A stretch of 64,000 bases of DNA. Source: Bacteroidales bacterium. GTDB taxonomy: Bacteria; Bacteroidota; Bacteroidia; Bacteroidales; F082. The stretch's first letter is position 1. Each line of letters begins with the position of its first letter. The stretch spans positions 6,630 through 70,629 of the forward strand of contig JAFZXP010000078.1 of the NCBI GenBank assembly GCA_017616735.1. Reading direction: 5' to 3'. Of the stretch, positions 1 through 64,000 are shown piece after piece. The notes under the pieces are model-generated. The model made no database searches. It worked only from the letters and a program-made list of their open reading frames with translations, and was not told where the DNA came from. Both the position numbers and the translations under genes were made by a program.

Positions 1-808
1 CTACGATGATGGCGGTCCGAATGCAAACTACGGCAACAACAAAGATCTCACTATGACATTCATGCCTGCAACAGAAGGCGGCATGATTGAAGTGGTCTTC
101 TCGGACTTTGAAACCGAACAAAACTACGACCATCTTTATATCTACGACGGACCTTCGACAAGTTCGGCTCAGATAGGCGATTTCCATGGAAACAACAGCC
201 CTGGAACAGTGACTGCCACCAATGCTTCGGGCGCTTTGACATTCCGCTTCACATCAGACAGTAGCGTTACCAGAATCGGCTGGGCAGCACATGTCAGATG
301 CCTTGGAGTGTCGATGGTGGTTACAGCCAGCGCATTGTACGACAATATTTTTGTAGGCGAGACAAACACTCTGTATGCCAACGCGACAGGCGGCTCATTC
401 CAGTATACATATTCTTGGTCACCAGCCGACAACCTGAACAACCCGACAGCTCAGAACCCTGTGTTTACCGCTACGGAAATGGGTGAATTCACCTACACTG
501 TGACCGTCAGCGACGGCGACCAGACCATTTCGGCATCGGTGACATTTACCGTTTCGGAAGACAATGTGGGTGAGAACGTTGCCAACAAAGTGGCTGTCTA
601 TCCAAATCCTGCATCATCGATAGTTAATATCGTGGGTATCAGCAACTTCCAGAGCTTGAAAGTGATGCTTGTCAACCCACAGGGACAAATAGTCAAAACG
701 GTGGCTAACTCGTTGGAAATCAATGTTGAAGATATGCCGTCAGGTGTCTATTTTATCAACATTGAGTGCGACGGACAGCGCAGCATGAAGAAAATTGTTG
801 TGGAATAA
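1..808 (+). CDS. Secreted CUB-domain protein with T9SS C-terminal sorting domain (5' end cut by window edge)
   Basis: Frame 2 is open from nt 2 (YDDGGPNANYGNNKDLTMTF...), so the listed Met at 53 is internal. CUB-like block NYDHLYIYDGPS...LTFRFTSDSSVTRIGW, then an Ig-like block. The C-terminus VAVYPNPASSIVNIVG...GVYFINIE...KKIVVE fits the T9SS CTD pattern. Confidence 0.75.
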   Translation, partial: YDDGGPNANYGNNKDLTMTFMPATEGGMIEVVFSDFETEQNYDHLYIYDGPSTSSAQIGDFHGNNSPGTVTATNASGALTFRFTSDSSVTRIGWAAHVRCLGVSMVVTASALYDNIFVGETNTLYANATGGSFQYTYSWSPADNLNNPTAQNPVFTATEMGEFTYTVTVSDGDQTISASVTFTVSEDNVGENVANKVAVYPNPASSIVNIVGISNFQSLKVMLVNPQGQIVKTVANSLEINVEDMPSGVYFINIECDGQRSMKKIVVE

Positions 809-830
809 ACAATTATAGCTAAAAAAAACG

Positions 831-838
831 TAATTTTG
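831..838 (+). promoter_or_regulatory. Candidate -7 box TAATTTTG (Bacteroidota consensus TAnnTTTG) for bamD
   Basis: Only 4 nt before ATG 843. Confidence 0.4.
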
Positions 839-842
839 CAGC

Positions 843-1640
843 ATGTTAAAAAATAGGCTTTTCTTATTGGTTATCGTGTGTCTGTTTGGCTGTGTGTCAT
901 GCAAATACTCCAAGTTGGTAAAAGGTACCGACAACGAGGCTAAGTATGCGGCGGCTATCGACTACTACGAGAAAGGTAACTACGACCGCGCGTTGCAGTT
1001 GTTCGACGTCATGCAGGCGTATTACCGCAACAAACCGGAAGGCGAGACAATAGCTTTCCTGACGGCAGAGTGCTATTTCAACAAGGAAGACTATTACATA
1101 GCAAGCAGCTATTACAAACGTTTCGTAACCAGATATCCGATATCGAAAGACGCTGAGACAGCTTTGTATAAGAGCGCTTTGTGCTACTACAGGCTTTCTC
1201 CGAGAATAACTCTCGACCAGTCGGACACATACACCGCCATCAACGAGTTTCAGAATTTTGTGAACACATTCCCAAACAGCTCGAGGGTGGAGGATGTGAA
1301 TGGCAAGATTGATACCTTGCGCACAAAACTCGAAGACAAGGAATACCTGACTTGCAGCCTCTATTTCAAGATGGAGGAATATCAGGCCGCGATAACAAGC
1401 TATGAAACGTTTTTAAAGGATCATCCCAACACAAAGTACCGTGAGGAGATACTTAACAATATGGTTATCAACTATTACCGTTATGCTGAAAACAGCGTAA
1501 AGTCGAAGCAGCGTGAGCGCTACGAGTTGGCCATCGAAAAGTACAACACCTTGTGCTATGTGTTTCCGGAGAGTCAGTACATCGCTCAATTGGAGCCTGT
1601 AATCAAGAAAACCAGAGAAAAATTGGAAAAATATAAATAG
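843..1640 (+). CDS. bamD: Outer membrane protein assembly factor BamD (TPR lipoprotein)
   Basis: Lipoprotein-type signal LFLLVIVCLFGCVSC. TPR-like repeats (YYEKGNYDRALQLFD, AECYFNKEDYYIASSYY). Typical Bacteroidota neighbourhood bamD-rpoZ-coaBC-DUF4835-recN. Confidence 0.8.
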   Translation: MLKNRLFLLVIVCLFGCVSCKYSKLVKGTDNEAKYAAAIDYYEKGNYDRALQLFDVMQAYYRNKPEGETIAFLTAECYFNKEDYYIASSYYKRFVTRYPISKDAETALYKSALCYYRLSPRITLDQSDTYTAINEFQNFVNTFPNSSRVEDVNGKIDTLRTKLEDKEYLTCSLYFKMEEYQAAITSYETFLKDHPNTKYREEILNNMVINYYRYAENSVKSKQRERYELAIEKYNTLCYVFPESQYIAQLEPVIKKTREKLEKYK

Positions 1641-1648
1641 AAACTAAA

Positions 1649-1987
1649 ATGATAGATTTCAGAAAAGTTAAGACGGAAACTACCGCCATCACACGTCAGA
1701 AAGACCAGTTCTATGTTGGAACAGGTAACATTTACGAGACAGTTGCCATCCTCGCCAAGAGAGCTAACCAGATAGCTACAGAGGAGAAGCAGGAACTCAA
1801 CAAGAAGATTGAAGAGTTCGCTTCACAAAACGACACTCTCGAGGAAGTGTTCGAGAACAAGGAACAGATTGAGGTGGCTAAGTTCTATGAGAAATTGCCG
1901 AAACCGACATTGATCGCTATCGACGAGTTCTTGAACGACAAGCTCTACTATCGCAACCCTAACAAGAAAAACGAAGGTGACTTCTAA
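1649..1987 (+). CDS. rpoZ: RNA polymerase omega subunit-like protein (Bacteroidota long form)
   Basis: 112 aa with core GNIYETVAILAKRANQI and tail EKLPKPTLIAIDEFL...YYRNP, as I recall for Bacteroidota RpoZ. Sits between bamD and coaBC. Confidence 0.6.
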   Translation: MIDFRKVKTETTAITRQKDQFYVGTGNIYETVAILAKRANQIATEEKQELNKKIEEFASQNDTLEEVFENKEQIEVAKFYEKLPKPTLIAIDEFLNDKLYYRNPNKKNEGDF

Positions 1988-3182
1988 AAAGGTTTTGATT
2001 GGAATTACAGGCAGCATTGCCGCTTATAAGATTCCGCTTTTAGTAAGGCTTCTGAAGAAAGAAGGTGCCGAGGTGCAGGTGGTGATGACCGACTCGGCAC
2101 GCGATTTCGTTACGCCGCTCACGTTATCGACGCTGAGCGGCCGTCCTGTTTTGTCGAAGGGCTTCGATCCTGAGACAGGACAGTGGAACAGCCATGTTGA
2201 ATTGGGCCTTTGGGCCGACCTCATGGTGATAGCGCCTGCTTCGGCCAATTCCATCGCCAAAATGGCGGCGGGCGCTGCTGACAACTACCTTCTGACGGTT
2301 TGCTTATCGGCGAAATGTCCTATCATGTTCGCGCCTGCCATGGACCTCGACATGTACAAACACCCGGCGACCCAGCAAAACATTCGTACGCTGGTCGAAC
2401 GCGGCTGCCGTTTAATCGCGCCCGCCGCCGGTGAACTTGCGTCGGGCTTGTGCGGCGAGGGCAGAATGGAGGAACCGCAGGAGATATTCAACCGCATCAA
2501 GGAGTTTTTTGACAACGGCAAACGTTACGCCGGAAAGAAAGTGCTCGTTACAGCGGGGCCTACATACGAGGCCATTGACCCTGTCAGATTCATAGGCAAC
2601 CACAGCTCAGGCCTTATGGGCATTGAGATAGCGAGAGCTTTTGCCGATCAGGGCGCCGACGTCACACTGGTGCTCGGGCCGTCGTCAATACGTCCGGAAC
2701 GCGCCAACATCAACGTGTTGCCGGTGACTTCGGCCAAGGAGATGTTTGACGCCACAACCGCAGCATTTAAAAAAGCCGACATAGCCGTGTTGAGCGCGGC
2801 AGTGGCCGATTTCCGCCCGGAAACTAAAGCCGAGCAGAAGATAAAAAAAGTGGCCGGACAAGACGAGATGACACTGAAGCTCGTCAAGACCGACGACATA
2901 CTCAAGACCTTGGGCGAAAACAAGACCGACAAACAGATTCTTGTTGGTTTTGCCTTGGAAACTGAAAACGGACTGACTAACGCAAAGAAAAAACTGCATA
3001 CCAAAAACCTCGATATGATCGTTCTAAACACGATGAACGAGGCTGGAGTGGGGTTCAAGACCAAGACCAACAAAGTCAGCATGATTATGCGCGACGATAA
3101 GGTTATGGATTTTGAGCTCAAGCCGAAAAAAGATGTGGCAGCCGATATCTTAAACGTTATATATCAATCATTTGTAAAATAG
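1977..3182 (+). CDS. coaBC: Bifunctional phosphopantothenoylcysteine decarboxylase / phosphopantothenate-cysteine ligase
   Basis: N-terminal flavoprotein motif KKVLIGITGSIAAYK and PAMDLDMY. CoaB half KVLVTAGPTYEAIDPVRFIGNHSSG. GTG start at 1977 overlaps rpoZ by 11 nt. Confidence 0.9.
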   Translation: MTSKKVLIGITGSIAAYKIPLLVRLLKKEGAEVQVVMTDSARDFVTPLTLSTLSGRPVLSKGFDPETGQWNSHVELGLWADLMVIAPASANSIAKMAAGAADNYLLTVCLSAKCPIMFAPAMDLDMYKHPATQQNIRTLVERGCRLIAPAAGELASGLCGEGRMEEPQEIFNRIKEFFDNGKRYAGKKVLVTAGPTYEAIDPVRFIGNHSSGLMGIEIARAFADQGADVTLVLGPSSIRPERANINVLPVTSAKEMFDATTAAFKKADIAVLSAAVADFRPETKAEQKIKKVAGQDEMTLKLVKTDDILKTLGENKTDKQILVGFALETENGLTNAKKKLHTKNLDMIVLNTMNEAGVGFKTKTNKVSMIMRDDKVMDFELKPKKDVAADILNVIYQSFVK

Positions 3183-3187
3183 TAATC

Positions 3188-4102
3188 ATGAAAAGAATCA
3201 TCTTTCCGATATTGTTCGCACTATGCCTGATGGCAAACGGCATCAAAGCGCAGGAGCTTAACTTCACCATTACCATCAACACCAACCAGGTGGGAGGTAC
3301 CGATCAGCGTGTGTATGAGGCTCTGCAGGAGAGCATGGTCAATTTCATGAACAACCGCATCTGGACCAATATCAAGTTTGAACCTCAGGAACGCATTGAG
3401 GGCACGATGGTTCTGGTGGTCAAAAGCCGTGAGGGTAACAACATAATGGGCGAGATGAACGTGGCTTTGCGCCGCCCGGTTTATAAAACGAATTACAACA
3501 CCCCATTGCTGAATATTGTCGACTCGGACATCGCTTTCACCTACATCGAGTCGCAGCCTTTGGATTTCAACGAGAACACGTTCATGTCGAATCTGACGTC
3601 AATTCTCGCATTCTACGGTTATTATTGTTTGGGAGTGTATTTTGACACTTTCGGACTGGAAGGCGGTCAGGACTTTTTCCACATGTGTGACATGATAGTG
3701 ACAGCGGCTCAGAGCGCAGCCGAAGGCGGATGGAAGGCGTTCGACAGCTACCGCAATCGCTACTGGTTGCTCGATAGCTTCACCAATCCGGCCTACAGCC
3801 AGCTGCATAAGTTCATGTACGAGTATCATAGAATGGGCCTTGATGTGATGGGAAACGGCAAGGTTGACGATGGCCGCGCCACTATTACTAAGACTCTCGA
3901 CTATGTGAAGAGCGTGTACAACAGCAAGCCTAACCTTTATTTCATACAGATTCTCAACGACACCAAACGCGACGAATGGAAAAACATATATTCCGAGGCT
4001 CAACAGCAGGAGAAGACAAAATCTGTCAACATTTTGCGTGAGGTTGATCCGTCGCATGCCGAAGAATATGAGGCTATACTCACAGCCAGACCAAAATTCT
4101 AA
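3188..4102 (+). CDS. DUF4835 family protein (I recall newer annotations naming this family T9SS protein PorD; unverified)
   Basis: Signal peptide ending KAQ, then ELNFTITINTNQVGGTDQRVYEALQESMVNFMNNRIWT, typical of the DUF4835 family. Conserved position between coaBC and recN. Confidence 0.65.
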   Translation: MKRIIFPILFALCLMANGIKAQELNFTITINTNQVGGTDQRVYEALQESMVNFMNNRIWTNIKFEPQERIEGTMVLVVKSREGNNIMGEMNVALRRPVYKTNYNTPLLNIVDSDIAFTYIESQPLDFNENTFMSNLTSILAFYGYYCLGVYFDTFGLEGGQDFFHMCDMIVTAAQSAAEGGWKAFDSYRNRYWLLDSFTNPAYSQLHKFMYEYHRMGLDVMGNGKVDDGRATITKTLDYVKSVYNSKPNLYFIQILNDTKRDEWKNIYSEAQQQEKTKSVNILREVDPSHAEEYEAILTARPKF

Positions 4103-4107
4103 AGCTT

Positions 4108-5769
4108 ATGCTTAAAAGCCTAACTGTCGGTAATTATGCTTTAATAGACTCATTGTCAATAGCTTTTGACAATGGGTTTAGCGTTATTACAGGTGAGACA
4201 GGAGCCGGAAAATCAATACTGCTTGGTGCTTTGGGCTTTGTGCTTGGCGAACGTTCCGACTCGAGCATTATGCTTGACGAGACAAAAAAATGTGTGGTTG
4301 AGGCAACGTTTACTGTTGAGGATGAGAGACTTAAGCCTTTTTTTGAGGATAACGACCTTGATTTTGACCATGAACTGATACTGCGCAGGGAGCTGTCGCC
4401 TACCAAGAAATCAAGAGCCTTCATTAATGACACTCCGGTTACAGCCCAGCAGCTGAAAGAATTGGGGAGTCAGCTGGTTGACATACACTCACAGCACGAC
4501 TCGCTATTGCTGAACAATGCCGATTTTCAGCTTGGGATAATCGACAATGCAGCCGACAATCATTTGCTACTGGCTGATTATCAAGCGGTTTATCATCAGT
4601 ATGTAAAGTTGGTGAATGAGCTTGGAAAGCTGAAAGAGATGTCGCAAAAAAACGTTGCTGAAAACGATTTTCTGGCATTCCAGCTTGATGAGCTTATTAA
4701 AGCCGACCTGCAGGAAGGCGAATACGAGGATGTTGGTCAGCGATTGGAATTGTTGGAGAATGCCGAGGAAGTGAAGACACTGCTGGCACAGTCTACAGGT
4801 TTGCTTCAGGATTCGGAGATTTCCATACTTGATCAACTTAACGAGTTGAAGTCAACAGTCGATAAATTGAGGAGATACATTCCGCAAGCCGAACAGTATC
4901 TTGAAAGAATTGACTCGACCAAGATTGAGCTCAAGGATATAGCCCAAGACCTTGACAGCTTGCAAGACAGCACTCAGTTTGACGCTGCGTCACTTAATGA
5001 GATACAAGAGCGTTTCGACTTGATTCAGCGCCTGATGATGAAGCATCATGTCAATGATTACGCCGAGTTGCTGAAGATTCGTGAGGATTTGCAGGAAAAG
5101 GTCGGCGCATTCGCCAATATCGACGAGCAGATTGCCAAGAAAGAGCAGGAAGTGAAATCTTGCGAAAAAGAACTCACAAAGCTCGCTGGTAATCTGTCGG
5201 ATAAGCGCAAAAAGGTTAAAAATTCGTTTGAAAAGTCGGTTACTGAGATTATCCGTCAGTTGAAGATGCCGCACGGCGTTTTCGAGATAGAGATTGCTGA
5301 TTGCAAGGAGTTTACGGCAAGCGGCCGTGATAAAGTCAGATTCCTGTTTTCGGCCAATAAAGGCATAGCTCCCGATGATATGAGCCGTGTCGCGTCAGGC
5401 GGTGAACTTTCACGTTTGATGCTGGCCATCAAGGCGGTGGCTGCCGGTAGCAGTTATATCCCGACCCTGATTTTCGATGAAATCGACACTGGTGTCTCGG
5501 GCGAGGTGGCTTCAAAGTTGGGTGACATCATGCAGAAGATGGGGGAGACGTTGCAGATTATCTCAATCACTCATCTGCCGCAGATAGCTTCGAAAGCCAA
5601 AAATCATTTCTTCGTTTATAAAGATGAAAGCAACGAAAAAACACGTTCATGCATCAGACAACTGTCGCGTGATGAACGTGTTACTGAGATTGCGAAGATG
5701 CTTTCCAACGATAAAATAACCCCGGAAGCCATCAAAGCCGCCGAGGTTATTTTAGACTTTAGTCGTTAG
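4108..5769 (+). CDS. recN: DNA repair protein RecN
   Basis: Walker A GETGAGKS, long coiled-coil middle, SMC signature SGGELSRLMLAIK, Walker B LIFDEIDTG. 553 aa. Confidence 0.9.
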   Translation: MLKSLTVGNYALIDSLSIAFDNGFSVITGETGAGKSILLGALGFVLGERSDSSIMLDETKKCVVEATFTVEDERLKPFFEDNDLDFDHELILRRELSPTKKSRAFINDTPVTAQQLKELGSQLVDIHSQHDSLLLNNADFQLGIIDNAADNHLLLADYQAVYHQYVKLVNELGKLKEMSQKNVAENDFLAFQLDELIKADLQEGEYEDVGQRLELLENAEEVKTLLAQSTGLLQDSEISILDQLNELKSTVDKLRRYIPQAEQYLERIDSTKIELKDIAQDLDSLQDSTQFDAASLNEIQERFDLIQRLMMKHHVNDYAELLKIREDLQEKVGAFANIDEQIAKKEQEVKSCEKELTKLAGNLSDKRKKVKNSFEKSVTEIIRQLKMPHGVFEIEIADCKEFTASGRDKVRFLFSANKGIAPDDMSRVASGGELSRLMLAIKAVAAGSSYIPTLIFDEIDTGVSGEVASKLGDIMQKMGETLQIISITHLPQIASKAKNHFFVYKDESNEKTRSCIRQLSRDERVTEIAKMLSNDKITPEAIKAAEVILDFSR

Positions 5770-5807
5770 ACCTTAGACCTTAGCAACATTACTAAGGTCT
5801 AAAGTCT
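5768..5807. terminator. Bidirectional hairpin between convergent recN and the M16 peptidase gene
   Basis: AGACCTTAGACCTTAG (5768-5783), loop CAACATTA, CTAAGGTCTAAAGTCT (5792-5807). 16-bp stem with one mismatch. Starts inside the recN stop codon. No U-tract. Confidence 0.55.
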
Positions 5808-5820
5808 AAGGTCTAAGGTC
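5768..5820. repeat. Heptamer array, GACCTTA type, two inverted sub-arrays
   Basis: ACCTTAG x2, spacer, then TAAGGTC/TAAAGTC x4. Fills the whole 51-nt recN/M16 intergenic space. Confidence 0.85.
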
Positions 5821-8676
5821 TTATTTGAAGATCTCTTTATACTTCACTTCCTTAATCTTTCCATACTGCTCCAAACCCTTCAGGTCAATCTGCTTCTTGT
5901 TGCCAGACATCATGATGATTATCGGGCGGTCGTCGACGAAGTTCTTGTAGAAGCTGTAAACATCCTTGTATTCGGTTTGTTTGATCAAATCGGTAACCTT
6001 GCAGCGAGGATCTTCTTTGTAGCCTTGCTCAATCCATGCGCTTACCGAGCGAGGAATGTTGCGGAATGTGATGTAATCAGAGGCGCGTGACATTATCAAA
6101 GCGTCTTTCGAGGCGTTGAATTTTTCAATACGTGTCGGCATGTCGGTGATAAGGCCGTGCAGCGCTCCGATGCCATCCATGGTCTTATCCGACTGGGTGC
6201 CGAGGAAGGTGTAGAGATAACCTGGTTTGCGATTGAGATAGTCGTAGCGATAATAACCGTAGGCTGTGTAACCCAATGAGCGGAATTCTCTAATTTCTTG
6301 GAACACAATCGAATACATGTCGGTGCCGAAGTATTTGTTGAAAACTGTTGCCACAGCCTTGTCTTGCTTTTCGAGAGTCTCGCCCGGCACATACATATGG
6401 ATGTTGCTTTGGCGGAACTTCTTGTTGTGAGCTAAGAACACCAGATTTTCGGTGTATTTCTTCTCGGTACGGTATTTCTTCTCGACTTTCTGAGCGTTTT
6501 CGTTGACAAGGTTGTTGGACACGATTGATTTGAAAACGTTGATGGTATTGAGATTGCCGACAAAGTAGATGTTACCGCTGTAGTTGAAGATGTTGCTGAT
6601 TCCAGCGAGAATGTCGGTGCCGCTCAGTTTCTTCCATTCTTTAAGCGGAGTCTTGGCCAGATACTCTGACTGGTCACCGTAGAGGGCGTATTCATAAACT
6701 GCCTCTCCCCATGTCGAAGCGTCGTTTTTGTTGCTGTCTTCCTCAGACTTCTCCTGCTCGGCTATGATGTCTTTCTTTGTCTCGTCGTTGGCTGCATGGA
6801 ACAGCTTCTCTTCGCATAACGCAAGGATTTGATCAAGATCTTTCTCGAATCCGCTGATTTCAAGCGATGTTGTTGACGCGCCAGGGCTGATGTAGAATGA
6901 GGCGCCAATTTTCTGTAGCTCAAGGTTAAATTCTTCGAAGCTCTTTTTATCGGTTCCCTGCATGTCCCAATAGTTGACAGCTCTTTCCAAATCAGGATCG
7001 TCAAGTGTACCGTAGTTGTATTCAATGCTAAGAGTGAAGATGTCGTTGTACGGGTTTTTGGTAGAGTAGATGTTGAGCCCGTTGTCGGTAGTGGTCAACT
7101 CCACGTCTTTGCCAAATTCAATCACCTGAGGTGTCACTTCAGGCACCACTTCAGCTTCAATCATCTTTGCAAACTCCGACTTGGCCTCTGTATTTTTTGC
7201 TTCAATAGGTTTCCAGTTAGGTTTGTCAACCTTATCCTTTGCCGGGAATCCCATCTTTGAGCGGATATCGAGGTAATCGTTGCCGAAGTATTTGTTTGCG
7301 ACGGCTACTATCTCGTCTTTGGTGATGTTTTTGATACGCTCAGTCTCAGCCAAATAGTCGTCGTACGTCATGTCGCGTTGCTCAAGGTCGAGGAATAGGC
7401 TGGCCAAACCACGGAGATTCTCAGTTTCCTGAATGCGTTCTTTCAGCATGTCGGTCTTGATGGCCTCGAATAGTTCGTCGCTGAAGTCACCCTTTTTAAG
7501 CTTCTCAAGGTTGTCGAACACCAGTTTTTCGGCTTTCTCATGCGATTGTCCGATAATCTTGGGGACATAAATAATCACATTGGCACCGTGGTCTTCAAGC
7601 GAGAGAGGCATTAGCATTGCCAGCATGATGTTGCCGTTAACCATGTCTTTGTCCATGAGTCCTGTCTCACCATTGCTGAAGATGCTGCAGGCGAGGCTTA
7701 ACGGGATGTTGTCTGGGTCGGAAGCCTTCACGCCTCGCCATGCCAGTACGCCCATCTTAATAGGGGTCATGCGGACTTTCTTCACCGTAGGACCGTTGAA
7801 CGCAGGCAGAGTGTATTTTGGCTGCTGCGGTATTTCACCTCTGCGCCATGTGCCGAACTTCTCGGCTACCACAGGCTCGATATCGTCAATGTTGAAATCG
7901 CCGACGAGAATCAGAGTCATGTTGTTGGCCACGTAGTATGTGTTGTAGAACTCGCGCATCTTGCTGGTTTGCGGGTTCTTCAGATGCTCGGTCAAGCCGA
8001 TAATCGGACGGCCGTACGGATGGTCACCGAACACTTCTTTGAACATATATTCCTGGAAGGCGCTTATAGGCTGGTCGCCGTACATGTTCTTCTCTTCGTA
8101 TACGGTCTCGAGCTCGCTCTGGAACAGACGGAACACCGGGTAGCGGAAACGCTCCACATACACGTCCATCCATTTTTCAATCTGGTTGGCCGGGAAGGTG
8201 TTGTAATATATAGTCTGGTCGTAGGCTGTGCCGGCGTTCAAGCCTGTGCCGCCCATCTTGGTGAGAATCACGTCGACCTCATTCGGAATTGCATAGGCCG
8301 TTGAAGCCAATGACAACTCATTGATTTTCTGCTGTATGGCAGCGCGTTCTTTGACATCTGATGTCTCATGAAGCTTGTCATACATAAAATCGATGCTGTC
8401 GAGATACACCTTTTCGGCTTCCCAGTTGATAGTGCCGATGCGGTCGGTGCCCTTGAACATGATATGCTCAAAGTAATGAGCCATACCCGTGGCGTCGAGA
8501 GGGTCGTTTTTGCTTCCGGCATGCACGTACACTGCGCCATAGACCTGAGGTGAGCTGTGCTCCTCGCACATAACCACCTTCAATCCGTTGTCAAGCTGTG
8601 TGGTCTTGACTCTCATCTGAGCGCTCATCACATTGACGCTCAGTATGATAACTAATGCTAAGAATAATTTTTTCAT
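5821..8676 (-). CDS. M16 (insulinase/pitrilysin) family zinc peptidase, secreted
   Basis: Signal peptide and inverted zinc motif HxxEH (MAHYFEHIMFKG). 951 aa, consistent with a two-lobed M16 architecture. Confidence 0.85.
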   Translation of the reverse strand: MKKLFLALVIILSVNVMSAQMRVKTTQLDNGLKVVMCEEHSSPQVYGAVYVHAGSKNDPLDATGMAHYFEHIMFKGTDRIGTINWEAEKVYLDSIDFMYDKLHETSDVKERAAIQQKINELSLASTAYAIPNEVDVILTKMGGTGLNAGTAYDQTIYYNTFPANQIEKWMDVYVERFRYPVFRLFQSELETVYEEKNMYGDQPISAFQEYMFKEVFGDHPYGRPIIGLTEHLKNPQTSKMREFYNTYYVANNMTLILVGDFNIDDIEPVVAEKFGTWRRGEIPQQPKYTLPAFNGPTVKKVRMTPIKMGVLAWRGVKASDPDNIPLSLACSIFSNGETGLMDKDMVNGNIMLAMLMPLSLEDHGANVIIYVPKIIGQSHEKAEKLVFDNLEKLKKGDFSDELFEAIKTDMLKERIQETENLRGLASLFLDLEQRDMTYDDYLAETERIKNITKDEIVAVANKYFGNDYLDIRSKMGFPAKDKVDKPNWKPIEAKNTEAKSEFAKMIEAEVVPEVTPQVIEFGKDVELTTTDNGLNIYSTKNPYNDIFTLSIEYNYGTLDDPDLERAVNYWDMQGTDKKSFEEFNLELQKIGASFYISPGASTTSLEISGFEKDLDQILALCEEKLFHAANDETKKDIIAEQEKSEEDSNKNDASTWGEAVYEYALYGDQSEYLAKTPLKEWKKLSGTDILAGISNIFNYSGNIYFVGNLNTINVFKSIVSNNLVNENAQKVEKKYRTEKKYTENLVFLAHNKKFRQSNIHMYVPGETLEKQDKAVATVFNKYFGTDMYSIVFQEIREFRSLGYTAYGYYRYDYLNRKPGYLYTFLGTQSDKTMDGIGALHGLITDMPTRIEKFNASKDALIMSRASDYITFRNIPRSVSAWIEQGYKEDPRCKVTDLIKQTEYKDVYSFYKNFVDDRPIIIMMSGNKKQIDLKGLEQYGKIKEVKYKEIFK

Positions 8677-8699
8677 TTTTATTATTTTGAATTTTGTTG

Positions 8700-8707
8700 C
8701 AAATATA
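8700..8707 (-). promoter_or_regulatory. Candidate -7 box TATATTTG for the M16 peptidase gene
   Basis: 23 nt upstream of ATG 8676 (minus sense). Confidence 0.4.
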
Positions 8708-8720
8708 CATTATTTTGTAA

Positions 8721-8740
8721 AGACGGTGTGCACACCGTCT
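8721..8740 (-). terminator. Perfect 20-nt palindrome immediately after the GntR gene stop
   Basis: AGACGGTGTGCACACCGTCT abuts the stop codon at 8741-8743. In minus sense it is followed by TTTACAAAATAAT. Confidence 0.55.
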
Positions 8741-9082
8741 CTACATTTTAATAATATCCTCAATGGTAATTCCATATAGTTCCATTTTCTTTAAAAATCC
8801 CGGAACTTCGTTTTCCAAAAACTCTTTCTTCTGTTCCGAAAGAATCTTCTCCTTCGCGTCCTCGCAAACGTAGAATCCTATTCCGCGTTTGGTGGCGATA
8901 ATCTCTTTCATCTGCAGTCGCTCGAAGGCGCGCATCACCGTGTTGGGGTTTACTCCCAGCTCGACTCCTAGCTCGCGCACCGACATCACACGGTCGCCGC
9001 TGCGGAATTCGCCGCTTAGGATACGCTCGCACACGTGGTCGTAAATCTGCAGGTAAATAGGTTTATGTCCGTTGAAATCCAT
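8741..9082 (-). CDS. GntR family transcriptional regulator, YtrA subfamily (short form)
   Basis: Winged-helix motif PIYLQIYDHVCERILSGEFRSGDRVMSVRELGVELGVNPNTVMRAFERL. The ORF-track start at 9088 is TTG; the first ATG is at 9082, 2 nt after the upstream stop. Last gene of an ABC operon. Confidence 0.85.
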   Translation of the reverse strand: MDFNGHKPIYLQIYDHVCERILSGEFRSGDRVMSVRELGVELGVNPNTVMRAFERLQMKEIIATKRGIGFYVCEDAKEKILSEQKKEFLENEVPGFLKKMELYGITIEDIIKM

Positions 9083-9084
9083 AA

Positions 9085-9945
9085 TCAATATTTTTGAGTT
9101 TTAATTTTACGATAAACACCGAACAGTAGCAGAGCTGAAACGATGATTTCAGTATACAGAGCTACATTCATCCAGATGAATATCATGCGTTCGATGAATT
9201 CAGTGACATTGTTTTCGTTTATCTGATTAAAATATTCGATCAGAGCTTCATTGTTAGCCACATAGTTGATAGAAATTATCATTATTATGATAGCCAGCAG
9301 AATCAGTATTCCAATCATTTTGCCGGTTTTACGCTTCTTGAAAATCATGTTACCGAACATAAAGATTGAAGACAATGTCAGCAGACCAAGCAGGCTTAAA
9401 ATCCTCAAGAAAGTTGGAGACAGGTTTTTGACAAAAATTGGCCATGTGTCATCTAACAATCCAGCAACATCATGATTTGCAATGCTACTGTCAATCTGCG
9501 CGAATTCATTGAAATAATAGGTTGCCGCGAATCCTTCGTATGGTCCGTTGAAGAGGGCGAGTATGCTGTCGATTGCGAGTGCGCCCGCTACATATACTAT
9601 AGGTGTGACAATGACGCAGTAAATCACCATGCTGAGGAACTTCTCAAGTGTGGATGCCGGCAACATGGCGTAGCCGATTCCCTTGCGAGAGTCGTTGCAA
9701 TATTGGTAAAGTCTGGCTGGCGCTATGATGATGGCGATTTTTGTGAGAGTTTCGATGATATTGATTCTTCCGAATGCATCGAAAACATTCTTGGTGCCGT
9801 CAGTTGGCATGAGGCTGGTGAACAAGTAAATCACTACCGGAATGGCCCATAAAATAGCCAAAGACAGGATGAGATTCGGGAAGAAATTCAGTCCGTCGCG
9901 ACGTAGGACTTTGCCGAAACGTTTGATATCTAATGTGTTGTTCAT
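9085..9945 (-). CDS. Multi-pass membrane protein, putative permease partner of the adjacent ABC ATPase
   Basis: At least 6 hydrophobic helices. ATGA start/stop overlap with the ABC ATPase gene upstream. No family motif recognised. Confidence 0.6.
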   Translation of the reverse strand: MNNTLDIKRFGKVLRRDGLNFFPNLILSLAILWAIPVVIYLFTSLMPTDGTKNVFDAFGRINIIETLTKIAIIIAPARLYQYCNDSRKGIGYAMLPASTLEKFLSMVIYCVIVTPIVYVAGALAIDSILALFNGPYEGFAATYYFNEFAQIDSSIANHDVAGLLDDTWPIFVKNLSPTFLRILSLLGLLTLSSIFMFGNMIFKKRKTGKMIGILILLAIIIMIISINYVANNEALIEYFNQINENNVTEFIERMIFIWMNVALYTEIIVSALLLFGVYRKIKTQKY

Positions 9946-10808
9946 TTCATTAAGTTTTTGATGGTTTCTTTATTCTTCATTACCGCATTGAACAGCGCCT
10001 CGATGTTGACGTTGCTCTCCAAATGTTCTGTGTTTGGCATCACGTTGATGTAGCCGCCAGGCAGCATCTCGGTGTAGTAGGCGTTCTGCAGTCTCTCCGG
10101 ACCGTATTCAAAATAAATCTTGTCGATGATCTCAGCAAAGCTGGCGTTCAAAAGCACATCGTCGCGGTCTAAAATCACGATAGGGTCGATGAGGTTCTCG
10201 ACGTCTTTTACCTGATGGGTCGAGATGATGACTGTTGTATCGTCGCTGCAATATTGTGAAATCACCTTGCGGAACAGGGCTTTCGAAGGGATGTCGAGGC
10301 CGTTGGTAGGCTCGTCAAGGAAGAGATAGTCGGTTTGCAACGACATGGCGCATGCCAGCAGGGCTTTCTTCTTCTGTCCGTGCGATAGCTCGTTGAATTT
10401 CTTGCTCAAATCAACTTCAAGCTCTTTCATGAGCTGGTTGAAGAGCGCGAAATCATAACGAGGGTAGAATACTCCGATTTTCTGGACGAATTTCTCAGGT
10501 GTGGTGTCCTCGGTAATCACTTCCTCAGGAAGGAAGTAGACGTTTTGCAGAAACTGCGGCTGACGTTCTGATGGGATGAGCCCATCCACTGTCACGCTGC
10601 CGTGTTGTGGCTTTTGCAGACCGCATATTAATTTTAATAAGGTGGTCTTGCCAACGCCGTTTTCGCCCAAAAGTCCGTAGATGTTGCCCTTCGGGAATTC
10701 CAGGCTGATGTTTTTGAAGACTTGCGTGTTTTTGTAAGCGAAGTCTAAATTATTGATTTTAATCATGTTATATAAAATTTGTTGTCGTTTTACCTCTGTA
10801 TTAGTCAT
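9942..10808 (-). CDS. ABC transporter ATP-binding protein
   Basis: Walker A GENGVGKTT, signature LSHGQKKK, Walker B LFLDEPTNGLD. Alternative start ATG 10766 (MIKINNLDFAYKN) is at least as plausible as 10808. Confidence 0.85.
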   Translation of the reverse strand: MTNTEVKRQQILYNMIKINNLDFAYKNTQVFKNISLEFPKGNIYGLLGENGVGKTTLLKLICGLQKPQHGSVTVDGLIPSERQPQFLQNVYFLPEEVITEDTTPEKFVQKIGVFYPRYDFALFNQLMKELEVDLSKKFNELSHGQKKKALLACAMSLQTDYLFLDEPTNGLDIPSKALFRKVISQYCSDDTTVIISTHQVKDVENLIDPIVILDRDDVLLNASFAEIIDKIYFEYGPERLQNAYYTEMLPGGYINVMPNTEHLESNVNIEALFNAVMKNKETIKNLMK

Positions 10809-10819
10809 CTAATACACTG

Positions 10820-10827
10820 CAAAAATA
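10820..10827 (-). promoter_or_regulatory. Candidate -7 box TATTTTTG for the ABC/GntR operon
   Basis: 11 nt upstream of ATG 10808 and 53 nt upstream of ATG 10766. Confidence 0.45.
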
Positions 10828-10856
10828 CAACAAATTTTTTACATGTCAAGAAAAAA

Positions 10857-10881
10857 ATGAAAATTTTTGCAAAATTTTCAT
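10857..10881. promoter_or_regulatory. Perfect 11-bp inverted repeat, candidate operator upstream of the YtrA-type ABC operon
   Basis: ATGAAAATTTT-TGC-AAAATTTTCAT, 30 nt upstream of the operon's -7 box (10820-10827). Confidence 0.4.
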
Positions 10882-10882
10882 T

Positions 10883-10930
10883 TTAGCCATTAGCCATTAG
10901 CTGTTAGCCATTAGCCATTAGCCATTAGCC
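10883..10930. repeat. Heptamer array TTAGCCA x7 (one unit is TTAGCTG)
   Basis: Read directly. Lies in the divergent promoter region between the ABC operon and the nuclease gene. Confidence 0.9.
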
Positions 10931-10977
10931 GGTTTGGGGAAATATGAAAAATCTTTTGGCAAATTAAAATAAATCCG

Positions 10978-10985
10978 TAAATTTG
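10978..10985 (+). promoter_or_regulatory. Candidate -7 box TAAATTTG for the nuclease gene
   Basis: 48 nt upstream of ATG 11034. Confidence 0.4.
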
Positions 10986-10998
10986 TAGCTTATTTAAA

Positions 10999-11030
10999 AA
11001 TCTTTAAATCTTTGAATCTTTAAATAAATC
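10999..11030 (+). repeat. Octamer array AATCTTTA/AATCTTTG x3 plus AATAAATC in the nuclease 5' leader
   Basis: Read directly. Lies between the TAAATTTG box (10978-10985) and ATG 11034. Confidence 0.8.
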
Positions 11031-11033
11031 TAG

Positions 11034-14000
11034 ATGAAACGATTTTACATTTTTATTTTCCTGCTGGTTGCTGCTATTTGGCTTCAAGCACAGAATATTC
11101 CTTCGGGCTATTACAACAATGCGGCTAATAAGACTGGTGACGAGTTGAAATCGGCATTGCATGATATTATTGACAATCATACAACAATCACCTACGCCCA
11201 GGTTTGGAATGCTTTCCAAAGTACCGATTTGAAATCAAATGGCAAGATTTGGGATATGTATTCTGATATTCCGAATGGGACACCTCCTTATGAATATACC
11301 TATGGTCAAAACCAATGCGGCGAGTATGACAGCGAAGGTGATTGCTACAATCGTGAGCACTCATGGCCAAAGAGCTGGTTTACAGGTGATGAGAACTCGG
11401 TTCCTGGACGCGACCTGCACCATATATTCCCAACCGACGGCTATGTGAATCAACTAAGGGGTAACAATCCTTTTGGTGAAGTGCAGACAGCCTCACAGAC
11501 TTTTCAAAATGGTTCAAAATTGGGCACTTGCAAATCATCGCTTGGTTATTCTGGCACAGTGTTCGAGCCTATTGACGAGTATAAAGGCGATTTCGCCCGT
11601 GCCTATTTCTATATGAGTGTGCGCTATTATGGAGAAGACAGCAATTGGGGAAGCTCAGGTATGACTAACAAATCTGAAATCCTGCCTTGGGCAATGACAA
11701 TGCTATTACGTTGGAATAAAGAAGACCCTGTTTCACCAAAAGAAATAAACAGAAACAACGCCGTTTATAATATTCAGGGCAACCGCAACCCGTTTGTCGA
11801 CAATCCTGAATATGCCGATATGATTTGGGATCCGAACTATCAAGATGTGTTCGAAGGCACATTTGCGCAATACACGGCTGATATCGTGGAAGGTGATTAT
11901 ATCATAATCTATAATGGCCATGCACTGACAAACACGATTTCAAGCAATAAACTTACAAGTACTAATGTGACACCACAAGATGGTACTATAACAAATCCTT
12001 CTCGTTCAATAGTCTGGCATATCGCTAACATATCAAATACATCATACTGGACAATCAAGAATGAGGCGGTTAACAAATATGCTGCCGGTACGACTACAAA
12101 AAATAACATGGCATTAATATCAGACATAACTGATATGGCAAAATGGACGCCATCACGCTCAAATAATGTGTTTGAATTTGAAAACTATGGAAGAAGTCAA
12201 CAAAGTCAAGATTCAGGAAACAAATGGTTGAGATGCAACACTGATAATAACAATGCATGGGCACCTTATACTACGCAAACTGGTGGCTCGCTAACTCTAT
12301 ATAAATATACGCCACTGGAGTATGCCTATTCAATCAACGGTGTGTTATATGAGGCGACACAAGTGGCACCAGGCACATCTATTACTCTGGAATCGGGTGA
12401 AGATTTGAATGATGATTACACATTTGCAGGTTGGACCGATGATTTAAGCGATATCGAAAACAATATTCATGCAGTTGGAGAATCGTATCAGATTAATAAT
12501 AATGTTGTGCTTTATGCTATTTATGCCCATACGGTTAGCGGCACTCCAGTAACGACTTACAATAAGGTCACAACCACTCCTTCAGATTGGAGCGGTGAGT
12601 ATTTGATTGTTTGTGAAAACAATTCTGTAGTGTTCGATGGTGCCTTGACATCATTGGATGCTGGTAATAATGTTATTACTAATGTTTCCATAAAGAATGG
12701 TGTTATTAATTCAACTAATGCTCTTAATGCAGCTACATTTACAATCGCAAAAGTTACTAATACTAATTTCTATTCAATAAAGAATCAAAATAACAAGTAT
12801 ATTGGTTGGTCAAGTTCAAGTAATAATGGTTTAACTGCAGGTAATAGTGTGTTGAGCAATGCAATATCATTACAAAGCAATGGAAATCAAATTTTAATAC
12901 AAGGAACAAATAATAATGAGACAATAACAAAGTATTTAAGATTTAATTCAGCTTCAGGTGATAACAATTATAGATTCCGTTATTATAATTCCAACACTTC
13001 TAATACACAAGACATACAGCTTTACAAGAAAACTACTACAACTCCAACAGTTACAACATATTACATCCAAGTACGGGAATTACCCGCAGGCAACACTGAG
13101 CTGGCAAGCATTACCATAGCCGACATGATCACAGTCCCGAATGGTGCAGTTCTGAGCATTACTGGCAATAGTTCGGGCGATGTTGATAACCTCGTAATTG
13201 AAAATGGAGGCCAAGTTATAGTCGCTAATGGTGTAACTGGCGTTAAAGCTACTGTCAGAAAATCAGTTACAGGATGGACAGGCTCAAAAGGCGATGCCGA
13301 CGGATGGTATGCTATCTCTTCTCCGGTAAATAATGCATCTATTGCAAGTTTCGTAAAAGGCGGCGCTAACGGACACAATGTGTATCGTTATGTTGAAAAA
13401 TCAAATTATTGGAATGAGTATAGAGGCGAAGTGAACGCGACACTTGGTACCATTCAATTTGAAAACCTGACAAACGGTATTGGCTATCTATACCGCTCGA
13501 TAGAATCGGGTTTGGAGTTTAAGGGTGACGTGAATGCCGGTAATGCAAACGGAGAAGTGCCGTGTAGTCTTTCGTACGAGAATTCAAATGCTAATTTACT
13601 GGGATTCAATTTCTTGGGCAATCCATTTACGCATGAGATCACAATGGATAATTTAGTTTTCAACAATGTATATACTGACGGCTTTTATCTGTTGGGTGAA
13701 GAAGATGGGGAGTACAAAGGCAAATGGATTGTAAGTACATCAACTACCAGAATAGCACCGATGCAGGCATTCCTGGTTCAAGCAAAAGCCGAAAATCCTA
13801 CAGTGACAATCAAGAATTCAGCAACACCTTCACGTGTCGGGAAAAACGCCGGCAACAACATCATGTTAGCTGTCAGTGATGGTCAGCACAGCGATGAGAC
13901 CTACATCTACCTCAAGGAAGGGCATGGGCTCAATAAGGTTGAGCACCGCAACCCTGAAATCCCGCTGCTGTATGTCGTCAAAAACGGCGAGAATTTTGCC

Positions 14001-14450
14001 ATCGCCGACATGGAATGTAACACCAAAATAGTCAATCTGGGCTTCAAGGCGAAAACCATAGGCCAATATACATTGAGCCTCAAGACTGATGGCGACTTCT
14101 CATATCTGCATCTCATCGACCGCATGACCGGCGACGATATGGATATGCTTGTTGAAAACAGCTACACATTCATCGGCACGCCAAAAGATAAGAGTGACAG
14201 ATTTGTAATGAAACTCAAATATCAAGGCGGTGATGATTCTGAAGAGGATGTTTTCGCTTATCAAAATGGCAACGATATCATAGTCGACGGCACTGGCGAG
14301 CTGCAGGTGTTTGACATGATGGGACGTGTGGTTTCAACGCAGTCTGTTAATGGCGCGGGGACGCTGAATGCATCGTCTATGCCGACTGGCGTATACATCT
14401 TGCGATTGATGGGAGACGATATAAAAACTCAAAAAATTGTTGTTAAATGA
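11034..14450 (+). CDS. Extracellular endonuclease I family nuclease, multidomain T9SS cargo
   Basis: Signal peptide. Endonuclease I motifs NREHSWPKSWF and DLHHIFPTDGYVNQLRGNNPFG (aa ~21-270). Two related ~140-aa modules, a Listeria-Bacteroides repeat (DYTFAGWT...VLYAIYA), and T9SS CTD (VFDMMGRVV...GVYILRL...KIVVK). Confidence 0.8.
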   Translation: MKRFYIFIFLLVAAIWLQAQNIPSGYYNNAANKTGDELKSALHDIIDNHTTITYAQVWNAFQSTDLKSNGKIWDMYSDIPNGTPPYEYTYGQNQCGEYDSEGDCYNREHSWPKSWFTGDENSVPGRDLHHIFPTDGYVNQLRGNNPFGEVQTASQTFQNGSKLGTCKSSLGYSGTVFEPIDEYKGDFARAYFYMSVRYYGEDSNWGSSGMTNKSEILPWAMTMLLRWNKEDPVSPKEINRNNAVYNIQGNRNPFVDNPEYADMIWDPNYQDVFEGTFAQYTADIVEGDYIIIYNGHALTNTISSNKLTSTNVTPQDGTITNPSRSIVWHIANISNTSYWTIKNEAVNKYAAGTTTKNNMALISDITDMAKWTPSRSNNVFEFENYGRSQQSQDSGNKWLRCNTDNNNAWAPYTTQTGGSLTLYKYTPLEYAYSINGVLYEATQVAPGTSITLESGEDLNDDYTFAGWTDDLSDIENNIHAVGESYQINNNVVLYAIYAHTVSGTPVTTYNKVTTTPSDWSGEYLIVCENNSVVFDGALTSLDAGNNVITNVSIKNGVINSTNALNAATFTIAKVTNTNFYSIKNQNNKYIGWSSSSNNGLTAGNSVLSNAISLQSNGNQILIQGTNNNETITKYLRFNSASGDNNYRFRYYNSNTSNTQDIQLYKKTTTTPTVTTYYIQVRELPAGNTELASITIADMITVPNGAVLSITGNSSGDVDNLVIENGGQVIVANGVTGVKATVRKSVTGWTGSKGDADGWYAISSPVNNASIASFVKGGANGHNVYRYVEKSNYWNEYRGEVNATLGTIQFENLTNGIGYLYRSIESGLEFKGDVNAGNANGEVPCSLSYENSNANLLGFNFLGNPFTHEITMDNLVFNNVYTDGFYLLGEEDGEYKGKWIVSTSTTRIAPMQAFLVQAKAENPTVTIKNSATPSRVGKNAGNNIMLAVSDGQHSDETYIYLKEGHGLNKVEHRNPEIPLLYVVKNGENFAIADMECNTKIVNLGFKAKTIGQYTLSLKTDGDFSYLHLIDRMTGDDMDMLVENSYTFIGTPKDKSDRFVMKLKYQGGDDSEEDVFAYQNGNDIIVDGTGELQVFDMMGRVVSTQSVNGAGTLNASSMPTGVYILRLMGDDIKTQKIVVK

Positions 14451-14731
14451 TTAAAATGGGAGAAATTGTTATGAAAAAGATGTTTTTGACACTGGCACTT
14501 TTAATGAGTTTGAATGTTTTTGCCCAGCGCAATGACGAATTCTTCCATGCTGACGAATATATGTATGGCAACAGAATCAGCAATCCGAATGAAGTGTTGT
14601 ATTTGCCGACGTTGGGAATTGGCTCAATAAACAACGAGCCCGCGCCTTTAGGCAACGGGCTGTTGATTATAAGCGCCCTTGGTATTTTATATACCGTTGG
14701 GAAATCGAAAAATCGTACGAAACGGAATTAA
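14447..14731 (+). CDS. Small secreted/anchored protein: signal peptide plus C-terminal P-x-G-x-G-LLI transmembrane segment and basic tail
   Basis: ATGA overlap with the nuclease stop. Likely real start ATG 14471 (MKKMFLTLALLMSLNVFAQ). C-terminus EPAPLGNGLLIISALGILYTVGKSKNRTKRN. Similar to the N-terminal 100 aa of the 26239 gene. Confidence 0.55.
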   Translation: MIKMGEIVMKKMFLTLALLMSLNVFAQRNDEFFHADEYMYGNRISNPNEVLYLPTLGIGSINNEPAPLGNGLLIISALGILYTVGKSKNRTKRN

Positions 14732-14735
14732 TATA

Positions 14736-14816
14736 ACTCCAAACTATGCAAAAAGCCGCAGGCTAATTATTTCAGCTAACGCTGGTGTCTGCTATTTTTT
14801 GCATAGTTTTTCGTCT
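14736..14816. repeat. Hairpin element related to the 142-bp repeat (shared arms, different apex)
   Basis: ACTCCAAACTATGCAAA ... TTGCATAGTTTTTCGTCT. The 14-bp stem AAACTATGCAAAAA/TTTTTGCATAGTTT (14741-14754 / 14796-14809) lies between convergent gene ends. Confidence 0.75.
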
Positions 14817-14825
14817 TTAGGCTTA

Positions 14826-15515
14826 TTATTTCTTGATACTCAAAATCACGCCCAGTGCTACGCCTAATGCTGCGGCAAACAGCACCTGCAGGGTACCTGG
14901 CAGCAGGAATGTGATGGTGTGGGCCGGATACCAGAACAGCGGGATGGTTTTCTTGAAAACGAAGCCGTACTGAATGTTCCAGTTGATCTTCTCGGCCATT
15001 GTCTGCTGAATGTTAAGCGGGCTGCTGAAGAAACCTTTCAAAGTGCCGCCGGTTTCGGCGATATGGATATCGGTGATTTTGTGGAATGTCATGAAAACCG
15101 GTGCGAACAGAGTGTTCATCAGCACGCTCACGCATAAAGCCACGAAGAATTTGCCCCAGCTTAGCTTGCCTGCAAACCATACCGCCGCTTTGCCGTTTAG
15201 ATGGAAGCCGCCGTCCAGCAGTCGTACGGTTCCTGTTTTGAAAATGGTCATTGCCGATGCGATGACAACGCCCAGCACGCCCCAAATCAACAATTTCGGC
15301 AGAAGTCCGAAGCCTTGTTTAATGTACACACCTTCTTTAATTCGCAAAGAAAGCATCTCGCCGAATGTTCCCAAAATGGCGAATTTGAAGAAACTCATCA
15401 GCAAACCGTGTTTGGCGGTTGCCTTGATAAACCAATCCCATGCTCCCGGGATAAATGCGAAACCGCAAATAACTACGGCTATCACAATAATTGTAATTTT
15501 GTCTGACTTTTTCAT
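14826..15515 (-). CDS. Integral membrane protein of unknown function, last gene of the CotH operon
   Basis: 229 aa with about 6 predicted helices. 1-nt gap to the upstream CotH gene. No family recognised. Confidence 0.6.
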   Translation of the reverse strand: MKKSDKITIIVIAVVICGFAFIPGAWDWFIKATAKHGLLMSFFKFAILGTFGEMLSLRIKEGVYIKQGFGLLPKLLIWGVLGVVIASAMTIFKTGTVRLLDGGFHLNGKAAVWFAGKLSWGKFFVALCVSVLMNTLFAPVFMTFHKITDIHIAETGGTLKGFFSSPLNIQQTMAEKINWNIQYGFVFKKTIPLFWYPAHTITFLLPGTLQVLFAAALGVALGVILSIKK

Positions 15516-15516
15516 T

Positions 15517-17220
15517 TTATTTGTTGTTTCTTGATTTCTTTACTAATAAAAACACAATTCCCGCCACAGCCAACGCCGACAACGACACTATCAGCCATAA
15601 CACGAAATTGCTGCCGCTTTCGGCTTTGGAGCCGCTCGTTTTGCCTGATAACAGGGGAGACTCATCCATCATTTTCAGGTATGTATCGACACGTTCCTTC
15701 AGGAAACTGTCAATCAGATTGTTGCCGTCTTCCCAGGCCTTAATTGACGACGGATAGCCGAAGCGGTGTTTTTGGTCGGCTATGTGCGGACGCAGTGCTT
15801 CCTCAATTTCGTGAAAGATAGGGTAGGTGCTGTTGTATTTGAACATCCCGTTACATAATTCCTTGGCACGAGACTTGAATTCTTTGCGGAAGTGCTTGTT
15901 TTGCAACAGTTTGCCAAACAAAAGCTTAGCCTGCGGATAGTTGAGCCAGTCGGACGGTTCCTCATACACCGCGGCGTTGGTAAACACGTCGAAGTCTTTT
16001 TTGATGATGGTGGCGTCACCGTCAAAGAATATCCAGCGCCACTTGCCGTCTTGTTCCTGCCACAAACGTGTGTTGTTGCCTGGCCAGTCGAAGTTGCCTA
16101 CAAAGGTTTGAAACACCATATAGTCGATATAACAGTGCATGTCGATGATGTCACAGGCCTGCGTGTACGTCGCTTCATCTGTAAGGTCGGCGTTTTTAAA
16201 CCACTTCATCATCTGTTTGAAACCATTGTCGTTGCCATGCTCCAGCTCGCCTTTCCAGCTGCCGATGATGTTAATGTTGTCTGCCGCCACCTCGCAGTGA
16301 TCTTCCAGAAAACGGTCGTCGGTCTTCTCCTGAATGAAATAAATGCCCCAATATTCTCCATTCAGATAAAGCTGTACCGGACGGCAGTTGGGCGCTTCTA
16401 TGTCAAGCTGCAGAGCCATTTTGTTGCTGACATAATCCTGCACTCCCGAATAAGGCCAAAACGAAGCAAAAGGCTTTAGTATCAGATGCTTGTAACTGGT
16501 TAAATCGCTGTCCTTGAAGAACTCGTGCTTGAATTTTTTCTTGCCATATTCCGAACGCGCATAAATCTTCATGCCTTTGGCCGGCTGGCGACGCGAACGG
16601 TTGCCGTGGGTGCGCAGTCCGCACATCTGATTGATGCCGCTGTTGTCGTTGGGTTCGTAAAACTCCACATTGGCCGGGCGTTCCCATTTGCTGCCATGTT
16701 GGTAGTAATTGCCGGTGTGGTCGGGCTTGTCGGCTCTCCAATTGATGCCTCTGACAAAGATGCCTGTTTCCTCGTTGAACAAATCATCGTAGTCGGCGCA
16801 CACCGACACAACAGCCATGCCATGACTGTCGGCTCCCAAACTGCGTATCAAATATGTGTTGGTGGCGACATCGCCTATCAAATTTTCTTTGCTGTCGAAA
16901 AGAGCGGCGCGAATCACTATGGCATGCCTGACTGAATCCGGAACATAAACCATATTGTCCGGCGATATTTGAATTTTGTAGATGTCGGCTGTAGAGTAGA
17001 GGCTTGGGTCGAGTTTTAAAGGCTTTTTGTAAAGAGCGGAACTCGCAGTCGGTGTGTTGCCGTCGATAGTATATCTGATGTGATAATCCTTGTCGCAGGA
17101 AAGTATCAAATCAATACTATCGTCATAGAATCCGCCATTTTGAGAAAAATCCACCTTTTGCGCTAACACTATGGTCGGCAACTGCCAGAGAAATAACAAT
17201 ATGAACAACAATCTCTTCAT
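15517..17220 (-). CDS. CotH kinase family protein, C-terminally membrane-anchored
   Basis: Signal peptide. N-terminal chitobiase/Fn3-like module (GGFYDDSIDLILSC...IRYTIDGNTP). CotH core (LYLNGEYWGIYFIQEKTDDRFLEDH, NNTRLWQEQDGKWRWIFFDGD). C-terminal helix FVLWLIVSLSALAVAGIVFLLVKKSRNNK. Confidence 0.8.
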   Translation of the reverse strand: MKRLLFILLFLWQLPTIVLAQKVDFSQNGGFYDDSIDLILSCDKDYHIRYTIDGNTPTASSALYKKPLKLDPSLYSTADIYKIQISPDNMVYVPDSVRHAIVIRAALFDSKENLIGDVATNTYLIRSLGADSHGMAVVSVCADYDDLFNEETGIFVRGINWRADKPDHTGNYYQHGSKWERPANVEFYEPNDNSGINQMCGLRTHGNRSRRQPAKGMKIYARSEYGKKKFKHEFFKDSDLTSYKHLILKPFASFWPYSGVQDYVSNKMALQLDIEAPNCRPVQLYLNGEYWGIYFIQEKTDDRFLEDHCEVAADNINIIGSWKGELEHGNDNGFKQMMKWFKNADLTDEATYTQACDIIDMHCYIDYMVFQTFVGNFDWPGNNTRLWQEQDGKWRWIFFDGDATIIKKDFDVFTNAAVYEEPSDWLNYPQAKLLFGKLLQNKHFRKEFKSRAKELCNGMFKYNSTYPIFHEIEEALRPHIADQKHRFGYPSSIKAWEDGNNLIDSFLKERVDTYLKMMDESPLLSGKTSGSKAESGSNFVLWLIVSLSALAVAGIVFLLVKKSRNNK

Positions 17221-17222
17221 AA

Positions 17223-19025
17223 TTATATGACGACAACACGCTGTGTTGAATTTCCAATTTTTATAAGATAAATGCCTGTCGGCATGTCGATGGCTAAGGA
17301 TGTGGTTGCGTACTCCTCATACAGGAGCGTCCCGACAAGGCTGAAAACCTGAATTTTAATCGTAGTGAACTGATTGTCAGTTAGATTGATGTGAATTTGT
17401 CCATGAGTCGGGTTGGGGAATATAGACGCTGTAATGCTCTGATTCTCACCAAGGCTTACGAAGAACTCGTTGATGCGATCTCTCATATTGTCGCATCTGT
17501 CACCCATGAAACTGTCAATGTCGTTGACACTGTTTATCCATGATGACAGGTTTTTGGGTCTGTTGAAACGTGCCGCTTGCTGTGGTATCTCATCAATCAC
17601 CAGACTTTTGGCAAATGTTAAATAAGGATTAGTTGCGGCATAATCGAATTGATTGCTCAACAAATGCTCGAATCTAGTGTAAAATGCCGACCTGAAGTCG
17701 TTGTTTTCGAGCAGCCGTCTGAACATCAGCGTCGATATTGCGTCAGTAGGCCAGCCCAAATTCTGTTCGCAGGTGGCGTTGCTGAAAACGTCAAAATCCA
17801 TCTTTTGTAGACAATCGTCGCCGTCAAAGAAAATCCAGCGCCATTTGCCGTCAAGGTATTGATAACACCGCATGTTGTTAGCCGGCCAGTCGTTGTTAGC
17901 TATGAAAAGCTCCAGACAGTAATAGTTTATGAAATTGTCGACATCGATGAGCGAACATAGGTGTTCATAATTGGTGGAATCAGACAAGTCGGCGTCTTCG
18001 AGCCATTGCATCATCTGGATGAAATTGACGTTCTGGCCGTCTTCGGCCTCACCGTGCCAACTGCCGATGACATTGTAATCGTCGTCGCTGTGCCCGAAAT
18101 GGTCTTCCAGATAATGCGAGTCGGGGCGTTCGCTGACATAGTAGATGCCCCAATATTCACCGTTGATGAAAAGCGCTTCCGGACGCGATAAGATATACTC
18201 CAAGCCTATGCTTCTTGCCATGCTGTTGCAAATCCAGTCTTGGATTCCTATTGAGAACCACTGGCAGCTGAATGGCTTCAAAACCAGATGTTTGACGCTG
18301 TTTTTAGGCGAGTCGTTAAAGAATTTGTGATAAAAACGTTTTGTGCCGTATTCCTGTCGGGCATAGAGTTTCATGCCTTTTTGCGGTCCGCGTCGAGCTG
18401 TGCCTCCATGTGTCCTGAGGCCGGCTGTCTGGTTGACACCGCTGTTGTCGGCTGTTTCATAAAACTCGATGTTTACAACGCGTTCCCACTCGTCGCCGCT
18501 CATGTAATAATTGCCGGTCCAATAACTGTATTCCGGGTCGAAATTGACACCTTTGACAAAAATTCCGGTGTAATAGTCGAACAAATCCGACGAATCGGCG
18601 GCTATTGACATCGCTGGCAGGCCATGAGTGTCGCAGCCAAGCTCGTTGATGAAATAACTCTGTGTTGTCACTGTCCCGACGCAGTTTTCATCATTGTCGA
18701 ACGCACAAGCCCTGATGATGATGCATTTCATCACTGAATCGGGCGTGAATAGAAGCTCGTCGATGGTTGTGGGTATGGTGTAAATGTTGGAATTTGAATA
18801 CAAACCCTCGTTCAAATACAGAGGGCCGGTATAAAGCGTTGAGTTGGCGTCGGGGGCGGCGCCGTTGGTAGTGTAACGTATGTGATATGCCGGGTCGCAG
18901 GTCAATTCCAGGCTGAAACTACTTTCATAGAAACCGCCTGAATGTGAGAATGTTACGGTCTGAGCATTGAGCCCAAGCCGTAACATCATCACGATGAATG
19001 CTATAAAGCATATCTTTTTCATCAC
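17223..19025 (-). CDS. CotH kinase family protein with T9SS C-terminal sorting domain
   Basis: Paralog of the downstream gene (LFINGEYWGIYYVSERPDSHYLEDH, NNMRCYQYLDGKWRWIFFDGD). It ends in a T9SS CTD (ASIFPNPTHGQIHINL...GIYLIKIGNSTQRVVVI). GTG at 19025 or ATG at 19022. Confidence 0.8.
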   Translation of the reverse strand: MMKKICFIAFIVMMLRLGLNAQTVTFSHSGGFYESSFSLELTCDPAYHIRYTTNGAAPDANSTLYTGPLYLNEGLYSNSNIYTIPTTIDELLFTPDSVMKCIIIRACAFDNDENCVGTVTTQSYFINELGCDTHGLPAMSIAADSSDLFDYYTGIFVKGVNFDPEYSYWTGNYYMSGDEWERVVNIEFYETADNSGVNQTAGLRTHGGTARRGPQKGMKLYARQEYGTKRFYHKFFNDSPKNSVKHLVLKPFSCQWFSIGIQDWICNSMARSIGLEYILSRPEALFINGEYWGIYYVSERPDSHYLEDHFGHSDDDYNVIGSWHGEAEDGQNVNFIQMMQWLEDADLSDSTNYEHLCSLIDVDNFINYYCLELFIANNDWPANNMRCYQYLDGKWRWIFFDGDDCLQKMDFDVFSNATCEQNLGWPTDAISTLMFRRLLENNDFRSAFYTRFEHLLSNQFDYAATNPYLTFAKSLVIDEIPQQAARFNRPKNLSSWINSVNDIDSFMGDRCDNMRDRINEFFVSLGENQSITASIFPNPTHGQIHINLTDNQFTTIKIQVFSLVGTLLYEEYATTSLAIDMPTGIYLIKIGNSTQRVVVI

Positions 19026-19031
19026 GAGATT

Positions 19032-21104
19032 TTATTTCTCGATTCTGATACGGGCGTCGACAGCTGTCACATAGCGTGGATTGCCGAGCAACGGGTTGAG
19101 GTCCATCTCGGCGATTTCCGGAGCAGCTTGCACCAATGCGCTCACGCGAGCCACCTGGTCGGCATAAAGGTCGATGTTGACACCTTCCTGACCGCGCACG
19201 CCTTGCAAAATCTTGTATCCTTTAAGCTGTTTGAGCATCTCCTTGGCTTCGTCGGCTGTGATAGGAGCGAGGGCTGATTGAACGTCTTTCAACACCTCGA
19301 TGAAGATACCGCCCAAACCGAAGAATATCTGGTGACCAAACTTAGGATCTTTTATTGCGCCAATGTAAACGTCGATACCGTCAAGCATCGGGTACATCTC
19401 AACCGCGTAAGTGTCTTTGATGGCAATCAAGCGGTCGAACTCCTTGGCAACGGTATCGAGGTCTTTCACGCCGAGTGTCACACCGCCAACATCTGATTTG
19501 TGGAGCGGACCGACAACCTTCATCACCAGCGGCACATCTTTCGAGCAACCGACTTCTTTAGCGAATGCAAGAGCGTCTTCTTTCTTGCTGACTTCCACCG
19601 ATTTCTTGCGGCTGATGCCGGCAGCGTCGAGCAGTTCGTTGTAGTCGGCAATCTCCAGATAACCTGACTTGCAGCGATCGATTGTTTTGCGGATGCGAGC
19701 CACATCAATCTTAGGCAGCTCAACATGTTCTGGCTGAGGCTTTGGTGTGTTGTAAACTTTGCAAATTGCATTACCAAGCACGCATTCCTCTGGGAAGTTG
19801 ATGCGGCCTTTTGCGATGAAATCGTTGATTTCGTCCTTCACGTTAATGATTGAGGGCAACACTGGGAAGATAGGCTTCTTGCAGGTCTTCATCTTTTCAT
19901 CCAGCAGGTCGTAAACCTCTTTGTTGCTGAACAATCCAGGTGAGCCGAAGATGACCACTGAGAAGTCGATATCTGTGTATTCGTTCTCGACAGTGTCGAT
20001 GATATATCCGAGTTGCTCAGCTGTTCCTGTGGCGAGGAAGTCGATAGGGTTACCCACTGACGAGCCGCCGAAAAGTTTCTCTAACAGGGCAGGGCTTGCC
20101 GGGTGTTCTTTCAATGAAGGAACTTCCATGCCACCGTTGCTTAAAACGTCGGTGAGCATGACAGCCGGACCGCCGGCGTGTGTGATGACGGCGCAGCGTT
20201 TACCTTTGATTTCAGGATGCATGAAGACAGCGCATACTGTTGTCAGCTCCTGACGGTTTTGGCAGCGCACGATGCCAGCCTTGCGGAACAATGCATCAAC
20301 AGCAGCGTCGCTGGTGGCCAAAGCGCCAGTGTGTGACGAAGCGGCACGTGAGCCGGCAGCGCTGTTGCCGCTCTTGATGGCTGCGATATGGCATCCTTTG
20401 TTGATAAGGCTGCGTGAATGTTTGAGCAATCTCTGCGGGTCGCCTATCTTTTCCATGTAAAGCATGATGACACGGCTCGACTTCACAGGGTCGAAGGTCT
20501 CGTCCAAGTGCTCCAAAACGTCCTCAATACCGAGCTGAGCGCTGTTACCAACAGCCCAAACGCTGTTGAATTTCAAACCGTTGCTGATGCCGTATTCCTT
20601 AATGAACACTGCTGTTGCACCTGATCCTGTGATGAAATCGACTCCATGAGGGTCGAGGGTTGGGATAGGAGTGTCGAAGCATCCTGCATAGTTCACGTTG
20701 AGGAATCCGGTGCAGTTAGGACCGATCAAGCTGCCGCCGACGCTGTTGATGGTGTCGACGATATGTTTTTCGATCAAAGCACCCTCGTGGTTCTCTTCTG
20801 AGAATCCGGCGCTGATGATGATAAAGCCTTTGCAGCCTTTCTCTTTTGCCAATACATCGACTGTCTGAGCGCAGAACTTGGCGGCGATGCAGATGATGGC
20901 GCAGTCCACCTGCGGAAGGTCGTTGACGCTTGCGTAGCATTTTACGCCTTGCACCTCGGTTTCTTTAGGGTTCACTGCATAAACAGGACCTCTGAACGGG
21001 CTTTCCAACAGGTTTTTCAATGCTTTTCCACCAGGTTTGTGAATGTCACTCGATGCACCGCATACAACGATGCTTTTCGGATTTAATAATTCTTTTGCAA
21101 TCAT
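19032..21104 (-). CDS. Acetate-CoA ligase family protein (ADP-forming acetyl-CoA synthetase, fused alpha/beta)
   Basis: N-terminal CoA-binding domain (PKSIVVCGASSD...PVYAVNPK), succinyl-CoA-synthetase-like middle, C-terminal ATP-grasp part. 690 aa. Confidence 0.85.
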   Translation of the reverse strand: MIAKELLNPKSIVVCGASSDIHKPGGKALKNLLESPFRGPVYAVNPKETEVQGVKCYASVNDLPQVDCAIICIAAKFCAQTVDVLAKEKGCKGFIIISAGFSEENHEGALIEKHIVDTINSVGGSLIGPNCTGFLNVNYAGCFDTPIPTLDPHGVDFITGSGATAVFIKEYGISNGLKFNSVWAVGNSAQLGIEDVLEHLDETFDPVKSSRVIMLYMEKIGDPQRLLKHSRSLINKGCHIAAIKSGNSAAGSRAASSHTGALATSDAAVDALFRKAGIVRCQNRQELTTVCAVFMHPEIKGKRCAVITHAGGPAVMLTDVLSNGGMEVPSLKEHPASPALLEKLFGGSSVGNPIDFLATGTAEQLGYIIDTVENEYTDIDFSVVIFGSPGLFSNKEVYDLLDEKMKTCKKPIFPVLPSIINVKDEINDFIAKGRINFPEECVLGNAICKVYNTPKPQPEHVELPKIDVARIRKTIDRCKSGYLEIADYNELLDAAGISRKKSVEVSKKEDALAFAKEVGCSKDVPLVMKVVGPLHKSDVGGVTLGVKDLDTVAKEFDRLIAIKDTYAVEMYPMLDGIDVYIGAIKDPKFGHQIFFGLGGIFIEVLKDVQSALAPITADEAKEMLKQLKGYKILQGVRGQEGVNIDLYADQVARVSALVQAAPEIAEMDLNPLLGNPRYVTAVDARIRIEK

Positions 21105-21150
21105 GATAATTATATTTTTAATCTTTAATTTAATTCCTAATTAATTGTAC

Positions 21151-21165
21151 AGACGATCATCGTCT
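21151..21165 (-). terminator. Short palindrome immediately after the lipid kinase stop
   Basis: AGACGATCATCGTCT abuts the stop codon at 21166-21168. Shares the AGACG...CGTCT-CTAC frame with 8721 and 28960. Confidence 0.4.
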
Positions 21166-22065
21166 CTACGGAACAATGAATCGTATCGCCTGTTGCTTAT
21201 TTTCCACTACAATTTTTTCTCCTTCCATAATTTCTCCGTCCAATGATACGCAGAATCCTTTTCCGCCTTCAATCACCACCTGTTTCGCTCTGCGATAAAC
21301 CACATATTTCATGAATTTCGGATTGTCGAGATGCGTGCCGTTGGTGTAATATTTCTTGAACAATGCGAATTTTATTCTCGAAACAGGCTTGATTAGACAA
21401 ACTTCAAGCAGTCCGTCGTCGTTCACTGAACGAGGAGCGCATTTGTAGCTGCCGCCTACGTAACGGCCGTTGGCAATGGTGCACAGACAAATCTTTCCGT
21501 TATTGAGTTTTTCGCCATCGGCATAAACAGTGCAACGAGTACGCATTCCTGTCAAAAACGCCCAGAATACCGCGATAGGGTAGCACATTTTGCCTCCAAT
21601 AATAGGGTAGCGGCGGATTTTATGCATCATCTTCGCAACCACAGAATCCAACCCGAAATGAGTGGCATTGATTGCAAACCTTTCGTTAACCTGCATGATG
21701 TCGACACGATGTTCAGTGCCGTGCATTTCCTTCTCCACATCTCTAAACGTTTGCAAATCAGCGTAATACTTGATGTAGTCGTTGCCACTGCCGTAAGCTA
21801 AAACAGCCAAACTTGCATTTTGATAGCCGTAGACGGCGCTTGCCACCTTGTTGAGCGTGCCGTCTCCGCCGCAAGCGTAAAACCGCACTTCCTCGTCGGG
21901 ATGAGCCTCGAGGTACGACTTTATTTGCTCGATGTTGTCTTTTGCTGAATCGGGCGTAAATATTTCATAATCAATAACTTCTTTTTCGTTAGCAATCGCA
22001 TTCTTCACCTCTTTAAGGCACGAATGCTCGCCAGCAACAGTATTGACAATGAAAATATGCTTCAT
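21166..22065 (-). CDS. Diacylglycerol kinase family lipid kinase (YegS/DagK-like)
   Basis: Catalytic-domain motif ACGGDGTLNKVA. The ORF-track start (TTG at 22086) lies inside a TAATTTTG promoter box, so ATG 22065 (MKHIFIVNTVAG) is preferred. Confidence 0.8.
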   Translation of the reverse strand: MKHIFIVNTVAGEHSCLKEVKNAIANEKEVIDYEIFTPDSAKDNIEQIKSYLEAHPDEEVRFYACGGDGTLNKVASAVYGYQNASLAVLAYGSGNDYIKYYADLQTFRDVEKEMHGTEHRVDIMQVNERFAINATHFGLDSVVAKMMHKIRRYPIIGGKMCYPIAVFWAFLTGMRTRCTVYADGEKLNNGKICLCTIANGRYVGGSYKCAPRSVNDDGLLEVCLIKPVSRIKFALFKKYYTNGTHLDNPKFMKYVVYRRAKQVVIEGGKGFCVSLDGEIMEGEKIVVENKQQAIRFIVP

Positions 22066-22083
22066 CTCGTTCCCAAATTTTTG

Positions 22084-22091
22084 CAAAATTA
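22084..22091 (-). promoter_or_regulatory. Candidate -7 box TAATTTTG for the lipid kinase gene
   Basis: 18 nt upstream of ATG 22065. Overlaps the TTG start proposed by the ORF track. Confidence 0.4.
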
Positions 22092-22122
22092 ATGAATAAT
22101 TTTAAATAATAAAGCCTAATCT

Positions 22123-22854
22123 TTAAATTTTAATACTTGCGTAGCTGATGACTTTTCCGTTTCTCTTTATTGCAAACTGCCACTCGTCGTCGACTTTTTG
22201 GCGGTATATGCGCAGCACATCGCATTCCAGGCTTTCGGCTTCGTAATGTATCTCCATCTCTTTGATAGTCATGGCTTCCAACTCCTTGATAGAGAATGAG
22301 TCGAGCACCATCATGCAATATTTTGTGTTGTTGGTGTGATGTGAGATATCGATGTCGCAGGCGCGTATTGTCTTCTCGTAGACGAAGTCGCTTTCGGTGA
22401 AAGTGTCTTTGAATTTCTTGAAGGTGGGCTCGCAAGCTTTTTCCGTAATAAATTGAATGTCAGGATATTGTACGCTGTCTGTTTTTCTAAGGCGACGCGT
22501 CTCCTTGTCCAAAATAACCCATTCCGCCAAGCTGTTCACGGCAGGCTCCATGTTGGGTTTTAAGATTTGGTACGAACGGAAACATTTCAAAACTTCAGGT
22601 CCCGAAGGCCAGGTTTTCAAAATCACGTCGTCGTGGTCTTTCACAACACTGCGGAACTCGAATTTTATGCGGCGCACCACCCAGAAGGCGTTGTCGCGTT
22701 CGCCAAGAGTGGGCTGGTCGATGCCGAGCTGTGTGGCGTTGGCATCAGCCAATTCCTCAAACAAGGTCTGCATCATAAAAGGACTCAGCCTGTTCACGCT
22801 GTCGCAATAACTCGACATCACCTTGAAATTCTTACTATATTGATTATTTTCCAT
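22123..22854 (-). CDS. Acyl-ACP thioesterase family protein
   Basis: 243 aa with a double hot-dog-like layout. N-terminal FKVMSSYCD...RLSPFMMQTLFEELA resembles the acyl-ACP thioesterase family. Weaker motif support than most calls. Confidence 0.65.
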   Translation of the reverse strand: MENNQYSKNFKVMSSYCDSVNRLSPFMMQTLFEELADANATQLGIDQPTLGERDNAFWVVRRIKFEFRSVVKDHDDVILKTWPSGPEVLKCFRSYQILKPNMEPAVNSLAEWVILDKETRRLRKTDSVQYPDIQFITEKACEPTFKKFKDTFTESDFVYEKTIRACDIDISHHTNNTKYCMMVLDSFSIKELEAMTIKEMEIHYEAESLECDVLRIYRQKVDDEWQFAIKRNGKVISYASIKI

Positions 22855-22877
22855 TATGATAATACACTTTTAACTAT

Positions 22878-23019
22878 CAACTTTAAACTTTTTCAACTAC
22901 TCTAAACTCTAAACTTTAAACTCTAAACTATTCAAGATGACTCCAAACTATGCAAAGCCTCACTTCAGGGTAAGCCCTTGAGGTCTTACATTCGTGATGC
23001 CTTGCATAGTTTTCCGTCT
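22878..23019. repeat. 142-bp direct repeat, copy 1 (heptamer array plus about 68-nt hairpin)
   Basis: Identical to 23062-23203 except G/A at 22936/23120. Hairpin arms AAACTATGCAAAGCC (22945-22959) and GCCTTGCATAGTTT (22999-23012). Confidence 0.9.
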
Positions 23020-23061
23020 TAATATCTTCAATATTTAATACGTTTACACTATTAAACTCTT

Positions 23062-23203
23062 CAACTTTAAACTTTTTCAACTACTCTAAACTCTAAACTT
23101 TAAACTCTAAACTATTCAAAATGACTCCAAACTATGCAAAGCCTCACTTCAGGGTAAGCCCTTGAGGTCTTACATTCGTGATGCCTTGCATAGTTTTCCG
23201 TCT
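23062..23203. repeat. 142-bp direct repeat, copy 2, overlapping the 3' end of trmH
   Basis: Offset of exactly 184 nt from copy 1. Contains the trmH stop (23170-23172) and its last 10 codons. Confidence 0.9.
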
Positions 23204-23967
23204 CTTCGTTGTCTCACTGCTTCAAACGTTACAATCGCCGTCGTTACGCTAACATTCAAAGAGTCGGCGATGCCATTCATTGGAATGATGATGTTCTGGT
23301 CGGCGGCGTCAACCCATTGCTGCGAGATGCCAGTTGCCTCGGTTCCCATCACGATGGCTGATGCCTTCTTGAAGTCGGCGTCAAGGTAATCAATTGAAGC
23401 TTTAAGATATGTGCAATATATTGTTATGTTATTGTCTTTCAGCCATTTAATGCATTCTTCCGACGAGCATGCGAACAGCGGCACCGAGAAGATGCAGCCC
23501 ACGCTGGCACGGATAGCGTTTGGATTATATAAGTCGGTTCTCGGGTCGGCAATGATTACAGCGTCAACGCCTGCTGCGTCGGCGGTGCGCATCACAGCGC
23601 CTAAATTTCCAGGCTTTTCAACTGTCTCCAAAACGATGATGAGCGGATTCTTTTTCTTAGGCTTAAACGCTTTTAGGTCAGCGTATTTGGGGATGGCTAC
23701 TGCAAGAAGTCCGTCGCTGCCTTCGCGATAGGCGATTTTTTCGAACACTTCCAACGAGACTTCCTCAATCGAGCGCGCCGTCATTCCAGCGCCGTCTTTT
23801 GCGATGTCGGGACAAATAAACAACGTGTCGATTTCAAAGCCACAGGCGACGGCGCGCTCGATTTCGCGCCTTCCCTCAATGAGGATGCGATTTTGCTCAC
23901 GACGCTCCGAAGCTTTCTCTAACTTGATGATATTCTTAATCTTAGGATTTGTCTTGCTCGTTATCAT
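23170..23967 (-). CDS. TrmH/SpoU family RNA 2'-O-methyltransferase
   Basis: SpoU motifs LETVEKPGNLGAVMRTADAAGVDAVII and IPMNGIADSLNVSVTTAIV. The last 34 nt (DGKLCKASRM-stop) lie inside a repeated element. Confidence 0.85.
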   Translation of the reverse strand: MITSKTNPKIKNIIKLEKASERREQNRILIEGRREIERAVACGFEIDTLFICPDIAKDGAGMTARSIEEVSLEVFEKIAYREGSDGLLAVAIPKYADLKAFKPKKKNPLIIVLETVEKPGNLGAVMRTADAAGVDAVIIADPRTDLYNPNAIRASVGCIFSVPLFACSSEECIKWLKDNNITIYCTYLKASIDYLDADFKKASAIVMGTEATGISQQWVDAADQNIIIPMNGIADSLNVSVTTAIVTFEAVRQRRDGKLCKASRM

Positions 23968-24857
23968 ACCCTTGCCTCCTTCTTTTTTAACTGTGAGAAA
24001 ATCAAACCTACAACAACCATCACAATGCCTAAAATCTTGTTGCTTGACAGCGCCTCAATACCCAAAATGAAACTGAAAATGCCAGTGAACACAGGGATTA
24101 AATTGCTATACACGTTGGCTCTCGATGCGCCAAGTTTGCTAAATGCGAACGCCCACAACGAGTAGGCGACGGCGCTGCAAAGTACGCCAAGACATACCAA
24201 CGGAAATATATACTCGCTCACATTGCCGAAATTCGATGGCTCAAACTGTTCTATAATAATCGTCAACGGAATGAAATATATCATACCGACGATGTTCTGC
24301 ATCCATGTGATTGTCAATGGTTTATATAGCTTTGTCAACTTGGCCAAAGAGATGGAATAACCTACTGCCACCAACACGGCGCAGAATAAAAAGATTACTC
24401 CTTTGGTCGATGCCACAAACTCGAGGTTTTTGTTCATCAGCATCACCATCACACCTAGGAACGACACAATCAAACCGACGATATTCATCGCCGAAAGCCG
24501 TTCTTTCAGGAAAAGCGATGCCGCGATAGGCGTCACCAGCGGTATCATCGCGATAATAGCCGAACCGATGATAGGAGAGGTGTTTTTCAGACCATATCCC
24601 TCGAAAATAAAGTACAAAAACGGCTCGAACATTGCCGCCAACGCGAACAGCCCGAGGTGCTTGCGCTCGACCTTCTCGTTTAATCCGAAAATGAAAAGTA
24701 TAGCTGTAAAGAAAATTGTTGCAATCACAAGGCGTAAAAATATTGTCGCCGTGGGGTTGAGATTACGGTAAACCTGTGTCGACCAGATGAACGATAATCC
24801 CCAGATAATCATAGCGATAACGCCTGCAATATGAACTAAATAATTCCTATTTTTCAT
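23964..24857 (-). CDS. EamA/DMT family transporter
   Basis: About 10 helices in two EamA-like halves. 4-nt overlap with trmH downstream. Confidence 0.8.
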   Translation of the reverse strand: MKNRNYLVHIAGVIAMIIWGLSFIWSTQVYRNLNPTATIFLRLVIATIFFTAILFIFGLNEKVERKHLGLFALAAMFEPFLYFIFEGYGLKNTSPIIGSAIIAMIPLVTPIAASLFLKERLSAMNIVGLIVSFLGVMVMLMNKNLEFVASTKGVIFLFCAVLVAVGYSISLAKLTKLYKPLTITWMQNIVGMIYFIPLTIIIEQFEPSNFGNVSEYIFPLVCLGVLCSAVAYSLWAFAFSKLGASRANVYSNLIPVFTGIFSFILGIEALSSNKILGIVMVVVGLIFSQLKKKEARV

Positions 24858-24861
24858 AGCG

Positions 24862-24869
24862 CAAAAATA
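24862..24869 (-). promoter_or_regulatory. Candidate -7 box TATTTTTG for the EamA-trmH operon
   Basis: Only 4 nt before ATG 24857 (minus sense). Confidence 0.4.
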
Positions 24870-24905
24870 TCAAAAAAATTCAATCACCAATTTAAAAAAT
24901 ATATG

Positions 24906-24913
24906 TAATTTTG
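24906..24913 (+). promoter_or_regulatory. Candidate -7 box TAATTTTG for the PHP-like gene
   Basis: Only 5 nt before ATG 24919. Confidence 0.4.
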
Positions 24914-24918
24914 TAGTT

Positions 24919-26118
24919 ATGAAAAAGGCTTTAAAATTCTTCCTATATATCGCTGGAATCTTTGTCGCAATCCTAGTGGCGATGAATATTTTAGTGCCTG
25001 TTTACGTCTTTGACGAGCCGGTGCCTTTCCATGGCGATTATCTTCACAACCCATACCAGGATATCGACTCAACCTGGTGGAAATGCTGCAATTTTCACGG
25101 GCATACACGTCAGTATGGCGGCGTGACCAATGGCCGGAATAATGGCAACGAGGTTTACGACAGCATGTATCGTATGTTCGGATATGACCATGTCGGAATT
25201 TCCGATTATAATAAGGTGAATGGCTACGAAGAAGGCCGCGACCCAGGCTTTATACCCGCTTACGAGCATGGTTACAATGTGTGGAAAATCCATCAGGTGT
25301 GCCTCGGAACCAAGAAAGTGCGCCGAATCGATTATTTCTTCTATCAGACTTTGAGTCATAAGCAGCACATGCTCAATAAGTTAGGCGAGCAGAATAGGGT
25401 GGTGGCAGTGGCTCATCCGAGTTTCGTTGATGGCAGCTATAATGTGCGCGACATGAAATATCTCAGCAATTATAAGGTTTTGGAGGTTTTGAACGGCTTC
25501 GTCAACTCGCCTGAACACTGGGATATGGCGCTTTCCAACGGTCATCTTGTCTATCTCATTGCCGATGATGATACTCACGATGTGCTGAAAGTCAATGATA
25601 TAGCATTGAGAATAACTTATCTGAATGCCAAGGAAAACGATGCCAATCAGCTGTATGATGCCTTGCTTTCGGGAAAAACAGTCGGCATTGATTTCAAACT
25701 TGACCGTAAGGAGACGATGGATGACAAAGTTGAGCGTTTCAAGCGCGACATGCCTCGACTGAATCATGCCCAACTCAATGGCGGGCGCTTCGATGTCAAT
25801 GTCACCAAACCAATAAAAAAAGCTGAGTTTATCGGGCAAAACGGAATGATTTTAAAGGCTGATTGCTATGATGCAAACGATTCGATTTTCAATGCGGCAT
25901 ACAGTATCCAACCCTCCGACCAGTATGTACGCACGGTCGTGACGTTCTTCGACGGCACAACAATGTGGCTTAATCCTGTCACCCGTCATGAGAGCCCTGT
26001 TGTTGATAAACAACGTCTGGATCACATTTCTTATCTGTGGACAGCCGTGCTTTGGCTGATTTACGCCGGAATTATCGCATTATTGATAAAAATGGCGCGA
26101 AAAATACACGCAGAATAA
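24919..26118 (+). CDS. Membrane-anchored PHP-like metal-dependent phosphoesterase (tentative)
   Basis: N- and C-terminal hydrophobic helices. His/Asp-rich motifs spaced as in PHP domains (NFHGHT, YEHG, VAHPSF, IADDDTHD). Family assignment is tentative. Confidence 0.5.
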   Translation: MKKALKFFLYIAGIFVAILVAMNILVPVYVFDEPVPFHGDYLHNPYQDIDSTWWKCCNFHGHTRQYGGVTNGRNNGNEVYDSMYRMFGYDHVGISDYNKVNGYEEGRDPGFIPAYEHGYNVWKIHQVCLGTKKVRRIDYFFYQTLSHKQHMLNKLGEQNRVVAVAHPSFVDGSYNVRDMKYLSNYKVLEVLNGFVNSPEHWDMALSNGHLVYLIADDDTHDVLKVNDIALRITYLNAKENDANQLYDALLSGKTVGIDFKLDRKETMDDKVERFKRDMPRLNHAQLNGGRFDVNVTKPIKKAEFIGQNGMILKADCYDANDSIFNAAYSIQPSDQYVRTVVTFFDGTTMWLNPVTRHESPVVDKQRLDHISYLWTAVLWLIYAGIIALLIKMARKIHAE

Positions 26119-26180
26119 AAAAATACACCGAGAGTAAAATTTTTTACACGCAGAATAAAACGAAATACACGCAGAATAAA
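26104..26180 (+). repeat. Four direct repeats of a 16-nt unit ATACACGCAGAATAAA (spacing 19, 21, 21 nt)
   Basis: Copies at 26104, 26123 (ATACACCGAGAGTAAA), 26144 (TTACACGCAGAATAAA) and 26165. The first copy encodes the last codons and stop of the upstream gene. Confidence 0.85.
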
Positions 26181-26201
26181 TTTCTTGTCGTGTAAATGAT
26201 C

Positions 26202-26209
26202 TATTTTTG
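26202..26209 (+). promoter_or_regulatory. Candidate -7 box TATTTTTG for the 26239 gene
   Basis: 29 nt upstream of ATG 26239 and 21 nt downstream of the last 16-nt direct repeat. Confidence 0.45.
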
Positions 26210-26238
26210 CAGCCGAATTAACCATTTTAAAATATACA

Positions 26239-28176
26239 ATGAAAACGAACGCATCGAAGTTGCAAAACTTCGTGATTTGTGCGGCAATAGCGCTTGGGGC
26301 GCTATTGCCGACTTCATTAAACGCACAAATCGACTCTTTTTACCGTAATGACTTTGACGATACCAATAATCGTGATATAACAGTGCTTTATGGGCTTTAT
26401 AATGAGCCATTTGGTGAAAATACAATAATTCATATCGGCTTTGGATTGCAAGGTGGTTTGGTACCAGTCGGCAGTGGTCTGCTGATAATGCTGGTTGCCG
26501 GAGTGGGGTATTCCGTATTGCGTGGCAGACGCACAGTTAAAAATGCTGCCTTTTGTTTGATGGCTTGCACACTGACGCTCGCCTTTACGCAATGCAGGAA
26601 AAATCCTGAAACATTAATCAATAATGGTGAAACTGTACATATTACCTTAAATATGGGTGGTGGCCGACATATTATTGAGCCTGGATCAGGCTATGTGCCT
26701 GTGATTTATCAAGCGGGAGATGTTATTTATGTCAGTAATGGCGGACGTTATGCGGGTAAGCTGTCATGCATTGCCGACGATGAGCCATTCACGGGCGACA
26801 TCACCGTCAATGATCCTGCCGATGATCTGTATTTTTATTTCCTTGGTGGACTGATGACAGATGATCTTGCGACAGATACTCAGTCGTTGACTGTCGATAT
26901 CAGCAATCAGGGCGGCAAGCTTCCTGTGCTTTCGATGGGACACTCTGAATATATCGAGGGCGAGACGTCATATAATTGCTGGCTTTCCAACCAATGCGCT
27001 TTGGTGGAGTTTGATTTTGCCGAAGCTACAAATAAAAAAGTAAAGATAAGCAACATGCTTTGTGAAGCAAAGATCGATTTCACAAATCATAGTATAACTC
27101 CTACCGAAAAACTCGACGCCATCACCCTTTATGCGTCTGATGCAACAAAAAAATGGGGAATTCTGCTTTTAAGTGCTGTGGAAAGAAAATCGATGGGAAT
27201 GGTCTACAACAGAACTGAAAGCTATACATATACAGGCTCTGATGTCGATGTGGAAATATATGATTATTATAAAGGTGTTACAGTCCCTGAATTGTCAACG
27301 ACCAATAATTTTCTTTATGGCGCGGATGCTGTTGCGGTAAACAACACTGAAAGTAACAAAGATAATAAAGTGTTTGTCGTTAGTGCCAATGCCAACGCTG
27401 TGCATTTTGCTCCGGGCAACCTGAAGTGTACCAAAACAGGTGCCACGTGGGCTGATGGATATGAGTGGAGCTTTATGGAGCACCAATATGATATGGTTGA
27501 AACGAATGCCACATCTTATTGCACTGACAATTATGGCAATAAGGATGTCGTAAGTTTGTTCGGCTGGGGTTGTACAGGCATGCAAGATGTATGTTATAAT
27601 GGTAATCAAAATTATTACATGCCTTATAACACAATTTGGGGTAATGATACCTATGGCCCGACCGGTGACCATAATTTGTCGATAGCCAACCATTCTGATT
27701 GGGGCGCTGTCGTGCCTAATAATGAAGGATACAATTGGCGCTTGCTTACCAGAGAAGAATGGGACTATTTGCTCAAATGCCGTTTCGATGCATATGGTAA
27801 ACAAGCAGGAGCAGTGGTGGTAAAAAATGGAGTTTATGGTGTAAGAGGCGCGATATTTATTCCTGAGGGAATAAGTGGAGATGTGGTCGGCATGCAAGGA
27901 AATACTCCTGTCTGGTCTGATAATGTTTTTGAGACAGAACAAGAACTTGAGGCTTTCTTGGATGAAAATGGAGCCTTGTTCCTGCCGGCAGCCGGATATC
28001 GTGAAGCTAAAAAAGTGCGCTCAATAGACAGTGAGGGCAGATACTGGACATCTACACAAGCATATAGAAGCAATAATACAAACTATGCAACTTATGTGGG
28101 TGTAAAGTCAAGTAGTGGCTTCTCTTATAACGAATTTTGGAGAGCTGAAGGCTATTCAGTTCGCCTCGTTCGTTAG
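26239..28176 (+). CDS. Cell-surface protein: N-terminal anchored module, fimbrillin-like middle, C-terminal FISUMP/TIGR02145-like domain
   Basis: Signal peptide (...SLNAQ), P-V-G-S-G-LLI helix plus RGRR, then a second hydrophobic stretch ending LAFTQC. C-terminal motifs WRLLTREEWDYL, LFLPAAGYR, GRYWTS, GYSVRLV are typical of the Fibrobacter-paralogous domain. Confidence 0.65.
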   Translation: MKTNASKLQNFVICAAIALGALLPTSLNAQIDSFYRNDFDDTNNRDITVLYGLYNEPFGENTIIHIGFGLQGGLVPVGSGLLIMLVAGVGYSVLRGRRTVKNAAFCLMACTLTLAFTQCRKNPETLINNGETVHITLNMGGGRHIIEPGSGYVPVIYQAGDVIYVSNGGRYAGKLSCIADDEPFTGDITVNDPADDLYFYFLGGLMTDDLATDTQSLTVDISNQGGKLPVLSMGHSEYIEGETSYNCWLSNQCALVEFDFAEATNKKVKISNMLCEAKIDFTNHSITPTEKLDAITLYASDATKKWGILLLSAVERKSMGMVYNRTESYTYTGSDVDVEIYDYYKGVTVPELSTTNNFLYGADAVAVNNTESNKDNKVFVVSANANAVHFAPGNLKCTKTGATWADGYEWSFMEHQYDMVETNATSYCTDNYGNKDVVSLFGWGCTGMQDVCYNGNQNYYMPYNTIWGNDTYGPTGDHNLSIANHSDWGAVVPNNEGYNWRLLTREEWDYLLKCRFDAYGKQAGAVVVKNGVYGVRGAIFIPEGISGDVVGMQGNTPVWSDNVFETEQELEAFLDENGALFLPAAGYREAKKVRSIDSEGRYWTSTQAYRSNNTNYATYVGVKSSSGFSYNEFWRAEGYSVRLVR

Positions 28177-28183
28177 TCCACAA

Positions 28184-28211
28184 CTAAAGACTAACGACTA
28201 AAGACTAAAAT
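28184..28211. repeat. Heptamer array CTAAAGA/CTAACGA/CTAAAGA/CTAAAAT
   Basis: Between and overlapping the convergent stops of the 26239 gene (TAG 28174-28176) and nadE (28198-28200). Confidence 0.8.
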
Positions 28212-28944
28212 GCGGAATCGGTTCCAGCTTGAACAGATTCTTAGCGTGCTTGTCATCGATCTTGGCTTTGATGACGGGATCCTCGCAAACACCGGTGCGG
28301 ATGTATTTGTCCAATGTGGCGTAGGTGAAGCCGAGGTTGTCCTCGTCGCTCTTGCCGCAAAGTCCGTCCGACGGAGTCTTTTCAACCAATTCGATAGGCA
28401 ATCCCAGTTCTTTGCCTATGGCTTTCACTTCCTGCACTGTCAGACCGCCCAGAGGAGAGAAGTCGCCGGCTGCGTCACCGTAGCGTGTGCTGTAGCCCAC
28501 CCAGTCTTCCGAAAGGTTACAGGTGTTGGCCACGCGGCCGTTAACCGATTGCGACACCGCGTAGGCAGCGGTCATCCTCAGGCGTGGAGGCATGTTGATA
28601 ACTGTCTGGTTTGCAACGTCTTTGCCGAGAGTTCCGAGTTGCTCTTTTACCTCTTTCATCAAGGCGTTGTATGTTTCACCTATATTAACACAGCAATATT
28701 TAATTCCAAGGTGATTTATGAGTTTCATGCTGTCGGAGATGTCTTTCTGCACTCCGTTTGGCATTGTCACACCGTAAACGCGGTCTTTGCCGAGCGCCTC
28801 TACGCACAACCCTGCCACTATCGAGCTGTCCTTGCCGCCCGAAACCGCGACTACAGCGTTGCAACCTTTGCCGTTCTGTTCAAACCAGTCTCTAATCCAT
28901 TGAACCACACGGTCTTTTACTTCCTTTGCATTAAAATTTTCCAT
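28198..28944 (-). CDS. nadE: Ammonia-dependent NAD+ synthetase
   Basis: PP-loop motif VAVSGGKDSS. 248 aa. The C-terminal codons FSL-stop are encoded by a heptamer array. Confidence 0.85.
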   Translation of the reverse strand: MENFNAKEVKDRVVQWIRDWFEQNGKGCNAVVAVSGGKDSSIVAGLCVEALGKDRVYGVTMPNGVQKDISDSMKLINHLGIKYCCVNIGETYNALMKEVKEQLGTLGKDVANQTVINMPPRLRMTAAYAVSQSVNGRVANTCNLSEDWVGYSTRYGDAAGDFSPLGGLTVQEVKAIGKELGLPIELVEKTPSDGLCGKSDEDNLGFTYATLDKYIRTGVCEDPVIKAKIDDKHAKNLFKLEPIPHFSL

Positions 28945-28959
28945 AACTTATAAATCTTT

Positions 28960-28979
28960 AGACGGTCGACCGACCGTCT
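28960..28979 (-). terminator. Hairpin downstream of yggS and upstream of nadE
   Basis: AGACGGTCG-AC-CGACCGTCT (9-bp arms) followed by CTAC. Sits after the heptamer array that follows the yggS stop. Confidence 0.45.
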
Positions 28980-29000
28980 CTACTTTAAACTTAAAAACTA

Positions 29001-29042
29001 CTCTCAACTCTAAACTCTAAACTCTCAACTCTAAACTTTATA
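29001..29042. repeat. Heptamer array CTCTCAA/CTCTAAA x5 plus CTTTATA
   Basis: Read directly. The yggS stop (29031-29033) lies inside unit 5. In minus sense the units read TTTAGAG/TTGAGAG. Confidence 0.85.
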
Positions 29043-29702
29043 AACTCTTTCTCCAAAAATTTTACTTCCAACCCTCACCATCGTCGAACCTTCTTCAATG
29101 GCAATCGGGTAGTCGTGCGACATTCCCATCGAAATCTCCTTAAACCATTCGCAGCCTGCGAAATGCTTGGCTTTCAAAGTCTCGAAAATCTCTTTCAGAT
29201 GCTTGAATTCCTTGCGTACCTGCGCCATATTGTCGGTGTTGGTGGCCATTCCCATCACACCGCAAATACGCACGTTGTTCATCGCCTTGAAAATGTCCGA
29301 ATTCAAAATTTCCTCGGCTTCATCCATGCTGAGGCCGAATTTGGTCTCTTCCTCGGCTATGTGGAACTGCAGCAGACAGTCGACAACCCGGTGGTGCTTG
29401 GCCGCTTCTTTGTTGACGGCTTGCAGCAGATTGAAGGTGTCGATTGAATGAATCATCCTTGTAAAGCCAATGATGTATTTGATTTTGTTAGTCTGCAGAT
29501 GACCGATAAAATGCCAGTCGATGTCCTTGGGCAAAACTTCGTGTTTGTCGCGCATTTCAAGGGCATGGTTCTCGCCGAATACGCGCTGGCCGGCCTCATA
29601 AGCTTCTTGAATGTCCTCTACGGGCTTAGTTTTTGAAACAGCTACCAGCGTCACTCCTGACGGAACGGTAGCTCTGATTTTTTCCAAATTTTCCTTAACC
29701 AT
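29031..29702 (-). CDS. yggS: YggS family pyridoxal-phosphate homeostasis protein
   Basis: VTLVAVSKTKP (PLP lysine), WHFIGHLQTNK, SMGMSHDY. Start moved to ATG 29702 (MVKENLEKI), because the 56-aa upstream extension overlaps the divergent promoter and the neighbouring ORF. Confidence 0.85.
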   Translation of the reverse strand: MVKENLEKIRATVPSGVTLVAVSKTKPVEDIQEAYEAGQRVFGENHALEMRDKHEVLPKDIDWHFIGHLQTNKIKYIIGFTRMIHSIDTFNLLQAVNKEAAKHHRVVDCLLQFHIAEEETKFGLSMDEAEEILNSDIFKAMNNVRICGVMGMATNTDNMAQVRKEFKHLKEIFETLKAKHFAGCEWFKEISMGMSHDYPIAIEEGSTMVRVGSKIFGERVYKV

Positions 29703-29722
29703 GATGAAAAAATTTAGTTGTG

Positions 29723-29730
29723 CAAAAATA
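29723..29730 (-). promoter_or_regulatory. Candidate -7 box TATTTTTG for yggS
   Basis: 20 nt upstream of ATG 29702 (minus sense). Confidence 0.45.
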
Positions 29731-29773
29731 ATCATTTTTATAACAAAAAAACTAATGTCTAATAGCTTTTTAT

Positions 29774-29781
29774 TATTTTTG
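29774..29781 (+). promoter_or_regulatory. Candidate -7 box TATTTTTG for the LtaS-like gene
   Basis: 15 nt upstream of ATG 29797. Confidence 0.45.
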
Positions 29782-29796
29782 CAAAAATTTACTCTT

Positions 29797-31644
29797 ATGA
29801 AAAGGTATTTTATATATCTCTTGAAAATGTTGGCGTTTCTGCTTGTGATGTTCGCCATAATGAGAATCATATTCTTGGCTAATTATTGGCCTTTGGTGAA
29901 AGCCGACATGGTGCCGTTTGTCGATATTGTCAGAAGTGCCTACAAGGCTTTGCCATTGGATATCGCATCGGCATGCTACATAATGCCGCTGCCGGCCCTT
30001 GTGATGTTTATTCTGATGTGTTTCAACAAAAACACAAGCTATCGTTGGGTTAGATGGTATTTCTACGTTATGATAGCCATTTACGTGCTGATAGTGATGG
30101 GAGAGATCGGAATCTATGGCGAATGGGGGACTAAGCTGAATTACAAGGCATTGGTCTATCTGGAGAATCCTTCCGAAGTGGTCAATACAGCCTCAACCCA
30201 GCAAACCACTCTGCTGATTTCGCTTTGGGCATGCTTCACTTTGCTGTTTTGCTGGTGGTATGTCCGTTGGATTGAGCCGACCACTGAAGTGGTAGTAACT
30301 CAGCAGATTCATTGGGCTTTTTATCCGGCAGCTTTTGTGATTGTGTTTGGCCTGATGTTTGTCGGAATGCGCGGCGGCTTGGGCGAGATACCAATTTCCA
30401 CCAGTTCGGGATATTTCAGCAATTACAAGATTGTCAACATAATGACAGTGAATCCCGGCTACAACATCATGGAAAACATATCCAATTCAAAGAATATCGA
30501 TCCTAAGGCGCATTTCAATTTCATGGACGATTCCACAGCCGAGGCCATTACAATTGAAACACATCAGGTGGAATGTGATTCCACGGTTAGGATTATCAAA
30601 ACTGAAAAACCCAACATCCTGATAATCCTTCTCGAAAGCTGGTCGGCCGACCTGATCGAGTCGTTGGGCGGCGATTCCACGATAACGCCTAATTTCCACG
30701 AACTTGAGAAAGACGGACTGCTGTTTACCAATTTTTATGCGTCGGCCAATCGTTCACAGCAGGCAATCGCTTCGATTTACGGCGGTTTGCCAGGTTTGCC
30801 GGTGACCACCATCACCAACCATCCCGAGAAGTATTACGCCATCCCTTCGATAGTGAAGCCTCTTGACGCTTCGGGATATTACACTAGTTTTTATTTCGGC
30901 GGAGAACTGAATTACGGCAATATCATGTCGTATCTGCGCTACAACGAGCTCGACCGTATCGTGGAAGGCAAGGATGTAAAAGCCAATTTCCACAAGGGCA
31001 AGTTGGGTATTCATGATGCCGACATGCTGCCTTGGGCTGCCAAAGACCTGAACAGTCAGCCTGAGCCGTTCTTTACCACCATTTTCACGCTGAGCACGCA
31101 TTCGCCTTACGATTTCCCGAAGATATTCGATCAGCTGGAGTGGCCCGAGTTGGAAAAACAGTTCGTGAATTCAGGGAAATACACCGACATAGCTCTGAAA
31201 CTGTTTATGGACAGGGCAAAACAGCAGCCGTGGTACGACAACACGCTGTTTCTGTTTATGGCCGACCATAGTCATCCGTCGTATAAGAATTATCCTTTGG
31301 AATCGTTTGAATATCACAAGATTCCGCTGCTGATATACGGCGAACCACTTGTCGATACGCTTCGCGGCTGTACTTTCGACAAGATTTGCGGCAACACCGA
31401 TGTGCCGGCTACCATTCTGGCGCAGCTCGGCCTCAGCCACGAAGAATTTTTCTGGAGCAAAGATGTGTTTAACACATGTTACCGCCCATTCGCGTTCTTC
31501 GAGTTGAACGAAGGCCTAGGCTGGAAAACCGACGAGGGCGAATATATATTGACTGGCAACGGGCGTGCCGACAGCCTCGGACAGCTTGAGCGTCAGGGCA
31601 AAGCCTATATGCAATATCATTTCGATTTGTTTAACAGATATTAA
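29797..31644 (+). CDS. LTA synthase / phosphoglycerol transferase family protein (membrane-anchored sulfatase fold)
   Basis: 5 N-terminal helices, then an alkaline-phosphatase-superfamily domain (ILLESWSADL, ANRSQQAIASIYGG, LFMADHSH). Start moved to ATG 29797, 16 nt after a TATTTTTG box. Confidence 0.8.
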   Translation: MKRYFIYLLKMLAFLLVMFAIMRIIFLANYWPLVKADMVPFVDIVRSAYKALPLDIASACYIMPLPALVMFILMCFNKNTSYRWVRWYFYVMIAIYVLIVMGEIGIYGEWGTKLNYKALVYLENPSEVVNTASTQQTTLLISLWACFTLLFCWWYVRWIEPTTEVVVTQQIHWAFYPAAFVIVFGLMFVGMRGGLGEIPISTSSGYFSNYKIVNIMTVNPGYNIMENISNSKNIDPKAHFNFMDDSTAEAITIETHQVECDSTVRIIKTEKPNILIILLESWSADLIESLGGDSTITPNFHELEKDGLLFTNFYASANRSQQAIASIYGGLPGLPVTTITNHPEKYYAIPSIVKPLDASGYYTSFYFGGELNYGNIMSYLRYNELDRIVEGKDVKANFHKGKLGIHDADMLPWAAKDLNSQPEPFFTTIFTLSTHSPYDFPKIFDQLEWPELEKQFVNSGKYTDIALKLFMDRAKQQPWYDNTLFLFMADHSHPSYKNYPLESFEYHKIPLLIYGEPLVDTLRGCTFDKICGNTDVPATILAQLGLSHEEFFWSKDVFNTCYRPFAFFELNEGLGWKTDEGEYILTGNGRADSLGQLERQGKAYMQYHFDLFNRY

Positions 31645-31654
31645 AAAATATTTG

Positions 31655-31662
31655 TATTTTTG
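31655..31662 (+). promoter_or_regulatory. Candidate -7 box TATTTTTG for ffh
   Basis: 29 nt upstream of ATG 31692. Confidence 0.45.
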
Positions 31663-31691
31663 CAGTTTGTAATAATTAGAAAAAGTAAGGT

Positions 31692-33026
31692 ATGTTTGAA
31701 GGATTAACCGAGAAACTGGAACGTTCTTTTAAGGTTCTGAAAGGACAGGGATATATCACTGAAATCAATGTGGCTGAGACAGTTAAGGAGGTGCGTAAAG
31801 CCCTTCTCGATGCCGATGTCAGCTATAAAATCGCCAAGGATGTAACCAACGACATCAAGGAAAAAGCCATCGGTCAGAAGATTTTGACAGCTGTTTCGCC
31901 AAGCCAGTTGATGGTGAAGATTGTGCACGACGAACTGGCCGAACTGATGGGTGGCGAACATACCGAGATTAACATCAAAGGTAATCCGGCTGTAGTGCTT
32001 ATCGCGGGTTTGCAGGGTTCCGGTAAAACCACATTCTCGGCCAAGCTGGCCAATTATCTCAAGACAAAGAAGAGCAAGAGCGTGTTGCTGGTGGCTGGCG
32101 ACGTCTATCGTCCGGCTGCTATCGACCAGTTGAAGGTGCTCGGCGAGCAGGTAGGCGTTGAAGTTTATTCTGAAGAAGGCAATAAAAACCCGGTTCAGAT
32201 TGCCCAGCGCGCCATCGAGCATGCCAAGGCTCAGAACAAGAACGTGGTCATCATCGATACCGCCGGCCGTCTGGCTGTCGACGAGGAGATGATGAACGAG
32301 ATAGCGAAGATCAAAGAGACAGTGAAGCCGCAGGAAACCTTGTTCGTGGTCGATGCCATGACAGGTCAGGACGCTGTGAACACAGCCAAAGCCTTCAACG
32401 ACCGTCTCGACTTCGACGGCGTGGTGCTCACCAAACTTGATGGTGACACACGTGGCGGTGCAGCTCTTACAATCCGCACAGTCGTTGAGAAACCTATCAA
32501 GTTCGTGGGTCTGGGCGAAAAGATGGACGCCCTCGACATCTTCTACCCGAAACGTATGGCCGACCGTATCCTGGGCATGGGCGATATAGTCTCACTCGTT
32601 GAAAAAGCACAGGAACAGTTTGATGCCGACGAAGCTGCCAAGTTGAAGAAAAAACTCGCCAAGAACGAGTTCAATTATAACGACTTCCTCAAGCAGATTC
32701 AGCAAATCAAGAAGATGGGAAGCATCAAAGACCTCGCTGGCATGATTCCGGGAATGAATAAAATCAAAGATGAAGATATCGATGAGGACGCATTCAAGAG
32801 CATTGAGGCAATAATCGGTTCGATGACACCTGCTGAACGCGAGGACCCGAAAATCATGAACGGAAGCCGCAAGCGCAGAATCGCAAAAGGCTCGGGCAAC
32901 AGCATCGAAGAGGTGAACCGTCTTATCAAGCAGTTCGAAGAAACCTCAAAGATGATGCGCATGGTCTCGACCGGTGGCGCCAAGAAGATGATGCAGATGA
33001 TGCAGCAAGCTAAACGCAGACGCTAG
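31692..33026 (+). CDS. ffh: Signal recognition particle protein Ffh
   Basis: GTPase motifs GLQGSGKTT, DTAGR, TKLDGD. Methionine-rich M domain and tail KKMMQMMQQAKRRR. Confidence 0.95.
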   Translation: MFEGLTEKLERSFKVLKGQGYITEINVAETVKEVRKALLDADVSYKIAKDVTNDIKEKAIGQKILTAVSPSQLMVKIVHDELAELMGGEHTEINIKGNPAVVLIAGLQGSGKTTFSAKLANYLKTKKSKSVLLVAGDVYRPAAIDQLKVLGEQVGVEVYSEEGNKNPVQIAQRAIEHAKAQNKNVVIIDTAGRLAVDEEMMNEIAKIKETVKPQETLFVVDAMTGQDAVNTAKAFNDRLDFDGVVLTKLDGDTRGGAALTIRTVVEKPIKFVGLGEKMDALDIFYPKRMADRILGMGDIVSLVEKAQEQFDADEAAKLKKKLAKNEFNYNDFLKQIQQIKKMGSIKDLAGMIPGMNKIKDEDIDEDAFKSIEAIIGSMTPAEREDPKIMNGSRKRRIAKGSGNSIEEVNRLIKQFEETSKMMRMVSTGGAKKMMQMMQQAKRRR

Positions 33027-33061
33027 TTTAGAGTTGATAGTTGATAGTTAAAAGTTAAAAG
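33025..33061 (+). repeat. Heptamer array AGTTTAG AGTTGAT AGTTGAT AGTTAAA AGTTAAA AG
   Basis: Starts inside the ffh stop codon and ends at the base before the folD ATG. Confidence 0.85.
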
Positions 33062-33940
33062 ATGAATATAGAAGATAAAATCATCGACGGTAAAGCCATC
33101 GCCGATGCAATGAAAAAAGAAATCGCGGCTGAAGTGGCCGGAATGTTGGACAAGGGCATGGACGCTCCGCATCTCGCGGCTGTGATAGTGGGCGAGGACG
33201 GTGCCTCCAAGACTTACGTCGCGTCAAAAGAAAAGGCCTGCCAGAGCGTGGGAATGACAAGCTCAGTTTATCGCCTCCCGGAGAACACCTCCGAGGACGA
33301 GTTGCTGAAACTTATCGATTTTCTTAACAAAGACGAGGAAATCGACGGTTACATCATCCAGCTGCCATTGCCAAAGCATATCAACGAGACCAAGGTTATC
33401 CACTCAATCAACCCGAAGAAGGATGTCGATGGTTTCACACCTCACAACATCGGTTTGATGCAGCTTGGCGAGCCTTGCTTCCTGCCTGCGACACCAGCCG
33501 GTATAGTCGAGCTTTTGAAACGCAGCGGTATCGAGACAGCTGGCAAGCATGTGGTGGTTTTAGGCCGTTCCAACATAGTGGGAACCCCAATCAGTGTGAT
33601 GCTTTCACGCAAGGGTGCCGATGCCACTGTGACCATCTGCCACAGTAAGACACAAAACCTTCCTGAGATAACACGTCAGGCCGATATTTTGGTTGTCGCT
33701 ATCGGCAAACCGTTGTTCCTCAAGGCTGATATGGTGAAACCGGGCGCTGTCGTTATCGACGTCGGTATCCACCGCATTGAAGACAATACTACTGAAAAAG
33801 GCTACCGCATTGAAGGCGATGTCGATTTCGATGAGGTGGCAAAGGTGGCATCGAAAATCACCCCGGTGCCTGGTGGCGTTGGACCTATGACAATCGTAGA
33901 GCTGCTTTACAACACTTTGCAAGCTAAAAAAAGAAGATAA
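33062..33940 (+). CDS. folD: Bifunctional methylenetetrahydrofolate dehydrogenase/cyclohydrolase
   Basis: DGYIIQLPLP, VVVLGRSNIVGTP, TPVPGGVGPMT. 292 aa. Confidence 0.95.
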   Translation: MNIEDKIIDGKAIADAMKKEIAAEVAGMLDKGMDAPHLAAVIVGEDGASKTYVASKEKACQSVGMTSSVYRLPENTSEDELLKLIDFLNKDEEIDGYIIQLPLPKHINETKVIHSINPKKDVDGFTPHNIGLMQLGEPCFLPATPAGIVELLKRSGIETAGKHVVVLGRSNIVGTPISVMLSRKGADATVTICHSKTQNLPEITRQADILVVAIGKPLFLKADMVKPGAVVIDVGIHRIEDNTTEKGYRIEGDVDFDEVAKVASKITPVPGGVGPMTIVELLYNTLQAKKRR

Positions 33941-33946
33941 AACGAT

Positions 33947-35146
33947 TTGAATAAACTCGTTTATAGATTGATAATCAATATATTGGTGCTAGTGCTCACT
34001 GCATTGGCACCAATTATTGTTTGTGCCCAGAACCTCGGTCCTAACGTGAACACCGAGGGTGATGAGTACATCAATCAAGTGTTTACAGACAGCATAGTCT
34101 TCACCCGTCGTAGCGGCAATGAGTTTGTTTTTGTTTCAAAGATTATTGATGGGCAATACATGCTTGCTGAGCCTCTCAATCTTGGCTGGCACAACGAATA
34201 TTGGATTGGTGCCATGCGCTTCTCATCCGACATGAAAACCTTGTATTTCGTCGGTATCGATTATCCCGGAGGCTATGGAAGAGGCGATATTTATAAATCT
34301 GAATACGTTGATAATCAATGGAGTGAGCCGATAAATATTGGCCAACCCATCAACTCGGCCACTATGGAATCTCAGCCTTGCATCAGTGCTGACGACAAGG
34401 AAATGTATTTTGTGCGCGACACCCGAAACAACAAGAGCAATATTTATTATAGCCGCTTTTCCGATAGGCGGTTGGGTAGCCCTAAGCCAGTCACAAGCAT
34501 CAATACCCGCTTTGGCGAGATGGCGCCATTCATCCATCCCGACGGCAGAACATTGTTTTTCGCGTCGGAAGGTCATAACGGCATGGGTGGCTACGATATT
34601 TTTGTGTGTCGCAAGCTGCTCAATGGCACATGGAGCCAGCCCGTAAACCTTGGCGCACCTGTCAATTCCGACAAAAACGAAATCAGTTTTGTGGTCAGTT
34701 CAGATAGCAAGAAATGCTATGTCTCATCCGACCGTGACGGCGGTTTCGGTGGTTACGATATCTATGTCTTTGATTATGAAGATATAAATGTTCCAGAAAT
34801 CGTCGATACCACTCATTTCGTGATGCGCAACATCAACTTCGAGTTCGACAGCGCAGTGCTGCAGGAATCGTCGTTCGCGGCAATCGACTCGCTCGCCATT
34901 TTCCTAAAAGAAAACCCTTTAATAACTATCGAAATCTCAGGTTTCACTGATAATTCCGGCACTGAAGAACATAACCAAAAACTGTCACAAGACCGTGCCA
35001 ATTCGATTAAAGAGGCATTAATTAATAAAGGTATTTTTGAAGATAGATTAAGAGTTATTGGTTGTGGCTCAAACAATCCAATCAAACCCAACGATTCGGA
35101 AGAACACAAGGCGCAGAATCGCCGCGTTGAAATAACTCTACACTAA
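33947..35146 (+). CDS. OmpA family protein with TolB-like (PD40) beta-propeller repeats
   Basis: TTG start and signal peptide. PD40-like repeats (ESQPCISADDKEMYFV, EMAPFIHPDGRTLFFASE). C-terminal OmpA_C domain (ISGFTDNSGTEEHNQKLSQDRANSI...NRRVEITL). Confidence 0.8.
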   Translation: MNKLVYRLIINILVLVLTALAPIIVCAQNLGPNVNTEGDEYINQVFTDSIVFTRRSGNEFVFVSKIIDGQYMLAEPLNLGWHNEYWIGAMRFSSDMKTLYFVGIDYPGGYGRGDIYKSEYVDNQWSEPINIGQPINSATMESQPCISADDKEMYFVRDTRNNKSNIYYSRFSDRRLGSPKPVTSINTRFGEMAPFIHPDGRTLFFASEGHNGMGGYDIFVCRKLLNGTWSQPVNLGAPVNSDKNEISFVVSSDSKKCYVSSDRDGGFGGYDIYVFDYEDINVPEIVDTTHFVMRNINFEFDSAVLQESSFAAIDSLAIFLKENPLITIEISGFTDNSGTEEHNQKLSQDRANSIKEALINKGIFEDRLRVIGCGSNNPIKPNDSEEHKAQNRRVEITLH

Positions 35147-35147
35147 A

Positions 35148-36920
35148 TCAATCTCCTCCCTGATACATCCTTGCAATCACATCCTTGTATTTGTCAAGGA
35201 TAACCGAGCGTTTCACCTTCAAGGTAGGGGTGAGAATGCCGTTAGCGGTACTCCACTCGTCAGCGAGGAACTTGAAGCGCTTGATCTTTTCAGTGTCACC
35301 GAAGAAAGCGTTAATCTTTTGAACCTCTTTCATCAGGCGGTCTTTCACCTCCTTCAGGTTGATCATTGCTTCGTTGGTCGTGAACTTTATCTCATGCTTT
35401 GCGCACCAATCCTTCAGGAATGAGAAGTCAGGGACTATCAAAGCCGCTGCGAATTTCTCGTTTTCGCCAATTACCACTACGTTTTCGAAGAATCCCGATT
35501 CGGTGAACTTGGTCTCAATCATATCAGGGTTGATATATTTTCCTAACGAGGTCTTGAAAAGGTTCTTCATGCGGCCTGTAATCTTGAAGTTGCCGTATTC
35601 GTTGACAGCTCCGAGGTCGCCTGTGTGGAACCAGCCGTCCTTGTCGATAACTTCGGCTGTGAGTTCAGGCTGTTTGTAATAGCCCATCATCACGTTGTGA
35701 CCGCGGCAGATAATCTCGCCGTTTTCAGCGATTTTCACCTCAACGCCTGGCAATGCGGGGCCGACAAATCCAGCTTCACGACCATGAGGCAGGTTGCAGC
35801 TGGTGCAGATAACAGGTGAGCATTCTGTCATACCGTAGCCTTCGTAAACAGGCATCTTGATGGCTGAGAAGAATGCTGAGATATTAGGCTGAATGCTAGC
35901 TGCTCCTGAAACGATGATATCGAAGCAATCGGCACCGAGTTTTTCGCGAATCTTGCTGTAAACAAGCTTGTCGGCAAGCTTCAGTTTCTGGTTATAGAAC
36001 CAGCTGCGTCCGTCGACGGTGTATTGCTCTGCAAGGTTCATGGCCCAGTAGAATATGTTCTTTGAGAGACCTTTCTGGCTCTGTCCAGATTGTCTTACCT
36101 TGAGGTAAATCTTTTCCAGCAGACGTGGCACGCATGTCATCATGGTAGGATGGATTTCCTTCATGTCGTTGGCAATGGTGGCGACGCTTTCGGCGTAATA
36201 AACCGACATTCCAAGATATTGATACAGATAGGTGAGTGTTCTCTCGTATGCGTGGCAAATTGGCAGGAAACTCAAAGCACGTGTTGAAGTAGGCGACGGA
36301 GTCTGGCGCAAATTCTCAATTTGACCGAGGATGTTTGCGTGTGAGAGCATCACACCCTTAGGAGTGCCTGTTGTGCCAGAGGTGTAAAGAATTGTGGCGC
36401 AATCTGTGCTCTTTACGGCGGCTTTGCGTCTTTCAAGCTCTTCGACATCCTGATTTTCACGGCCTAACTGAAGCAAATCAGCCCAGATAGGGTAGTCACC
36501 ACGTTTCACAAAGGTGTAGATCATCTTCAAAGACGGGATGTCGCCCATGATATCCTCGATTTTGTTCAAAACGCACAAACCCTCAACCATCACGAACTTG
36601 GCTTCGCTGTTGTTTATTACAACGCGGTAGTCTTCTTTGCTGATAGTTGGGTAGATTGGCACTGTGACAGCTCCAACCTGCTGGATGGCCATATCCATGA
36701 TGTTCCATTCAGGGCGGTTGCTGCTGATGATGGCGACTTTATCATCTTTTTGTATGCCTAATTTAATGAGAGCATAGCTTATTATGTTGGTCGTCTCGAC
36801 ATATTCCTTGATGCTGTATTTGTGCCACTGGCCGTTTTCTTTCTTGGCGAGGGCAATTTGCTGATCGGGGTGCTTTTGCAGATAAGTTGTCAGAATGTCA
36901 AAAATGCGTTTTTCTTCCAT
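35148..36920 (-). CDS. Long-chain fatty acid-CoA ligase (AMP-forming)
   Basis: AMP-binding motif ILYTSGTTGTPKGVMLSH, then YGMTE and GWFHTGDLG. 590 aa. Confidence 0.85.
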   Translation of the reverse strand: MEEKRIFDILTTYLQKHPDQQIALAKKENGQWHKYSIKEYVETTNIISYALIKLGIQKDDKVAIISSNRPEWNIMDMAIQQVGAVTVPIYPTISKEDYRVVINNSEAKFVMVEGLCVLNKIEDIMGDIPSLKMIYTFVKRGDYPIWADLLQLGRENQDVEELERRKAAVKSTDCATILYTSGTTGTPKGVMLSHANILGQIENLRQTPSPTSTRALSFLPICHAYERTLTYLYQYLGMSVYYAESVATIANDMKEIHPTMMTCVPRLLEKIYLKVRQSGQSQKGLSKNIFYWAMNLAEQYTVDGRSWFYNQKLKLADKLVYSKIREKLGADCFDIIVSGAASIQPNISAFFSAIKMPVYEGYGMTECSPVICTSCNLPHGREAGFVGPALPGVEVKIAENGEIICRGHNVMMGYYKQPELTAEVIDKDGWFHTGDLGAVNEYGNFKITGRMKNLFKTSLGKYINPDMIETKFTESGFFENVVVIGENEKFAAALIVPDFSFLKDWCAKHEIKFTTNEAMINLKEVKDRLMKEVQKINAFFGDTEKIKRFKFLADEWSTANGILTPTLKVKRSVILDKYKDVIARMYQGGD

Positions 36921-36942
36921 TTTGCCTTGTTTTTCAACGCCG

Positions 36943-36950
36943 CAAAATTA
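36943..36950 (-). promoter_or_regulatory. Candidate -7 box TAATTTTG for the fadD-like gene
   Basis: 22 nt upstream of ATG 36920 (minus sense). Confidence 0.45.
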
Positions 36951-36978
36951 TATATAAATATAACCCAATAAAATAATT

Positions 36979-37127
36979 GTGGTGAATGGGGTGAAAAATG
37001 GGTTGAATATGCCCTTTTTAGGGGTAAAACACGCCGATTTAGGGGTGAATGAAAATTTTTGTTAATCCTATTGGTGCTCAAAATGCCCAATTCAGGGGTT
37101 AGATGAATGCTGTTGTGGGGTGAAAAT
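36979..37127. repeat. Cluster of seven GGGGTGAA-like motifs (minus sense TTCACCCC)
   Basis: GTGGTGAAT 36979, GGGGTGAAAA 36988, GGGTTGAAT 37000, AGGGGTAAAA 37020, AGGGGTGAAT 37041, CAGGGGTTAGATGAAT 37093, GGGGTGAAAA 37117. Lies between the nqrF stop and the fadD-like promoter. Confidence 0.75.
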
Positions 37128-38371
37128 TAAGCACCAAAATCGTCAAATATGATGTTTTCTTTAGGCACGCCCAAGCTGTCGAGCATGGCCAATACCGACT
37201 GTGTCATCATTGGTGGTCCGCAGAGGTAGTACTCTATTTCCTCTGGTTCGGGATGATTCTTGAGATAATTCTCGAACAAGACCTCGTGTATGTTGCCCAC
37301 ATAACCCTCCCAGTTGTCTTCCGGTAGCGGAGTCGACAACGCGATGTTGAAACTGAAGTTCGGATTATCGGCCTCAATCTGCTTGAAGTCGTCGATATAG
37401 AACAATTCCCGCAACGAACGTCCACCATACCAGAATGAGGCTTTTCGTGTGGTGTGACGTGTAAGGAATTGGTCGAGTATGTGCGAACGCATCGGTGCCA
37501 TTCCGGCGCCTCCGCCAATAAACACCATTTCGTGATCGGTGTCTTTGATGTGGAACTCGCCGTAAGGACCGCTCATTGTAATTTTATCACCAGGTTTCAA
37601 TGAGTATATATATGATGAGCAAACGCCCGGATTTACTTTCATAAAGCCGCCGTTTTTCTTGTCGAAAGGAGGCGTGGCTATACGAACATTGAGCTTGATG
37701 ATGGTGTCTTCGGCAGGATAGCTGGCCATTGAATATGCCCTGAATTGTGGCTCGGTGTTCTTCATCACAAGATCGAACATATGGAACTTTTCCCAATCGG
37801 CACGATATTGCTCGTCGACATCAATGTCTTTGTATTTAATAGTAATCTTAGGCACATCAATCTGAATGTAGCCTCCGGATTGAAATTTGAGATGCTCGCC
37901 TTCTGGTAGCTTGACTACCAGCTCTTTGATAAATGTCGCTATATTGCGGTTGCTTACAACCTCGCATTCCCATTTCTTGATGCCGAAAATTTGCGGATTT
38001 ATATGAATTTTAAGGTTTTCACGCACTTTGACCTGACAGCCCAGCCGCCAGTGCTCCATCTGTTCTTTGCGGCTGAAAAAGCCCTTTTCGGTGGGTAAAA
38101 TGGCACCTCCGCCATCCAGCACCTGACAAAGGCACATACCACAGTTGCCCTTGCCGCCACATGCCGAAGGAAGGAATATCTGCTGGTCGGCCAGACTTTG
38201 CAAAAGAGTGCCTCCTGGAGCTACCTCCAAATGCCTTTCGTCGTTGATGTCAATCGTAACTTTTCCTTGAGGAGTAAGCTTTTTCCGAACAAAAATCAAG
38301 ACCGTTACCGGAATCAAAATCGCGATAAGAAATACTGCAACGCTGAGTAATATGATAGATGTGCTGCTCAT
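37127..38371 (-). CDS. nqrF: Na+-translocating NADH:quinone reductase subunit F
   Basis: N-terminal helix, 2Fe-2S motif CGGKGNCGMC, FAD/NAD(P)-binding domain (RAYSMAS, FIGGGAGMAPM). Confidence 0.95.
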   Translation of the reverse strand: MSSTSIILLSVAVFLIAILIPVTVLIFVRKKLTPQGKVTIDINDERHLEVAPGGTLLQSLADQQIFLPSACGGKGNCGMCLCQVLDGGGAILPTEKGFFSRKEQMEHWRLGCQVKVRENLKIHINPQIFGIKKWECEVVSNRNIATFIKELVVKLPEGEHLKFQSGGYIQIDVPKITIKYKDIDVDEQYRADWEKFHMFDLVMKNTEPQFRAYSMASYPAEDTIIKLNVRIATPPFDKKNGGFMKVNPGVCSSYIYSLKPGDKITMSGPYGEFHIKDTDHEMVFIGGGAGMAPMRSHILDQFLTRHTTRKASFWYGGRSLRELFYIDDFKQIEADNPNFSFNIALSTPLPEDNWEGYVGNIHEVLFENYLKNHPEPEEIEYYLCGPPMMTQSVLAMLDSLGVPKENIIFDDFGA

Positions 38372-38992
38372 TTAGCTGAAACTTATTCCAAGGAAAGCCA
38401 TGAATGCTATTCCCATTAAACCTGTGATAATGAATGCTATACCTGTGCCTTGAAGACGTCTTGGTATCTTTGAGTATCTGATTTTCTCCCTGATTGCGGC
38501 TATGCCGACTATGGCGAGCAGCCAGCCTAGGCCCGAGCCTAATCCGTATGCTACCGACTGACCCACCGAGCTGAAATTCTTTTCCTGCATAAAAAGGCTG
38601 GCGCCTAAAATCGCACAGTTGACAGCTATCAACGGCAGAAAGATGCCCAACGAATTGTATAAAGCCGGGCTGTATTTTTCAATTACCATCTCCAGAATCT
38701 GAACTATCACAGCAATTATTGCGATAAAGAGAATAAAGGTGAGAAAATCAAGCGAGACATCGGCAAATGCAGGATTCAGCCACGACAAAGCGCCTGCCGA
38801 AAGTACATATTTGTCCAAAAGATAGTTGACCGGCACTGTTATCAGCAGCACCACAGTAACCGCCACGCCCAGTCCGAATGAAGTCTTCACGTTCTTTGAA
38901 ACCGCCAGGAATGAACACATACCCAGGAAGTAGGCGAAAACCATGTTGTCGATGAAAATCGAACGGAAGAATATGCCCATTGCGTCCATCAT
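38372..38992 (-). CDS. nqrE: Na+-translocating NADH:quinone reductase subunit E
   Basis: RnfA/NqrE-type 6-helix protein ([17 protein letters not shown]). Position in the nqrABCDEF order. Confidence 0.9.
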
Positions 38993-39606
38993 TTGCTATC
39001 CTCCTCAGGCTTTTGCAGCCAGATGATTATTCCTATGATTATCAGCGCCATAGGTGGTAAAATCATAAGGCCGTTGTTAATATATCCGAAATCGTACAAG
39101 CCTTGCGGTATCACTTGATAGCCAAGCAAGGTTCCCGAGCCGAACAGCTCACGGAAAAACGCCACGATGACGAGTATTGATCCATATCCAAGCCCATTGC
39201 CGATGCCGTCGAGCAGCGACTCCAAAGGCTTGTGGCCCATGGCAAAGGCTTCCAAACGGCCCATCACTATGCAATTGGTGATGATAAGCCCCACAAACAC
39301 TGACAGCTGCTTGCTGACATCATACATGAAGGCTTTCAAAAACTGGTCGACCAATATCACCAAAGTGGCTACTACTATCAACTGCACAATGATGCGTATT
39401 TTTGAAGGTATACCTTTGCGCAGCAATGAGATTATCAGGTTTGACAAAGCTGTCACCACGGTGACTGAAAGCGCCATCACTATGGCTGGCTTGAGCTTGG
39501 CCGTAACAGCCAATGCCGAGCAAATGCCCAGAATCAACACTGTGACCGGGTTGGCTTTGCTGAGAGGAGCCGTTATCAAGTTTATAGTCTTACTCATTGC
39601 CTTCAA
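38989..39606 (-). CDS. nqrD: Na+-translocating NADH:quinone reductase subunit D
   Basis: RnfE/NqrD-type membrane protein ([17 protein letters not shown]). Operon position. Confidence 0.9.
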
Positions 39607-40147
39607 GATATGGTAAATATAACTTCAATGTCTGATCAATCATCTTTTCGATGCCAACCGAGGTGCGAGTGGCGCCGGTAATGGCATCAACCTCAAGGCT
39701 AACGTTATTGTTGTTGAGCTGCAATTGTTTGCCTTTATATTGTGATTGATAATAATCAGTTGTGATTTCAGCACCCAAGCCCGGAGTCTCGGATTTGTGG
39801 TCAAAAACAGCGCCAGTGACAGTCTTGCCGTCGGCTGCTATGCCGATGTATCCCCAAATCGGGCCCCACAGTCCATTGCCCTTCATCGGGATTACGGTAA
39901 TCTGATTATCAATTGTATACATAGGAAGTTCGCCTCCCACCACCGAGGTGCAGTGCTGCTTGAAAAGCTGCTCCACGTTGTCGCTGTTAACTTCTGTGAT
40001 GCCGGCAGCCTTCAAGATGCTGACACGTTTCTCGTTTTCCTGATTTCTGTGTTGATAAGGCTGTAGCCACATTGCCGCGGCAGAGAGCAGCACCGACACT
40101 ATTGCCACCAGAATGATTATGTAACGGAAAATGTAACGGTCGCTCAT
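39590..40147 (-). CDS. nqrC: Na+-translocating NADH:quinone reductase subunit C
   Basis: Single N-terminal helix plus FMN-attachment motif [10 protein letters not shown]. Operon position. Shorter (185 aa) than the proteobacterial NqrC I recall. Confidence 0.85.
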
Positions 40148-41277
40148 TTGTCACTCCTTTCTGCTGCAGCCCAGCGTTTTTTGCGTTTACGTATGTTGCA
40201 TGCCACAACGCACCAGTCAATCAGCGGAGCAAACACGTTGAGTAGCAATATGGCCAACATCATGCCTTCGGGATAGCCAGGATTTGCTACACGTATCAGT
40301 ATCGCTATTGCTCCAATCAGGAAACCGTATATCCATTTGCCGATATTGGTTTGAGCCGCTGTCACGGGATCGGTGGCCATAAAGAATGTGCCGAACATGA
40401 AACCGCCCATCAGCAGATGGTAATAGAATGGTATGTCGGAAATTAGCAAACTCATCGATATTGCGCCGATGAAGGTTGCGACTATTATTCTTAAACTTGC
40501 TATGCCACTGATAATCAAAAATATACCACCTATCAAGACGGCAATTTTAGATGTCTCGCCAATGCTTCCGGAAATTGTGCCTATGAACATATCCGAAAGG
40601 CTGGGCAAGTCGTTGACACTGCCACCGTTAAAGATTGTCCCAAGTGGTGTGGCTCCGCTGTATGCATCAGCTTTATCGGCTATCCACACATTGTCGCCTG
40701 TCATCTTTGAGGGGTATGAGAAGAACAGAAATGCTCTTGCCAGCAATGCAGGGTTCACCACATTCATGCCGCTGCCGCCAAACACCTCTTTGCCAATGAT
40801 TACCGCAAAAGCTACGGCTAGTGCCAACATCCACAGAGGCACATCAACGGGCATGATTAGCGGAATCAAAAAACCCGTCACAAAATAGCCTTCATTGACA
40901 GGCTCTTTGCGTATTTCGGCGAATGTGAACTCAATGACCAAGCCTACTACGTAGCTGACCAGATACAAAGGTATGATTCTCAGCAAGCCGTAACCGATTG
41001 TCTGCCAGAATGTTGCATCGGCACCAAGCGAAAGAAAATGCTGATAGCCAATGTTCCATGTTCCGAACAGGAAGCATGGGATAAGGGCGAAAACAACTGA
41101 TATCAGCGAATGTTTCATATCGTTGGCGTCGCGTATGTGGGCTCCGTTGACGGTTACAGTGTCGGGAGTGTACAAAAAAGTCTCAAACGCCTCAAAAGTT
41201 GAGTGATATTTGGCAAATTTGCCTCCAGCCTCGAAGTTTGGCTTGATTTTATCGATATAATTCCTCAATCCCATCAA
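40144..41277 (-). CDS. nqrB: Na+-translocating NADH:quinone reductase subunit B
   Basis: RnfD/NqrB-type polytopic protein with FMN-attachment motif YSGATPLG. Operon position. Confidence 0.9.
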   Translation of the reverse strand: MMGLRNYIDKIKPNFEAGGKFAKYHSTFEAFETFLYTPDTVTVNGAHIRDANDMKHSLISVVFALIPCFLFGTWNIGYQHFLSLGADATFWQTIGYGLLRIIPLYLVSYVVGLVIEFTFAEIRKEPVNEGYFVTGFLIPLIMPVDVPLWMLALAVAFAVIIGKEVFGGSGMNVVNPALLARAFLFFSYPSKMTGDNVWIADKADAYSGATPLGTIFNGGSVNDLPSLSDMFIGTISGSIGETSKIAVLIGGIFLIISGIASLRIIVATFIGAISMSLLISDIPFYYHLLMGGFMFGTFFMATDPVTAAQTNIGKWIYGFLIGAIAILIRVANPGYPEGMMLAILLLNVFAPLIDWCVVACNIRKRKKRWAAAERSDK

Positions 41278-42557
41278 TTAGTCTCCTTTCTGATAAATTC
41301 AAGCCCTTCACGTATTATTTGCTGTATCGGGGTCTTTGACGGATCAATGACCTCGCACAAGGCAAAGTCTTCGGCATCAACCTCGTATATGCCAAGTTCC
41401 TCCATCTGGTCGATATCTTTGATAAGACACGCTTTGATAAGCTGCATTGGGTATATGTCGAATGGAAACACCTTCTCAAATTGACCTGTCATGATGTAAG
41501 GACGTGTGTCGCCATTGGTATTGGTATCGGTAAAACGCTTGAAAACAGGGCGTAGCCAACCGAAAAGCTTGTGCTTGTTGCCTTCGGGTATCACCGTTAT
41601 CTGATTATCGTAAAACCCCAGAAATCCGTCGTTTGTTATGTTGCTGCCGGTCAGCACGTTGCCGCTGATTATACGGGAGTTATCCTCAGTTTCCAAAACA
41701 GGAGTGAGGCAGGCGCCTATGCGGGTTTGATAGTAATGCCGATTGTGTACGGCCGATCCGGTTGTGGCGATAATCCGGCTGCTGTCGTAGCGTCCTGTGA
41801 GGAACAGTTTACCTATTGTGACTACATCCCGAGGGTAGCAATACCACACGACTTCGCCTTTGTTTATTGGTGACAGCGCATTTATCTGTGTTCCGACATT
41901 GCCGGCGGGATGCGGACCGCTGAATTCGGTAATCACCACGTTTTTTGCATCTGTAGAGACGCGCCATGGCACGTCTTTGCAAACGTTGATATAAACGTTG
42001 CCCTCAGTCAATTTCGAAAGCACATTGATTCCCTCAATCAACGCATCGTACTGGTTTTCAATGATAAAACCGCAATCTGGCGCCAACGGAGCCGTGTCGA
42101 ACATCGAAACGAAAATGTGTTTCGGCTTGTCGTCGGGGTTGGCTATTGTCGCATACGGACGCTGACGCATCATTGGCCAGACGCCACTTTGCAACATCTT
42201 GTCAATCAGTTTATTGCGTGACAAATCCAGAGGATTGGCAGCGGCAAAATCAATGCTGTCGTTTTTGCCGTCAGATTCAATCACAACACGCAGAATAGCT
42301 CTTTTTTCACCTCTTACTATGGCTTTCACCTTGCCTGAAACAGGGGAGGTGAAAACAACTTTCTCGTTATTTTTATCGTGAAACAGCACACTGCCAGTTT
42401 TTACCTCGTCACCTTCGGCCACATGCATTTTGGGCAAAACACCGATAAAATCGGTGGGTTTCACCGCACACAAGCTTGGCTCGAAACTTTCAGTCTGTTT
42501 CGTGGCCTCACCCTTTAAATGTATGTCCCAGCCTTTTCTTATCTTGATTTTATCCAT
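41274..42557 (-). CDS. nqrA: Na+-translocating NADH:quinone reductase subunit A
   Basis: Typical NqrA N-terminus MDKIKIRKGWDIHLKGEA if started at ATG 42557. The ORF-track start 42605 adds 16 atypical residues inside the upstream gene. 4-nt overlap with nqrB. Confidence 0.9.
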   Translation of the reverse strand: MDKIKIRKGWDIHLKGEATKQTESFEPSLCAVKPTDFIGVLPKMHVAEGDEVKTGSVLFHDKNNEKVVFTSPVSGKVKAIVRGEKRAILRVVIESDGKNDSIDFAAANPLDLSRNKLIDKMLQSGVWPMMRQRPYATIANPDDKPKHIFVSMFDTAPLAPDCGFIIENQYDALIEGINVLSKLTEGNVYINVCKDVPWRVSTDAKNVVITEFSGPHPAGNVGTQINALSPINKGEVVWYCYPRDVVTIGKLFLTGRYDSSRIIATTGSAVHNRHYYQTRIGACLTPVLETEDNSRIISGNVLTGSNITNDGFLGFYDNQITVIPEGNKHKLFGWLRPVFKRFTDTNTNGDTRPYIMTGQFEKVFPFDIYPMQLIKACLIKDIDQMEELGIYEVDAEDFALCEVIDPSKTPIQQIIREGLEFIRKETN

Positions 42558-45500
42558 TTTCCTGTTGTGCTGTCTGCTTTCCAGAAATAAATTCCCGAGC
42601 TCCAATTTTCAGTATTGATAGTTGTTGATATACAGTTCAACTCTTTCTCGAGTATCATTCTACCTTGAAAATCAAAGATTTGTATCTTCGTTAGATTGTC
42701 GCCGGATGTGATGATGTTCAACTGGTCGGCGCCAGGATTCGGATACACCGTAACCTGATTGTTCTCATCGTAATTTTCATCTACATCGTAGATTTCAACA
42801 TGCATCGGAGGCAGTTTGATAAGGTCGATAGAGGCTGAACCTTCCGGCGCATTGCTTTTACGCGTAAAAGTAAAAATGATAAGGTTTTTGCCACTAGGTA
42901 TCTGATGCTCGAATAGCTGCCATTCCGGGCCACCGTCAAGAGTGAAGTGGTTGGTGTTGATCTGCAATGTAAAAACATCATCGCTGTTGACTGAGCCTTT
43001 GTAATAGAACGAGAATACGTCGCTTATTTCGGCTTCGACACCTAAGGCGAGTCGTGATTTCTTACTTGATGAAATGGATGTGGCTGTAAAGCAATAATCG
43101 CCTTCGTAAGGGTCGATGCTGTCTCTGACCCATGGACAATTGCTGTTGTTAGCCCATTCAAACAGAGGGTTAAGCGCTTCAGCTTCAAAATCTTCAGTGC
43201 TGTTGCCAAGAGGTAACTCGGAATTATACTCGATTTGATAACCGTTTGACACAACCTTTACATAATCGCCAATGATTGCGCCGGCAGGAGCGTCATCAAG
43301 CACTCTTAACACAAATGTGACGTCTACGCTGTCGTTTGCCCCGATGTTGTCGACGTCAACTATATAATTATCATAATCAAAGACAGGCGCTTCCAGAAGC
43401 AGTATGCTGCGCACGGCATCGCTGACGCTGTGACCGCTGTTTTTGACGGTATAAGTCAGCTTGGCCTTCTCAGAACGATACAAACGGTCGATTATGTTGT
43501 CATTCATGTCTCTGATTACTCGGTTAGTGACTTCAAATACAGGGGCGTTGACAATCAAGCTGAATTTATCGGTAAAAGTGATGTTGCCGTCTGTCATTGT
43601 CAGATGGAACCAAATATTGGTTTGATCGGGCACACCGTCTATGACATGAATGCTGAATGCATCGGTTTTGTTGACTATCTCGTCGGGGCTCAAAGCGTCG
43701 TAAGTGGCGGTTGAGGAGATAATATCCACGTAAGGCGAATCGGTTGTAAGCTCGACGTTGACATTTTGGATATGGTCGAAGCCAACGTTGTGAATGGCTA
43801 CATCCAAAGAGGCGTCTTCGTTGAAGTCAAGCTGTCCGTTCTGGTCGGCGTCGTTTACTTCACAGCTGCTGAAGATAAGATATGGCCCGGTGGTCGGTAT
43901 AACAGCAATCTTGCGTGAATACCTGTAATAATTCTGTTTAGTGACAGTTAAAACCACCTCGTTGCCAACTTCCTGCGGAGTGATCGATAATGTTTGAGGC
44001 TGACCGGTCGCCAAGTCCAGACCTATGATTTCGCCATTGTGTGTCAGACAGATTGTCGCATTTTCAGTGGCTGTAATCTGGTATTGAACAGATCCTTCCA
44101 CTATCACCGGAAGCATGGTTACTTCAAGCTCCTGAGGCATTTCTGAATAGAGATTCATGTAAACATCGCCGTGATGGTGGAAGAGGTAATATGTGATTTC
44201 ACGCCCGTCGCCCCACGAAATCCAATTGGACTGTTGCAGGTAGTATTTACCCGAGACATTGGCAAATGCCGGACGGATAAAGCCGGCAGGGTGGTCGGTG
44301 CCGTAAAGCGGCATGAAGTCTGACCACATATTGTCGTACATGCCCCATACATAAACGTCGTTGAGGAATGAATAAGACACTTGAGTTGCAGCTATTAAGC
44401 CGAGAGCGCCGTATTGATGACGATGGAAAGCTTCGGCAAAGCAACCGTTCTGACCGTTGTAGTTGAATCGTCCGGTCAGGCAATTGCAAGACATCACGTA
44501 TGTGAGATCGGGATTGGCCAAACGGTTGATGTAACCTATGTTGTACGAAGGCTCGCCCCATAATTCCTCCGAACCGTGGTCGCGGTGCTGAAGTATGAAA
44601 GATCCTTTGTTTATGTTATCGTTGATCGTGTTGCCTGAGCCGTCCCAGCTGGTCAGATGCGACATATGCTGAGGAATGTATCCCATGCCGCCTGGCCCGA
44701 AATAGTTGACAACAGAGTTGGTGTATTCGGCTGTCGACCATTGTGATCCCGGAGTGCCTTGATAAATGGCGTTGACCCTGACAGGCTCCTTCTCGAGCTC
44801 ATATTCGAAGAATCCGTTGATAATCTCCGAGCAAAGTTGGAACCAGCGATCAAGTTGGAATCCCATGGCTGTGATTGGTTTGTTGTAAAAACGCGGGTTG
44901 GTTGAAGGATGACGCTCGTATTGAAGGTCTTTATTGACCATGTGGTACAATTCTTCATAGTCGCGTCCGGTGATACGGCCCACCACCACGTCGGGGAGAT
45001 GGTCGTTGTCGACGCAACTGTATCTGTGGTCGGAGATGTAAGGATTGTATCCGTCACCACCTGGATGGTTGTTCATGGTGTAGGAGACTACGCCACGGGT
45101 GTTATCGCTTGAGTGGTCGCCGAGTATAAGCACTGCCGAAAGCGGGATGTCCCAATTGTTGTAGGCATTGATGATGTAGTTGCGGATAGCCACACCGTTG
45201 TTGCCACCGCATTCGCTGACAGTAACCACATCGGTGAGTATGCCTTGCTGATTGCGGAAAAGCTTGATTGAGTCGGCAATCTGCACAAATTGTTCGTTGT
45301 CGGGGGTGATGATAAGATATTCGCAGCCTTCGTCACCGCGAGCCACAGCCTCTCTGATAAACTGGCGGTAGTTGGCCTCGGGCAACATACTTTCGTTGAT
45401 AACCATGTCGCGTATGATATGATCCCATGCGTCGCTGCGGTAGCGTGTGTCGCCGCCGAAGGTGCCGTCACCGCCCTCAAAGTCGAGCTCCAGCTCTAAT

Positions 45501-46036
45501 TTCCGTGTCACCACAAGCTCTTTGGTAACAGGATTATACTGGAATGGTGTGACGCTGAGCAACACGACGTCTACATCACGAATCTTCAACGATTCAGAGG
45601 TATAAATCGGCTCGGCAGGGAATAAGGCGTCGGTTGAATAGACAGCTTCGTCACGGGTGTATCTCATCGGGCTGTTGTCGTTGTCGAGCGGCAGCTCGGG
45701 TGCCGGCATCAACTCAACTTCGTTCAGGGTCTCGGTAACCTGATTTTTTACGTTTACACTCACTTGGGCACCTCGTGGAATGGCGATGTAGCGCGAGCAA
45801 ACTGGCAAATTAGGCTTTCCGGCTTCATTGGGCAGAAATATACCGTTAAGTACTATAGCCTGTCCACTCAATCCGTCGCGGCTGTCGTCTTGAAGGCTGA
45901 ATTCGTCAATATTCAGGCTGAGTTCCAATTTTGATCGTGAGCTGTTCACTATATTGAACGACTGCGCGCCTGCCGGCACAAACGTCAGCATGAGTAGCGC
46001 GAATACCACGACTCTGTATACAAAATTTCTTATCAT
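42539..46036 (-). CDS. Gingipain-like C25 family cysteine peptidase, T9SS cargo (1165 aa)
   Basis: Signal peptide. C25 propeptide-like region (NEAGKPNLPVCSRYIAIPRGAQV). Catalytic-dyad-like motifs HRDHGSEELWGEP and MSCNCLTGRFN. Jelly-roll-like module (EDFEAEALNPLFEW...PYEGDYCF). T9SS CTD (VTVYPNPGADQLNI...GIYFWK). Confidence 0.8.
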   Translation of the reverse strand: MIRNFVYRVVVFALLMLTFVPAGAQSFNIVNSSRSKLELSLNIDEFSLQDDSRDGLSGQAIVLNGIFLPNEAGKPNLPVCSRYIAIPRGAQVSVNVKNQVTETLNEVELMPAPELPLDNDNSPMRYTRDEAVYSTDALFPAEPIYTSESLKIRDVDVVLLSVTPFQYNPVTKELVVTRKLELELDFEGGDGTFGGDTRYRSDAWDHIIRDMVINESMLPEANYRQFIREAVARGDEGCEYLIITPDNEQFVQIADSIKLFRNQQGILTDVVTVSECGGNNGVAIRNYIINAYNNWDIPLSAVLILGDHSSDNTRGVVSYTMNNHPGGDGYNPYISDHRYSCVDNDHLPDVVVGRITGRDYEELYHMVNKDLQYERHPSTNPRFYNKPITAMGFQLDRWFQLCSEIINGFFEYELEKEPVRVNAIYQGTPGSQWSTAEYTNSVVNYFGPGGMGYIPQHMSHLTSWDGSGNTINDNINKGSFILQHRDHGSEELWGEPSYNIGYINRLANPDLTYVMSCNCLTGRFNYNGQNGCFAEAFHRHQYGALGLIAATQVSYSFLNDVYVWGMYDNMWSDFMPLYGTDHPAGFIRPAFANVSGKYYLQQSNWISWGDGREITYYLFHHHGDVYMNLYSEMPQELEVTMLPVIVEGSVQYQITATENATICLTHNGEIIGLDLATGQPQTLSITPQEVGNEVVLTVTKQNYYRYSRKIAVIPTTGPYLIFSSCEVNDADQNGQLDFNEDASLDVAIHNVGFDHIQNVNVELTTDSPYVDIISSTATYDALSPDEIVNKTDAFSIHVIDGVPDQTNIWFHLTMTDGNITFTDKFSLIVNAPVFEVTNRVIRDMNDNIIDRLYRSEKAKLTYTVKNSGHSVSDAVRSILLLEAPVFDYDNYIVDVDNIGANDSVDVTFVLRVLDDAPAGAIIGDYVKVVSNGYQIEYNSELPLGNSTEDFEAEALNPLFEWANNSNCPWVRDSIDPYEGDYCFTATSISSSKKSRLALGVEAEISDVFSFYYKGSVNSDDVFTLQINTNHFTLDGGPEWQLFEHQIPSGKNLIIFTFTRKSNAPEGSASIDLIKLPPMHVEIYDVDENYDENNQVTVYPNPGADQLNIITSGDNLTKIQIFDFQGRMILEKELNCISTTINTENWSSGIYFWKADSTTGKWIKSR

Positions 46037-46054
46037 GATTATCTTTTTAAATGG

Positions 46055-48292
46055 TTAAATTTCCTCTTTTTGTTTGATCATCTTGGCCGATTCGTCATTG
46101 CTGACAAACCAGACTATATCGTTTTCATGGAATATTGTGGAGGCTTCTGGGCTCAGAATGAAATCGTTGCCACGTTGAATGGCAATTACCATAGCCTCGT
46201 ATTTGTCTTTGAACAACGAGTCGAGCAGCGAAATCTGATGCAACGGGCTTCTCTTGGAAAGCTGCACCTTGTGAAGATTCATCTTATGATCGTGACGCTC
46301 ATGGATAAGCTCGGTGTCTTCAATGTCGAGCAAAGGCTTCACCATGTTGATGTTGTCGTCGCATCCGACAAGAGTCACTTTGTCGTATGGGTAGAACACA
46401 ATGTCTTTGTCGGGCAGATCGTATGTGTCTTTGCCACGCTCTATGCAAACCACGCTCACCTTGTATTTGTGGCGGAACTCGGTTTCCTTAAGCTTTTTGC
46501 CAACCACCTGGCTCATCGGGCTGACAACCACCCGCTCAAGATGGAAGTTTTGCTGCAGTACTTCAGGAATAATAAACGATGCTTGGCGCTGACGTTTGTT
46601 GAGGTTGTCCAAAAAACGATGCTCCAGTAGGGTGTAGAACCGCATAAATCCGTTGGAAAATGCAAGAATTATCGAGCCTACCACAGCACATCCCAAGGCC
46701 AAGAAGAAGCCGATTTTGACGTAATGCCTTATGATCATTACGATAAGCAATGTAGCCACGAGGTATCGCAACACAAAAATCAATGTGATGACGTGTTTCT
46801 CGAATATGTTTTTGGATATCAGTCGTTTGTTGGTTAGCGAGATGTTATATTTGAAGGCCATCGCCCAGATGAATGGCGATACTATTGCAAGGGTAATCAA
46901 TGTCGCGGTTATGTCGCCCCATAATCCGTTGATGTTTTTAACCACAAACGGACCTATTGCCGAGAATGCGATGATGGTGAGGGCAGCGATTATGCATCCG
47001 TAAATCACCATGTCTTTGAATTGATTCATGACAAAGGTGCGGAATGTCAAAGTCTTGTTTTCATTCACCTTGAAGCCTTCCGAATAGCTTGTCATGGCAT
47101 CTTTCCACTTGGTTGGAATCTTAGGGTTGATCCATGTGTATACAGGCTTGGCAAGCCTCATTATATAAGGTGTGAAGAAAGTGGTCACAATTGATACGGT
47201 GACTATGATAGGGTAGAGGTAGTCGTCAATTACTTTAAAGCTAAGGCCCAAAGAGGCGATAATAAATGAAAACTCGCCGATTTGGCAGAAGCAGAAGCCC
47301 GATTTTAAGGCTGTTTGTATGTCACGGCCCGAGATAAGCATGCCAAATGTGGCACTCAATGTCTTGATAATCATTACTGTGAGCGAGATTATCACTACCG
47401 GCCATGTATATTGTATTAGGATTTGCGGATTGACCAGCATTCCAACGGAGACAAAGAATATTGCTCCAAAAAGGTTTTGAATTGGTTTTACAAGTTTGTG
47501 AATGATGTCGGCTTCAAGTGTCTCGGCAAGGATTGAGCCCATCACAAAGGCGCCCAAAGCCGAACTGAAACCGGCGTAGTTGGCCAGCATAACCATGGCG
47601 AAACAAAGGCCCACGGCTATGATGACAAGTGTTTCTTCCGTCATGAATTTTCTGATTAGTCTCAGAAAAGACGGAATCAGATAGATGCCGAAAATAAACC
47701 AGATTATGAGGAAGAAAACGAGTTTTACCATGCTAAGCAGCAGCTCGATGCCGTCAAAGGCATTGCCTACTGAAAGCGTGGAGAGAATAACCATCAGGAT
47801 GACGGCCACGAGGTCCTCCACCACCAACGCCCCAATGACGTCGGCGGTGAATTTCTCGCGTTTAAGTTTTAAGTCGTCAAAAGCTTTGACGATGATACTT
47901 GTTGATGAAATGGAAAGCATGCAACCGAGGAATATGCAGTTCATTTTCTGCCATCCGAACAGTTTTCCGACCAGGAAACCCGAAGAAAACATTATCACCA
48001 GCTCGGTGAGCACCATAATGGCTCCCGGTCCGCCAACCTTCTTGAGCTTTTTGAACGAGAACTCAAGACCGATTGCGAAAAGCAGGAACACCATACCAAT
48101 CTCGCTCCAGGTGTGAACGCTGTTAGGGTCGTTGACAACCGGGAAATAGGTGAAATACGGCCCAATAAGGAACCCGGCTACGATGTAGCCGAGTACCAAG
48201 GGCTGTTTCAACCATTTGAAGATTACCGTGGTGATGCCTGCCGTGATAAGAATCAGGGCGAGGTCAAAAAACAATGCCGGTACGCCTTCCAT
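46055..48292 (-). CDS. CPA2 family cation:proton antiporter with two C-terminal RCK_C (TrkA-C) domains
   Basis: About 12-helix Na_H_exchanger-type domain (LKQPLVLGYIVAGFLIGP). Two TrkA-C-like modules (VGKKLKETEFRHKYKVSVVCIERG; LFKDKYEAMVIAIQRGNDFI). 745 aa. Confidence 0.85.
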   Translation of the reverse strand: MEGVPALFFDLALILITAGITTVIFKWLKQPLVLGYIVAGFLIGPYFTYFPVVNDPNSVHTWSEIGMVFLLFAIGLEFSFKKLKKVGGPGAIMVLTELVIMFSSGFLVGKLFGWQKMNCIFLGCMLSISSTSIIVKAFDDLKLKREKFTADVIGALVVEDLVAVILMVILSTLSVGNAFDGIELLLSMVKLVFFLIIWFIFGIYLIPSFLRLIRKFMTEETLVIIAVGLCFAMVMLANYAGFSSALGAFVMGSILAETLEADIIHKLVKPIQNLFGAIFFVSVGMLVNPQILIQYTWPVVIISLTVMIIKTLSATFGMLISGRDIQTALKSGFCFCQIGEFSFIIASLGLSFKVIDDYLYPIIVTVSIVTTFFTPYIMRLAKPVYTWINPKIPTKWKDAMTSYSEGFKVNENKTLTFRTFVMNQFKDMVIYGCIIAALTIIAFSAIGPFVVKNINGLWGDITATLITLAIVSPFIWAMAFKYNISLTNKRLISKNIFEKHVITLIFVLRYLVATLLIVMIIRHYVKIGFFLALGCAVVGSIILAFSNGFMRFYTLLEHRFLDNLNKRQRQASFIIPEVLQQNFHLERVVVSPMSQVVGKKLKETEFRHKYKVSVVCIERGKDTYDLPDKDIVFYPYDKVTLVGCDDNINMVKPLLDIEDTELIHERHDHKMNLHKVQLSKRSPLHQISLLDSLFKDKYEAMVIAIQRGNDFILSPEASTIFHENDIVWFVSNDESAKMIKQKEEI

Positions 48293-48298
48293 GTATTG

Positions 48299-51200
48299 TT
48301 ATTTCTTGATGACCTTCTTCATCCAGATATTTTCATCGCTTCTGATCTGAAGGATGTAGGAGCCGCTGAACATATCGCTCATGTCGATATTGGTGTTCAA
48401 ACCGTTCTCCGCGTTTTCAGTCTTAACGAGCACCACCTGACCGACGCTGTTGTAAACAGTAATGCTGACTTCAGCTGTGATGTTGGCGATTGACACGTTG
48501 ATCACGTCGTTGGTCGGGTTAGGATGTACGTTGAGGGCTGCTGCGTCGATCTCGTCGATGCCAGTGCCGCGCAACAGGATGGTGAGGGCTTCTGATGGCT
48601 CACTGTCGCCGCAACCGTCGGTGTGACCAACTGCTGAGAGCTGTACAGCGCCGTTCGGATAACCTTCAACCCAAGCGATTGTCACTTCGTTGCCGTTGGC
48701 TGTCATCACACCTGCGTCGGCTGGTTCGAGAGTCCAAGTGTAGCCGATGAACATCTCGCTGCCATCGATGGTGTAAGTGGTTTCAGCCTCCTGATTGTAC
48801 ACATCTGTCGGACCTTCAGGCATCGGCAGAGCGTCGACATGTGTGAAGGTGACGTCGATGCTGTGTGTGTATGAGTTCAACTGGCAGTCGGTATATTCTA
48901 TGGCGAGTGTCACATTGCCGCTATTATAGTCTTCTGCTGAAGGATAGTACTCTATTCTCTCAGCTGTTTGAACGACGACGTTACCTGTTCCTGATGTGGT
49001 CCAGCTTACAAGTGAAGTCCATGACGGGTCATTGAACTGATAATCGACTGTGAATGGATCAGCCAAGCATGTGGTGTACTGGTCGATGCAAGTCAATTCA
49101 GGAATGCCTGAATAGCTGACTGTTGTCGAAACCGAGGCTGCGCCGCAACCAAAGGCTGCGATTGTAATTTCAACGCTGCCGTTAGCGATATCTGCTTCTC
49201 CGAATGTGTAGACATCTCCATCGAATTCACCGTCGCCGAGGCTTGTCATTATGATATCATCAGCGTTGTATGCGATATATGCTTCACTGAGGTCAATCAC
49301 GCCCATGCATGCTGTAGGAGCAAGGAATGACGGCAATAACTCAATAGATACTGCCGGTAAGAATGTCACCTGCATATCATCTGACAATGATTCTGAATGC
49401 TTTGTAGCTGTCAGAGTGAGTGTTACGATGCCGTTCTCAAGGTCTTGAGCACCTGGAGTGTATATAGGATTCATGATGGTGGCATCACTGAATGTACCGT
49501 CACCTGATGTTGTCCATTCCATTGATTCCTGGTTGGCAACATAACCGTTCAACTGAACGTCGTCTGGGCATGTCTCAACGTCCATACCGGCGCTGACTGT
49601 GAGGCTTCTGTCTCTCGGGAGGATGACAAAGTCAATCCATGCGCAGTCGCTTCCGCTTGACACGCTGCTGTCTTTAGTATATCTCCAAGTGAAGCTGTGC
49701 ACACCTGCTGTAACGGAATATTGTGCTCTTGTCCAGTTTACTGAACCTGACCAATGGGATATTTCCTCATTGTCGATCAAGAAAAACAGTTTATCGTAGT
49801 TGTTTTCTGATGATACTTTGTAGTAGAATGCTATTGAATCGGCTGCACCGACTTCGTAAGTCAAGCGGAGCTCGGTTTGTGAGTTGTGGCTGATGGCACC
49901 AGACTGCATGCAATAATTGCCTTCATATGGATTTTCATCACTGAATCTCCAAGGAGTGGCAGATGTGTTTGTCCAAAGTGTCGGATCAAGCTCGCCAAGT
50001 TCGAAGTCTTCTACATTGAGACCGATCTTTGCTGTAAAGTCGCTTGTGGCTGTGTATGCGCCTGAAGCGACATCAAGACTGAATTCTGCAGCGAAACCTG
50101 ATGGTGCGGCACCTACGTAGACTTCGAAAGCCACTGTGGCTGTACTGCCGGCGTCAATGCTGTTGACTGTAACGGTCGGATCGGTTAAGATAGTCAGGAA
50201 GATGTTGTTCATCACGAGTGTGGCGTCAGTTGCCCATGAATCGGCGTTGCCCTTGTTCTCGATAGGGAAGATGAGGCTTGCTCTCTCACCTGGATCGAGG
50301 CGGCCGTTGCCATTGCCTTCGATTTCTGCGATTGTAAGACTGCCAATGGTGAACTCAGGAGCGTAAGCTTTCAAAACGATATGATTCTCATAGACATCGT
50401 CACCGCTTGTGATGACAACACTGAACTCAATGTTTGTCTTGTTAGGCACATTGTCAGAGATGGTGAATGCGAAGGCATTGTCGATGTTGAGTGTGGCATT
50501 TGAGTTGATGGCTGAGAATTCAGCAGTGCCACTGGTGATGGTCACATATTCAGATTCTGATGTGAGAGTTGCTGTGCCAGCCGGAGCTGTCTCGCTACCC
50601 ACGTTCTTGAACACGAGATCCAGACCTGATTCGTCACCGAAGTTGAGCTGTGTGGCTCCGTTAACAAGGGTGTAGTTGTCGATGATGACGTATGGTCCGC
50701 TGGCCGGAATCACTTCAATTTCAGCTTCATAGCGGAGATAGTTCTGGCCTGTCACTGTGAGATGAAGCACTGTTGGAGGCACCTGCGGGATAATGTCGAT
50801 ATTTTGGGCACTTCCGGTAGCAGTTGCTACAGCCACGATTTCGAGGTTCTCGTCTTCGCCTTTTGTCAAAGCGATGGTTGTGCCTTCAGGAGCGGTGATC
50901 TGGAACTGGTTGAAACCAGCCAACTGCACGTTCTGGTGCTGTACTGTCATTGTTTCAGGCACCTGTGTGTAGATGCGCAAGAAAGCGTCGCAGTGAGCGG
51001 TGAACATGATATAAGTGATGTCCTTGTCATCAGTGTTGTAAGGCCATGATGTCTCCTGGAGGAAATATTTGCCAGCCACATTACCGAATGCCGGGCGCCA
51101 GTTGCCTCTGTAGGCATAAGCCGGAGTGTTGGTGTTGGTTGGATATGTAGGCATAAAGCTAGGGTCAAACTGGTCGTAAACGCCCCAAACGAAAGCGTCG

Positions 51201-52927
51201 TTCACGAATGAATAAGACACCTCGGTAGGAGAGAGCACGCCCACAGCACCTGCGTTCTGTCCGTTGTAAGTGCGGCGCATCCATTTCTCGGTGAAGCAGT
51301 TGCCGTTTGAACCGGTGTAGTTGAACATACCTGTCTGGCAGTTGATTGACATAACGAAAGGCATCTTGCCCACGTTGGTCAACTGGTCGATGTGCTGGTT
51401 ACGCACTGCAGGTTCGCCCCAGCCTTCATCAAGACCGTGGTCGCGGTGCTGTACCCAGAAGGCGCCTGCGTTGACAGCATTAACCACCTGCTCTGGTGAA
51501 CCACCGGTCCAGCCACCCATCTCTGATGGAGTTGCAGGAATGTAGTTCGTTCCTGAAGGTCCGAAATAGCTCACCACCTGTGAGGTGTTCTGTGCCTCTG
51601 ACCATACATTGCCTGGTGTGCCGCTGTAAATGCAGTTGATACGCAGTGGGTTATAACCATGTGCGCGCATGTAACCGCCAAACACCTCTGAGCAAAGCTG
51701 GAACCAACGTTCGGTCTGCCATCCTAAAGCAGTAATAGGACTTGTGTAGAAGTCCGCATTCATGTTAGGATTGGTGTATTCGTATTCAATCTGCTTGTCG
51801 GCCATCATTGCGGCTTCTGTAGCATCAGCTGCAACCAAGCGTGAGAATACCATTTCAGGAAGGTTGTCATTACCTGTAACGTCGGCATACTGGATGTCGG
51901 TGATACATGTGCCGCTGTAAGGGTGGCTCACTGAGATGGCAGGAATACCTTGTGCCATATTGGTGTTGTGGTCACCAAACAGAAGCACTGCCACTGGAGC
52001 GATGTCCCATGTGTTGTATGCGTTGTGGAACCATGTCTTCATCTGTGCTGTTGTTGTTGCAGGCATTTCATCAAGACGAACAATCTGGGTGAGAATACCC
52101 TGCTGCATACGGAAGTCTCTCAAACGTGTAGCCGGCTCGACAAATCCGTCGTTGTTAGGGATAACGATGATGTATTCGGCACCGTCTTCGCCGTCACGAA
52201 GCCACTGCTGCATTCTTGCTTCGTAGTCGATTACTGGCAAGCTGCTGTAGTTCATGATGTTCTGTTCGAGGATAGGGTCGAAGTAAGGTGAACGCAGACG
52301 GTTGTCACCAAATTGACCGTTGCCGCCCACAAATTCAACAGCCATTTCAATGTTGTGATAAACAATGGCTTCCTTGGTTACAGGGTTGAATCTGACAGGG
52401 CTTACGCTGATGTTCACAACGTCGACGCCACGAATCTGTGAAGGCTCGCTGACGCTGGCAAACTCAGCCGGGTAGAAAGCGTTCTCAGAATAAACTTTCA
52501 TGTCTTTAGTGTAGTTCATGTCAGGCTCTTCGTTCTCCATCTGGATGCCCAACGATGGTTCTACATTGACATTTTTAATAACTTGTTGTTCGTAGCTCAC
52601 CACATGAAGCACTGCCTGTGCACCCTGTGGGATAGCGATAGTGCGGCTGTATACAGGCACGTTCGGCATGCCTTTCGAGTTAGGAAGGCTGATGTCGGCA
52701 ATGCCGATGGTCTGCATCTCTTCACCGTTGTAGGTGAATGATGTGAGGCTCATCTGATCGATGGTGTAATCGATAGAAACATTGCCTCTGGTCTGCTCAG
52801 TCATCTGAAGACCAGTCTTTCCGTGGTTAAATTGGAAAGTGCGGACTTCCTGAGCTGTCATTGCAGTAGTAATGCCCAGCACAAACAATGTCAGACAAAC
52901 TAATCTGCGGAAGTTGTTCTTTTTCAT
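48299..52927 (-). CDS. Gingipain-like C25 family cysteine peptidase, T9SS cargo (1542 aa)
   Basis: Paralog of 42539..46036 (NSKGMPNVPVYSRTIAIPQGAQA; HRDHGLDEGWGEP; MSINCQTGMFN; EDFELGELDPTLW...PYEGNYCM). It adds about three TTSGDGTF-type repeats and ends in a T9SS CTD (LNVHPNPTNDVINV...GSYILQI...KKVIKK). Confidence 0.8.
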   Translation of the reverse strand: MKKNNFRRLVCLTLFVLGITTAMTAQEVRTFQFNHGKTGLQMTEQTRGNVSIDYTIDQMSLTSFTYNGEEMQTIGIADISLPNSKGMPNVPVYSRTIAIPQGAQAVLHVVSYEQQVIKNVNVEPSLGIQMENEEPDMNYTKDMKVYSENAFYPAEFASVSEPSQIRGVDVVNISVSPVRFNPVTKEAIVYHNIEMAVEFVGGNGQFGDNRLRSPYFDPILEQNIMNYSSLPVIDYEARMQQWLRDGEDGAEYIIVIPNNDGFVEPATRLRDFRMQQGILTQIVRLDEMPATTTAQMKTWFHNAYNTWDIAPVAVLLFGDHNTNMAQGIPAISVSHPYSGTCITDIQYADVTGNDNLPEMVFSRLVAADATEAAMMADKQIEYEYTNPNMNADFYTSPITALGWQTERWFQLCSEVFGGYMRAHGYNPLRINCIYSGTPGNVWSEAQNTSQVVSYFGPSGTNYIPATPSEMGGWTGGSPEQVVNAVNAGAFWVQHRDHGLDEGWGEPAVRNQHIDQLTNVGKMPFVMSINCQTGMFNYTGSNGNCFTEKWMRRTYNGQNAGAVGVLSPTEVSYSFVNDAFVWGVYDQFDPSFMPTYPTNTNTPAYAYRGNWRPAFGNVAGKYFLQETSWPYNTDDKDITYIMFTAHCDAFLRIYTQVPETMTVQHQNVQLAGFNQFQITAPEGTTIALTKGEDENLEIVAVATATGSAQNIDIIPQVPPTVLHLTVTGQNYLRYEAEIEVIPASGPYVIIDNYTLVNGATQLNFGDESGLDLVFKNVGSETAPAGTATLTSESEYVTITSGTAEFSAINSNATLNIDNAFAFTISDNVPNKTNIEFSVVITSGDDVYENHIVLKAYAPEFTIGSLTIAEIEGNGNGRLDPGERASLIFPIENKGNADSWATDATLVMNNIFLTILTDPTVTVNSIDAGSTATVAFEVYVGAAPSGFAAEFSLDVASGAYTATSDFTAKIGLNVEDFELGELDPTLWTNTSATPWRFSDENPYEGNYCMQSGAISHNSQTELRLTYEVGAADSIAFYYKVSSENNYDKLFFLIDNEEISHWSGSVNWTRAQYSVTAGVHSFTWRYTKDSSVSSGSDCAWIDFVILPRDRSLTVSAGMDVETCPDDVQLNGYVANQESMEWTTSGDGTFSDATIMNPIYTPGAQDLENGIVTLTLTATKHSESLSDDMQVTFLPAVSIELLPSFLAPTACMGVIDLSEAYIAYNADDIIMTSLGDGEFDGDVYTFGEADIANGSVEITIAAFGCGAASVSTTVSYSGIPELTCIDQYTTCLADPFTVDYQFNDPSWTSLVSWTTSGTGNVVVQTAERIEYYPSAEDYNSGNVTLAIEYTDCQLNSYTHSIDVTFTHVDALPMPEGPTDVYNQEAETTYTIDGSEMFIGYTWTLEPADAGVMTANGNEVTIAWVEGYPNGAVQLSAVGHTDGCGDSEPSEALTILLRGTGIDEIDAAALNVHPNPTNDVINVSIANITAEVSITVYNSVGQVVLVKTENAENGLNTNIDMSDMFSGSYILQIRSDENIWMKKVIKK

Positions 52928-52959
52928 TTCGATTAATTTAAATTGTTAATATTTTCTAA

Positions 52960-53001
52960 AACTCTTAACTGTCAACTGTAAACTGTCAACTGTAAACTCT
53001 T
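52960..53001. repeat. Heptamer array AACTCTT AACTGTC AACTGTA AACTGTC AACTGTA AACTCTT
   Basis: Overlaps the rnfA stop (53000-53002). In minus sense it reads AGTTTAC/AGTTGAC directly after the stop. Confidence 0.85.
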
Positions 53002-53584
53002 ATACAAGTCCTCCGAATCCCATGAATGCCATTGCAAGAATACCTGCGGTAATCAATGCGATAGGGGTGCCTTTGGTGCCCTCAGGAGCTTCCATCAGGT
53101 CGATGTGCTCGCGGATGCCTGAGAAGATTATCAAAGCCAGAGCGAAACCGATGGCGATGCCGGCTGCGTAGATGACAGCCTCGCCGACGTTGTTGCCGTA
53201 GATGAAGCCTTCACCGACCACTTTCAAAGAAACGCCGAGCACGCAGCAGTTGGTGGTAATCAATGGCAAGAACACGCCTAGTGCGGTGTAAAGCGCCGGA
53301 CTGATCTTTTTCAGGATAATCTCAACCATTTGTACCAAAGCCGCAATAACCAGAATGAACGCTATGGTTTGCAAAAATTCCAAGCCGTGGACGACAAGGA
53401 CGTATTTGTTCAAAAGGTAAGTCACCAGTGTGGCCAGCACAAGCACGAAAATAACGGCTGCGCCCATACCGACTGCGGTTGATGTCTTTTTGGAAGTGCC
53501 TAAGAATGGGCAGATTCCGAGAAACTGCGCCAAAATGACGTTGTTGACAAATATTGTCGATATAAGAATGATTATGATTTTCAT
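53000..53584 (-). CDS. rnfA: Rnf electron transport complex subunit A
   Basis: FVNNVILAQFLGICPFLGTSKK, typical RnfA. Last gene of rnfBCDGEA. Confidence 0.9.
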   Translation of the reverse strand: MKIIIILISTIFVNNVILAQFLGICPFLGTSKKTSTAVGMGAAVIFVLVLATLVTYLLNKYVLVVHGLEFLQTIAFILVIAALVQMVEIILKKISPALYTALGVFLPLITTNCCVLGVSLKVVGEGFIYGNNVGEAVIYAAGIAIGFALALIIFSGIREHIDLMEAPEGTKGTPIALITAGILAMAFMGFGGLV

Positions 53585-53593
53585 GGCACTGTA

Positions 53594-54184
53594 TTATTTA
53601 GTTTTCTTTAATCTGTTGACTATTGCGATGAGGTAACCCAAGGCGATGAAAGCACCCGGAGCGAGCACGAAGATTAGAATGGTCTGTGCATCCTCAGGGA
53701 GGAATCTCATGTTGAAAATGCTTCCGCTACCCAAGATTTCACGGATAGAACCGAGCACTGTCAAGGCGAAGGTGAAGCCTAAGCCCATGCCTGCGCCGTC
53801 AAGTATTGAAGGCCATACAGGATTCTTCGAAGCGAAAGCCTCGGCGCGGCCGAGAACTATACAGTTCACAACGATCAATGGGATAAATAAGCCCAAAGTT
53901 TCGTAGATATCCGGTACGTAGGCCTGCATAACCAATTGAACTACAGTCACAAATGATGCGATAACCACGATAAAGCAAGGAATACGCACTTTGTCGGGAA
54001 TGAAGTTTTTCAATAATGAAATCACGAGGTTTGACATTATCAAAACGAATGTTGTCGCAAGTCCCATCGACATGCCGTTGATGGCGCTAGTTGTCGTGGC
54101 TAGTGTTGGGCAGCATCCTAACAAAAGGACCAGAATAGGATTTTCCTTGATAAGTCCTTTGGTGAAAGTTTTCCAGTTACTCAT
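53594..54184 (-). CDS. rnfE: Rnf electron transport complex subunit E
   Basis: [20 protein letters not shown], typical RnfE. Operon position. Confidence 0.9.
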
Positions 54185-54764
54185 TGTTTCCTCCTTTCAT
54201 GAATTGGTCTTTGTTAGCCTCGAAACCGTCGACAGCTCTCTGAATGGCTTCCGACACGGCTCTAGAGCTGATTGTCGCTGCGGTGATGGCATCGACGTCA
54301 CCGCCGTCTTTCTTCACTCTAAGTGTGAATTGTTTAGGATCTTTGCCATCAAACTGGCCTTTGAACTTGTCGTTCACCATGTTAGCTCCCAATCCAGGGG
54401 TCTCGGCTTGTGACAATATCGACACCTTATTAATAATACCGTTTTTCAACAGTCCGACCATCAGTTCGATTTTGCCTCCGAAACCGTTCATCGAGTATGT
54501 CTTTACGGCAGCGCCGATGAAGTTGTTTTCGGCATCGAATGCCAGGTTGTAAGTGAGGTCTTCAATCACAAGAGTCTCTGTTTTGACAATTTCAACATCA
54601 GTTTTCAAAACCTCGTTGATGGCTTTGAGATTCTTGTTGGCTTCCACCTGGTCGATGGCAGGCTTTGTCAGGTTGTAAATAAATCCAAGCACTCCGCCCG
54701 ACACTATGGCTATAACCATCAGGGCGATGAGCATATTCTTTAATGTTGATTCTTTCTTTGCCAT
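54177..54764 (-). CDS. rnfG: Rnf electron transport complex subunit G
   Basis: N-terminal helix plus FMN-binding domain with [13 protein letters not shown]. Operon position. Confidence 0.85.
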
Positions 54765-54790
54765 AATTTCAAAATTTTAAGATTCAACAA

Positions 54791-55774
54791 TTATTTGACA
54801 ACGCCGAAGCGTTTTGGTTTGAAGCCTTTGTTGATGAGCGGCACCACGGCGTTCATGATAAGGATTGCGAACGACACGCCTTCAGGATACTGTCCCCACA
54901 GACGGATGATGACTGTGATGGCGCCGATACCGATACCGTAAACGATTCTGCCACCGGTTGTCATAGGTGATGTCACCATATCGGTTGCCATGAAGAAGGC
55001 ACCAAGGATGAGACCGCCATAAACGAGATGATACCAAGGAGCGATGTACTGTGTCGGATCTACCAGATAGCAGATGCCTGTCATGATGAACACAGTGAGC
55101 AGGATGCTCAATGGTGTCCAAATGTCGATGACTTTGGTGATGAGCAGGTAGATGGCGCCGATGAGCAATGCTATTGCGCAGATTTCACCGAAAGCGCCGC
55201 CACGGTTGCCAAGTATCATGTCGAGGAACTGTAAGTCGCCCGATTTGGCGAGTGTTCCAGGATCACCTTCTTTCAACAGACTCAATGGGGTAGGACCTGT
55301 CACTGCATCAGCAAAGAATCCTGATTCGAAGATTGGCTGAGCCTTTGGCCAGGTTGTCATGGCTGTCGGAAATGACACAAGCATGAACACACGGCCGACC
55401 AATGCCGGGTTGAACGGGTTCTTGCCCAAGCCACCGAACGACATCTTGGCGATTCCGATTGAAACCACGCTGCCGACGATAACCATCCACAACGGAAGGT
55501 TGGCCGGAACGTTGAAGGCCAGCAAAAGACCTGTCAGAGCGGCTGAGCCGTCGTTGATGGTCAGAGGGCCTTTGAATAAAAATTTCTGAATGAGATACTC
55601 AGTCAGCATGCAAGCTGCCACCGAAACTATGGTCAGGCGCAGGGCATACCAGCCGAAATAATAAATGGCTACAAGCAAAGCAGGGAGCAGGGCTATGATT
55701 ACCATGCTCATGATTTTCTTGACGCTTAAATCTCCGTGAACATGCGGAGAACCTGATATTGTTAACTGATTCAT
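54791..55774 (-). CDS. rnfD: Rnf electron transport complex subunit D
   Basis: RnfD/NqrB-type polytopic protein (SGSPHVHG start, DAVTGPTPL FMN-site region). Operon position. Confidence 0.9.
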   Translation of the reverse strand: MNQLTISGSPHVHGDLSVKKIMSMVIIALLPALLVAIYYFGWYALRLTIVSVAACMLTEYLIQKFLFKGPLTINDGSAALTGLLLAFNVPANLPLWMVIVGSVVSIGIAKMSFGGLGKNPFNPALVGRVFMLVSFPTAMTTWPKAQPIFESGFFADAVTGPTPLSLLKEGDPGTLAKSGDLQFLDMILGNRGGAFGEICAIALLIGAIYLLITKVIDIWTPLSILLTVFIMTGICYLVDPTQYIAPWYHLVYGGLILGAFFMATDMVTSPMTTGGRIVYGIGIGAITVIIRLWGQYPEGVSFAILIMNAVVPLINKGFKPKRFGVVK

Positions 55775-55776
55775 GG

Positions 55777-57126
55777 CTATTTCTGATTACGTGAACGTAT
55801 TAATTGTCCTGTCTTGGTCTTGCCGTAGCGGATATAGTCGGCCAACGGGATGTTGGCAGGGCATGTGAATTCGCATGAGCCGCATTCGATGCAGTCCATG
55901 ATGTTGTGTTTTTCTGTTTCCTCAAACTTGTTCTGACGTGCGAGACGGTTCAGGAGGTAAGGTTCAAGGCCCATTGGGCAGGCTTGCATGCACTTGCCGC
56001 AACGGATGCAGTTGCTGACCTTACGCGGCTGAGCGTCTTTTTCATTGAGCATCAAGATTCCAGAGGTTCCTTTGATGGTCGGGAATGTGGTTACACTCAC
56101 CGACTTGCCCATCATAGGTCCGCCGTTGATGAGGTTCGCTGTGTCTTCAGGTAGACCGCCGGCTGCTTCGATAAGCAAATTGGCAGGTGTTCCGATTCTT
56201 GTCAAGAAGTTAGATGGCTTTTTAACAGATTTACCTGTCACTGTGACGACGCGGTAAACCAACGGTTTGTTCTTCTGTACAGCCTCATAAATAGCGAATG
56301 TCGAAGCTACGTTGACTACGACACATCCGGTTTCGATAGGCAGTTTGCCTGATGGCACCTCGCGTCCGGTCACCGACTTGATGAGCTGTTTTTCACCGCC
56401 TTGAGGATATTTGGTCTTCAAAGGCTGAATCTCGATGCCCTCGAAATAACTGTCGCTCTTCACGATTTCGTCGAGCTTCTTGGCGGCTTCGATTTTGTTG
56501 ACCTCGATTCCGACCACGCCCTTAGGAGCGTTAACGGCTTTCATTATCACTTTCACGCCAACGAGGAACTCGTAAGGTTTCTCAATCAACAGTCGGTTGT
56601 CGCAGGTGAGGTAAGGCTCGCATTCCGCCGCGTTGATGATTACGTATTCGGCTTTCTTGTCCTTTGGTATCATCAGCTTGACGTAGGTTGGGAATGTAGC
56701 GCCGCCCAAACCGACTATGCCGTGCTGTTTGATGCGTTCAACAATCTCTTCGCTTGAGAGGGTGATATCTTTTACTAAAGTGTCGCTGGTGTCAATGCCT
56801 TCTAGCCATTCGTCGCCTTCCACATCGATGAAGATAGCCGGTTTGCGGTAGCCGGTGTGGTCCATCACGTCGTCAATTTTATTGACTGTGCCGCTCACTG
56901 ATGAGTGTACGTTGGCGCTGATGAAGCCCTTGGCTGTGGCGATGAGCTGTCCCACCTTCACCTTGTCGCCCTTTGCGACTATAGGCTCTGCTGGAGCGCC
57001 CAAGCACTGACCGAGCGGGATGATAACCTGCTTCGGTATCTCAAATGTGATGATAGGCTGGTCCGACGAAAGCTTGTTTTCTTCCGGATGAACGCCACCT
57101 TTTGGAAATGTCTTAATTGGATTCAT
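55777..57126 (-). CDS. rnfC: Rnf electron transport complex subunit C
   Basis: Two 4Fe-4S motifs CIRCGKCMQACP and CIECGSCEFTCP. NADH/FMN-binding-type middle region (GIVGLGGATFPT). Confidence 0.9.
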   Translation of the reverse strand: MNPIKTFPKGGVHPEENKLSSDQPIITFEIPKQVIIPLGQCLGAPAEPIVAKGDKVKVGQLIATAKGFISANVHSSVSGTVNKIDDVMDHTGYRKPAIFIDVEGDEWLEGIDTSDTLVKDITLSSEEIVERIKQHGIVGLGGATFPTYVKLMIPKDKKAEYVIINAAECEPYLTCDNRLLIEKPYEFLVGVKVIMKAVNAPKGVVGIEVNKIEAAKKLDEIVKSDSYFEGIEIQPLKTKYPQGGEKQLIKSVTGREVPSGKLPIETGCVVVNVASTFAIYEAVQKNKPLVYRVVTVTGKSVKKPSNFLTRIGTPANLLIEAAGGLPEDTANLINGGPMMGKSVSVTTFPTIKGTSGILMLNEKDAQPRKVSNCIRCGKCMQACPMGLEPYLLNRLARQNKFEETEKHNIMDCIECGSCEFTCPANIPLADYIRYGKTKTGQLIRSRNQK

Positions 57127-57129
57127 ACC

Positions 57130-58041
57130 TTATGCTTTACTTTCGTTAGTTGTTTCTGTTTGATTTGCTTGTGCCGGAGCTTCTGGAGCTTCTACTTTCG
57201 GCTTTCTTGGCGGGAAGTTGACCTCATGGATGCTTCCGCGAGGGCAGACCTCCACGCATTTGCGGCACTGTTTACACTTCGTGTAGTCGATGTAGGCGAG
57301 GTTGCCGCGCATTTCGATGGCTTCGAACGGGCAAGTCTTGAAGCACTTCTGACAAGCTATGCAGCTCACCTTGCAGTTCTTCATGGCAATGGCGCCTTTC
57401 TCAACGTTGTTGCAGGCCACATAAACGCGACGGTTGTTCTTGCCCTTGGCACGAATCTCGATGACTCCGCGCGGACAAGCCTTGGCGCAAGCTCCGCAGC
57501 CTACGCATTTGTCTTCGTCAACCTCAGGAAGACCTGTCTCTTTGTTGATGTGGAGAGCGTTGAACTGGCATTTCTTAACGCAGTCGCCCAAGCCGAGGCA
57601 GCCGTTGGGACATCCGTTCTCGCCTGCATACAAAGTGTTGGCGAAACCGCAGATGTCGGCTCCTTCATAATGCACCTTCGATGGTGCGTTTTCACAAGTG
57701 CCGTTGCATCGTACCACCGCGATCATCGGTTCGGCAACGGTAGCGGTAAGGCCCAGCAGTCCGGCTACTTTCGACATGTCTGAGCTCGGGCAGTTCAACC
57801 CGGCGAGGCTCTTCTTCTCGGCGGCAGCTTTAACGCAAGCCTCCGCGAAGTTACGGCATCCTGCGAAACCGCAGCCGCCGCAATTGGCACCGGCCAGCAC
57901 CGATTCGACTTCGTCGATCAGAGGATTTTCCTCAACCTTGAACTTCTTCGCTACGAAGAACAAAATCAACGCTGCGACCCCACCTAAAATTCCCAAAATG
58001 ATAAGGGACCAAAGTAAAATGTCATTCATAAAACAAAACAT
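57130..58041 (-). CDS. rnfB: Rnf electron transport complex subunit B (polyferredoxin)
   Basis: N-terminal helix, CGGCGFAGC cluster, several CxxCxxCxxxCP ferredoxin motifs (CVGCGACAKACP, CIACQKCFKTCP, CKQCRKCVEVCP). Confidence 0.9.
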   Translation of the reverse strand: MFCFMNDILLWSLIILGILGGVAALILFFVAKKFKVEENPLIDEVESVLAGANCGGCGFAGCRNFAEACVKAAAEKKSLAGLNCPSSDMSKVAGLLGLTATVAEPMIAVVRCNGTCENAPSKVHYEGADICGFANTLYAGENGCPNGCLGLGDCVKKCQFNALHINKETGLPEVDEDKCVGCGACAKACPRGVIEIRAKGKNNRRVYVACNNVEKGAIAMKNCKVSCIACQKCFKTCPFEAIEMRGNLAYIDYTKCKQCRKCVEVCPRGSIHEVNFPPRKPKVEAPEAPAQANQTETTNESKA

Positions 58042-58054
58042 ATTTTTAGCGGTG

Positions 58055-58062
58055 CAAAATTA
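58055..58062 (-). promoter_or_regulatory. Candidate -7 box TAATTTTG for rnfB
   Basis: 13 nt upstream of ATG 58041 (minus sense), in the 53-nt rseC-rnfB spacer. Confidence 0.4.
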
Positions 58063-58094
58063 TTATAATTTTATTAATAAAACAAGTGAAAAAT

Positions 58095-58505
58095 TCACTT
58101 AATTTCATACTTGAATTCGTCTTTCAGTTTGTCTTTGAAAAAGTGTAAAATGCAGTAGTAAACTGCCACGATTCCAATTCCAATTAGTGCCGAAATCCAT
58201 TCTTTGACTGATAAGTTACTGAGAATCACAATTATGGCAACCAGCAGAAATGCCGGTATGAAATATGCGAACAGGGCGGCTTTGTTGCCTTGACTGGCAT
58301 TCATGATAATTCTAACAGGTTGACCCACAATAAATTCCTGGTCGGCTGGCTTGGGCACTGTAAGGCGTTTTTCGGTCATCTCCGACATGCCGCAGGCCGA
58401 CTTGATTCCGCATGAGCCGCATGAGCTGGAGCTAAGTATTTCTATTTCAAGTTCTTCGTCTGAAATTTTTGTTACAACTCCTGGATGTGAAACGTGTTCT
58501 TCCAT
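58095..58505 (-). CDS. rseC: RseC/MucC family (SoxR-reducing system) protein
   Basis: GVVTKISDEELEIEILSSSSCGSCGIKSACG followed by two helices. As I recall, the usual gene preceding rnfB in Bacteroidales. Confidence 0.75.
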   Translation of the reverse strand: MEEHVSHPGVVTKISDEELEIEILSSSSCGSCGIKSACGMSEMTEKRLTVPKPADQEFIVGQPVRIIMNASQGNKAALFAYFIPAFLLVAIIVILSNLSVKEWISALIGIGIVAVYYCILHFFKDKLKDEFKYEIK

Positions 58506-58520
58506 ATGTTAATTTTTTTG

Positions 58521-58528
58521 CAAAGATA
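58521..58528 (-). promoter_or_regulatory. Candidate -7 box TATCTTTG for rseC
   Basis: 15 nt upstream of ATG 58505 (minus sense). Confidence 0.4.
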
Positions 58529-58551
58529 ATAAAATTTTCGGTCAATTTTTA

Positions 58552-58559
58552 TATTTTTG
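58552..58559 (+). promoter_or_regulatory. Candidate -7 box TATTTTTG for yihY
   Basis: 18 nt upstream of ATG 58578. Confidence 0.45.
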
Positions 58560-58577
58560 CATCGTAAAATGTGAGCT

Positions 58578-59537
58578 ATGAAATTTGATTACGAAAAACA
58601 TGTTAACAAAGCTATTGTCATGAAAGACAATGTGATATATCGGCTTAAAGGGATTACTTTGCCAGGTTTTCACGGAAAGCCTCTCTACGACGTGCTGGCT
58701 TATTTTCTGAACGGGTTTACCAAAGGCTACCTGACCGACCGTGGCGCAGCGGTGGCGTTCAATGTGTTTTTGGCGATTTTTCCGGCGGTTATGGTGCTGT
58801 TCACCTTTATCCCGTACATGCCGCTTGAAGGCGTTCAGACAATGATAGTCAATATGATACACCAAATGGTGCCGAAAAACATTGCCGATAGGGTGGTGGG
58901 TACTATCGACGAAATCATGTCGCACCAACACAACACTCTTATGTCGATAGGTATCATAATGGCGTTTTATTTCAGTTCGGGCGCCATCCGCGCGTTTTTC
59001 CGCGGCTTTGACATGGGTGTCAACCACATAGGCAAAATGTCGATGGTCAGGATGTACGGCGGCGGTTTGCTTACAACACTGATTTTGGGCGTTTTGTTGA
59101 TAACATCAATCGTTATTATCATCGTCGGCAACGATTTTCTGCCCGATTTTTTCAATACAATCCATTTTTACAACAAATTTGTAATCACTTTGATTGATAT
59201 CGGACGATGGCTACTAACTGTATTTGTGCTGCTGGTGGCGATTTCTGTGCTATATTATTTCGGCAACCCTCACAAAAACAGGAAATTCCGACTGTTTACC
59301 CCTGGCACTTTAATGTTTACATTGCTCTTCATTCTGGGTACGCTGGGCTTTAATTATTATATCGTCAATTTCTCTAAATACAATGCGCTTTACGGCTCGA
59401 TTGGAGGTTTGATAATATTCATGATGTGGATGTATGTGAACTGCATCATTGTCCTTATCGGCTATGAGCTGGATGCCAGCATATTCTTGGTGGAAAATCA
59501 AATTCCACAGCTGAAGAATAAAAAAACTAATGGCTAA
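58578..59537 (+). CDS. YihY/BrkB (ribonuclease BN-like) family membrane protein
   Basis: DRGAAVAFNVFLAIFPAVMVL and YGSIGGLIIFMMWMY are typical of the YihY family. 6 helices. Confidence 0.8.
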   Translation: MKFDYEKHVNKAIVMKDNVIYRLKGITLPGFHGKPLYDVLAYFLNGFTKGYLTDRGAAVAFNVFLAIFPAVMVLFTFIPYMPLEGVQTMIVNMIHQMVPKNIADRVVGTIDEIMSHQHNTLMSIGIIMAFYFSSGAIRAFFRGFDMGVNHIGKMSMVRMYGGGLLTTLILGVLLITSIVIIIVGNDFLPDFFNTIHFYNKFVITLIDIGRWLLTVFVLLVAISVLYYFGNPHKNRKFRLFTPGTLMFTLLFILGTLGFNYYIVNFSKYNALYGSIGGLIIFMMWMYVNCIIVLIGYELDASIFLVENQIPQLKNKKTNG

Positions 59538-59555
59538 TGGCTGATGGCTAACGGC
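59531..59555 (+). repeat. Heptamer array TGGCTAA TGGCTGA TGGCTAA CGGC
   Basis: The first unit encodes the last codons and stop of yihY. Same unit as the reverse complement of the 10883 array. Confidence 0.8.
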
Positions 59556-59562
59556 TTTTTAT

Positions 59563-59570
59563 TATTTTTG
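59563..59570 (+). promoter_or_regulatory. Candidate -7 box TATTTTTG for gpsA
   Basis: 16 nt upstream of ATG 59587. Confidence 0.45.
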
Positions 59571-59586
59571 CAAAAATTTTAATAAA

Positions 59587-60567
59587 ATGCGAAAAATTGT
59601 TTTTATCGGAAGCGGAGCTATTGCTACAGCGATAGGTGATGTGCTTGCTGGCAAGAACGTGGATGAGATTTATTTGCTTTCCATTGAAAATGAAGTGGTT
59701 GAGATGGTTAACCGCTTGCATGTCAATACATTGTATTTCCCCAAATGCAGGCTGCAGGAGAATTTGCGAGCCACATCCGACAAAAATATTCTCAAGGATG
59801 CCGATGTCGTTTTTATGGCTATCCCATCGACGGCAGTTGTCGATTATATCAAGGAAAACAAGCAGTATCTGAATCCAAAGGCGTTAGTGGTCAATTTAGC
59901 CAAGGGATTCGGCAACGACGGACAAATCATTCCTGACAGTATCAGTCAACTGATTCCTAATCCTCTGATGACGCTGAAAGGCCCTTCGTTCGCCCGCGAA
60001 ATCATCAATCGGCAGGATACCGGCCTGACTGCTGCCGCCACCAACGAGAATCTTTATCGAATCATCACGGAAATATTTGAAAAAACTGTAATCCGCACTG
60101 ATTTCACCACCGATGTGACAGGCGTGGAATATGCTTCGATACTGAAAAATATCTATGCCATCGTTATCGGAATGGTCGATGCCAACTTTGATTCGGCCAA
60201 CCTCCGCTCGATATTTATCACTATGGCACTCAACGAGATGCGTTGCCTGGTGACATCGTTTGGCGGCAGGGAAATGACCATGTACAACTATTGCGGATTC
60301 GGCGATTTCTCACTGACTGCTCTCAACGACATGAGCCGCAACCGCACTCTCGGCTTGCTTATCGGCAAAGGATTCTTCAACACAAGCATCTCCGACAATG
60401 TTGTGCTGGAAGGCCGCATAGCCGTTGACATTTTCTATAAGAAGATTGTCGATAGTAATCTGGATGTCAACGACTTTCCGCTTGTCAGCGAACTTTACCG
60501 CGTGTTTAACGAAAACTATCCGATTCGTAAATTCATCAAGAATATCTTGAAAAACAGATGGGAATAG
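59587..60567 (+). CDS. gpsA: NAD(P)H-dependent glycerol-3-phosphate dehydrogenase
   Basis: Rossmann motif KIVFIGSGAIATAIG, then VVNLAKGF and LKGPSFAREI. 326 aa. Confidence 0.85.
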   Translation: MRKIVFIGSGAIATAIGDVLAGKNVDEIYLLSIENEVVEMVNRLHVNTLYFPKCRLQENLRATSDKNILKDADVVFMAIPSTAVVDYIKENKQYLNPKALVVNLAKGFGNDGQIIPDSISQLIPNPLMTLKGPSFAREIINRQDTGLTAAATNENLYRIITEIFEKTVIRTDFTTDVTGVEYASILKNIYAIVIGMVDANFDSANLRSIFITMALNEMRCLVTSFGGREMTMYNYCGFGDFSLTALNDMSRNRTLGLLIGKGFFNTSISDNVVLEGRIAVDIFYKKIVDSNLDVNDFPLVSELYRVFNENYPIRKFIKNILKNRWE

Positions 60568-62081
60568 TAGTTAGGCAGAGTATTAAAGGTACGATAATGA
60601 ACTACTTAGGCGTTGCCGTAGGGTTCATTACCACCTTCTTTGTGATGACAAAATATCTCACGCAAGAGGAGGTGGGCCTGACTCGTGTCATGGCCGATGC
60701 AGCCATTTTGCTGTCTGGCTTGGGTGCTTTGGGCACCAATACCTCGGCCATACGCTATTATCCGTATTTTCACGATCCCCAAAGCCGCGATCACGGCTTT
60801 TTCGGCTGGACATTGATAGTGCCGGCAATAGGTTTCACGATATTCACCATACTTTTCTTTGCCTTTAAGAATACGGTAATCGAGATGTTTGAAGACAAAT
60901 CGTCGTTATTTGTCGACTACATTTATCTTGTCATCCCGATGGCGTTTTTCATGATGTATATGACTGTGTTCGAGACCAATGCCAATGTACTTATGCGCAT
61001 TGTGGTTCCGAAGATGGTGAGGGAGGTGGGCATCCGCCTGTTTACGCTGGCCGACTATGTATTGTACATCACAAAGGTGATCGATTTGGACGAGATGGTG
61101 ATTGGACTGTGCCTTGCGTATTTGGTAGCTACATTGCTGAATATCATATACTTGCTTTGCTTGTCGAAAATCAGTTTCAAAATAGAGCCGGGGCATGTGT
61201 CCAAGTGGTTGCGCCATGATTTTCTGTTTTACACCTTGTTCCTGACTGTTGCGGCTGTGATTGGCAATATCATCCCCAGCATCAATACATTCCTCATTTC
61301 GGCTCAATTAGGGCTGGCTATTACCGGTATTTACACCATAGCTTCGTACATGGCCAATTTGGTGGAGATACCGTATCGTTCGGTGTCGGCAATATCGCGT
61401 CCGATTATCTCAAGGGCTATGAAAGACAATGATAATCAACGGGCTGCGGCAATATGCAAGAGCGTTTCAATGCATCAGCTGATAGCTGGAGCCTTTGTGT
61501 TTTTCATCATATGGATCAATATTGATTTGTTCTTTGAGTTGTTGCCCAATGGCGACAAATACGCGGACGGCAAATGGGTTTTCTTTATTCTGGGGCTTGC
61601 CAAGCTGGTTAATTCATCGCTTAATATAGGCGTGACGGTGCTCAGCTATTCGCGCTGGTACTACCTGCAATTGATTTTTACCGCCATACTTACCGTCAGC
61701 GCCATTGTTTTAAACAACGCTCTGATTCCGGTTTTCGGCATGACGGGGGCGGCCTGGTCGTCGATAATTTCGTTCTCGATTTATTATCTTTGTCTGCTTT
61801 CACTCATAATCTGGAAGACCAAGATTTCGCCTTTCTCATGGAAGGAATTGGTGGTAATTTTGGTTGTAGTTGTAATGTTTATATTAAATTGGTTATCAGT
61901 TGAATATATATTTAAATCTATAAAATACTTTAATGACTGTGGATTGGTTGTGAAACTGGTTGAAGCGGCTGTCAGAACACTGGTTTTGGTGGCTGTCGGA
62001 CTGGCGATTATATACCAAACCAAGATATCCAAAGAGATTAATGAAATAATCGATAAACTGTTCAAGAAAAGATATGCTTAG
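60558..62081 (+). CDS. Oligosaccharide/polysaccharide flippase family protein (Wzx/MOP superfamily)
   Basis: 507 aa with about 14 helices. N-terminus VRQSIKGTIMNYLGVAVGFITTFFV is typical of Bacteroidota polysaccharide biosynthesis proteins. 10-nt overlap with gpsA. Confidence 0.75.
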   Translation: MGIVVRQSIKGTIMNYLGVAVGFITTFFVMTKYLTQEEVGLTRVMADAAILLSGLGALGTNTSAIRYYPYFHDPQSRDHGFFGWTLIVPAIGFTIFTILFFAFKNTVIEMFEDKSSLFVDYIYLVIPMAFFMMYMTVFETNANVLMRIVVPKMVREVGIRLFTLADYVLYITKVIDLDEMVIGLCLAYLVATLLNIIYLLCLSKISFKIEPGHVSKWLRHDFLFYTLFLTVAAVIGNIIPSINTFLISAQLGLAITGIYTIASYMANLVEIPYRSVSAISRPIISRAMKDNDNQRAAAICKSVSMHQLIAGAFVFFIIWINIDLFFELLPNGDKYADGKWVFFILGLAKLVNSSLNIGVTVLSYSRWYYLQLIFTAILTVSAIVLNNALIPVFGMTGAAWSSIISFSIYYLCLLSLIIWKTKISPFSWKELVVILVVVVMFILNWLSVEYIFKSIKYFNDCGLVVKLVEAAVRTLVLVAVGLAIIYQTKISKEINEIIDKLFKKRYA

Positions 62082-64000
62082 AAAGAATGCGATATTGATT
62101 TTCTTATGTCTTTCGGCTTTGGCTTCCGCGGCACAGGTGAAAGGCAAAGTGAAGGATGACCAAGGCAATGCTTTGGTGGGAGCCAACGTGGTGTGGCAAG
62201 GCACCAATCATGGCACCACGACCGATGCGAATGGCTCGTTTGTTTTAAACAGGGTGGATGAAATACATTCGTTAGTGACTTCGTTTGTGGGATATGCAAA
62301 TGACACAACTAATTGCAAAGATATTGATTATGTTGAGATTACGCTGCGTGGTGAGATAACTTTGGACGATGTGGTGGTGAAGGCGGCGCGACCGGGCGTA
62401 ATGAAGGCCCGTGGCGCTCAAAACATAGATGTTATCGGATCTGCCGAGTTGTGTCGGGCCGCATGCTGCAATCTGGGCGAGAGTTTTTCCAACAACCCAT
62501 CGGTTGATGTGGAATACTCCGATGCCGCTACGGGTGCCAAACAAATCAAACTTCTCGGATTATCAGGCGGTTACGTGCAGATGTTGACTGAAAATGTGCC
62601 AGCTTTCCGTGGCGCTGCGGCACCTTTTTCGCTTGGATACATCCCTGGTACTTGGATGCAGTCGATTCAGGTGTCGAAAGGCGCGGCGACAGTGAAAAAC
62701 GGTTATGAATCAATAACCGGACAGATAAATGTGGAATACCTGAAACCTCAGTTGGAAGAAGAACTCGATGTGAACCTGTTTTTGGACAGTCATCTGAAAA
62801 TTGAGGCTAATATCGAAGGAAATTATCACTTCAACGATGCGTTAAGTACAGGATTATTAGCGCATTATGAGAATATGTGGATGGAGCACGACGGCAACGG
62901 TGACGGCTTTATGGACATGCCTAAGGTGCAGCAATTTGACTTCATGAACCGCTGGATGTACAAGAAAAACCATTATGTTATGCAGGCTTATGTGAAGGCG
63001 TTGAAAGAGGATAGAAATGGAGGGCAAACTGAGGATTCGTACAATCATTCAAAGGCGTTGGATTCTGATAATCAACGATATAAGATAAATATCGAGAGTG
63101 AACGATATGAAGGCGTATTGAAAAACGCTTACATTTTTAATGAGGTTTACAACACTAATGTCGCTTTGATATTGTCGGGTTCGATTCATAAAATGAATTC
63201 TTTGTATGGCTTTAAGAATTACGATGTGAACAATAATAACGCATATGCGCAATTGATGTTTGAGACGGAATTCACCCCAAGTCACAGTATATCAACTGGT
63301 TTGTCGTTCAATCACGATTGTTTTAATGAACGTTGGAAGCTGGATTATATACCCAACCTCCGAAGAGCGCCCGATGAAAATATTGCCGGAGCTTATGCTC
63401 AATACACTTTCAATTATGATGAGAAACTTGTTTTTATGGCTGGTTTACGTGGCGATTACAGCGATTTGTACGGCGCGTTTGTCACGCCCCGCGCTCACGT
63501 TAAATGGGTGCTCAGCGAACTGTTGAAACTGCGCTTTTCGGCAGGAAAAGGCTATCGTACACCACGCCCAATGCTTGATTATCACACGCTTTTGGCAAGC
63601 AGCCGCGATATTATACTCGACGACAACCTCAAGCAGGAGGAGGCCTGGAACTACGGCGCTACGGCGACATTTGACATCGACATCCTTGAGAAGTGCTTGC
63701 TGATCAATTTGGAATACTATTATACCAACTTTGATAATCAAGTGGTTATCGACATCGACAGCGATGCTCACAAGGTGCATTTCGGCAACCTTAACGGGAT
63801 ATCTTATTCGCATACATTCCAAATCGATGCAACATACCCGTTTTTCGAGGGTTTCTCGCTTTTGGGAGCATTCAGATACAACGACGTGAAAACCACCATC
63901 AATGGCGTTTTGCGCGAAAAGCCGTTGAGCAGCCGCTATAAAGGCCTGGTGACGGCAACGTATAAAACTCCACTAGAGATCTGGCAGTTTGATGTCACGC
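62074..64000 (+). CDS. TonB-dependent receptor with carboxypeptidase-regulatory-like N-domain (3' end cut by window edge)
   Basis: Not in the ORF track because no stop is reached. I translated frame 1 from ATG 62074 to 64000 with no stop. Signal peptide MLRKNAILIFLCLSALASAAQ, CarboxypepD_reg-like VKGKVKDDQGNALVGANVVW, plug-region motif CCNLGESFSNNPSVDVEYSDAATGAKQIKLLGLSGGYVQML. Confidence 0.8.
   Translation, partial: MLRKNAILIFLCLSALASAAQVKGKVKDDQGNALVGANVVWQGTNHGTTTDANGSFVLNRVDEIHSLVTSFVGYANDTTNCKDIDYVEITLRGEITLDDVVVKAARPGVMKARGAQNIDVIGSAELCRAACCNLGESFSNNPSVDVEYSDAATGAKQIKLLGLSGGYVQMLTENVPAFRGAAAPFSLGYIPGTWMQSIQVSKGAATVKNGYESITGQINVEYLKPQLEEELDVNLFLDSHLKIEANIEGNYHFNDALSTGLLAHYENMWMEHDGNGDGFMDMPKVQQFDFMNRWMYKKNHYVMQAYVKALKEDRNGGQTEDSYNHSKALDSDNQRYKINIESERYEGVLKNAYIFNEVYNTNVALILSGSIHKMNSLYGFKNYDVNNNNAYAQLMFETEFTPSHSISTGLSFNHDCFNERWKLDYIPNLRRAPDENIAGAYAQYTFNYDEKLVFMAGLRGDYSDLYGAFVTPRAHVKWVLSELLKLRFSAGKGYRTPRPMLDYHTLLASSRDIILDDNLKQEEAWNYGATATFDIDILEKCLLINLEYYYTNFDNQVVIDIDSDAHKVHFGNLNGISYSHTFQIDATYPFFEGFSLLGAFRYNDVKTTINGVLREKPLSSRYKGLVTATYKTPLEIWQFDVT

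Follow-up and report, generated by a model that had tools for sequence, protein, structure and literature searches.

Heptanucleotide tandem arrays in intergenic DNA of uncultured Bacteroidales belong to the STRR class of repeats and are fused to stop codons more often than expected

Intergenic DNA of an uncultured Bacteroidales genome contains period-7 tandem arrays that are genuine and far from chance, and that belong to the heptanucleotide STRR / long-SSR class. Judged from sequence, we think it reasonably probable that they make up a lineage-specific short-tandem-repeat population in the spacers of an uncultured rumen or hindgut Bacteroidales, born by slippage and with secondary roles as hairpins or unstructured linkers. 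Class membership rests on head-to-tail 7-nt tandems, dispersed intergenic copies, reused units and sporadic abundance, as seen in the window (the whole 64-kb stretch of DNA analysed here) or among its relatives.

Array coordinates, copy numbers and match percentages were obtained by running Tandem Repeats Finder over the window. Ten period-7 arrays at nine places were found; a previous sequence-only reading of this DNA had counted eight loci, and its coordinates each match ours within a few bases. All ten lie in or on spacers, the non-coding share of the window being ~5%. The arrays are short and imperfect (3–9 units, 69–91% matches), and their units are AT-rich, without G-runs or G-quadruplex potential. 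A stricter detector returned 6 period-7 arrays in the window and none for any other period between 4 and 12; 200 third-order Markov simulations with the same detector gave an expected period-7 count of 0.0. Is this a peculiarity of one genome? A comparison with shuffled spacers, of the kind that the sequence-only reading had proposed for a whole genome, covered the spacers of 161 loci (2.4 Mb from 160 related Bacteroidales loci): period 7 yielded 84 arrays (rows) versus 0.8 after shuffling, and period 8 yielded 37 rows versus 1.3. Among 110 non-identical arrays in relatives, 86 fall between genes and 15 share bases with crudely called ORFs. Density ranges from 0 to 8 arrays per 21 kb across 80 related genomes, a sporadic, lineage-specific distribution. 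An assembly artefact was rejected, as identical arrays occur in independent assemblies from several samples and homologous arrays in other species. Rfam returned no match at gathering threshold over the whole window and none at E ≤ 1 around 22700–23300, and ARAGORN detected no tRNA or tmRNA in the window. A sigma-70 promoter and terminator scan was set aside because it is uninformative for Bacteroidota promoters.

How are the arrays placed relative to genes? Comparing the sequence with ORF ends shows seven genes whose stop codon falls within an array or right beside one, and these are the genes that the sequence-only reading had named. The recN stop codon (5767–5769) lies in the third unit of a TTAGACT/TTAGTCG/TTAGACC array (4.6 copies, 5752–5783, plus strand). 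This array is the left arm of an inverted pair whose other arm (5792–5821, minus strand), TTAGACC in the sense of an M16-type peptidase gene, adjoins the peptidase stop at 5821–5823; Tandem Repeats Finder gives the units of the pair as TTAGACC / CTAAGGT. In RNA folding, the two arms make one long hairpin spanning the entire convergent spacer (−37.9 kcal/mol, z −7.2). An intrinsic (Rho-independent) terminator would pair a stable GC-containing hairpin with a U-tract behind it; the hairpin here is strong, and it is followed on the recN side by a tail of only UUAUUU and on the peptidase side by no U-tract. The nadE stop (28198–28200) sits in the second unit of TTTTAGT/CTTTAGT/CGTTAGT, read in nadE sense (28183–28209, minus strand), which fills a 21-nt convergent spacer. 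Likewise, the yihY stop (59535–59537) is in the second unit of a CTAATGG array (4.3 copies, 59527–59556, plus strand) that ends 30 nt before the gpsA start. The ffh stop is in the first unit of its array: AGTTTAG-AGTTGAT-AGTTGAT-AGTTAAA-AGTTAAA-AG (33024–33061, plus strand) makes up the whole ffh-folD spacer, from the stop TAG up to the ATG. At yggS, the stop (29031–29033) also lies inside the array; here AGTTGAG/AGTTTAG (5.4 copies, 29000–29037, minus strand) begins at the stop, and AGT-AGTTTTT-AAGTTTA, a GC hairpin and the nadE start come after the array. For the M16-type peptidase and rnfA, 0–1 nt separate the stop from an array. In the latter case AGTTTAC/AGTTGAC in gene sense (5.7 copies, 52959–52998, minus strand) begins 1 nt past the rnfA stop (53000–53002) and leaves a gap of 31 nt to the start of a gene for a C25-peptidase T9SS protein.

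The remaining arrays are arranged differently. A composite module, (AGTTTAG)n-AGT-AGTTGAAAA-AGTTTAA-AGTTGAT-AGTTAAA in gene sense (22866–22929, minus strand), leaves 11 nt to the start codon at 22854, and a second copy (23043–23113, minus strand) lies 56 nt past the stop of a trmH/rlmB-like gene (23170). The region is a 184-bp tandem duplication (22863–23203, minus strand, 1.9 copies, 96% identity), each copy consisting of one hairpin element and one heptamer module. The hairpin element had no copy in relatives, and L171, a strain that is 99.8% identical, has the 184-bp unit only once, which assembly collapse could also produce. The TTAGCCA array (6.9 copies, 10883–10930, no strand assigned) is not at a gene end but sits between divergent gene starts, those of an ABC-transporter ATPase gene (10808, minus strand) and a T9SS nuclease-like gene (11034, plus strand). 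Because it lies upstream of both candidate −7 boxes, which we take to be of the Bacteroidetes type, it is probably not transcribed. A period-8 array, AAATCTTT (3.5 copies, 10998–11025, plus strand), reported by Tandem Repeats Finder and missing from the earlier list, is part of the same phenomenon; it ends 8 nt before the start codon at 11034.

In 10 of 38 cases the array begins at −3 to +1 nt relative to the stop codon upstream of it, versus 1.65 expected under uniform placement, an excess that plain neutral slippage does not predict. A general preference for gene ends, as had been suggested, is not borne out beyond this exact fusion: the co-directional, convergent and divergent shares of the arrays match those of spacer nucleotides (chi-square p = 0.81), and ~17% of arrays lie in divergent spacers. 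Stop-proximal arrays are G-rich and start-proximal arrays C-rich, both orientations being present. The G-richness arises because TAG or TGA forms part of the repeated unit; a general compositional gradient was ruled out as its source (background after stops, 245:234).

Could the arrays be selected translational stop blocks, ending ribosomes in all three frames at gene ends? This was the lead inference of the sequence-only reading. Array starts at stop codons do exceed chance, ORFs that enter arrays (recN, nadE, yihY) terminate within 1–3 units, and the units proved as stop-rich as described, with TAA, TAG or TGA on at least one strand in 51/55 window units and on both strands in 41/55. All three sense frames are closed in 46% of co-directional arrays, versus 8% of 35-nt array-free spacer windows. 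Such closure is arithmetic, following from a 7-nt period with one stop per unit, and it is not universal, since arrays 29000–29037 and 52959–52998 each keep one sense frame stop-free. The stops themselves are neither sense- nor 3'-end-specific. Units with a stop amount to 63% in sense and 70% in antisense in co-directional spacers, and to 87% and 80% in divergent spacers, where there is no upstream ORF; composition alone predicts 41–54%. For TAA/TTA and TAG/CTA, the excess over composition-preserving shuffles is only z = 1.3–1.4 across the 62 distinct units. Arrays of relatives are often stop-free in gene sense (AACTCCC and CATTCCG, for example), arrays are missing in close relatives, and each gene already has its own stop codon. 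A stop-block function is not supported, and we regard it as very improbable; the stop richness looks incidental, a result of AT-rich composition and of arrays being seeded by a stop codon, not a purpose.

Direct arrays are poorly structured, folding at −0.041 kcal/mol per nt versus −0.106 in array-free spacer windows (p = 2e-8). Repeat order does not cause this: against their own shuffles the arrays show no difference (p = 0.38), and they differ only from natural spacers. Translation initiation in Bacteroidetes needs low mRNA structure and an A at −3 (PMC6847099). Two secondary effects are likely: inverted pairs would act as long hairpins at convergent gene ends, and direct arrays as structure-free, A-rich intercistronic linkers that suit Bacteroidia initiating without Shine-Dalgarno pairing.

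Units are shared between distant arrays. TTAGCCA is common to 10883 and 59527 (there as the reverse complement), and TTAGAGT to 22866 and 29000; among 8 unlinked arrays this gives 2 identical unit pairs versus 0.049 expected (P = 0.001), which is not predicted by plain neutral slippage. Of the distinct units, 14/62 contain an AGTT/AACT or TTAG/CTAA core, versus 5.9 expected. Does this small repertoire, common to several loci, reflect a binding protein? The arrays might be phased platforms on which a protein that binds single-stranded nucleic acid (for example of the cold-shock OB-fold, S1, RRM or KH type) occupies ~7 nt; on mRNA, such a protein would adjust stability, the coupling of termination to reinitiation, or how the next cistron is translated. 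The shared repertoire and the core excess would fit such a platform, as would the position of arrays exactly at stop codons or just 5' of start codons and the high conservation of shared spacers. So would the orientation of AGTTnAn-type units, which we confirm to read in gene sense at ffh, rnfA, yggS and the trmH-like gene and which keeps to the direction of the genes at four independent co-directional sites, with both DNA strands represented. MacGregor made the same proposal for TAACTGA repeats, and CspB binds heptamer repeats with one protein per heptamer (PMC4679880). Against this stand related genomes that carry wholly different units at the same site, and the dispensability of arrays at all sites looked at. 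Roughly 17% of arrays are in divergent spacers, and the 10883 array probably lies 5' of both promoters. Both orientations occur, G-rich near stops and C-rich near starts, and no candidate protein emerged. We consider a binding platform unlikely. A more elaborate and more doubtful version concerns the composite heptad module, which could be a selected stop-to-start intercistronic cassette in a Shine-Dalgarno-blind lineage. AGTTKAG units fused to the stop and A-rich AGTTWAA units ending in AAAAG-ATG would form a track that is phased and free of structure, perhaps covered by a protein occupying 7 nt, that hands terminating ribosomes to the next start or protects the junction, and that spreads between operon junctions by recombination. 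If this were true, the heptamer repeats of Bacteroidia, Beggiatoaceae and cyanobacteria would represent a shared, unrecognised layer of post-transcriptional operon organisation.

The module itself recurs. Its irregular junction AGAGTAGTT is found at three different spacers, again not predicted by plain neutral slippage, and the same ~32 nt, running from the stop codon and ending in the irregular AGT junction, follow ffh (L001, L002, L019) and yggS (L086); variants occur in L003, L085, L019 and the window. Arrays might belong to small, non-autonomous mobile cassettes. Insertion of such cassettes at stop codons, or replacement of sequence from them, would explain identical modules at different genes. 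Module occurrence is independent of protein similarity, array-plus-hairpin blocks act as units of 139–184 nt, and a 160-nt block with AGT flanks shows presence/absence variation, all as expected of such cassettes. The arrays, however, have no terminal inverted repeats, consistent target duplication or associated transposase; the 70-nt tail of the block in L057 is single-copy in 2.4 Mb; and the module takes over the whole ancestral spacer and does not interrupt it. Sites that share the module are <10 kb apart, which fits ectopic conversion. A MITE or transposable cassette was rejected on the lack of terminal inverted repeats in direct arrays, the single-copy tail and the replaced spacer, and we hold mobile cassettes in general to be decidedly improbable.

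How stable are the arrays? In metagenome consensus sequences, which may hide minor variants, no change in unit number was seen among same-species strains at 97.5–99.98% identity (arrays 28183, 29000, 33024, 52959 and 59527); slippage is thus rare and the arrays are not hypermutable. Between species the picture is one of rapid turnover. The ffh-folD spacer holds 5 units in the window and 8.7 in L001, L002 and L019; in L003, L004 and L119 the array is absent, leaving only a 10-nt spacer such as TAAC-AGTTTAA-CC, and the units found there in L011, L012, L013, L016, L026 and L048 are unrelated. Both nadE-flanking arrays are absent from L084, the NadE of which is 98% identical. L001 and L002 (94.7% identity) differ by array indels of 15 nt and 147 nt, L099 and L120 by one 7-nt unit, and L052 and L057 (~99% identity locally) by a 160-nt block that starts from the stop codon, each of its two breakpoints showing AGT microhomology. 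Arrays also have internal periods of 14 and 21, which, like the 184-bp and 139-bp array-plus-hairpin duplications, fit this picture of indels in arrays. Comparison of copy number and the scan in relatives, both of which had been suggested, thus show arrays in other species that are gained, lost or resized between species and stable within them. Slippage-prone, tolerated tracts were among the options first offered and come nearest to the evidence, apart from the constancy of unit number among same-species strains.

The yggS-nadE spacer departs from plain neutral slippage in another way. It is 96% identical between the window and L019, versus ~88% for local coding DNA and ~67% at third codon positions. 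This strong conservation is weakened because the adjoining coding ends are also 90–100% identical in the same comparison, and the similarity is possibly a recombination patch.

The same strain data bear on phase variation, in which arrays would be contingency repeats whose unit number switches expression of the neighbouring gene at high frequency. Arrays 10883/10998 and 52959 lie upstream of large T9SS-secreted proteins, and simple-sequence repeats in 5' regions are able to act as switches (PMC12721329). Constant unit number in five arrays among strains at 97.5–99.98% identity, the short and imperfect repeats (69–91% matches) and neighbours that are mainly housekeeping genes (ffh, folD, nadE, yggS, recN, rnfA) make this explanation extremely improbable.

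We favour the slippage-born repeat population, for which we propose the following course. Replication slippage or unequal recombination would multiply the units in steps of 7, 14–15 and 139–184 nt, and ectopic recombination would copy or homogenise arrays between nearby spacers. Selection would purge arrays that damage genes. Deletions via TAG/TAA/AGT microhomology may trim unconstrained DNA until an array meets the nearest constrained feature, either a stop codon, which would become the first unit, or a translation start region.

Heptanucleotide repeats, reportedly known in cyanobacteria since 1990, are among the oldest unexplained features of bacterial intergenic DNA. A genome survey by Mrazek et al. 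(2007), as relayed in PMC4679880 and PMC4692102, found them over-represented. Uncultured gut and rumen Bacteroidales are a further rich reservoir. Any explanation must cover period 7/8 specificity, stop-codon fusion and the small shared repertoire, together with an irregular module copied between nearby spacers, and stability within species alongside rapid turnover between them. An ORF that enters an array ends within ~21 nt, so that the arrays influence the 3' ends and C-termini of annotated genes; they also act as breakpoints of 140–180-nt duplications, and assembly contigs can break or collapse at them.

Which known systems come closest? The STRR heptanucleotide repeats of filamentous cyanobacteria are said to have been described by Mazel et al. 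in 1990. The cyanobacterial STRR1-3 units are CCCCAGT, TTGGTCA and CAACAGT; none matches a window unit (TTAGCCA, TTAGACC, AGTTnAn), so that the repeats are of the same kind and of other sequence families. Fusion to stop codons is, to our knowledge, unreported for STRR. Both groups have tandem 7-bp units that are dispersed, mainly intergenic and drawn from few unit families per genome (PMC2670836, PMC4692102). Both have hairpin potential in operon spacers: STRR 7-bp repeats form hairpins between hupS and hupL (PMC2670836), and roles in transcript stability or translational coupling have been suggested for them. The window arrays differ in phylum and in being short (3–9 units) and degenerate. 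The statement in the sequence-only reading that no such family had been described is wrong (PMC4679880, PMC4692102, PMC2670836).

REP/BIME elements are also small, dispersed intergenic repeats, often at gene 3' ends, that form hairpins when inverted and are homogenised within a genome. A REP, however, is a single imperfect palindrome of 20–40 nt mobilised by a RAYT transposase, whereas the window has tandem 7-nt units, and its direct arrays have no palindrome. Contingency-locus repeats share short tandem units, non-coding 5' regions and generation by slippage; unlike the short, imperfect, strain-invariant arrays found here, mostly by housekeeping genes, they have units of 1–5 nt in long, perfect, hypermutable tracts by surface genes. 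The GGGAATC / GGGGAYT repeats of Xanthomonas and Nostoc (Rehm et al. 2015, PMC4692102) are heptameric and over-represented in intergenic regions, and they include inverted pairs in convergent spacers. They mostly keep the same intergenic sites in close relatives, with extensive variation in length and sequence for which polymerase slippage was proposed (PMC4692102). These repeats are G-rich and G-quadruplex-capable, unlike the AT-rich window units.

The TAACTGA repeats of marine Beggiatoaceae, cyanobacteria and five Bacteroidetes (MacGregor 2015, PMC4679880) are intergenic direct heptamer repeats in 2–6 or more copies near gene boundaries. Their sporadic phylogeny includes the Bacteroidetes Paludibacter and Flexibacter, their contexts are Shine-Dalgarno-poor, and all single-base variants yield stop codons in forward orientation (PMC4679880). 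In BOGUAY there is essentially one unit, forward and just 5' of start codons (PMC4679880), whereas the window genome has several unit families, mostly abutting stops. The window contains no TAACTGA array; its nearest unit, AACTGTC/AACTGTA (52959), has one mismatch, is in reverse orientation relative to its genes and abuts a stop. A related metagenome contig (L124) carries AACTGAT/AACTGAC arrays 3 nt 5' of a start codon.

Tandem Repeats Finder (TRF), run over the 64 kb of the window, detects ten period-7 arrays; a sequence-only reading had counted eight, at loci that agree with TRF to within a few bases. Stop codons were placed by reading the sequence against ORF ends. The recN stop codon lies in the third unit of array 5752-5783, which forms an inverted pair with 5792-5821; the stop of an M16-type peptidase gene is 0-1 nt from the latter. 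The second unit contains the stop codon of nadE at 28183-28209 and of yihY at 59527-59556, and the first unit that of ffh at 33024-33061. The yggS stop is found at the edge of 29000-29037 and the rnfA stop 0-1 nt from 52959-52998. Each of these stops had already been read as lying in or on an array. Arrays 22866-22929 and 23043-23113 occupy the spacer between a trmH-like and an acyl-ACP thioesterase gene. The TTAGCCA array at 10883-10930, part of a family that had been described as sitting on gene ends, is flanked by divergent gene starts. Since, as the sequence reads, it is upstream of the candidate -7 boxes on both sides (judged by the Bacteroidetes promoter consensus), this array is probably not transcribed.

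Could arrays of this kind arise by chance? A stricter detector of our own reports 6 period-7 arrays in the window against 0.0 expected from 200 third-order Markov simulations, and, over periods 4-12, no array at any period except 7. All arrays sit in or on spacers, in a window of which ~5% is non-coding by a greedy ORF model. Their neighbours in NCBIfam scans are RecN, the M16-type peptidase, an ABC ATPase, two large T9SS-tailed proteins, a TrmH/RlmB-like methyltransferase, NadE, YggS, Ffh, FolD, RnfA, YihY and GpsA. The T9SS domains indicate that the host belongs to the Bacteroidota. The window also holds an Nqr-type operon (37127-42605, NqrF to NqrA by Pfam) and a complete Rnf operon (53000-58041). 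Between these operons lie two gingipain-like C25-peptidase proteins of very large size (42539-46036 and 48299-52927), which carry T9SS sorting tails. Four copies of ATACACGCAGAATAA, ~21 nt apart, lie at 26100-26180 in the spacer 5' of the gene for a 645-aa protein (26239-28176) that has no family match; they look like an iterated operator or regulator-binding array, and not a heptamer array.

Relatives were collected as Ffh-based loci, with one genome per species, and as 80 further contigs from NadE-based metagenome loci (L001 and similar labels denote related loci and contigs). The window falls among uncultured rumen and hindgut Bacteroidales MAGs (RUG isolates, red deer, horse, buffalo, "Candidatus Limimorpha", bacterium F082); the closest Ffh-based relatives share 96% Ffh identity and only ~77-83% DNA identity. 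In the window plus 160 related loci (2.40 Mb; TRF score at least 38, at least 3 copies) there are 119 arrays of period 7 and 50 of period 8, followed by 19, 14 and 12 at periods 9, 10 and 12, 4 at period 6 and 0 at periods 4-5. Comparison with shuffled spacers, part of the check proposed with the sequence-only reading, confirmed the excess. Within 214.6 kb of spacers, real and Markov-shuffled counts are 84 vs 0.8 for period 7, 37 vs 1.3 for period 8, 7 vs 1.1 for period 9 and 7 vs 1.6 for period 10, and longer periods are at background level in both. Array density is lineage-specific, from 0 to 8 per 21 kb among related loci, and unit sequences differ completely from genome to genome: AACTCCT x17 in L009, GGACTTG x13.6 in L026, TCAAACT x11 in L004 and AGTGAAG x12.9 in a Proteiniphilum. 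Another recurrent type, AAATCTT(T)/AAATTTT(G) with period 7/8, is found in many related genomes, including Marinilabilia rubra; its arrays often span from a stop codon to the next start. They occur at L001 450-509, L099 9947, L120 9940, L054 18333 and window 10998-11025, the last ending 8 nt 5' of the start of a T9SS nuclease-like gene. Their units resemble the Bacteroidetes TTTG promoter motifs.

Why are the units so rich in stop codons? The sequence-only reading proposed built-in multi-frame translational stop blocks. Most window units do carry a stop trinucleotide, 51/55 on at least one strand and 41/55 on both. In arrays 29000 and 52959 one sense frame is free of stops. All three sense frames are closed in 46% of co-directional arrays vs 8% of ordinary spacer windows; this is a matter of arithmetic, given a period not divisible by three and one stop per unit, and it holds on both strands. 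A stop block selected at gene ends fails the test of sense-specificity: consensus units carry a stop in 63% of cases in the sense and 70% in the antisense direction in co-directional spacers, and in 87% and 80% on the two strands of divergent spacers. Composition alone predicts 41-54%, and across 62 distinct units TAA/TTA and TAG/CTA reach only z = 1.3-1.4 against composition-keeping shuffles of each unit. Many units in relatives, for example AACTCCC and CATTCCG, are stop-free in the gene sense. We regard selection for a stop block as highly improbable. Stop richness is, we conclude, not a selected trait; it comes along with AT-rich composition and with the seeding of arrays from stop codons.

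As a class, heptamer arrays are not 3'-end elements, because their distribution follows the available spacer: non-identical intergenic arrays number 57 co-directional, 14 convergent and 15 divergent, matching spacer-nucleotide shares of 63%, 18% and 19% (chi-square p = 0.81). The earlier idea of arrays sitting on gene ends thus fails by spacer type; it survives as fusion to stop codons. Arrays in co-directional spacers are placed at the spacer edges. Among 38 arrays with at least 30 nt of free spacer, 10 start between -3 and +1 nt of where the upstream stop codon ends; uniform placement predicts 1.65 (Poisson P ~1e-5). The stop codon is the first part or the tail of a unit, as in TAG|TTTAG-AGTTGAG, T|AGTGAAG-AGTGAAG, TGA|GTTT-TGAATGT and TAA|G-AGTTTAC. 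A second group ends 0-12 nt 5' of a start codon, starts here being those of longest ORFs and less reliable. On the sense strand stop-proximal arrays have G>C (13:2) and start-proximal arrays C>G (10:4; Fisher p = 0.0025); with orthologues removed the figures are 11:2 vs 3:10 (p = 0.005), on a background in array-free spacers of 245:234 after stops and 197:287 before starts. The G excess of stop-proximal arrays would follow if their repeated unit includes the TAG or TGA stop.

Simple slippage leaves four features unaccounted for: the stop fusion, the small unit repertoire, a composite module and the likeness of one shared spacer. Two pairs with the same unit, TTAGCCA (10883, 59527) and TTAGAGT (22866, 29000), occur among the window's eight independent arrays, vs 0.049 pairs expected (P = 0.001), and AGTT/AACT and TTAG/CTAA cores account for 14/62 distinct units vs 5.9 expected. 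The composite module, (AGTTKAG)n-AGT-AGTTTWA-AAGTTTA... with the irregular junction AGAGTAGTT, occurs at three different spacers: ffh-folD in L001, L002 and L019; yggS-nadE in the window, L019, L085 and L086; and trmH-thioesterase, twice, in the window. A AGAGCAGTT variant of the junction is present in the trmH-thioesterase spacer of L003. From the stop codon through AGAGTAGTT, two different genes, each in another genome, are followed by the same ~32 nt; this is copying and not convergence. Module sites are no more than 10 kb apart, so that ectopic recombination or conversion between arrays seems to us a better account than transposition. Could the module be a mobile cassette? Composite modules show no terminal repeats and no target duplications, and they replace the ancestral spacer instead of interrupting it. 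Moreover, a 160-nt block present in the Proteiniphilum contig L057 (7592-7759) and missing from L052 (~99% identical locally) consists of AGTGAAG x12.9 and 70 nt of unique sequence, and this non-array tail has no second copy in 2.4 Mb; a mobile cassette is thus very unlikely. The block starts at a stop codon (TAGT|) and ends AAGT|, with AGT microhomology at either breakpoint. The yggS-nadE spacer is 96% identical between the window and L019, where local coding sequence is ~88% and third codon positions ~67% identical; the adjoining coding ends reach 90-100% as well, and the likeness may reflect a recombination patch rather than constraint.

The sequence-only reading had called for a comparison of unit number among strains. 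Among same-species contigs from other samples (97.5-99.98% identity) no unit-number change was found in arrays 28183, 29000, 33024, 52959 and 59527. The arrays are therefore not hypermutable contingency repeats, and phase variation is barely credible. Differences do appear between species, where sequence change is concentrated in arrays. L001 and L002 (94.7% identity) differ by 15-nt and 147-nt indels, both within arrays; the larger is a 139-bp tandem duplication of an octamer array, a small hairpin and a heptamer array. Between L099 and L120 the difference amounts to exactly one unit of 7 nt. Spacers at orthologous positions show extreme plasticity: that of ffh-folD contains 5 units in the window, 8.7 in L001, L002 and L019, unrelated heptamers in L011, L012, L013, L016, L026 and L048, and 10 nt only in L003, L004 and L119, which in L003 (TAAC-AGTTTAA-CC) looks like one unit. 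Among close relatives the yggS-nadE spacer can be as short as 1 nt or as long as 329 nt. In L084 (NadE 98% identical) neither of the arrays that flank nadE is present, and a classical hairpin terminator stands in their place.

L001, L002 and L019 carry heptamer arrays at locus positions 7980-8060, aligned to about window 29740-29815, where the window has none. There the longest ORFs of yggS (minus strand, to 29870) and a sulfatase/LTA-synthase-like gene (plus strand, from 29611) overlap over 29611-29870; public gene calls start them at ~29702 and 29754, leaving a 52-nt gap. In the trmH-thioesterase spacer a 184-bp tandem duplication (22863-23203; 1.9 copies, 96% identity) comprises, per copy, one strong hairpin element and one heptamer module. 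It is single-copy in L171, a strain from another sample (99.8% identity), although assembly collapse is possible, and contig L170 ends exactly there, so that the difference is due either to polymorphism or to the assembly. In the spacers of L019, L086, L119 and L004 that correspond to those with heptamer modules in the window, another dispersed element is found, ...GGAGATTCCTCC(C)TACGGTCGGAATGAC... / GTCATTCCGAG... It seems that small repeats of several families compete for shared intergenic positions.

As RNA, the inverted pair 5752-5821, which fills the convergent recN/peptidase spacer, folds into a long hairpin (-37.9 kcal/mol, z -7.2) with a weak U-tract on one side only; a terminator is plausible from this predicted fold. 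Inverted pairs also occur in L009, L028, L065 and L026. Hairpin elements at 14736-14815, 22936-23010 and 23121-23203 share inverted termini, AAACTATGCAAA...TTTGCATAGTTT, and differ in their interiors; the minus-strand RNA of 22925-23020 folds at -36.9 kcal/mol (z -5.1). They have no Rfam match and no copy in 160 related loci, and may represent either a family of terminators or something MITE-like. Direct arrays are almost free of RNA structure, at -0.041 kcal/mol per nt vs -0.106 in length-matched array-free spacer windows (p = 2e-8); their own shuffles are no more structured than they are. Start-proximal halves end A-rich (...AGTTAAAAG-ATG at folD). Because Bacteroidetes initiate without Shine-Dalgarno pairing, tuned by low mRNA structure and an A at -3 (PMC6847099), such direct arrays are at any rate consistent with a role at start sites. 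The ffh-folD gap of most relatives is 5-17 nt only; an array inserted there must still allow folD translation. We consider a selected stop-to-start intercistronic cassette in this Shine-Dalgarno-blind lineage quite unlikely. For TAACTGA repeats MacGregor proposed a binding platform and noted that CspB binds heptamer repeats (PMC4679880); that the arrays here serve as phased platforms for the binding of RNA or ssDNA seems to us unlikely.

What, then, generates the arrays? It is established that they are specific to periods 7 and 8, intergenic, lineage-specific and of limited unit repertoire, and that they are stable within and fluid between species. We consider it fairly probable that they are repeats born by slippage and recombination, copied nearby, trimmed by deletion and put to secondary uses. 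Replication slippage and unequal recombination would amplify units, recombination would copy them between nearby arrays, and purifying selection would remove arrays inside genes. Deletions mediated by TAG, TAA or AGT microhomology would then remove unconstrained DNA up to the nearest constrained feature, leaving a stop codon as first unit or an array end just 5' of a start region. Because arrays stop every frame within ~21 nt, deletions clipping a few C-terminal codons would be survivable, which would explain why the recN, nadE and yihY ORFs extend one to three units into arrays. Probably the arrays also have secondary uses, inverted pairs as hairpins and direct arrays as unstructured linkers.

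The sequence-only reading knew of no description of such a family; the class has in fact been described several times (PMC2670836, PMC4692102, PMC4679880). Cyanobacterial short tandemly repeated repetitive sequences (STRRs) are "usually made up of 7 bp repeats" and form hairpins between hupS and hupL; a role in transcript stability or translational coupling is possible (PMC2670836). Heptameric SSRs are over-represented in many bacterial genomes, with polymerase slippage proposed as the cause of the 7-nt preference, according to Mrazek 2007 as cited in PMC4692102. In Xanthomonas and Nostoc they are intergenic, spacers between convergent genes hold inverted pairs of them, and close relatives differ in their length and sequence (PMC4692102). 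Beggiatoaceae, cyanobacteria and five Bacteroidetes, among them Paludibacter propionicigenes, carry TAACTGA repeats that adjoin start codons (PMC4679880). STRR unit sequences and TAACTGA itself are absent from the window. The rumen metagenome contig L124 has AACTGAT/AACTGAC arrays, at 10888 and downstream of nadE, with the unit and orientation reported for Beggiatoaceae; one ends 3 nt before a start codon. The window arrays fail the tests for contingency loci, for MITE membership and for a sense-specific stop block. With heptanucleotide STRRs/SSRs they share tandem units of 7 nt, copies dispersed through intergenic DNA, a limited repertoire, a sporadic distribution and variation from species to species. 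To this class they add a new host lineage, the uncultured gut and rumen Bacteroidales, unit diversity within one genome, a quantified fusion to stop codons and a copied composite module.

Follow-up and report, generated by a model that had tools for sequence, protein, structure and literature searches.

Gene content of the block

In the window (the whole stretch of 64,000 nt that was analysed), the region 37127-58505 carries 16 minus-strand genes in the order rseC, rnfBCDGEA, C25L, CPA2, C25S, and nqrABCDEF. These genes and the accompanying features are as follows.

58521..58528, minus strand: TATCTTTG, promoter -7 box before rseC, within the 72 intergenic nt between rseC and a divergent BrkB-like gene
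58095..58505, minus strand: rseC, RseC/MucC family, 136 aa (Pfam PF04246 (RseC_MucC), 95 bits)
58055..58062, minus strand: TAATTTTG, promoter -7 box in the 53 nt that separate rseC from rnfB, 21 nt 5' of the start codon of rnfB (ATG)
57130..58041, minus strand: rnfB, Fe-S subunit (Pfam FeS and Fer4; NCBIfam rnfB models)
55777..57126, minus strand: rnfC (RnfC_N, Complex1_51K, SLBB, and Fer4 domains)
54791..55774, minus strand: rnfD (PF03116, 388 bits)
54177..54764, minus strand: rnfG (FMN_bind)
53594..54184, minus strand: rnfE (PF02508, 238 bits)
53000..53584, minus strand: rnfA (TIGR01943, 248.9 bits; cutoff, 229.3)
52928..52999, minus strand: rnfA-C25L spacer, 72 nt (distal heptamer array and proximal ~40 nt conserved within species)
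48299..52927, minus strand: C25L, gingipain-family cysteine peptidase, T9SS cargo, 1542 aa (Propeptide_C25, Peptidase_C25, CARDB, Por_Secre_tail)
46055..48292, minus strand: CPA2-type cation:proton antiporter, 745 aa (PF00999 (Na_H_Exchanger), 197 bits; PF02080 (TrkA_C/RCK_C) twice, C-terminal)
42539..46036, minus strand: C25S, paralogous gingipain-family peptidase, T9SS cargo, 1165 aa (Propeptide_C25, Peptidase_C25, Peptidase_C25_C, Por_Secre_tail)
42539..42557, minus strand: overlap of the C25S stop and the nqrA start, 19 nt (ATGGATAAAATCAAGATAA), near-invariant in sequence
41274..42557, minus strand: nqrA (NF003761, 541 bits; cutoff, 450)
40144..41274, minus strand: nqrB (PF03116, 336 bits)
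39590..40147, minus strand: nqrC (FMN_bind)
38989..39597, minus strand: nqrD (PF02508; identical to NCBI-named NqrD proteins)
38372..38992, minus strand: nqrE (PF02508)
37127..38371, minus strand: nqrF (TIGR01941, 633 bits; cutoff, 295)
36921..37126, minus strand: unit-ending gap, 206 nt (four TTYACCCC repeats at 36988-37124, then a TAATTTTG box at 36943-36950)
35148-36920: AMP-dependent ligase, the next gene downstream, which owns the TAATTTTG box at 36943-36950

The sequence-only reading had described 16 co-directional minus-strand genes; all ORFs were found where it had placed them, and the identity of each was backed by Pfam and NCBIfam profile matches. Its junction lengths were reproduced for rnf (3, 2, 26, -8, and 9 nt), rnfA-C25L (72 nt), C25L-CPA2 (6 nt), CPA2-C25S (18 nt), and the C25S/nqrA overlap (19 nt). 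As for nqr, three of the five values agreed (-4, -4, -17, -4, and 0 nt had been given, and -1, -4, -8, -4, and 0 nt were remeasured), and the discrepancy arises solely from the choice between ATG and TTG starts for nqrB and nqrD. The 53-nt rseC-rnfB gap with its own TAATTTTG box had gone unmentioned. Note that the metagenome gene caller placed the rnfB start 4 codons downstream (299 aa).

A chimeric contig fusing unrelated loci, through an assembly or binning artefact, is conceivable in that the source organism is uncultured and its relatives are all MAGs or metagenome contigs; however, it is extremely improbable and was ruled out by replication across independent assemblies. Independent contigs from ENA and Logan show the block order, as do 18 rumen MAGs at species level (L004-L020 and L028), and the order and junctions recur across different projects and assemblers, including on contigs 100 kb to 1.4 Mb long. 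Thus, the arrangement is beyond chance and is not an assembly artefact, and the rnfA-C25-CPA2-C25-nqrA adjacency, which the sequence-only reading had allowed might be unique to one genome, is conserved in 18 species.

The C25 peptidases and the antiporter

C25S and C25L are 36% identical across 1115 aa. His487 and Cys519 of C25S align with the catalytic His and Cys of RgpB, and the His-Gly and Cys catalytic dyad was invariant in the C25 homologues (48/48). Both paralogues are intact T9SS cysteine peptidases, either secreted or attached to the cell surface, and would be expressed alongside the energy genes. With the gingipains RgpB and Kgp of Porphyromonas gingivalis (C25; PDB 1cvr, 4ief, 4rbm), they have in common an N-terminal propeptide, a caspase-like catalytic domain with the His-Gly and Cys dyad, an Ig-like domain, and the T9SS C-terminal sorting domain. 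However, sequence similarity to RgpB is weak (54 bits and E = 7e-14 by phmmer for the whole sequence, with matched stretches totalling ~380 residues), C25S and C25L are much larger than gingipains (1165 and 1542 aa), CARDB and unassigned domains replace the haemagglutinin/adhesin domains, and the genes sit inside a putative energy-metabolism operon. Assignment of C25S as PorU was rejected (NF033707, 58.8 bits; cutoff, 420).

The best solved relative of the antiporter was the Thermus Na+/H+ antiporter NapA (4bwz, 119 bits), followed by KefC (83 bits). The CPA2 transmembrane fold is common to the block antiporter, NapA (Thermus thermophilus, PDB 4bwz), and Escherichia coli KefC; unlike the latter two, the block antiporter has ~200 extra residues with hydrophobic segments, then two TrkA_C (RCK_C) domains, with TrkA_N absent. 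It fell below the TIGR00932 cutoff (168 vs 238 bits).

Promoter boxes, terminators, and conservation

The promoter scan covered the TAnnTTTG -7 box only (background, ~2% per junction). The box occurred at a fixed position before rseC (9/9 orthologous loci, -22 to -25), rnfB (17/17 loci, mostly -21 to -34), and the AMP-ligase gene (18/18 loci, -28 to -32), whereas among 19 loci it was found before CPA2 in three, before C25L in one, and before C25S, nqrA, or any internal rnf or nqr gene in none. Elsewhere in the window, the box preceded 10 of the 15 genes whose upstream gap measured 50 nt or more, vs 4 of the 29 with tighter gaps. On the coding strand of the window, TAnnTTTG was absent from 58062 to 40973 (17 kb; ~5.8 expected, P ~0.003), including the rnfA-C25L gap, as had been claimed; relaxed box patterns were likewise rare before C25L, C25S, and nqrA, and the window scan yielded no terminator-like site in any block junction. 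The C25L-CPA2 gap was 6-19 nt in 15/18 species and the CPA2-C25S gap 11-30 nt in 17/18, and the C25S/nqrA overlap was -19 in 17 of the 18 other species (-16 in L004). In L009, L011, and L012, the C25L-CPA2 gap was 86-120 nt with a strong hairpin and U-run (z = -5.8 in L011), then TATCTTTG; similar terminator/box punctuation was found in L027 and L033. As the terminator and box before CPA2 are obvious in L009, L011, and L012, such signals are recognisable when present.

Taken together, the box distribution, the missing internal terminators, and the conserved C25S/nqrA overlap make a single transcript the best reading. We therefore favour, with a probability of about 0.62, a lineage-specific super-operon of a rumen Bacteroidales clade, in which five units would have been fused by loss of punctuation and would be transcribed together. 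The rnfB promoter would drive a transcript of ~21 kb from rnfB to nqrF, which would stop within the C-rich stretch of 206 nt that precedes the AMP-ligase gene; rseC, which has its own promoter, lies immediately 5' of rnfB. Because foreign genes intervene between rseC and rnfB in L083 and L086, rseC probably has a separate or additional transcription start.

Several points weigh against the super-operon. In other species, TAnnTTTG recurs inside rnfA ~295 nt 5' of C25L (11/19) and inside C25S ~1790 nt 5' of nqrA (8/19), neither of which was found in the window; reliance of a major respiratory enzyme on read-through from a promoter ~16 kb away is unusual; and non-canonical or CDS-embedded promoters are compatible with the data. 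Punctuation also differs between lineages and even strains (a hairpin follows rnfA in L091), which argues against strong selection for strict co-transcription. The block could instead be a conserved neighbourhood whose rnf, C25L-CPA2-C25S, and nqr parts are separately transcribed from such promoters, the tight junctions reflecting compaction only. This is unlikely in our estimation, yet it is the interpretation to which the recurrent in-CDS boxes would belong, and relatives do use their own promoters for CPA2 (L009, L011, L012, L021, L022, L027), nqrA (L021-L023), and C25L (L023-L027); furthermore, Bacteroidota promoters stray from the consensus, of which the -7 box alone was scanned. However, the 17-kb absence of the box and the scarcity of relaxed patterns argue against separate units, the 6- and 18-nt gaps and 19-nt overlap are too small for a terminator, and the relatives with their own promoters show a widened gap and a terminator, neither of which the window has. 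The earlier proposal of one transcriptional module is thus supported by the box positions, the lack of a recognisable internal promoter or terminator, the conserved overlap, and the layout in 18 species, as far as sequence can indicate, while the transcriptional punctuation proved labile between lineages.

The host clade is a genus-level, uncultured group of rumen Bacteroidales related to Candidatus Limimorpha. Its 18 species are closely related (housekeeping proteins, ~90-98% identity), and part of the synteny is therefore merely inherited. In deeper relatives (Ca. Limimorpha), the neighbourhood is kept with promoters and terminators placed otherwise, and some have no C25S or rnf. L033 has the order rnfA, 21 nt, C25, terminator and box, C25, terminator, CPA2, C25S, 37 nt, and nqrA; in L021 and L022, which lack C25S, both CPA2 and nqrA are preceded by boxes; and in a horse-gut clade, C25L has a box at -51 (4/4 loci). 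Sister clades have rnf with no CPA2 nearby and nothing Nqr-like within 10 kb downstream of rnfA; the genes that come after rnfA there encode T9SS cargo other than proteases (PKD/Ig proteins). Given these differences, the fusion would be lineage-specific and would have occurred by loss of punctuation: five originally separable co-directional units (rnfBCDGEA, C25L, CPA2, C25S, and nqrABCDEF) would have lost the intervening promoters and terminators.

Published work derives nqr from the duplication of an rnf operon within Chlorobi/Bacteroidetes (PMC4014512, PMC12174285), and the two operons are co-directional here, rnfBCDGEA then nqrABCDEF, as would suit a relic of that ancient tandem duplication. 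Nevertheless, such a relic is highly improbable and effectively refuted: RnfA and NqrE are only 42% identical, similar to Prevotella bryantii with separate loci (44.5%, PMC6560451); the linkage is limited to a shallow clade, the sister clades (~77% RnfA identity) having no nqr within the 10 kb; and C25S-nqr behaves as an insertion/deletion in a conserved CPA2 ... AMP-ligase/OmpA-PD40/FolD/Ffh backbone.

Energy metabolism and proteolysis

Rnf would oxidise reduced ferredoxin, making NADH while pumping Na+ or H+, and Nqr would re-oxidise this NADH to form menaquinol while pumping Na+; the NapA-like CPA2 antiporter with its RCK_C gating domains could convert or balance the resulting cation gradient. 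If Rnf, Nqr, and CPA2 share a transcript, one promoter would set the level of a sodium-cycle chain from ferredoxin to NADH to quinone. What the genes encode, how their junctions are built, where the boxes fall, and how far the layout is kept or varied among lineages are observations; co-transcription, the ion specificities, and the physiological coupling are inferences. The functional link that stands on firm ground is that from Rnf via NADH to Nqr, already known from rumen Prevotella, in which electron flow from Rnf to Nqr to fumarate reductase was shown (PMC10542786, PMC8516057).

The C25 peptidases would either contribute functionally (peptide supply) or be passengers settled beside a strongly expressed operon. 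A module selected for protease-pump co-regulation, in which C25 proteolysis provides amino acids for fermentation and hence reduced ferredoxin for Rnf/Nqr, seems to us rather improbable. C25L-CPA2-C25S-nqr do stay together with 1-27 nt junctions down to ~58-70% CPA2 identity (L023-L027, L033), the dyad is intact in both paralogues (48/48 sequences), and a C25 gene directly follows rnfA in three separate lineages (window clade, L021, L033). However, L021 and L022 lack C25S, and neither C25 nor nqr genes adjoin CPA2 homologues at 50-65% identity. The PKD/Ig cargo after rnfA in sister clades suggests that T9SS cargo genes generally tend to occupy this position; promoters are placed differently from lineage to lineage, and thus C25/pump co-regulation is not conserved.

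The chain in Prevotella (P. bryantii, P. ruminicola) resembles the present one in having both complexes with the same electron-flow order (ferredoxin to NADH by Rnf, to menaquinone by Nqr; PMC10542786, PMC8516057, PMC6560451), in the rumen Bacteroidales habitat, and in the Bacteroidota gene orders rnfBCDGEA and nqrABCDEF. There, however, the operons appear separate, with Nqr and Rnf UniProt accession runs far apart in P. bryantii (PMC6560451), and antiporter or protease genes between them are not reported, whereas the window has rnf and nqr in one co-directional block with promoter boxes at the head only. Bacteroides thetaiotaomicron likewise has a six-gene nqrA-F cluster and a seven-gene rnf cluster including an rseC-like gene (bioRxiv 10.1101/2022.10.21.513251; PMC12718326); in contrast, its nqr is a stand-alone locus, BT1155-BT1160 (bioRxiv 10.1101/2022.10.21.513251), with unrelated flanks (BT1154 and BT1161), is not joined to rnf, and the separate rnf locus was complemented from its own native promoter (bioRxiv 10.1101/2022.10.21.513251; PMC12718326). 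The earlier statement that rnf and nqr occupy separate loci elsewhere is in line with these two cases and the sister clades. The novelty is a conserved arrangement of well-known parts and no new kind of system.

The rnfA-C25L spacer had been described as filled by a heptamer array. The array is real (at 52959-52998, TRF finds a 7-mer repeated 5.7 times or a perfect 14-mer repeated 2.3 times) and occupies the distal half only. RNA folding of the 72-nt spacer gave no significant structure (-7.2 kcal/mol, z = -0.18). Across the 18 species the spacer is 20-72 nt long (mode 26; 20-27 nt in most), and its distal sequence differs in a 99%-identical strain; the array is strain-specific and unstructured. 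In the L091 strain, the hairpin lies 3' of rnfA.

Gene content of the rnf-nqr block

The sequence-only reading had placed 16 consecutive minus-strand ORFs at 37127-58505 of the window; these coordinates were exact, and all the gene identities were backed by our profile searches. The block and the sites discussed with it are as follows.

37127-58505, minus strand: rseC, rnfB-C-D-G-E-A, C25L, CPA2, C25S and nqrA-B-C-D-E-F
58062, minus strand: TAnnTTTG promoter box of rnfB
52959-52998: heptamer array in the spacer between rnfA and C25L
52928-52950: part of the same spacer with the leader motif of C25L
36988-37124, minus strand: TTYACCCC cluster, between the nqrF stop codon and the box of the AMP-dependent ligase gene (AMP-ligase)
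36943-36950: TAnnTTTG box of AMP-ligase

The rseC product belonged to the RseC/MucC family. All six Rnf subunits are encoded together, each with its Pfam domain, in the order described for Chlorobi/Bacteroidetes (rnfB-C-D-G-E-A; PMC4014512), and RnfA exceeded the NCBIfam cutoff of TIGR01943. The six Nqr subunits (nqrA-F) form one cluster, in which the non-Rnf subunits NqrA and NqrF were assigned by NCBIfam equivalogs (NF003761, 541 bits, cutoff 450; TIGR01941, 633 bits, cutoff 295) and NqrB to NqrE by Pfam. No apbE flavin transferase gene was found inside the block. Since the Rfam scan of the whole window matched no family, the block has no known riboswitch or leader.

Both C25L (1542 aa) and C25S (1165 aa) contain a C25 propeptide, a Peptidase_C25 domain (PF01364, 145 and 169 bits; cutoff 23) and a T9SS Por_Secre_tail, with the sorting-domain models PF18962 and TIGR04183 above cutoff in both proteins. 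The N-termini (MKKNNFRRLVCLTLFVLGITTAMTAQ and MIRNFVYRVVVFALLMLTFVPAGAQ), as read from the sequence, are signal-peptide-like. In the alignment with RgpB, the His-Gly and Cys of both proteins fell on the catalytic positions, and this dyad was invariant in 48/48 C25 homologues collected. The pair is best described as predicted intact, secreted or surface-attached C25 cysteine peptidases and, as judged from sequence comparison, they are old paralogues (36% identity over 1115 aa). The T9SS sortase PorU also belongs to the C25 family; this identity was rejected for C25S, which gave 58.8 bits with NF033707 (cutoff 420) over residues 212-379 only, and for C25L, to which NF033707 gave no match.

CPA2 (745 aa) consists of an Na_H_Exchanger domain (PF00999, 197 bits; cutoff 26) and two TrkA_C domains. 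The nearest solved relative of the membrane domain was the Na+/H+ antiporter NapA (119 bits), followed by KefC (83 bits). The score of CPA2 lay below the NCBIfam TIGR00932 (2a37) subfamily cutoff (168.4 versus 238.3 bits), which marks it as a predicted divergent member of the CPA2 antiporters whose specificity for Na+ or K+ is not assignable from the score.

Conservation of the gene order and of the junctions

Independent metagenome contigs (ENA and Logan) carried the identical block layout. A synteny survey anchored on CPA2 (one genome per GTDB species, 10-kb flanks, onto which the window proteins were mapped) gave 79 loci. The full order rnf-C25L-CPA2-C25S-nqr-AMP-ligase was kept in 18 species representatives (L004-L020 and L028), all rumen or ruminant-gut MAGs labelled Bacteroidales; thus the run rnfA-C25-CPA2-C25-nqrA, for which the sequence-only reading had proposed a synteny check, is not unique to the window. 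Identity to the window in this tier was 78-87% for CPA2, mostly 90-99% for the Rnf subunits, 64-94% for Nqr and 63-77% for C25. A variant tier, including several genomes named Candidatus Limimorpha, had CPA2 identities of 58-74%, and among the 79 loci the CPA2 homologues below approximately 58% identity had no rnf, nqr or C25 neighbour. The CPA2 search returned at least 8000 candidates (all E <= 1e-30), with 62-99% identity to the query among the 120 matches listed; the matches of the NqrD search were all 92-100% identical.

The junction lengths measured earlier matched ours, with differences at nqrB and nqrD that came solely from the choice between ATG and TTG starts. The rseC-rnfB gap, which had been passed over, is 53 nt long and has its own promoter box.

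Table. Junctions of the block in the 18 full-order species
rnfA to C25L: gap of 20-72 nt (mode 26), 18 species
C25L to CPA2: gap of 6-19 nt, 15/18 species
CPA2 to C25S: gap of 11-30 nt, 17/18 species
C25S/nqrA: overlap of 19 nt in 17/18 species and of 16 nt in one

The sequence of the C25S/nqrA overlap (ATGGATAAAATCAAGATAA) was nearly invariant across species. At the CPA2/C25S junction, ATGA overlaps were seen in relatives. In a Ca. Limimorpha avicola contig (L033; DZDN01000076.1, 10001-16297), a stop codon is missing from the CPA2 gene, whose frame passes straight into C25S at its Met and signal peptide (...AISNK/MKTYPF...) to give a 2098-aa ORF; this may be a MAG error or an extreme tightening of the junction, in which translation of C25S would begin internally.

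The heptamer array noticed in the 72-nt rnfA-C25L spacer is real (confirmed with TRF). As a regulatory element it was rejected: it is missing in other species, the spacer showed no significant structure (z = -0.18), and in L091, a strain with a 99%-identical CPA2, it is replaced by unrelated sequence (1199-1289) with a perfect 11-bp hairpin (z = -4.9). The spacer is hypervariable in its distal part, and the 40 nt adjoining the C25L start are identical in the window and L091. An AACC(A/T)TTTAAA-type leader, A(A/C)CC(A/T/G)(A/T)T, lies at -18 to -21 of C25L in 16/19 shallow-clade loci (the window and orthologous spacers among L004-L020). A leader common to both C25 genes was set aside, as the strict AACC(A/T)TTTAAA pattern preceded C25S in just 3/19 loci (looser AACCAT-like strings occur) and the C25L motif was absent from the deeper lineages; it is probably ordinary short-range conservation.

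Transcription signals and a putative single unit

TAnnTTTG is the -7 promoter box of Bacteroidota, with a consensus derived from Bacteroides promoters. Outside the block, the box preceded 10/15 genes of the window whose upstream gap is 50 nt or longer, versus 4/29 with tighter gaps, and it is a useful marker in this genome. Its background probability was approximately 2% per junction. A sigma-70 consensus scan is not meaningful for Bacteroidota promoters, and just its terminator list was used.

Table. TAnnTTTG boxes upstream of the genes of the block and of AMP-ligase
rseC: 9/9 loci, at -22 to -25
rnfB: 17/17 loci, mostly at -21 or -22
C25L: 1/19 loci
CPA2: 3/19 loci
C25S, nqrA and every internal rnf or nqr gene: 0 of 17-19 loci each
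AMP-ligase: 18/18 loci, at -28 to -32

On the coding strand of the window, the 17 kb from the rnfB promoter (58062) to a point inside nqrB (40973) contained no box, where approximately 5.8 were expected at the chance rate of the window (P ~0.003). The terminator scan of the window gave no terminator-like hairpin in any junction of the block. In three of the full-order species (L009, L011 and L012), the C25L-CPA2 gap is widened to 86-120 nt and holds a strong hairpin with a U-run (L011: 14 bp, z = -5.8), directly followed by TATCTTTG; these organisms thus use recognisable punctuation, which the window lacks. The separate rnfB promoter is supported by two loci (L083 and L086) in which foreign genes sit between rseC and rnfB. 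When looked at for transcript-like boundaries, the contig ends of the Logan assemblies fell inside genes.

The genes lie on the same strand with short gaps or overlaps and without internal signals, as assessed by the canonical -7 box and hairpin terminators. From these features, rnfB to nqrF most likely form one transcription unit of approximately 21 kb, and rseC would be transcribed from its own promoter just upstream. The earlier proposal of a single module was partly supported, by the tight, conserved junctions, the boxes at the head alone and the lack of terminators in the window. The coupling of secreted proteolysis to the sodium cycle had no support beyond adjacency; some lineages do without C25S, promoters are placed differently from lineage to lineage, and in sister clades other T9SS cargo follows rnfA. 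In its fullest form, the C25 peptidases and the NapA-like antiporter of this rumen and hindgut lineage would be functional members, rather than passengers, of a single sodium-cycle operon, in which one promoter sets extracellular proteolysis, cation homeostasis and the ferredoxin-to-NADH-to-quinone pump chain in fixed proportion; the 19-nt C25S/nqrA overlap and the overlaps or missing stop at CPA2/C25S would then reflect translational coupling. We regard this as improbable; if true, a secreted protease would be translationally coupled to a respiratory complex.

The two main ion-pumping redox enzymes in gut and rumen Bacteroidales, Rnf and Nqr, act in series according to recent work, balancing ferredoxin and NADH in succinate and propionate formation. 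In rumen Prevotella, Rnf regenerates NADH from reduced ferredoxin, Nqr hands electrons to menaquinone and fumarate reductase, and both enzymes build the ion gradient (PMC10542786, PMC8516057). One promoter for rnf, a cation:proton antiporter and nqr would be a sensible way to express the Rnf-Nqr chain, and this part of the earlier proposal is well founded. In cultured relatives the two loci lie apart: in B. thetaiotaomicron, nqr stands alone (BT1155-BT1160; bioRxiv 10.1101/2022.10.21.513251), and rnf of this species is treated as a separate unit under its native promoter (PMC12718326), in agreement with the separate loci given in the sequence-only reading. No description of a physical rnf-nqr linkage was found in the searchable literature, an absence of evidence within that scope, and the linkage is unmentioned in a 2025 RNF/NQR review (PMC12174285), a study of NQR origin (PMC4014512) and a survey of flavinylated systems (PMC8238504). 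The components of the block are known, and their conserved arrangement at the operon level is new; it reveals neither a novel enzyme nor a novel mechanism. A lineage with Rnf, Nqr and the antiporter in one apparent unit would be genomic evidence for one module, and the fused unit would be a convenient natural system for co-regulation studies. As the host organisms are abundant and uncultured, the arrangement may matter for rumen energetics.

Lineage variation and other features of the window

Within the same neighbourhood, terminators and promoters were retained in some lineages and lost in part or altogether in others, a comparative series that is a clear example of long operons assembling by erosion of intergenic signals. 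In L033, the order is rnfA, 21 nt, C25, terminator and box, C25, terminator, CPA2, C25S, 37 nt, nqrA. Two variant loci (L021 and L022) have 19 nt between rnfA and C25L, lack C25S, and carry a box in front of both CPA2 and nqrA. The horse-gut clade (L023-L027) has C25L-CPA2-C25S(-nqr) with junctions of 1-27 nt and a box at -51 of C25L. The loci of L023, L025 and L027 have no rnf within reach, and in L024 two genes inserted between rnfA and C25L (1373-5661), a Big_2 gene and a Type ISP restriction-modification gene on the opposite strand, have displaced rnf. Sister clades (~77% RnfA identity) keep the upstream context (a BrkB-like gene, rseC and rnfBCDGEA); downstream of rnfA come either genes for PKD/Ig T9SS cargo or unrelated ones, with neither CPA2 nor nqr inside 10 kb.

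Table. Gene order downstream of CPA2
Window: CPA2, C25S, nqrA-F, AMP-ligase, OmpA/PD40, FolD, Ffh, sulfatase
L090: CPA2, small T9SS protein, OmpA/PD40, rSAM, FolD, Ffh, sulfatase
L029: CPA2, AMP-ligase

This flanking synteny points to C25S-nqr as an insertion into, or a deletion from, a conserved backbone. Adjacency as a relic of the ancient rnf duplication from which nqr arose (PMC4014512, PMC12174285) was rejected: RnfA and NqrE of the window are 42% identical, close to the 44.5% of P. bryantii (PMC6560451), and the 10 kb examined in the sister clades hold no nqr. The neighbourhood may have been first assembled in the ancestor of the Limimorpha-like group, and the internal terminators and promoters would have eroded later, in the rumen clade of the window.

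In four sister-clade loci (L085, L086, L088 and L089; ~10700-20600), a gap of ~150-200 nt separates rnfA from two or three large T9SS cargo genes in the same direction, with PKD or Ig_2 domains and Por_Secre_tail; the post-rnfA position seems to attract T9SS cargo in general, beyond C25 peptidases. The genes inserted between rseC and rnfB are a 643-aa opposite-strand gene in L083 (3569-5500) and an AAA-ATPase/PDDEXK gene in L086 (3190-4770), which also has a 23S_rRNA_IVP gene between rnfC and rnfD (7299-7703).

Downstream of nqrF, the 137 nt of the TTYACCCC cluster hold 4/6 of the matches in the window, over the full length of which 2.4 were expected; this region, rich in C, showed no structure (z = -0.56). 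AMP-ligase is preceded by similar repeats in L021, L022 and L029, the last of which is without nqr. The cluster could be an array that binds a regulator of the ligase, or a region of Rho-type termination at the end of the long unit. Further features of the window were as follows.

15517-17220 and 17223-19025, minus strand: tandem pair of CotH-kinase-like paralogues, both with Fn3_assoc and CHB_HEX_C_1 domains and the upstream one with a T9SS Por_Secre_tail; an ADP-forming acetyl-CoA synthetase-like gene (19032-21104) lies immediately upstream of the pair
11034-14450, plus strand: 1138-aa protein, possibly a large secreted nuclease, with an N-terminal Endonuclease_1 as its sole Pfam match (residues 34-259) and ~880 unassigned residues beyond
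24919-26118 and 26239-28176, plus strand: 399- and 645-aa ORFs with no Pfam match at E <= 1e-5, both preceded by a TAnnTTTG box
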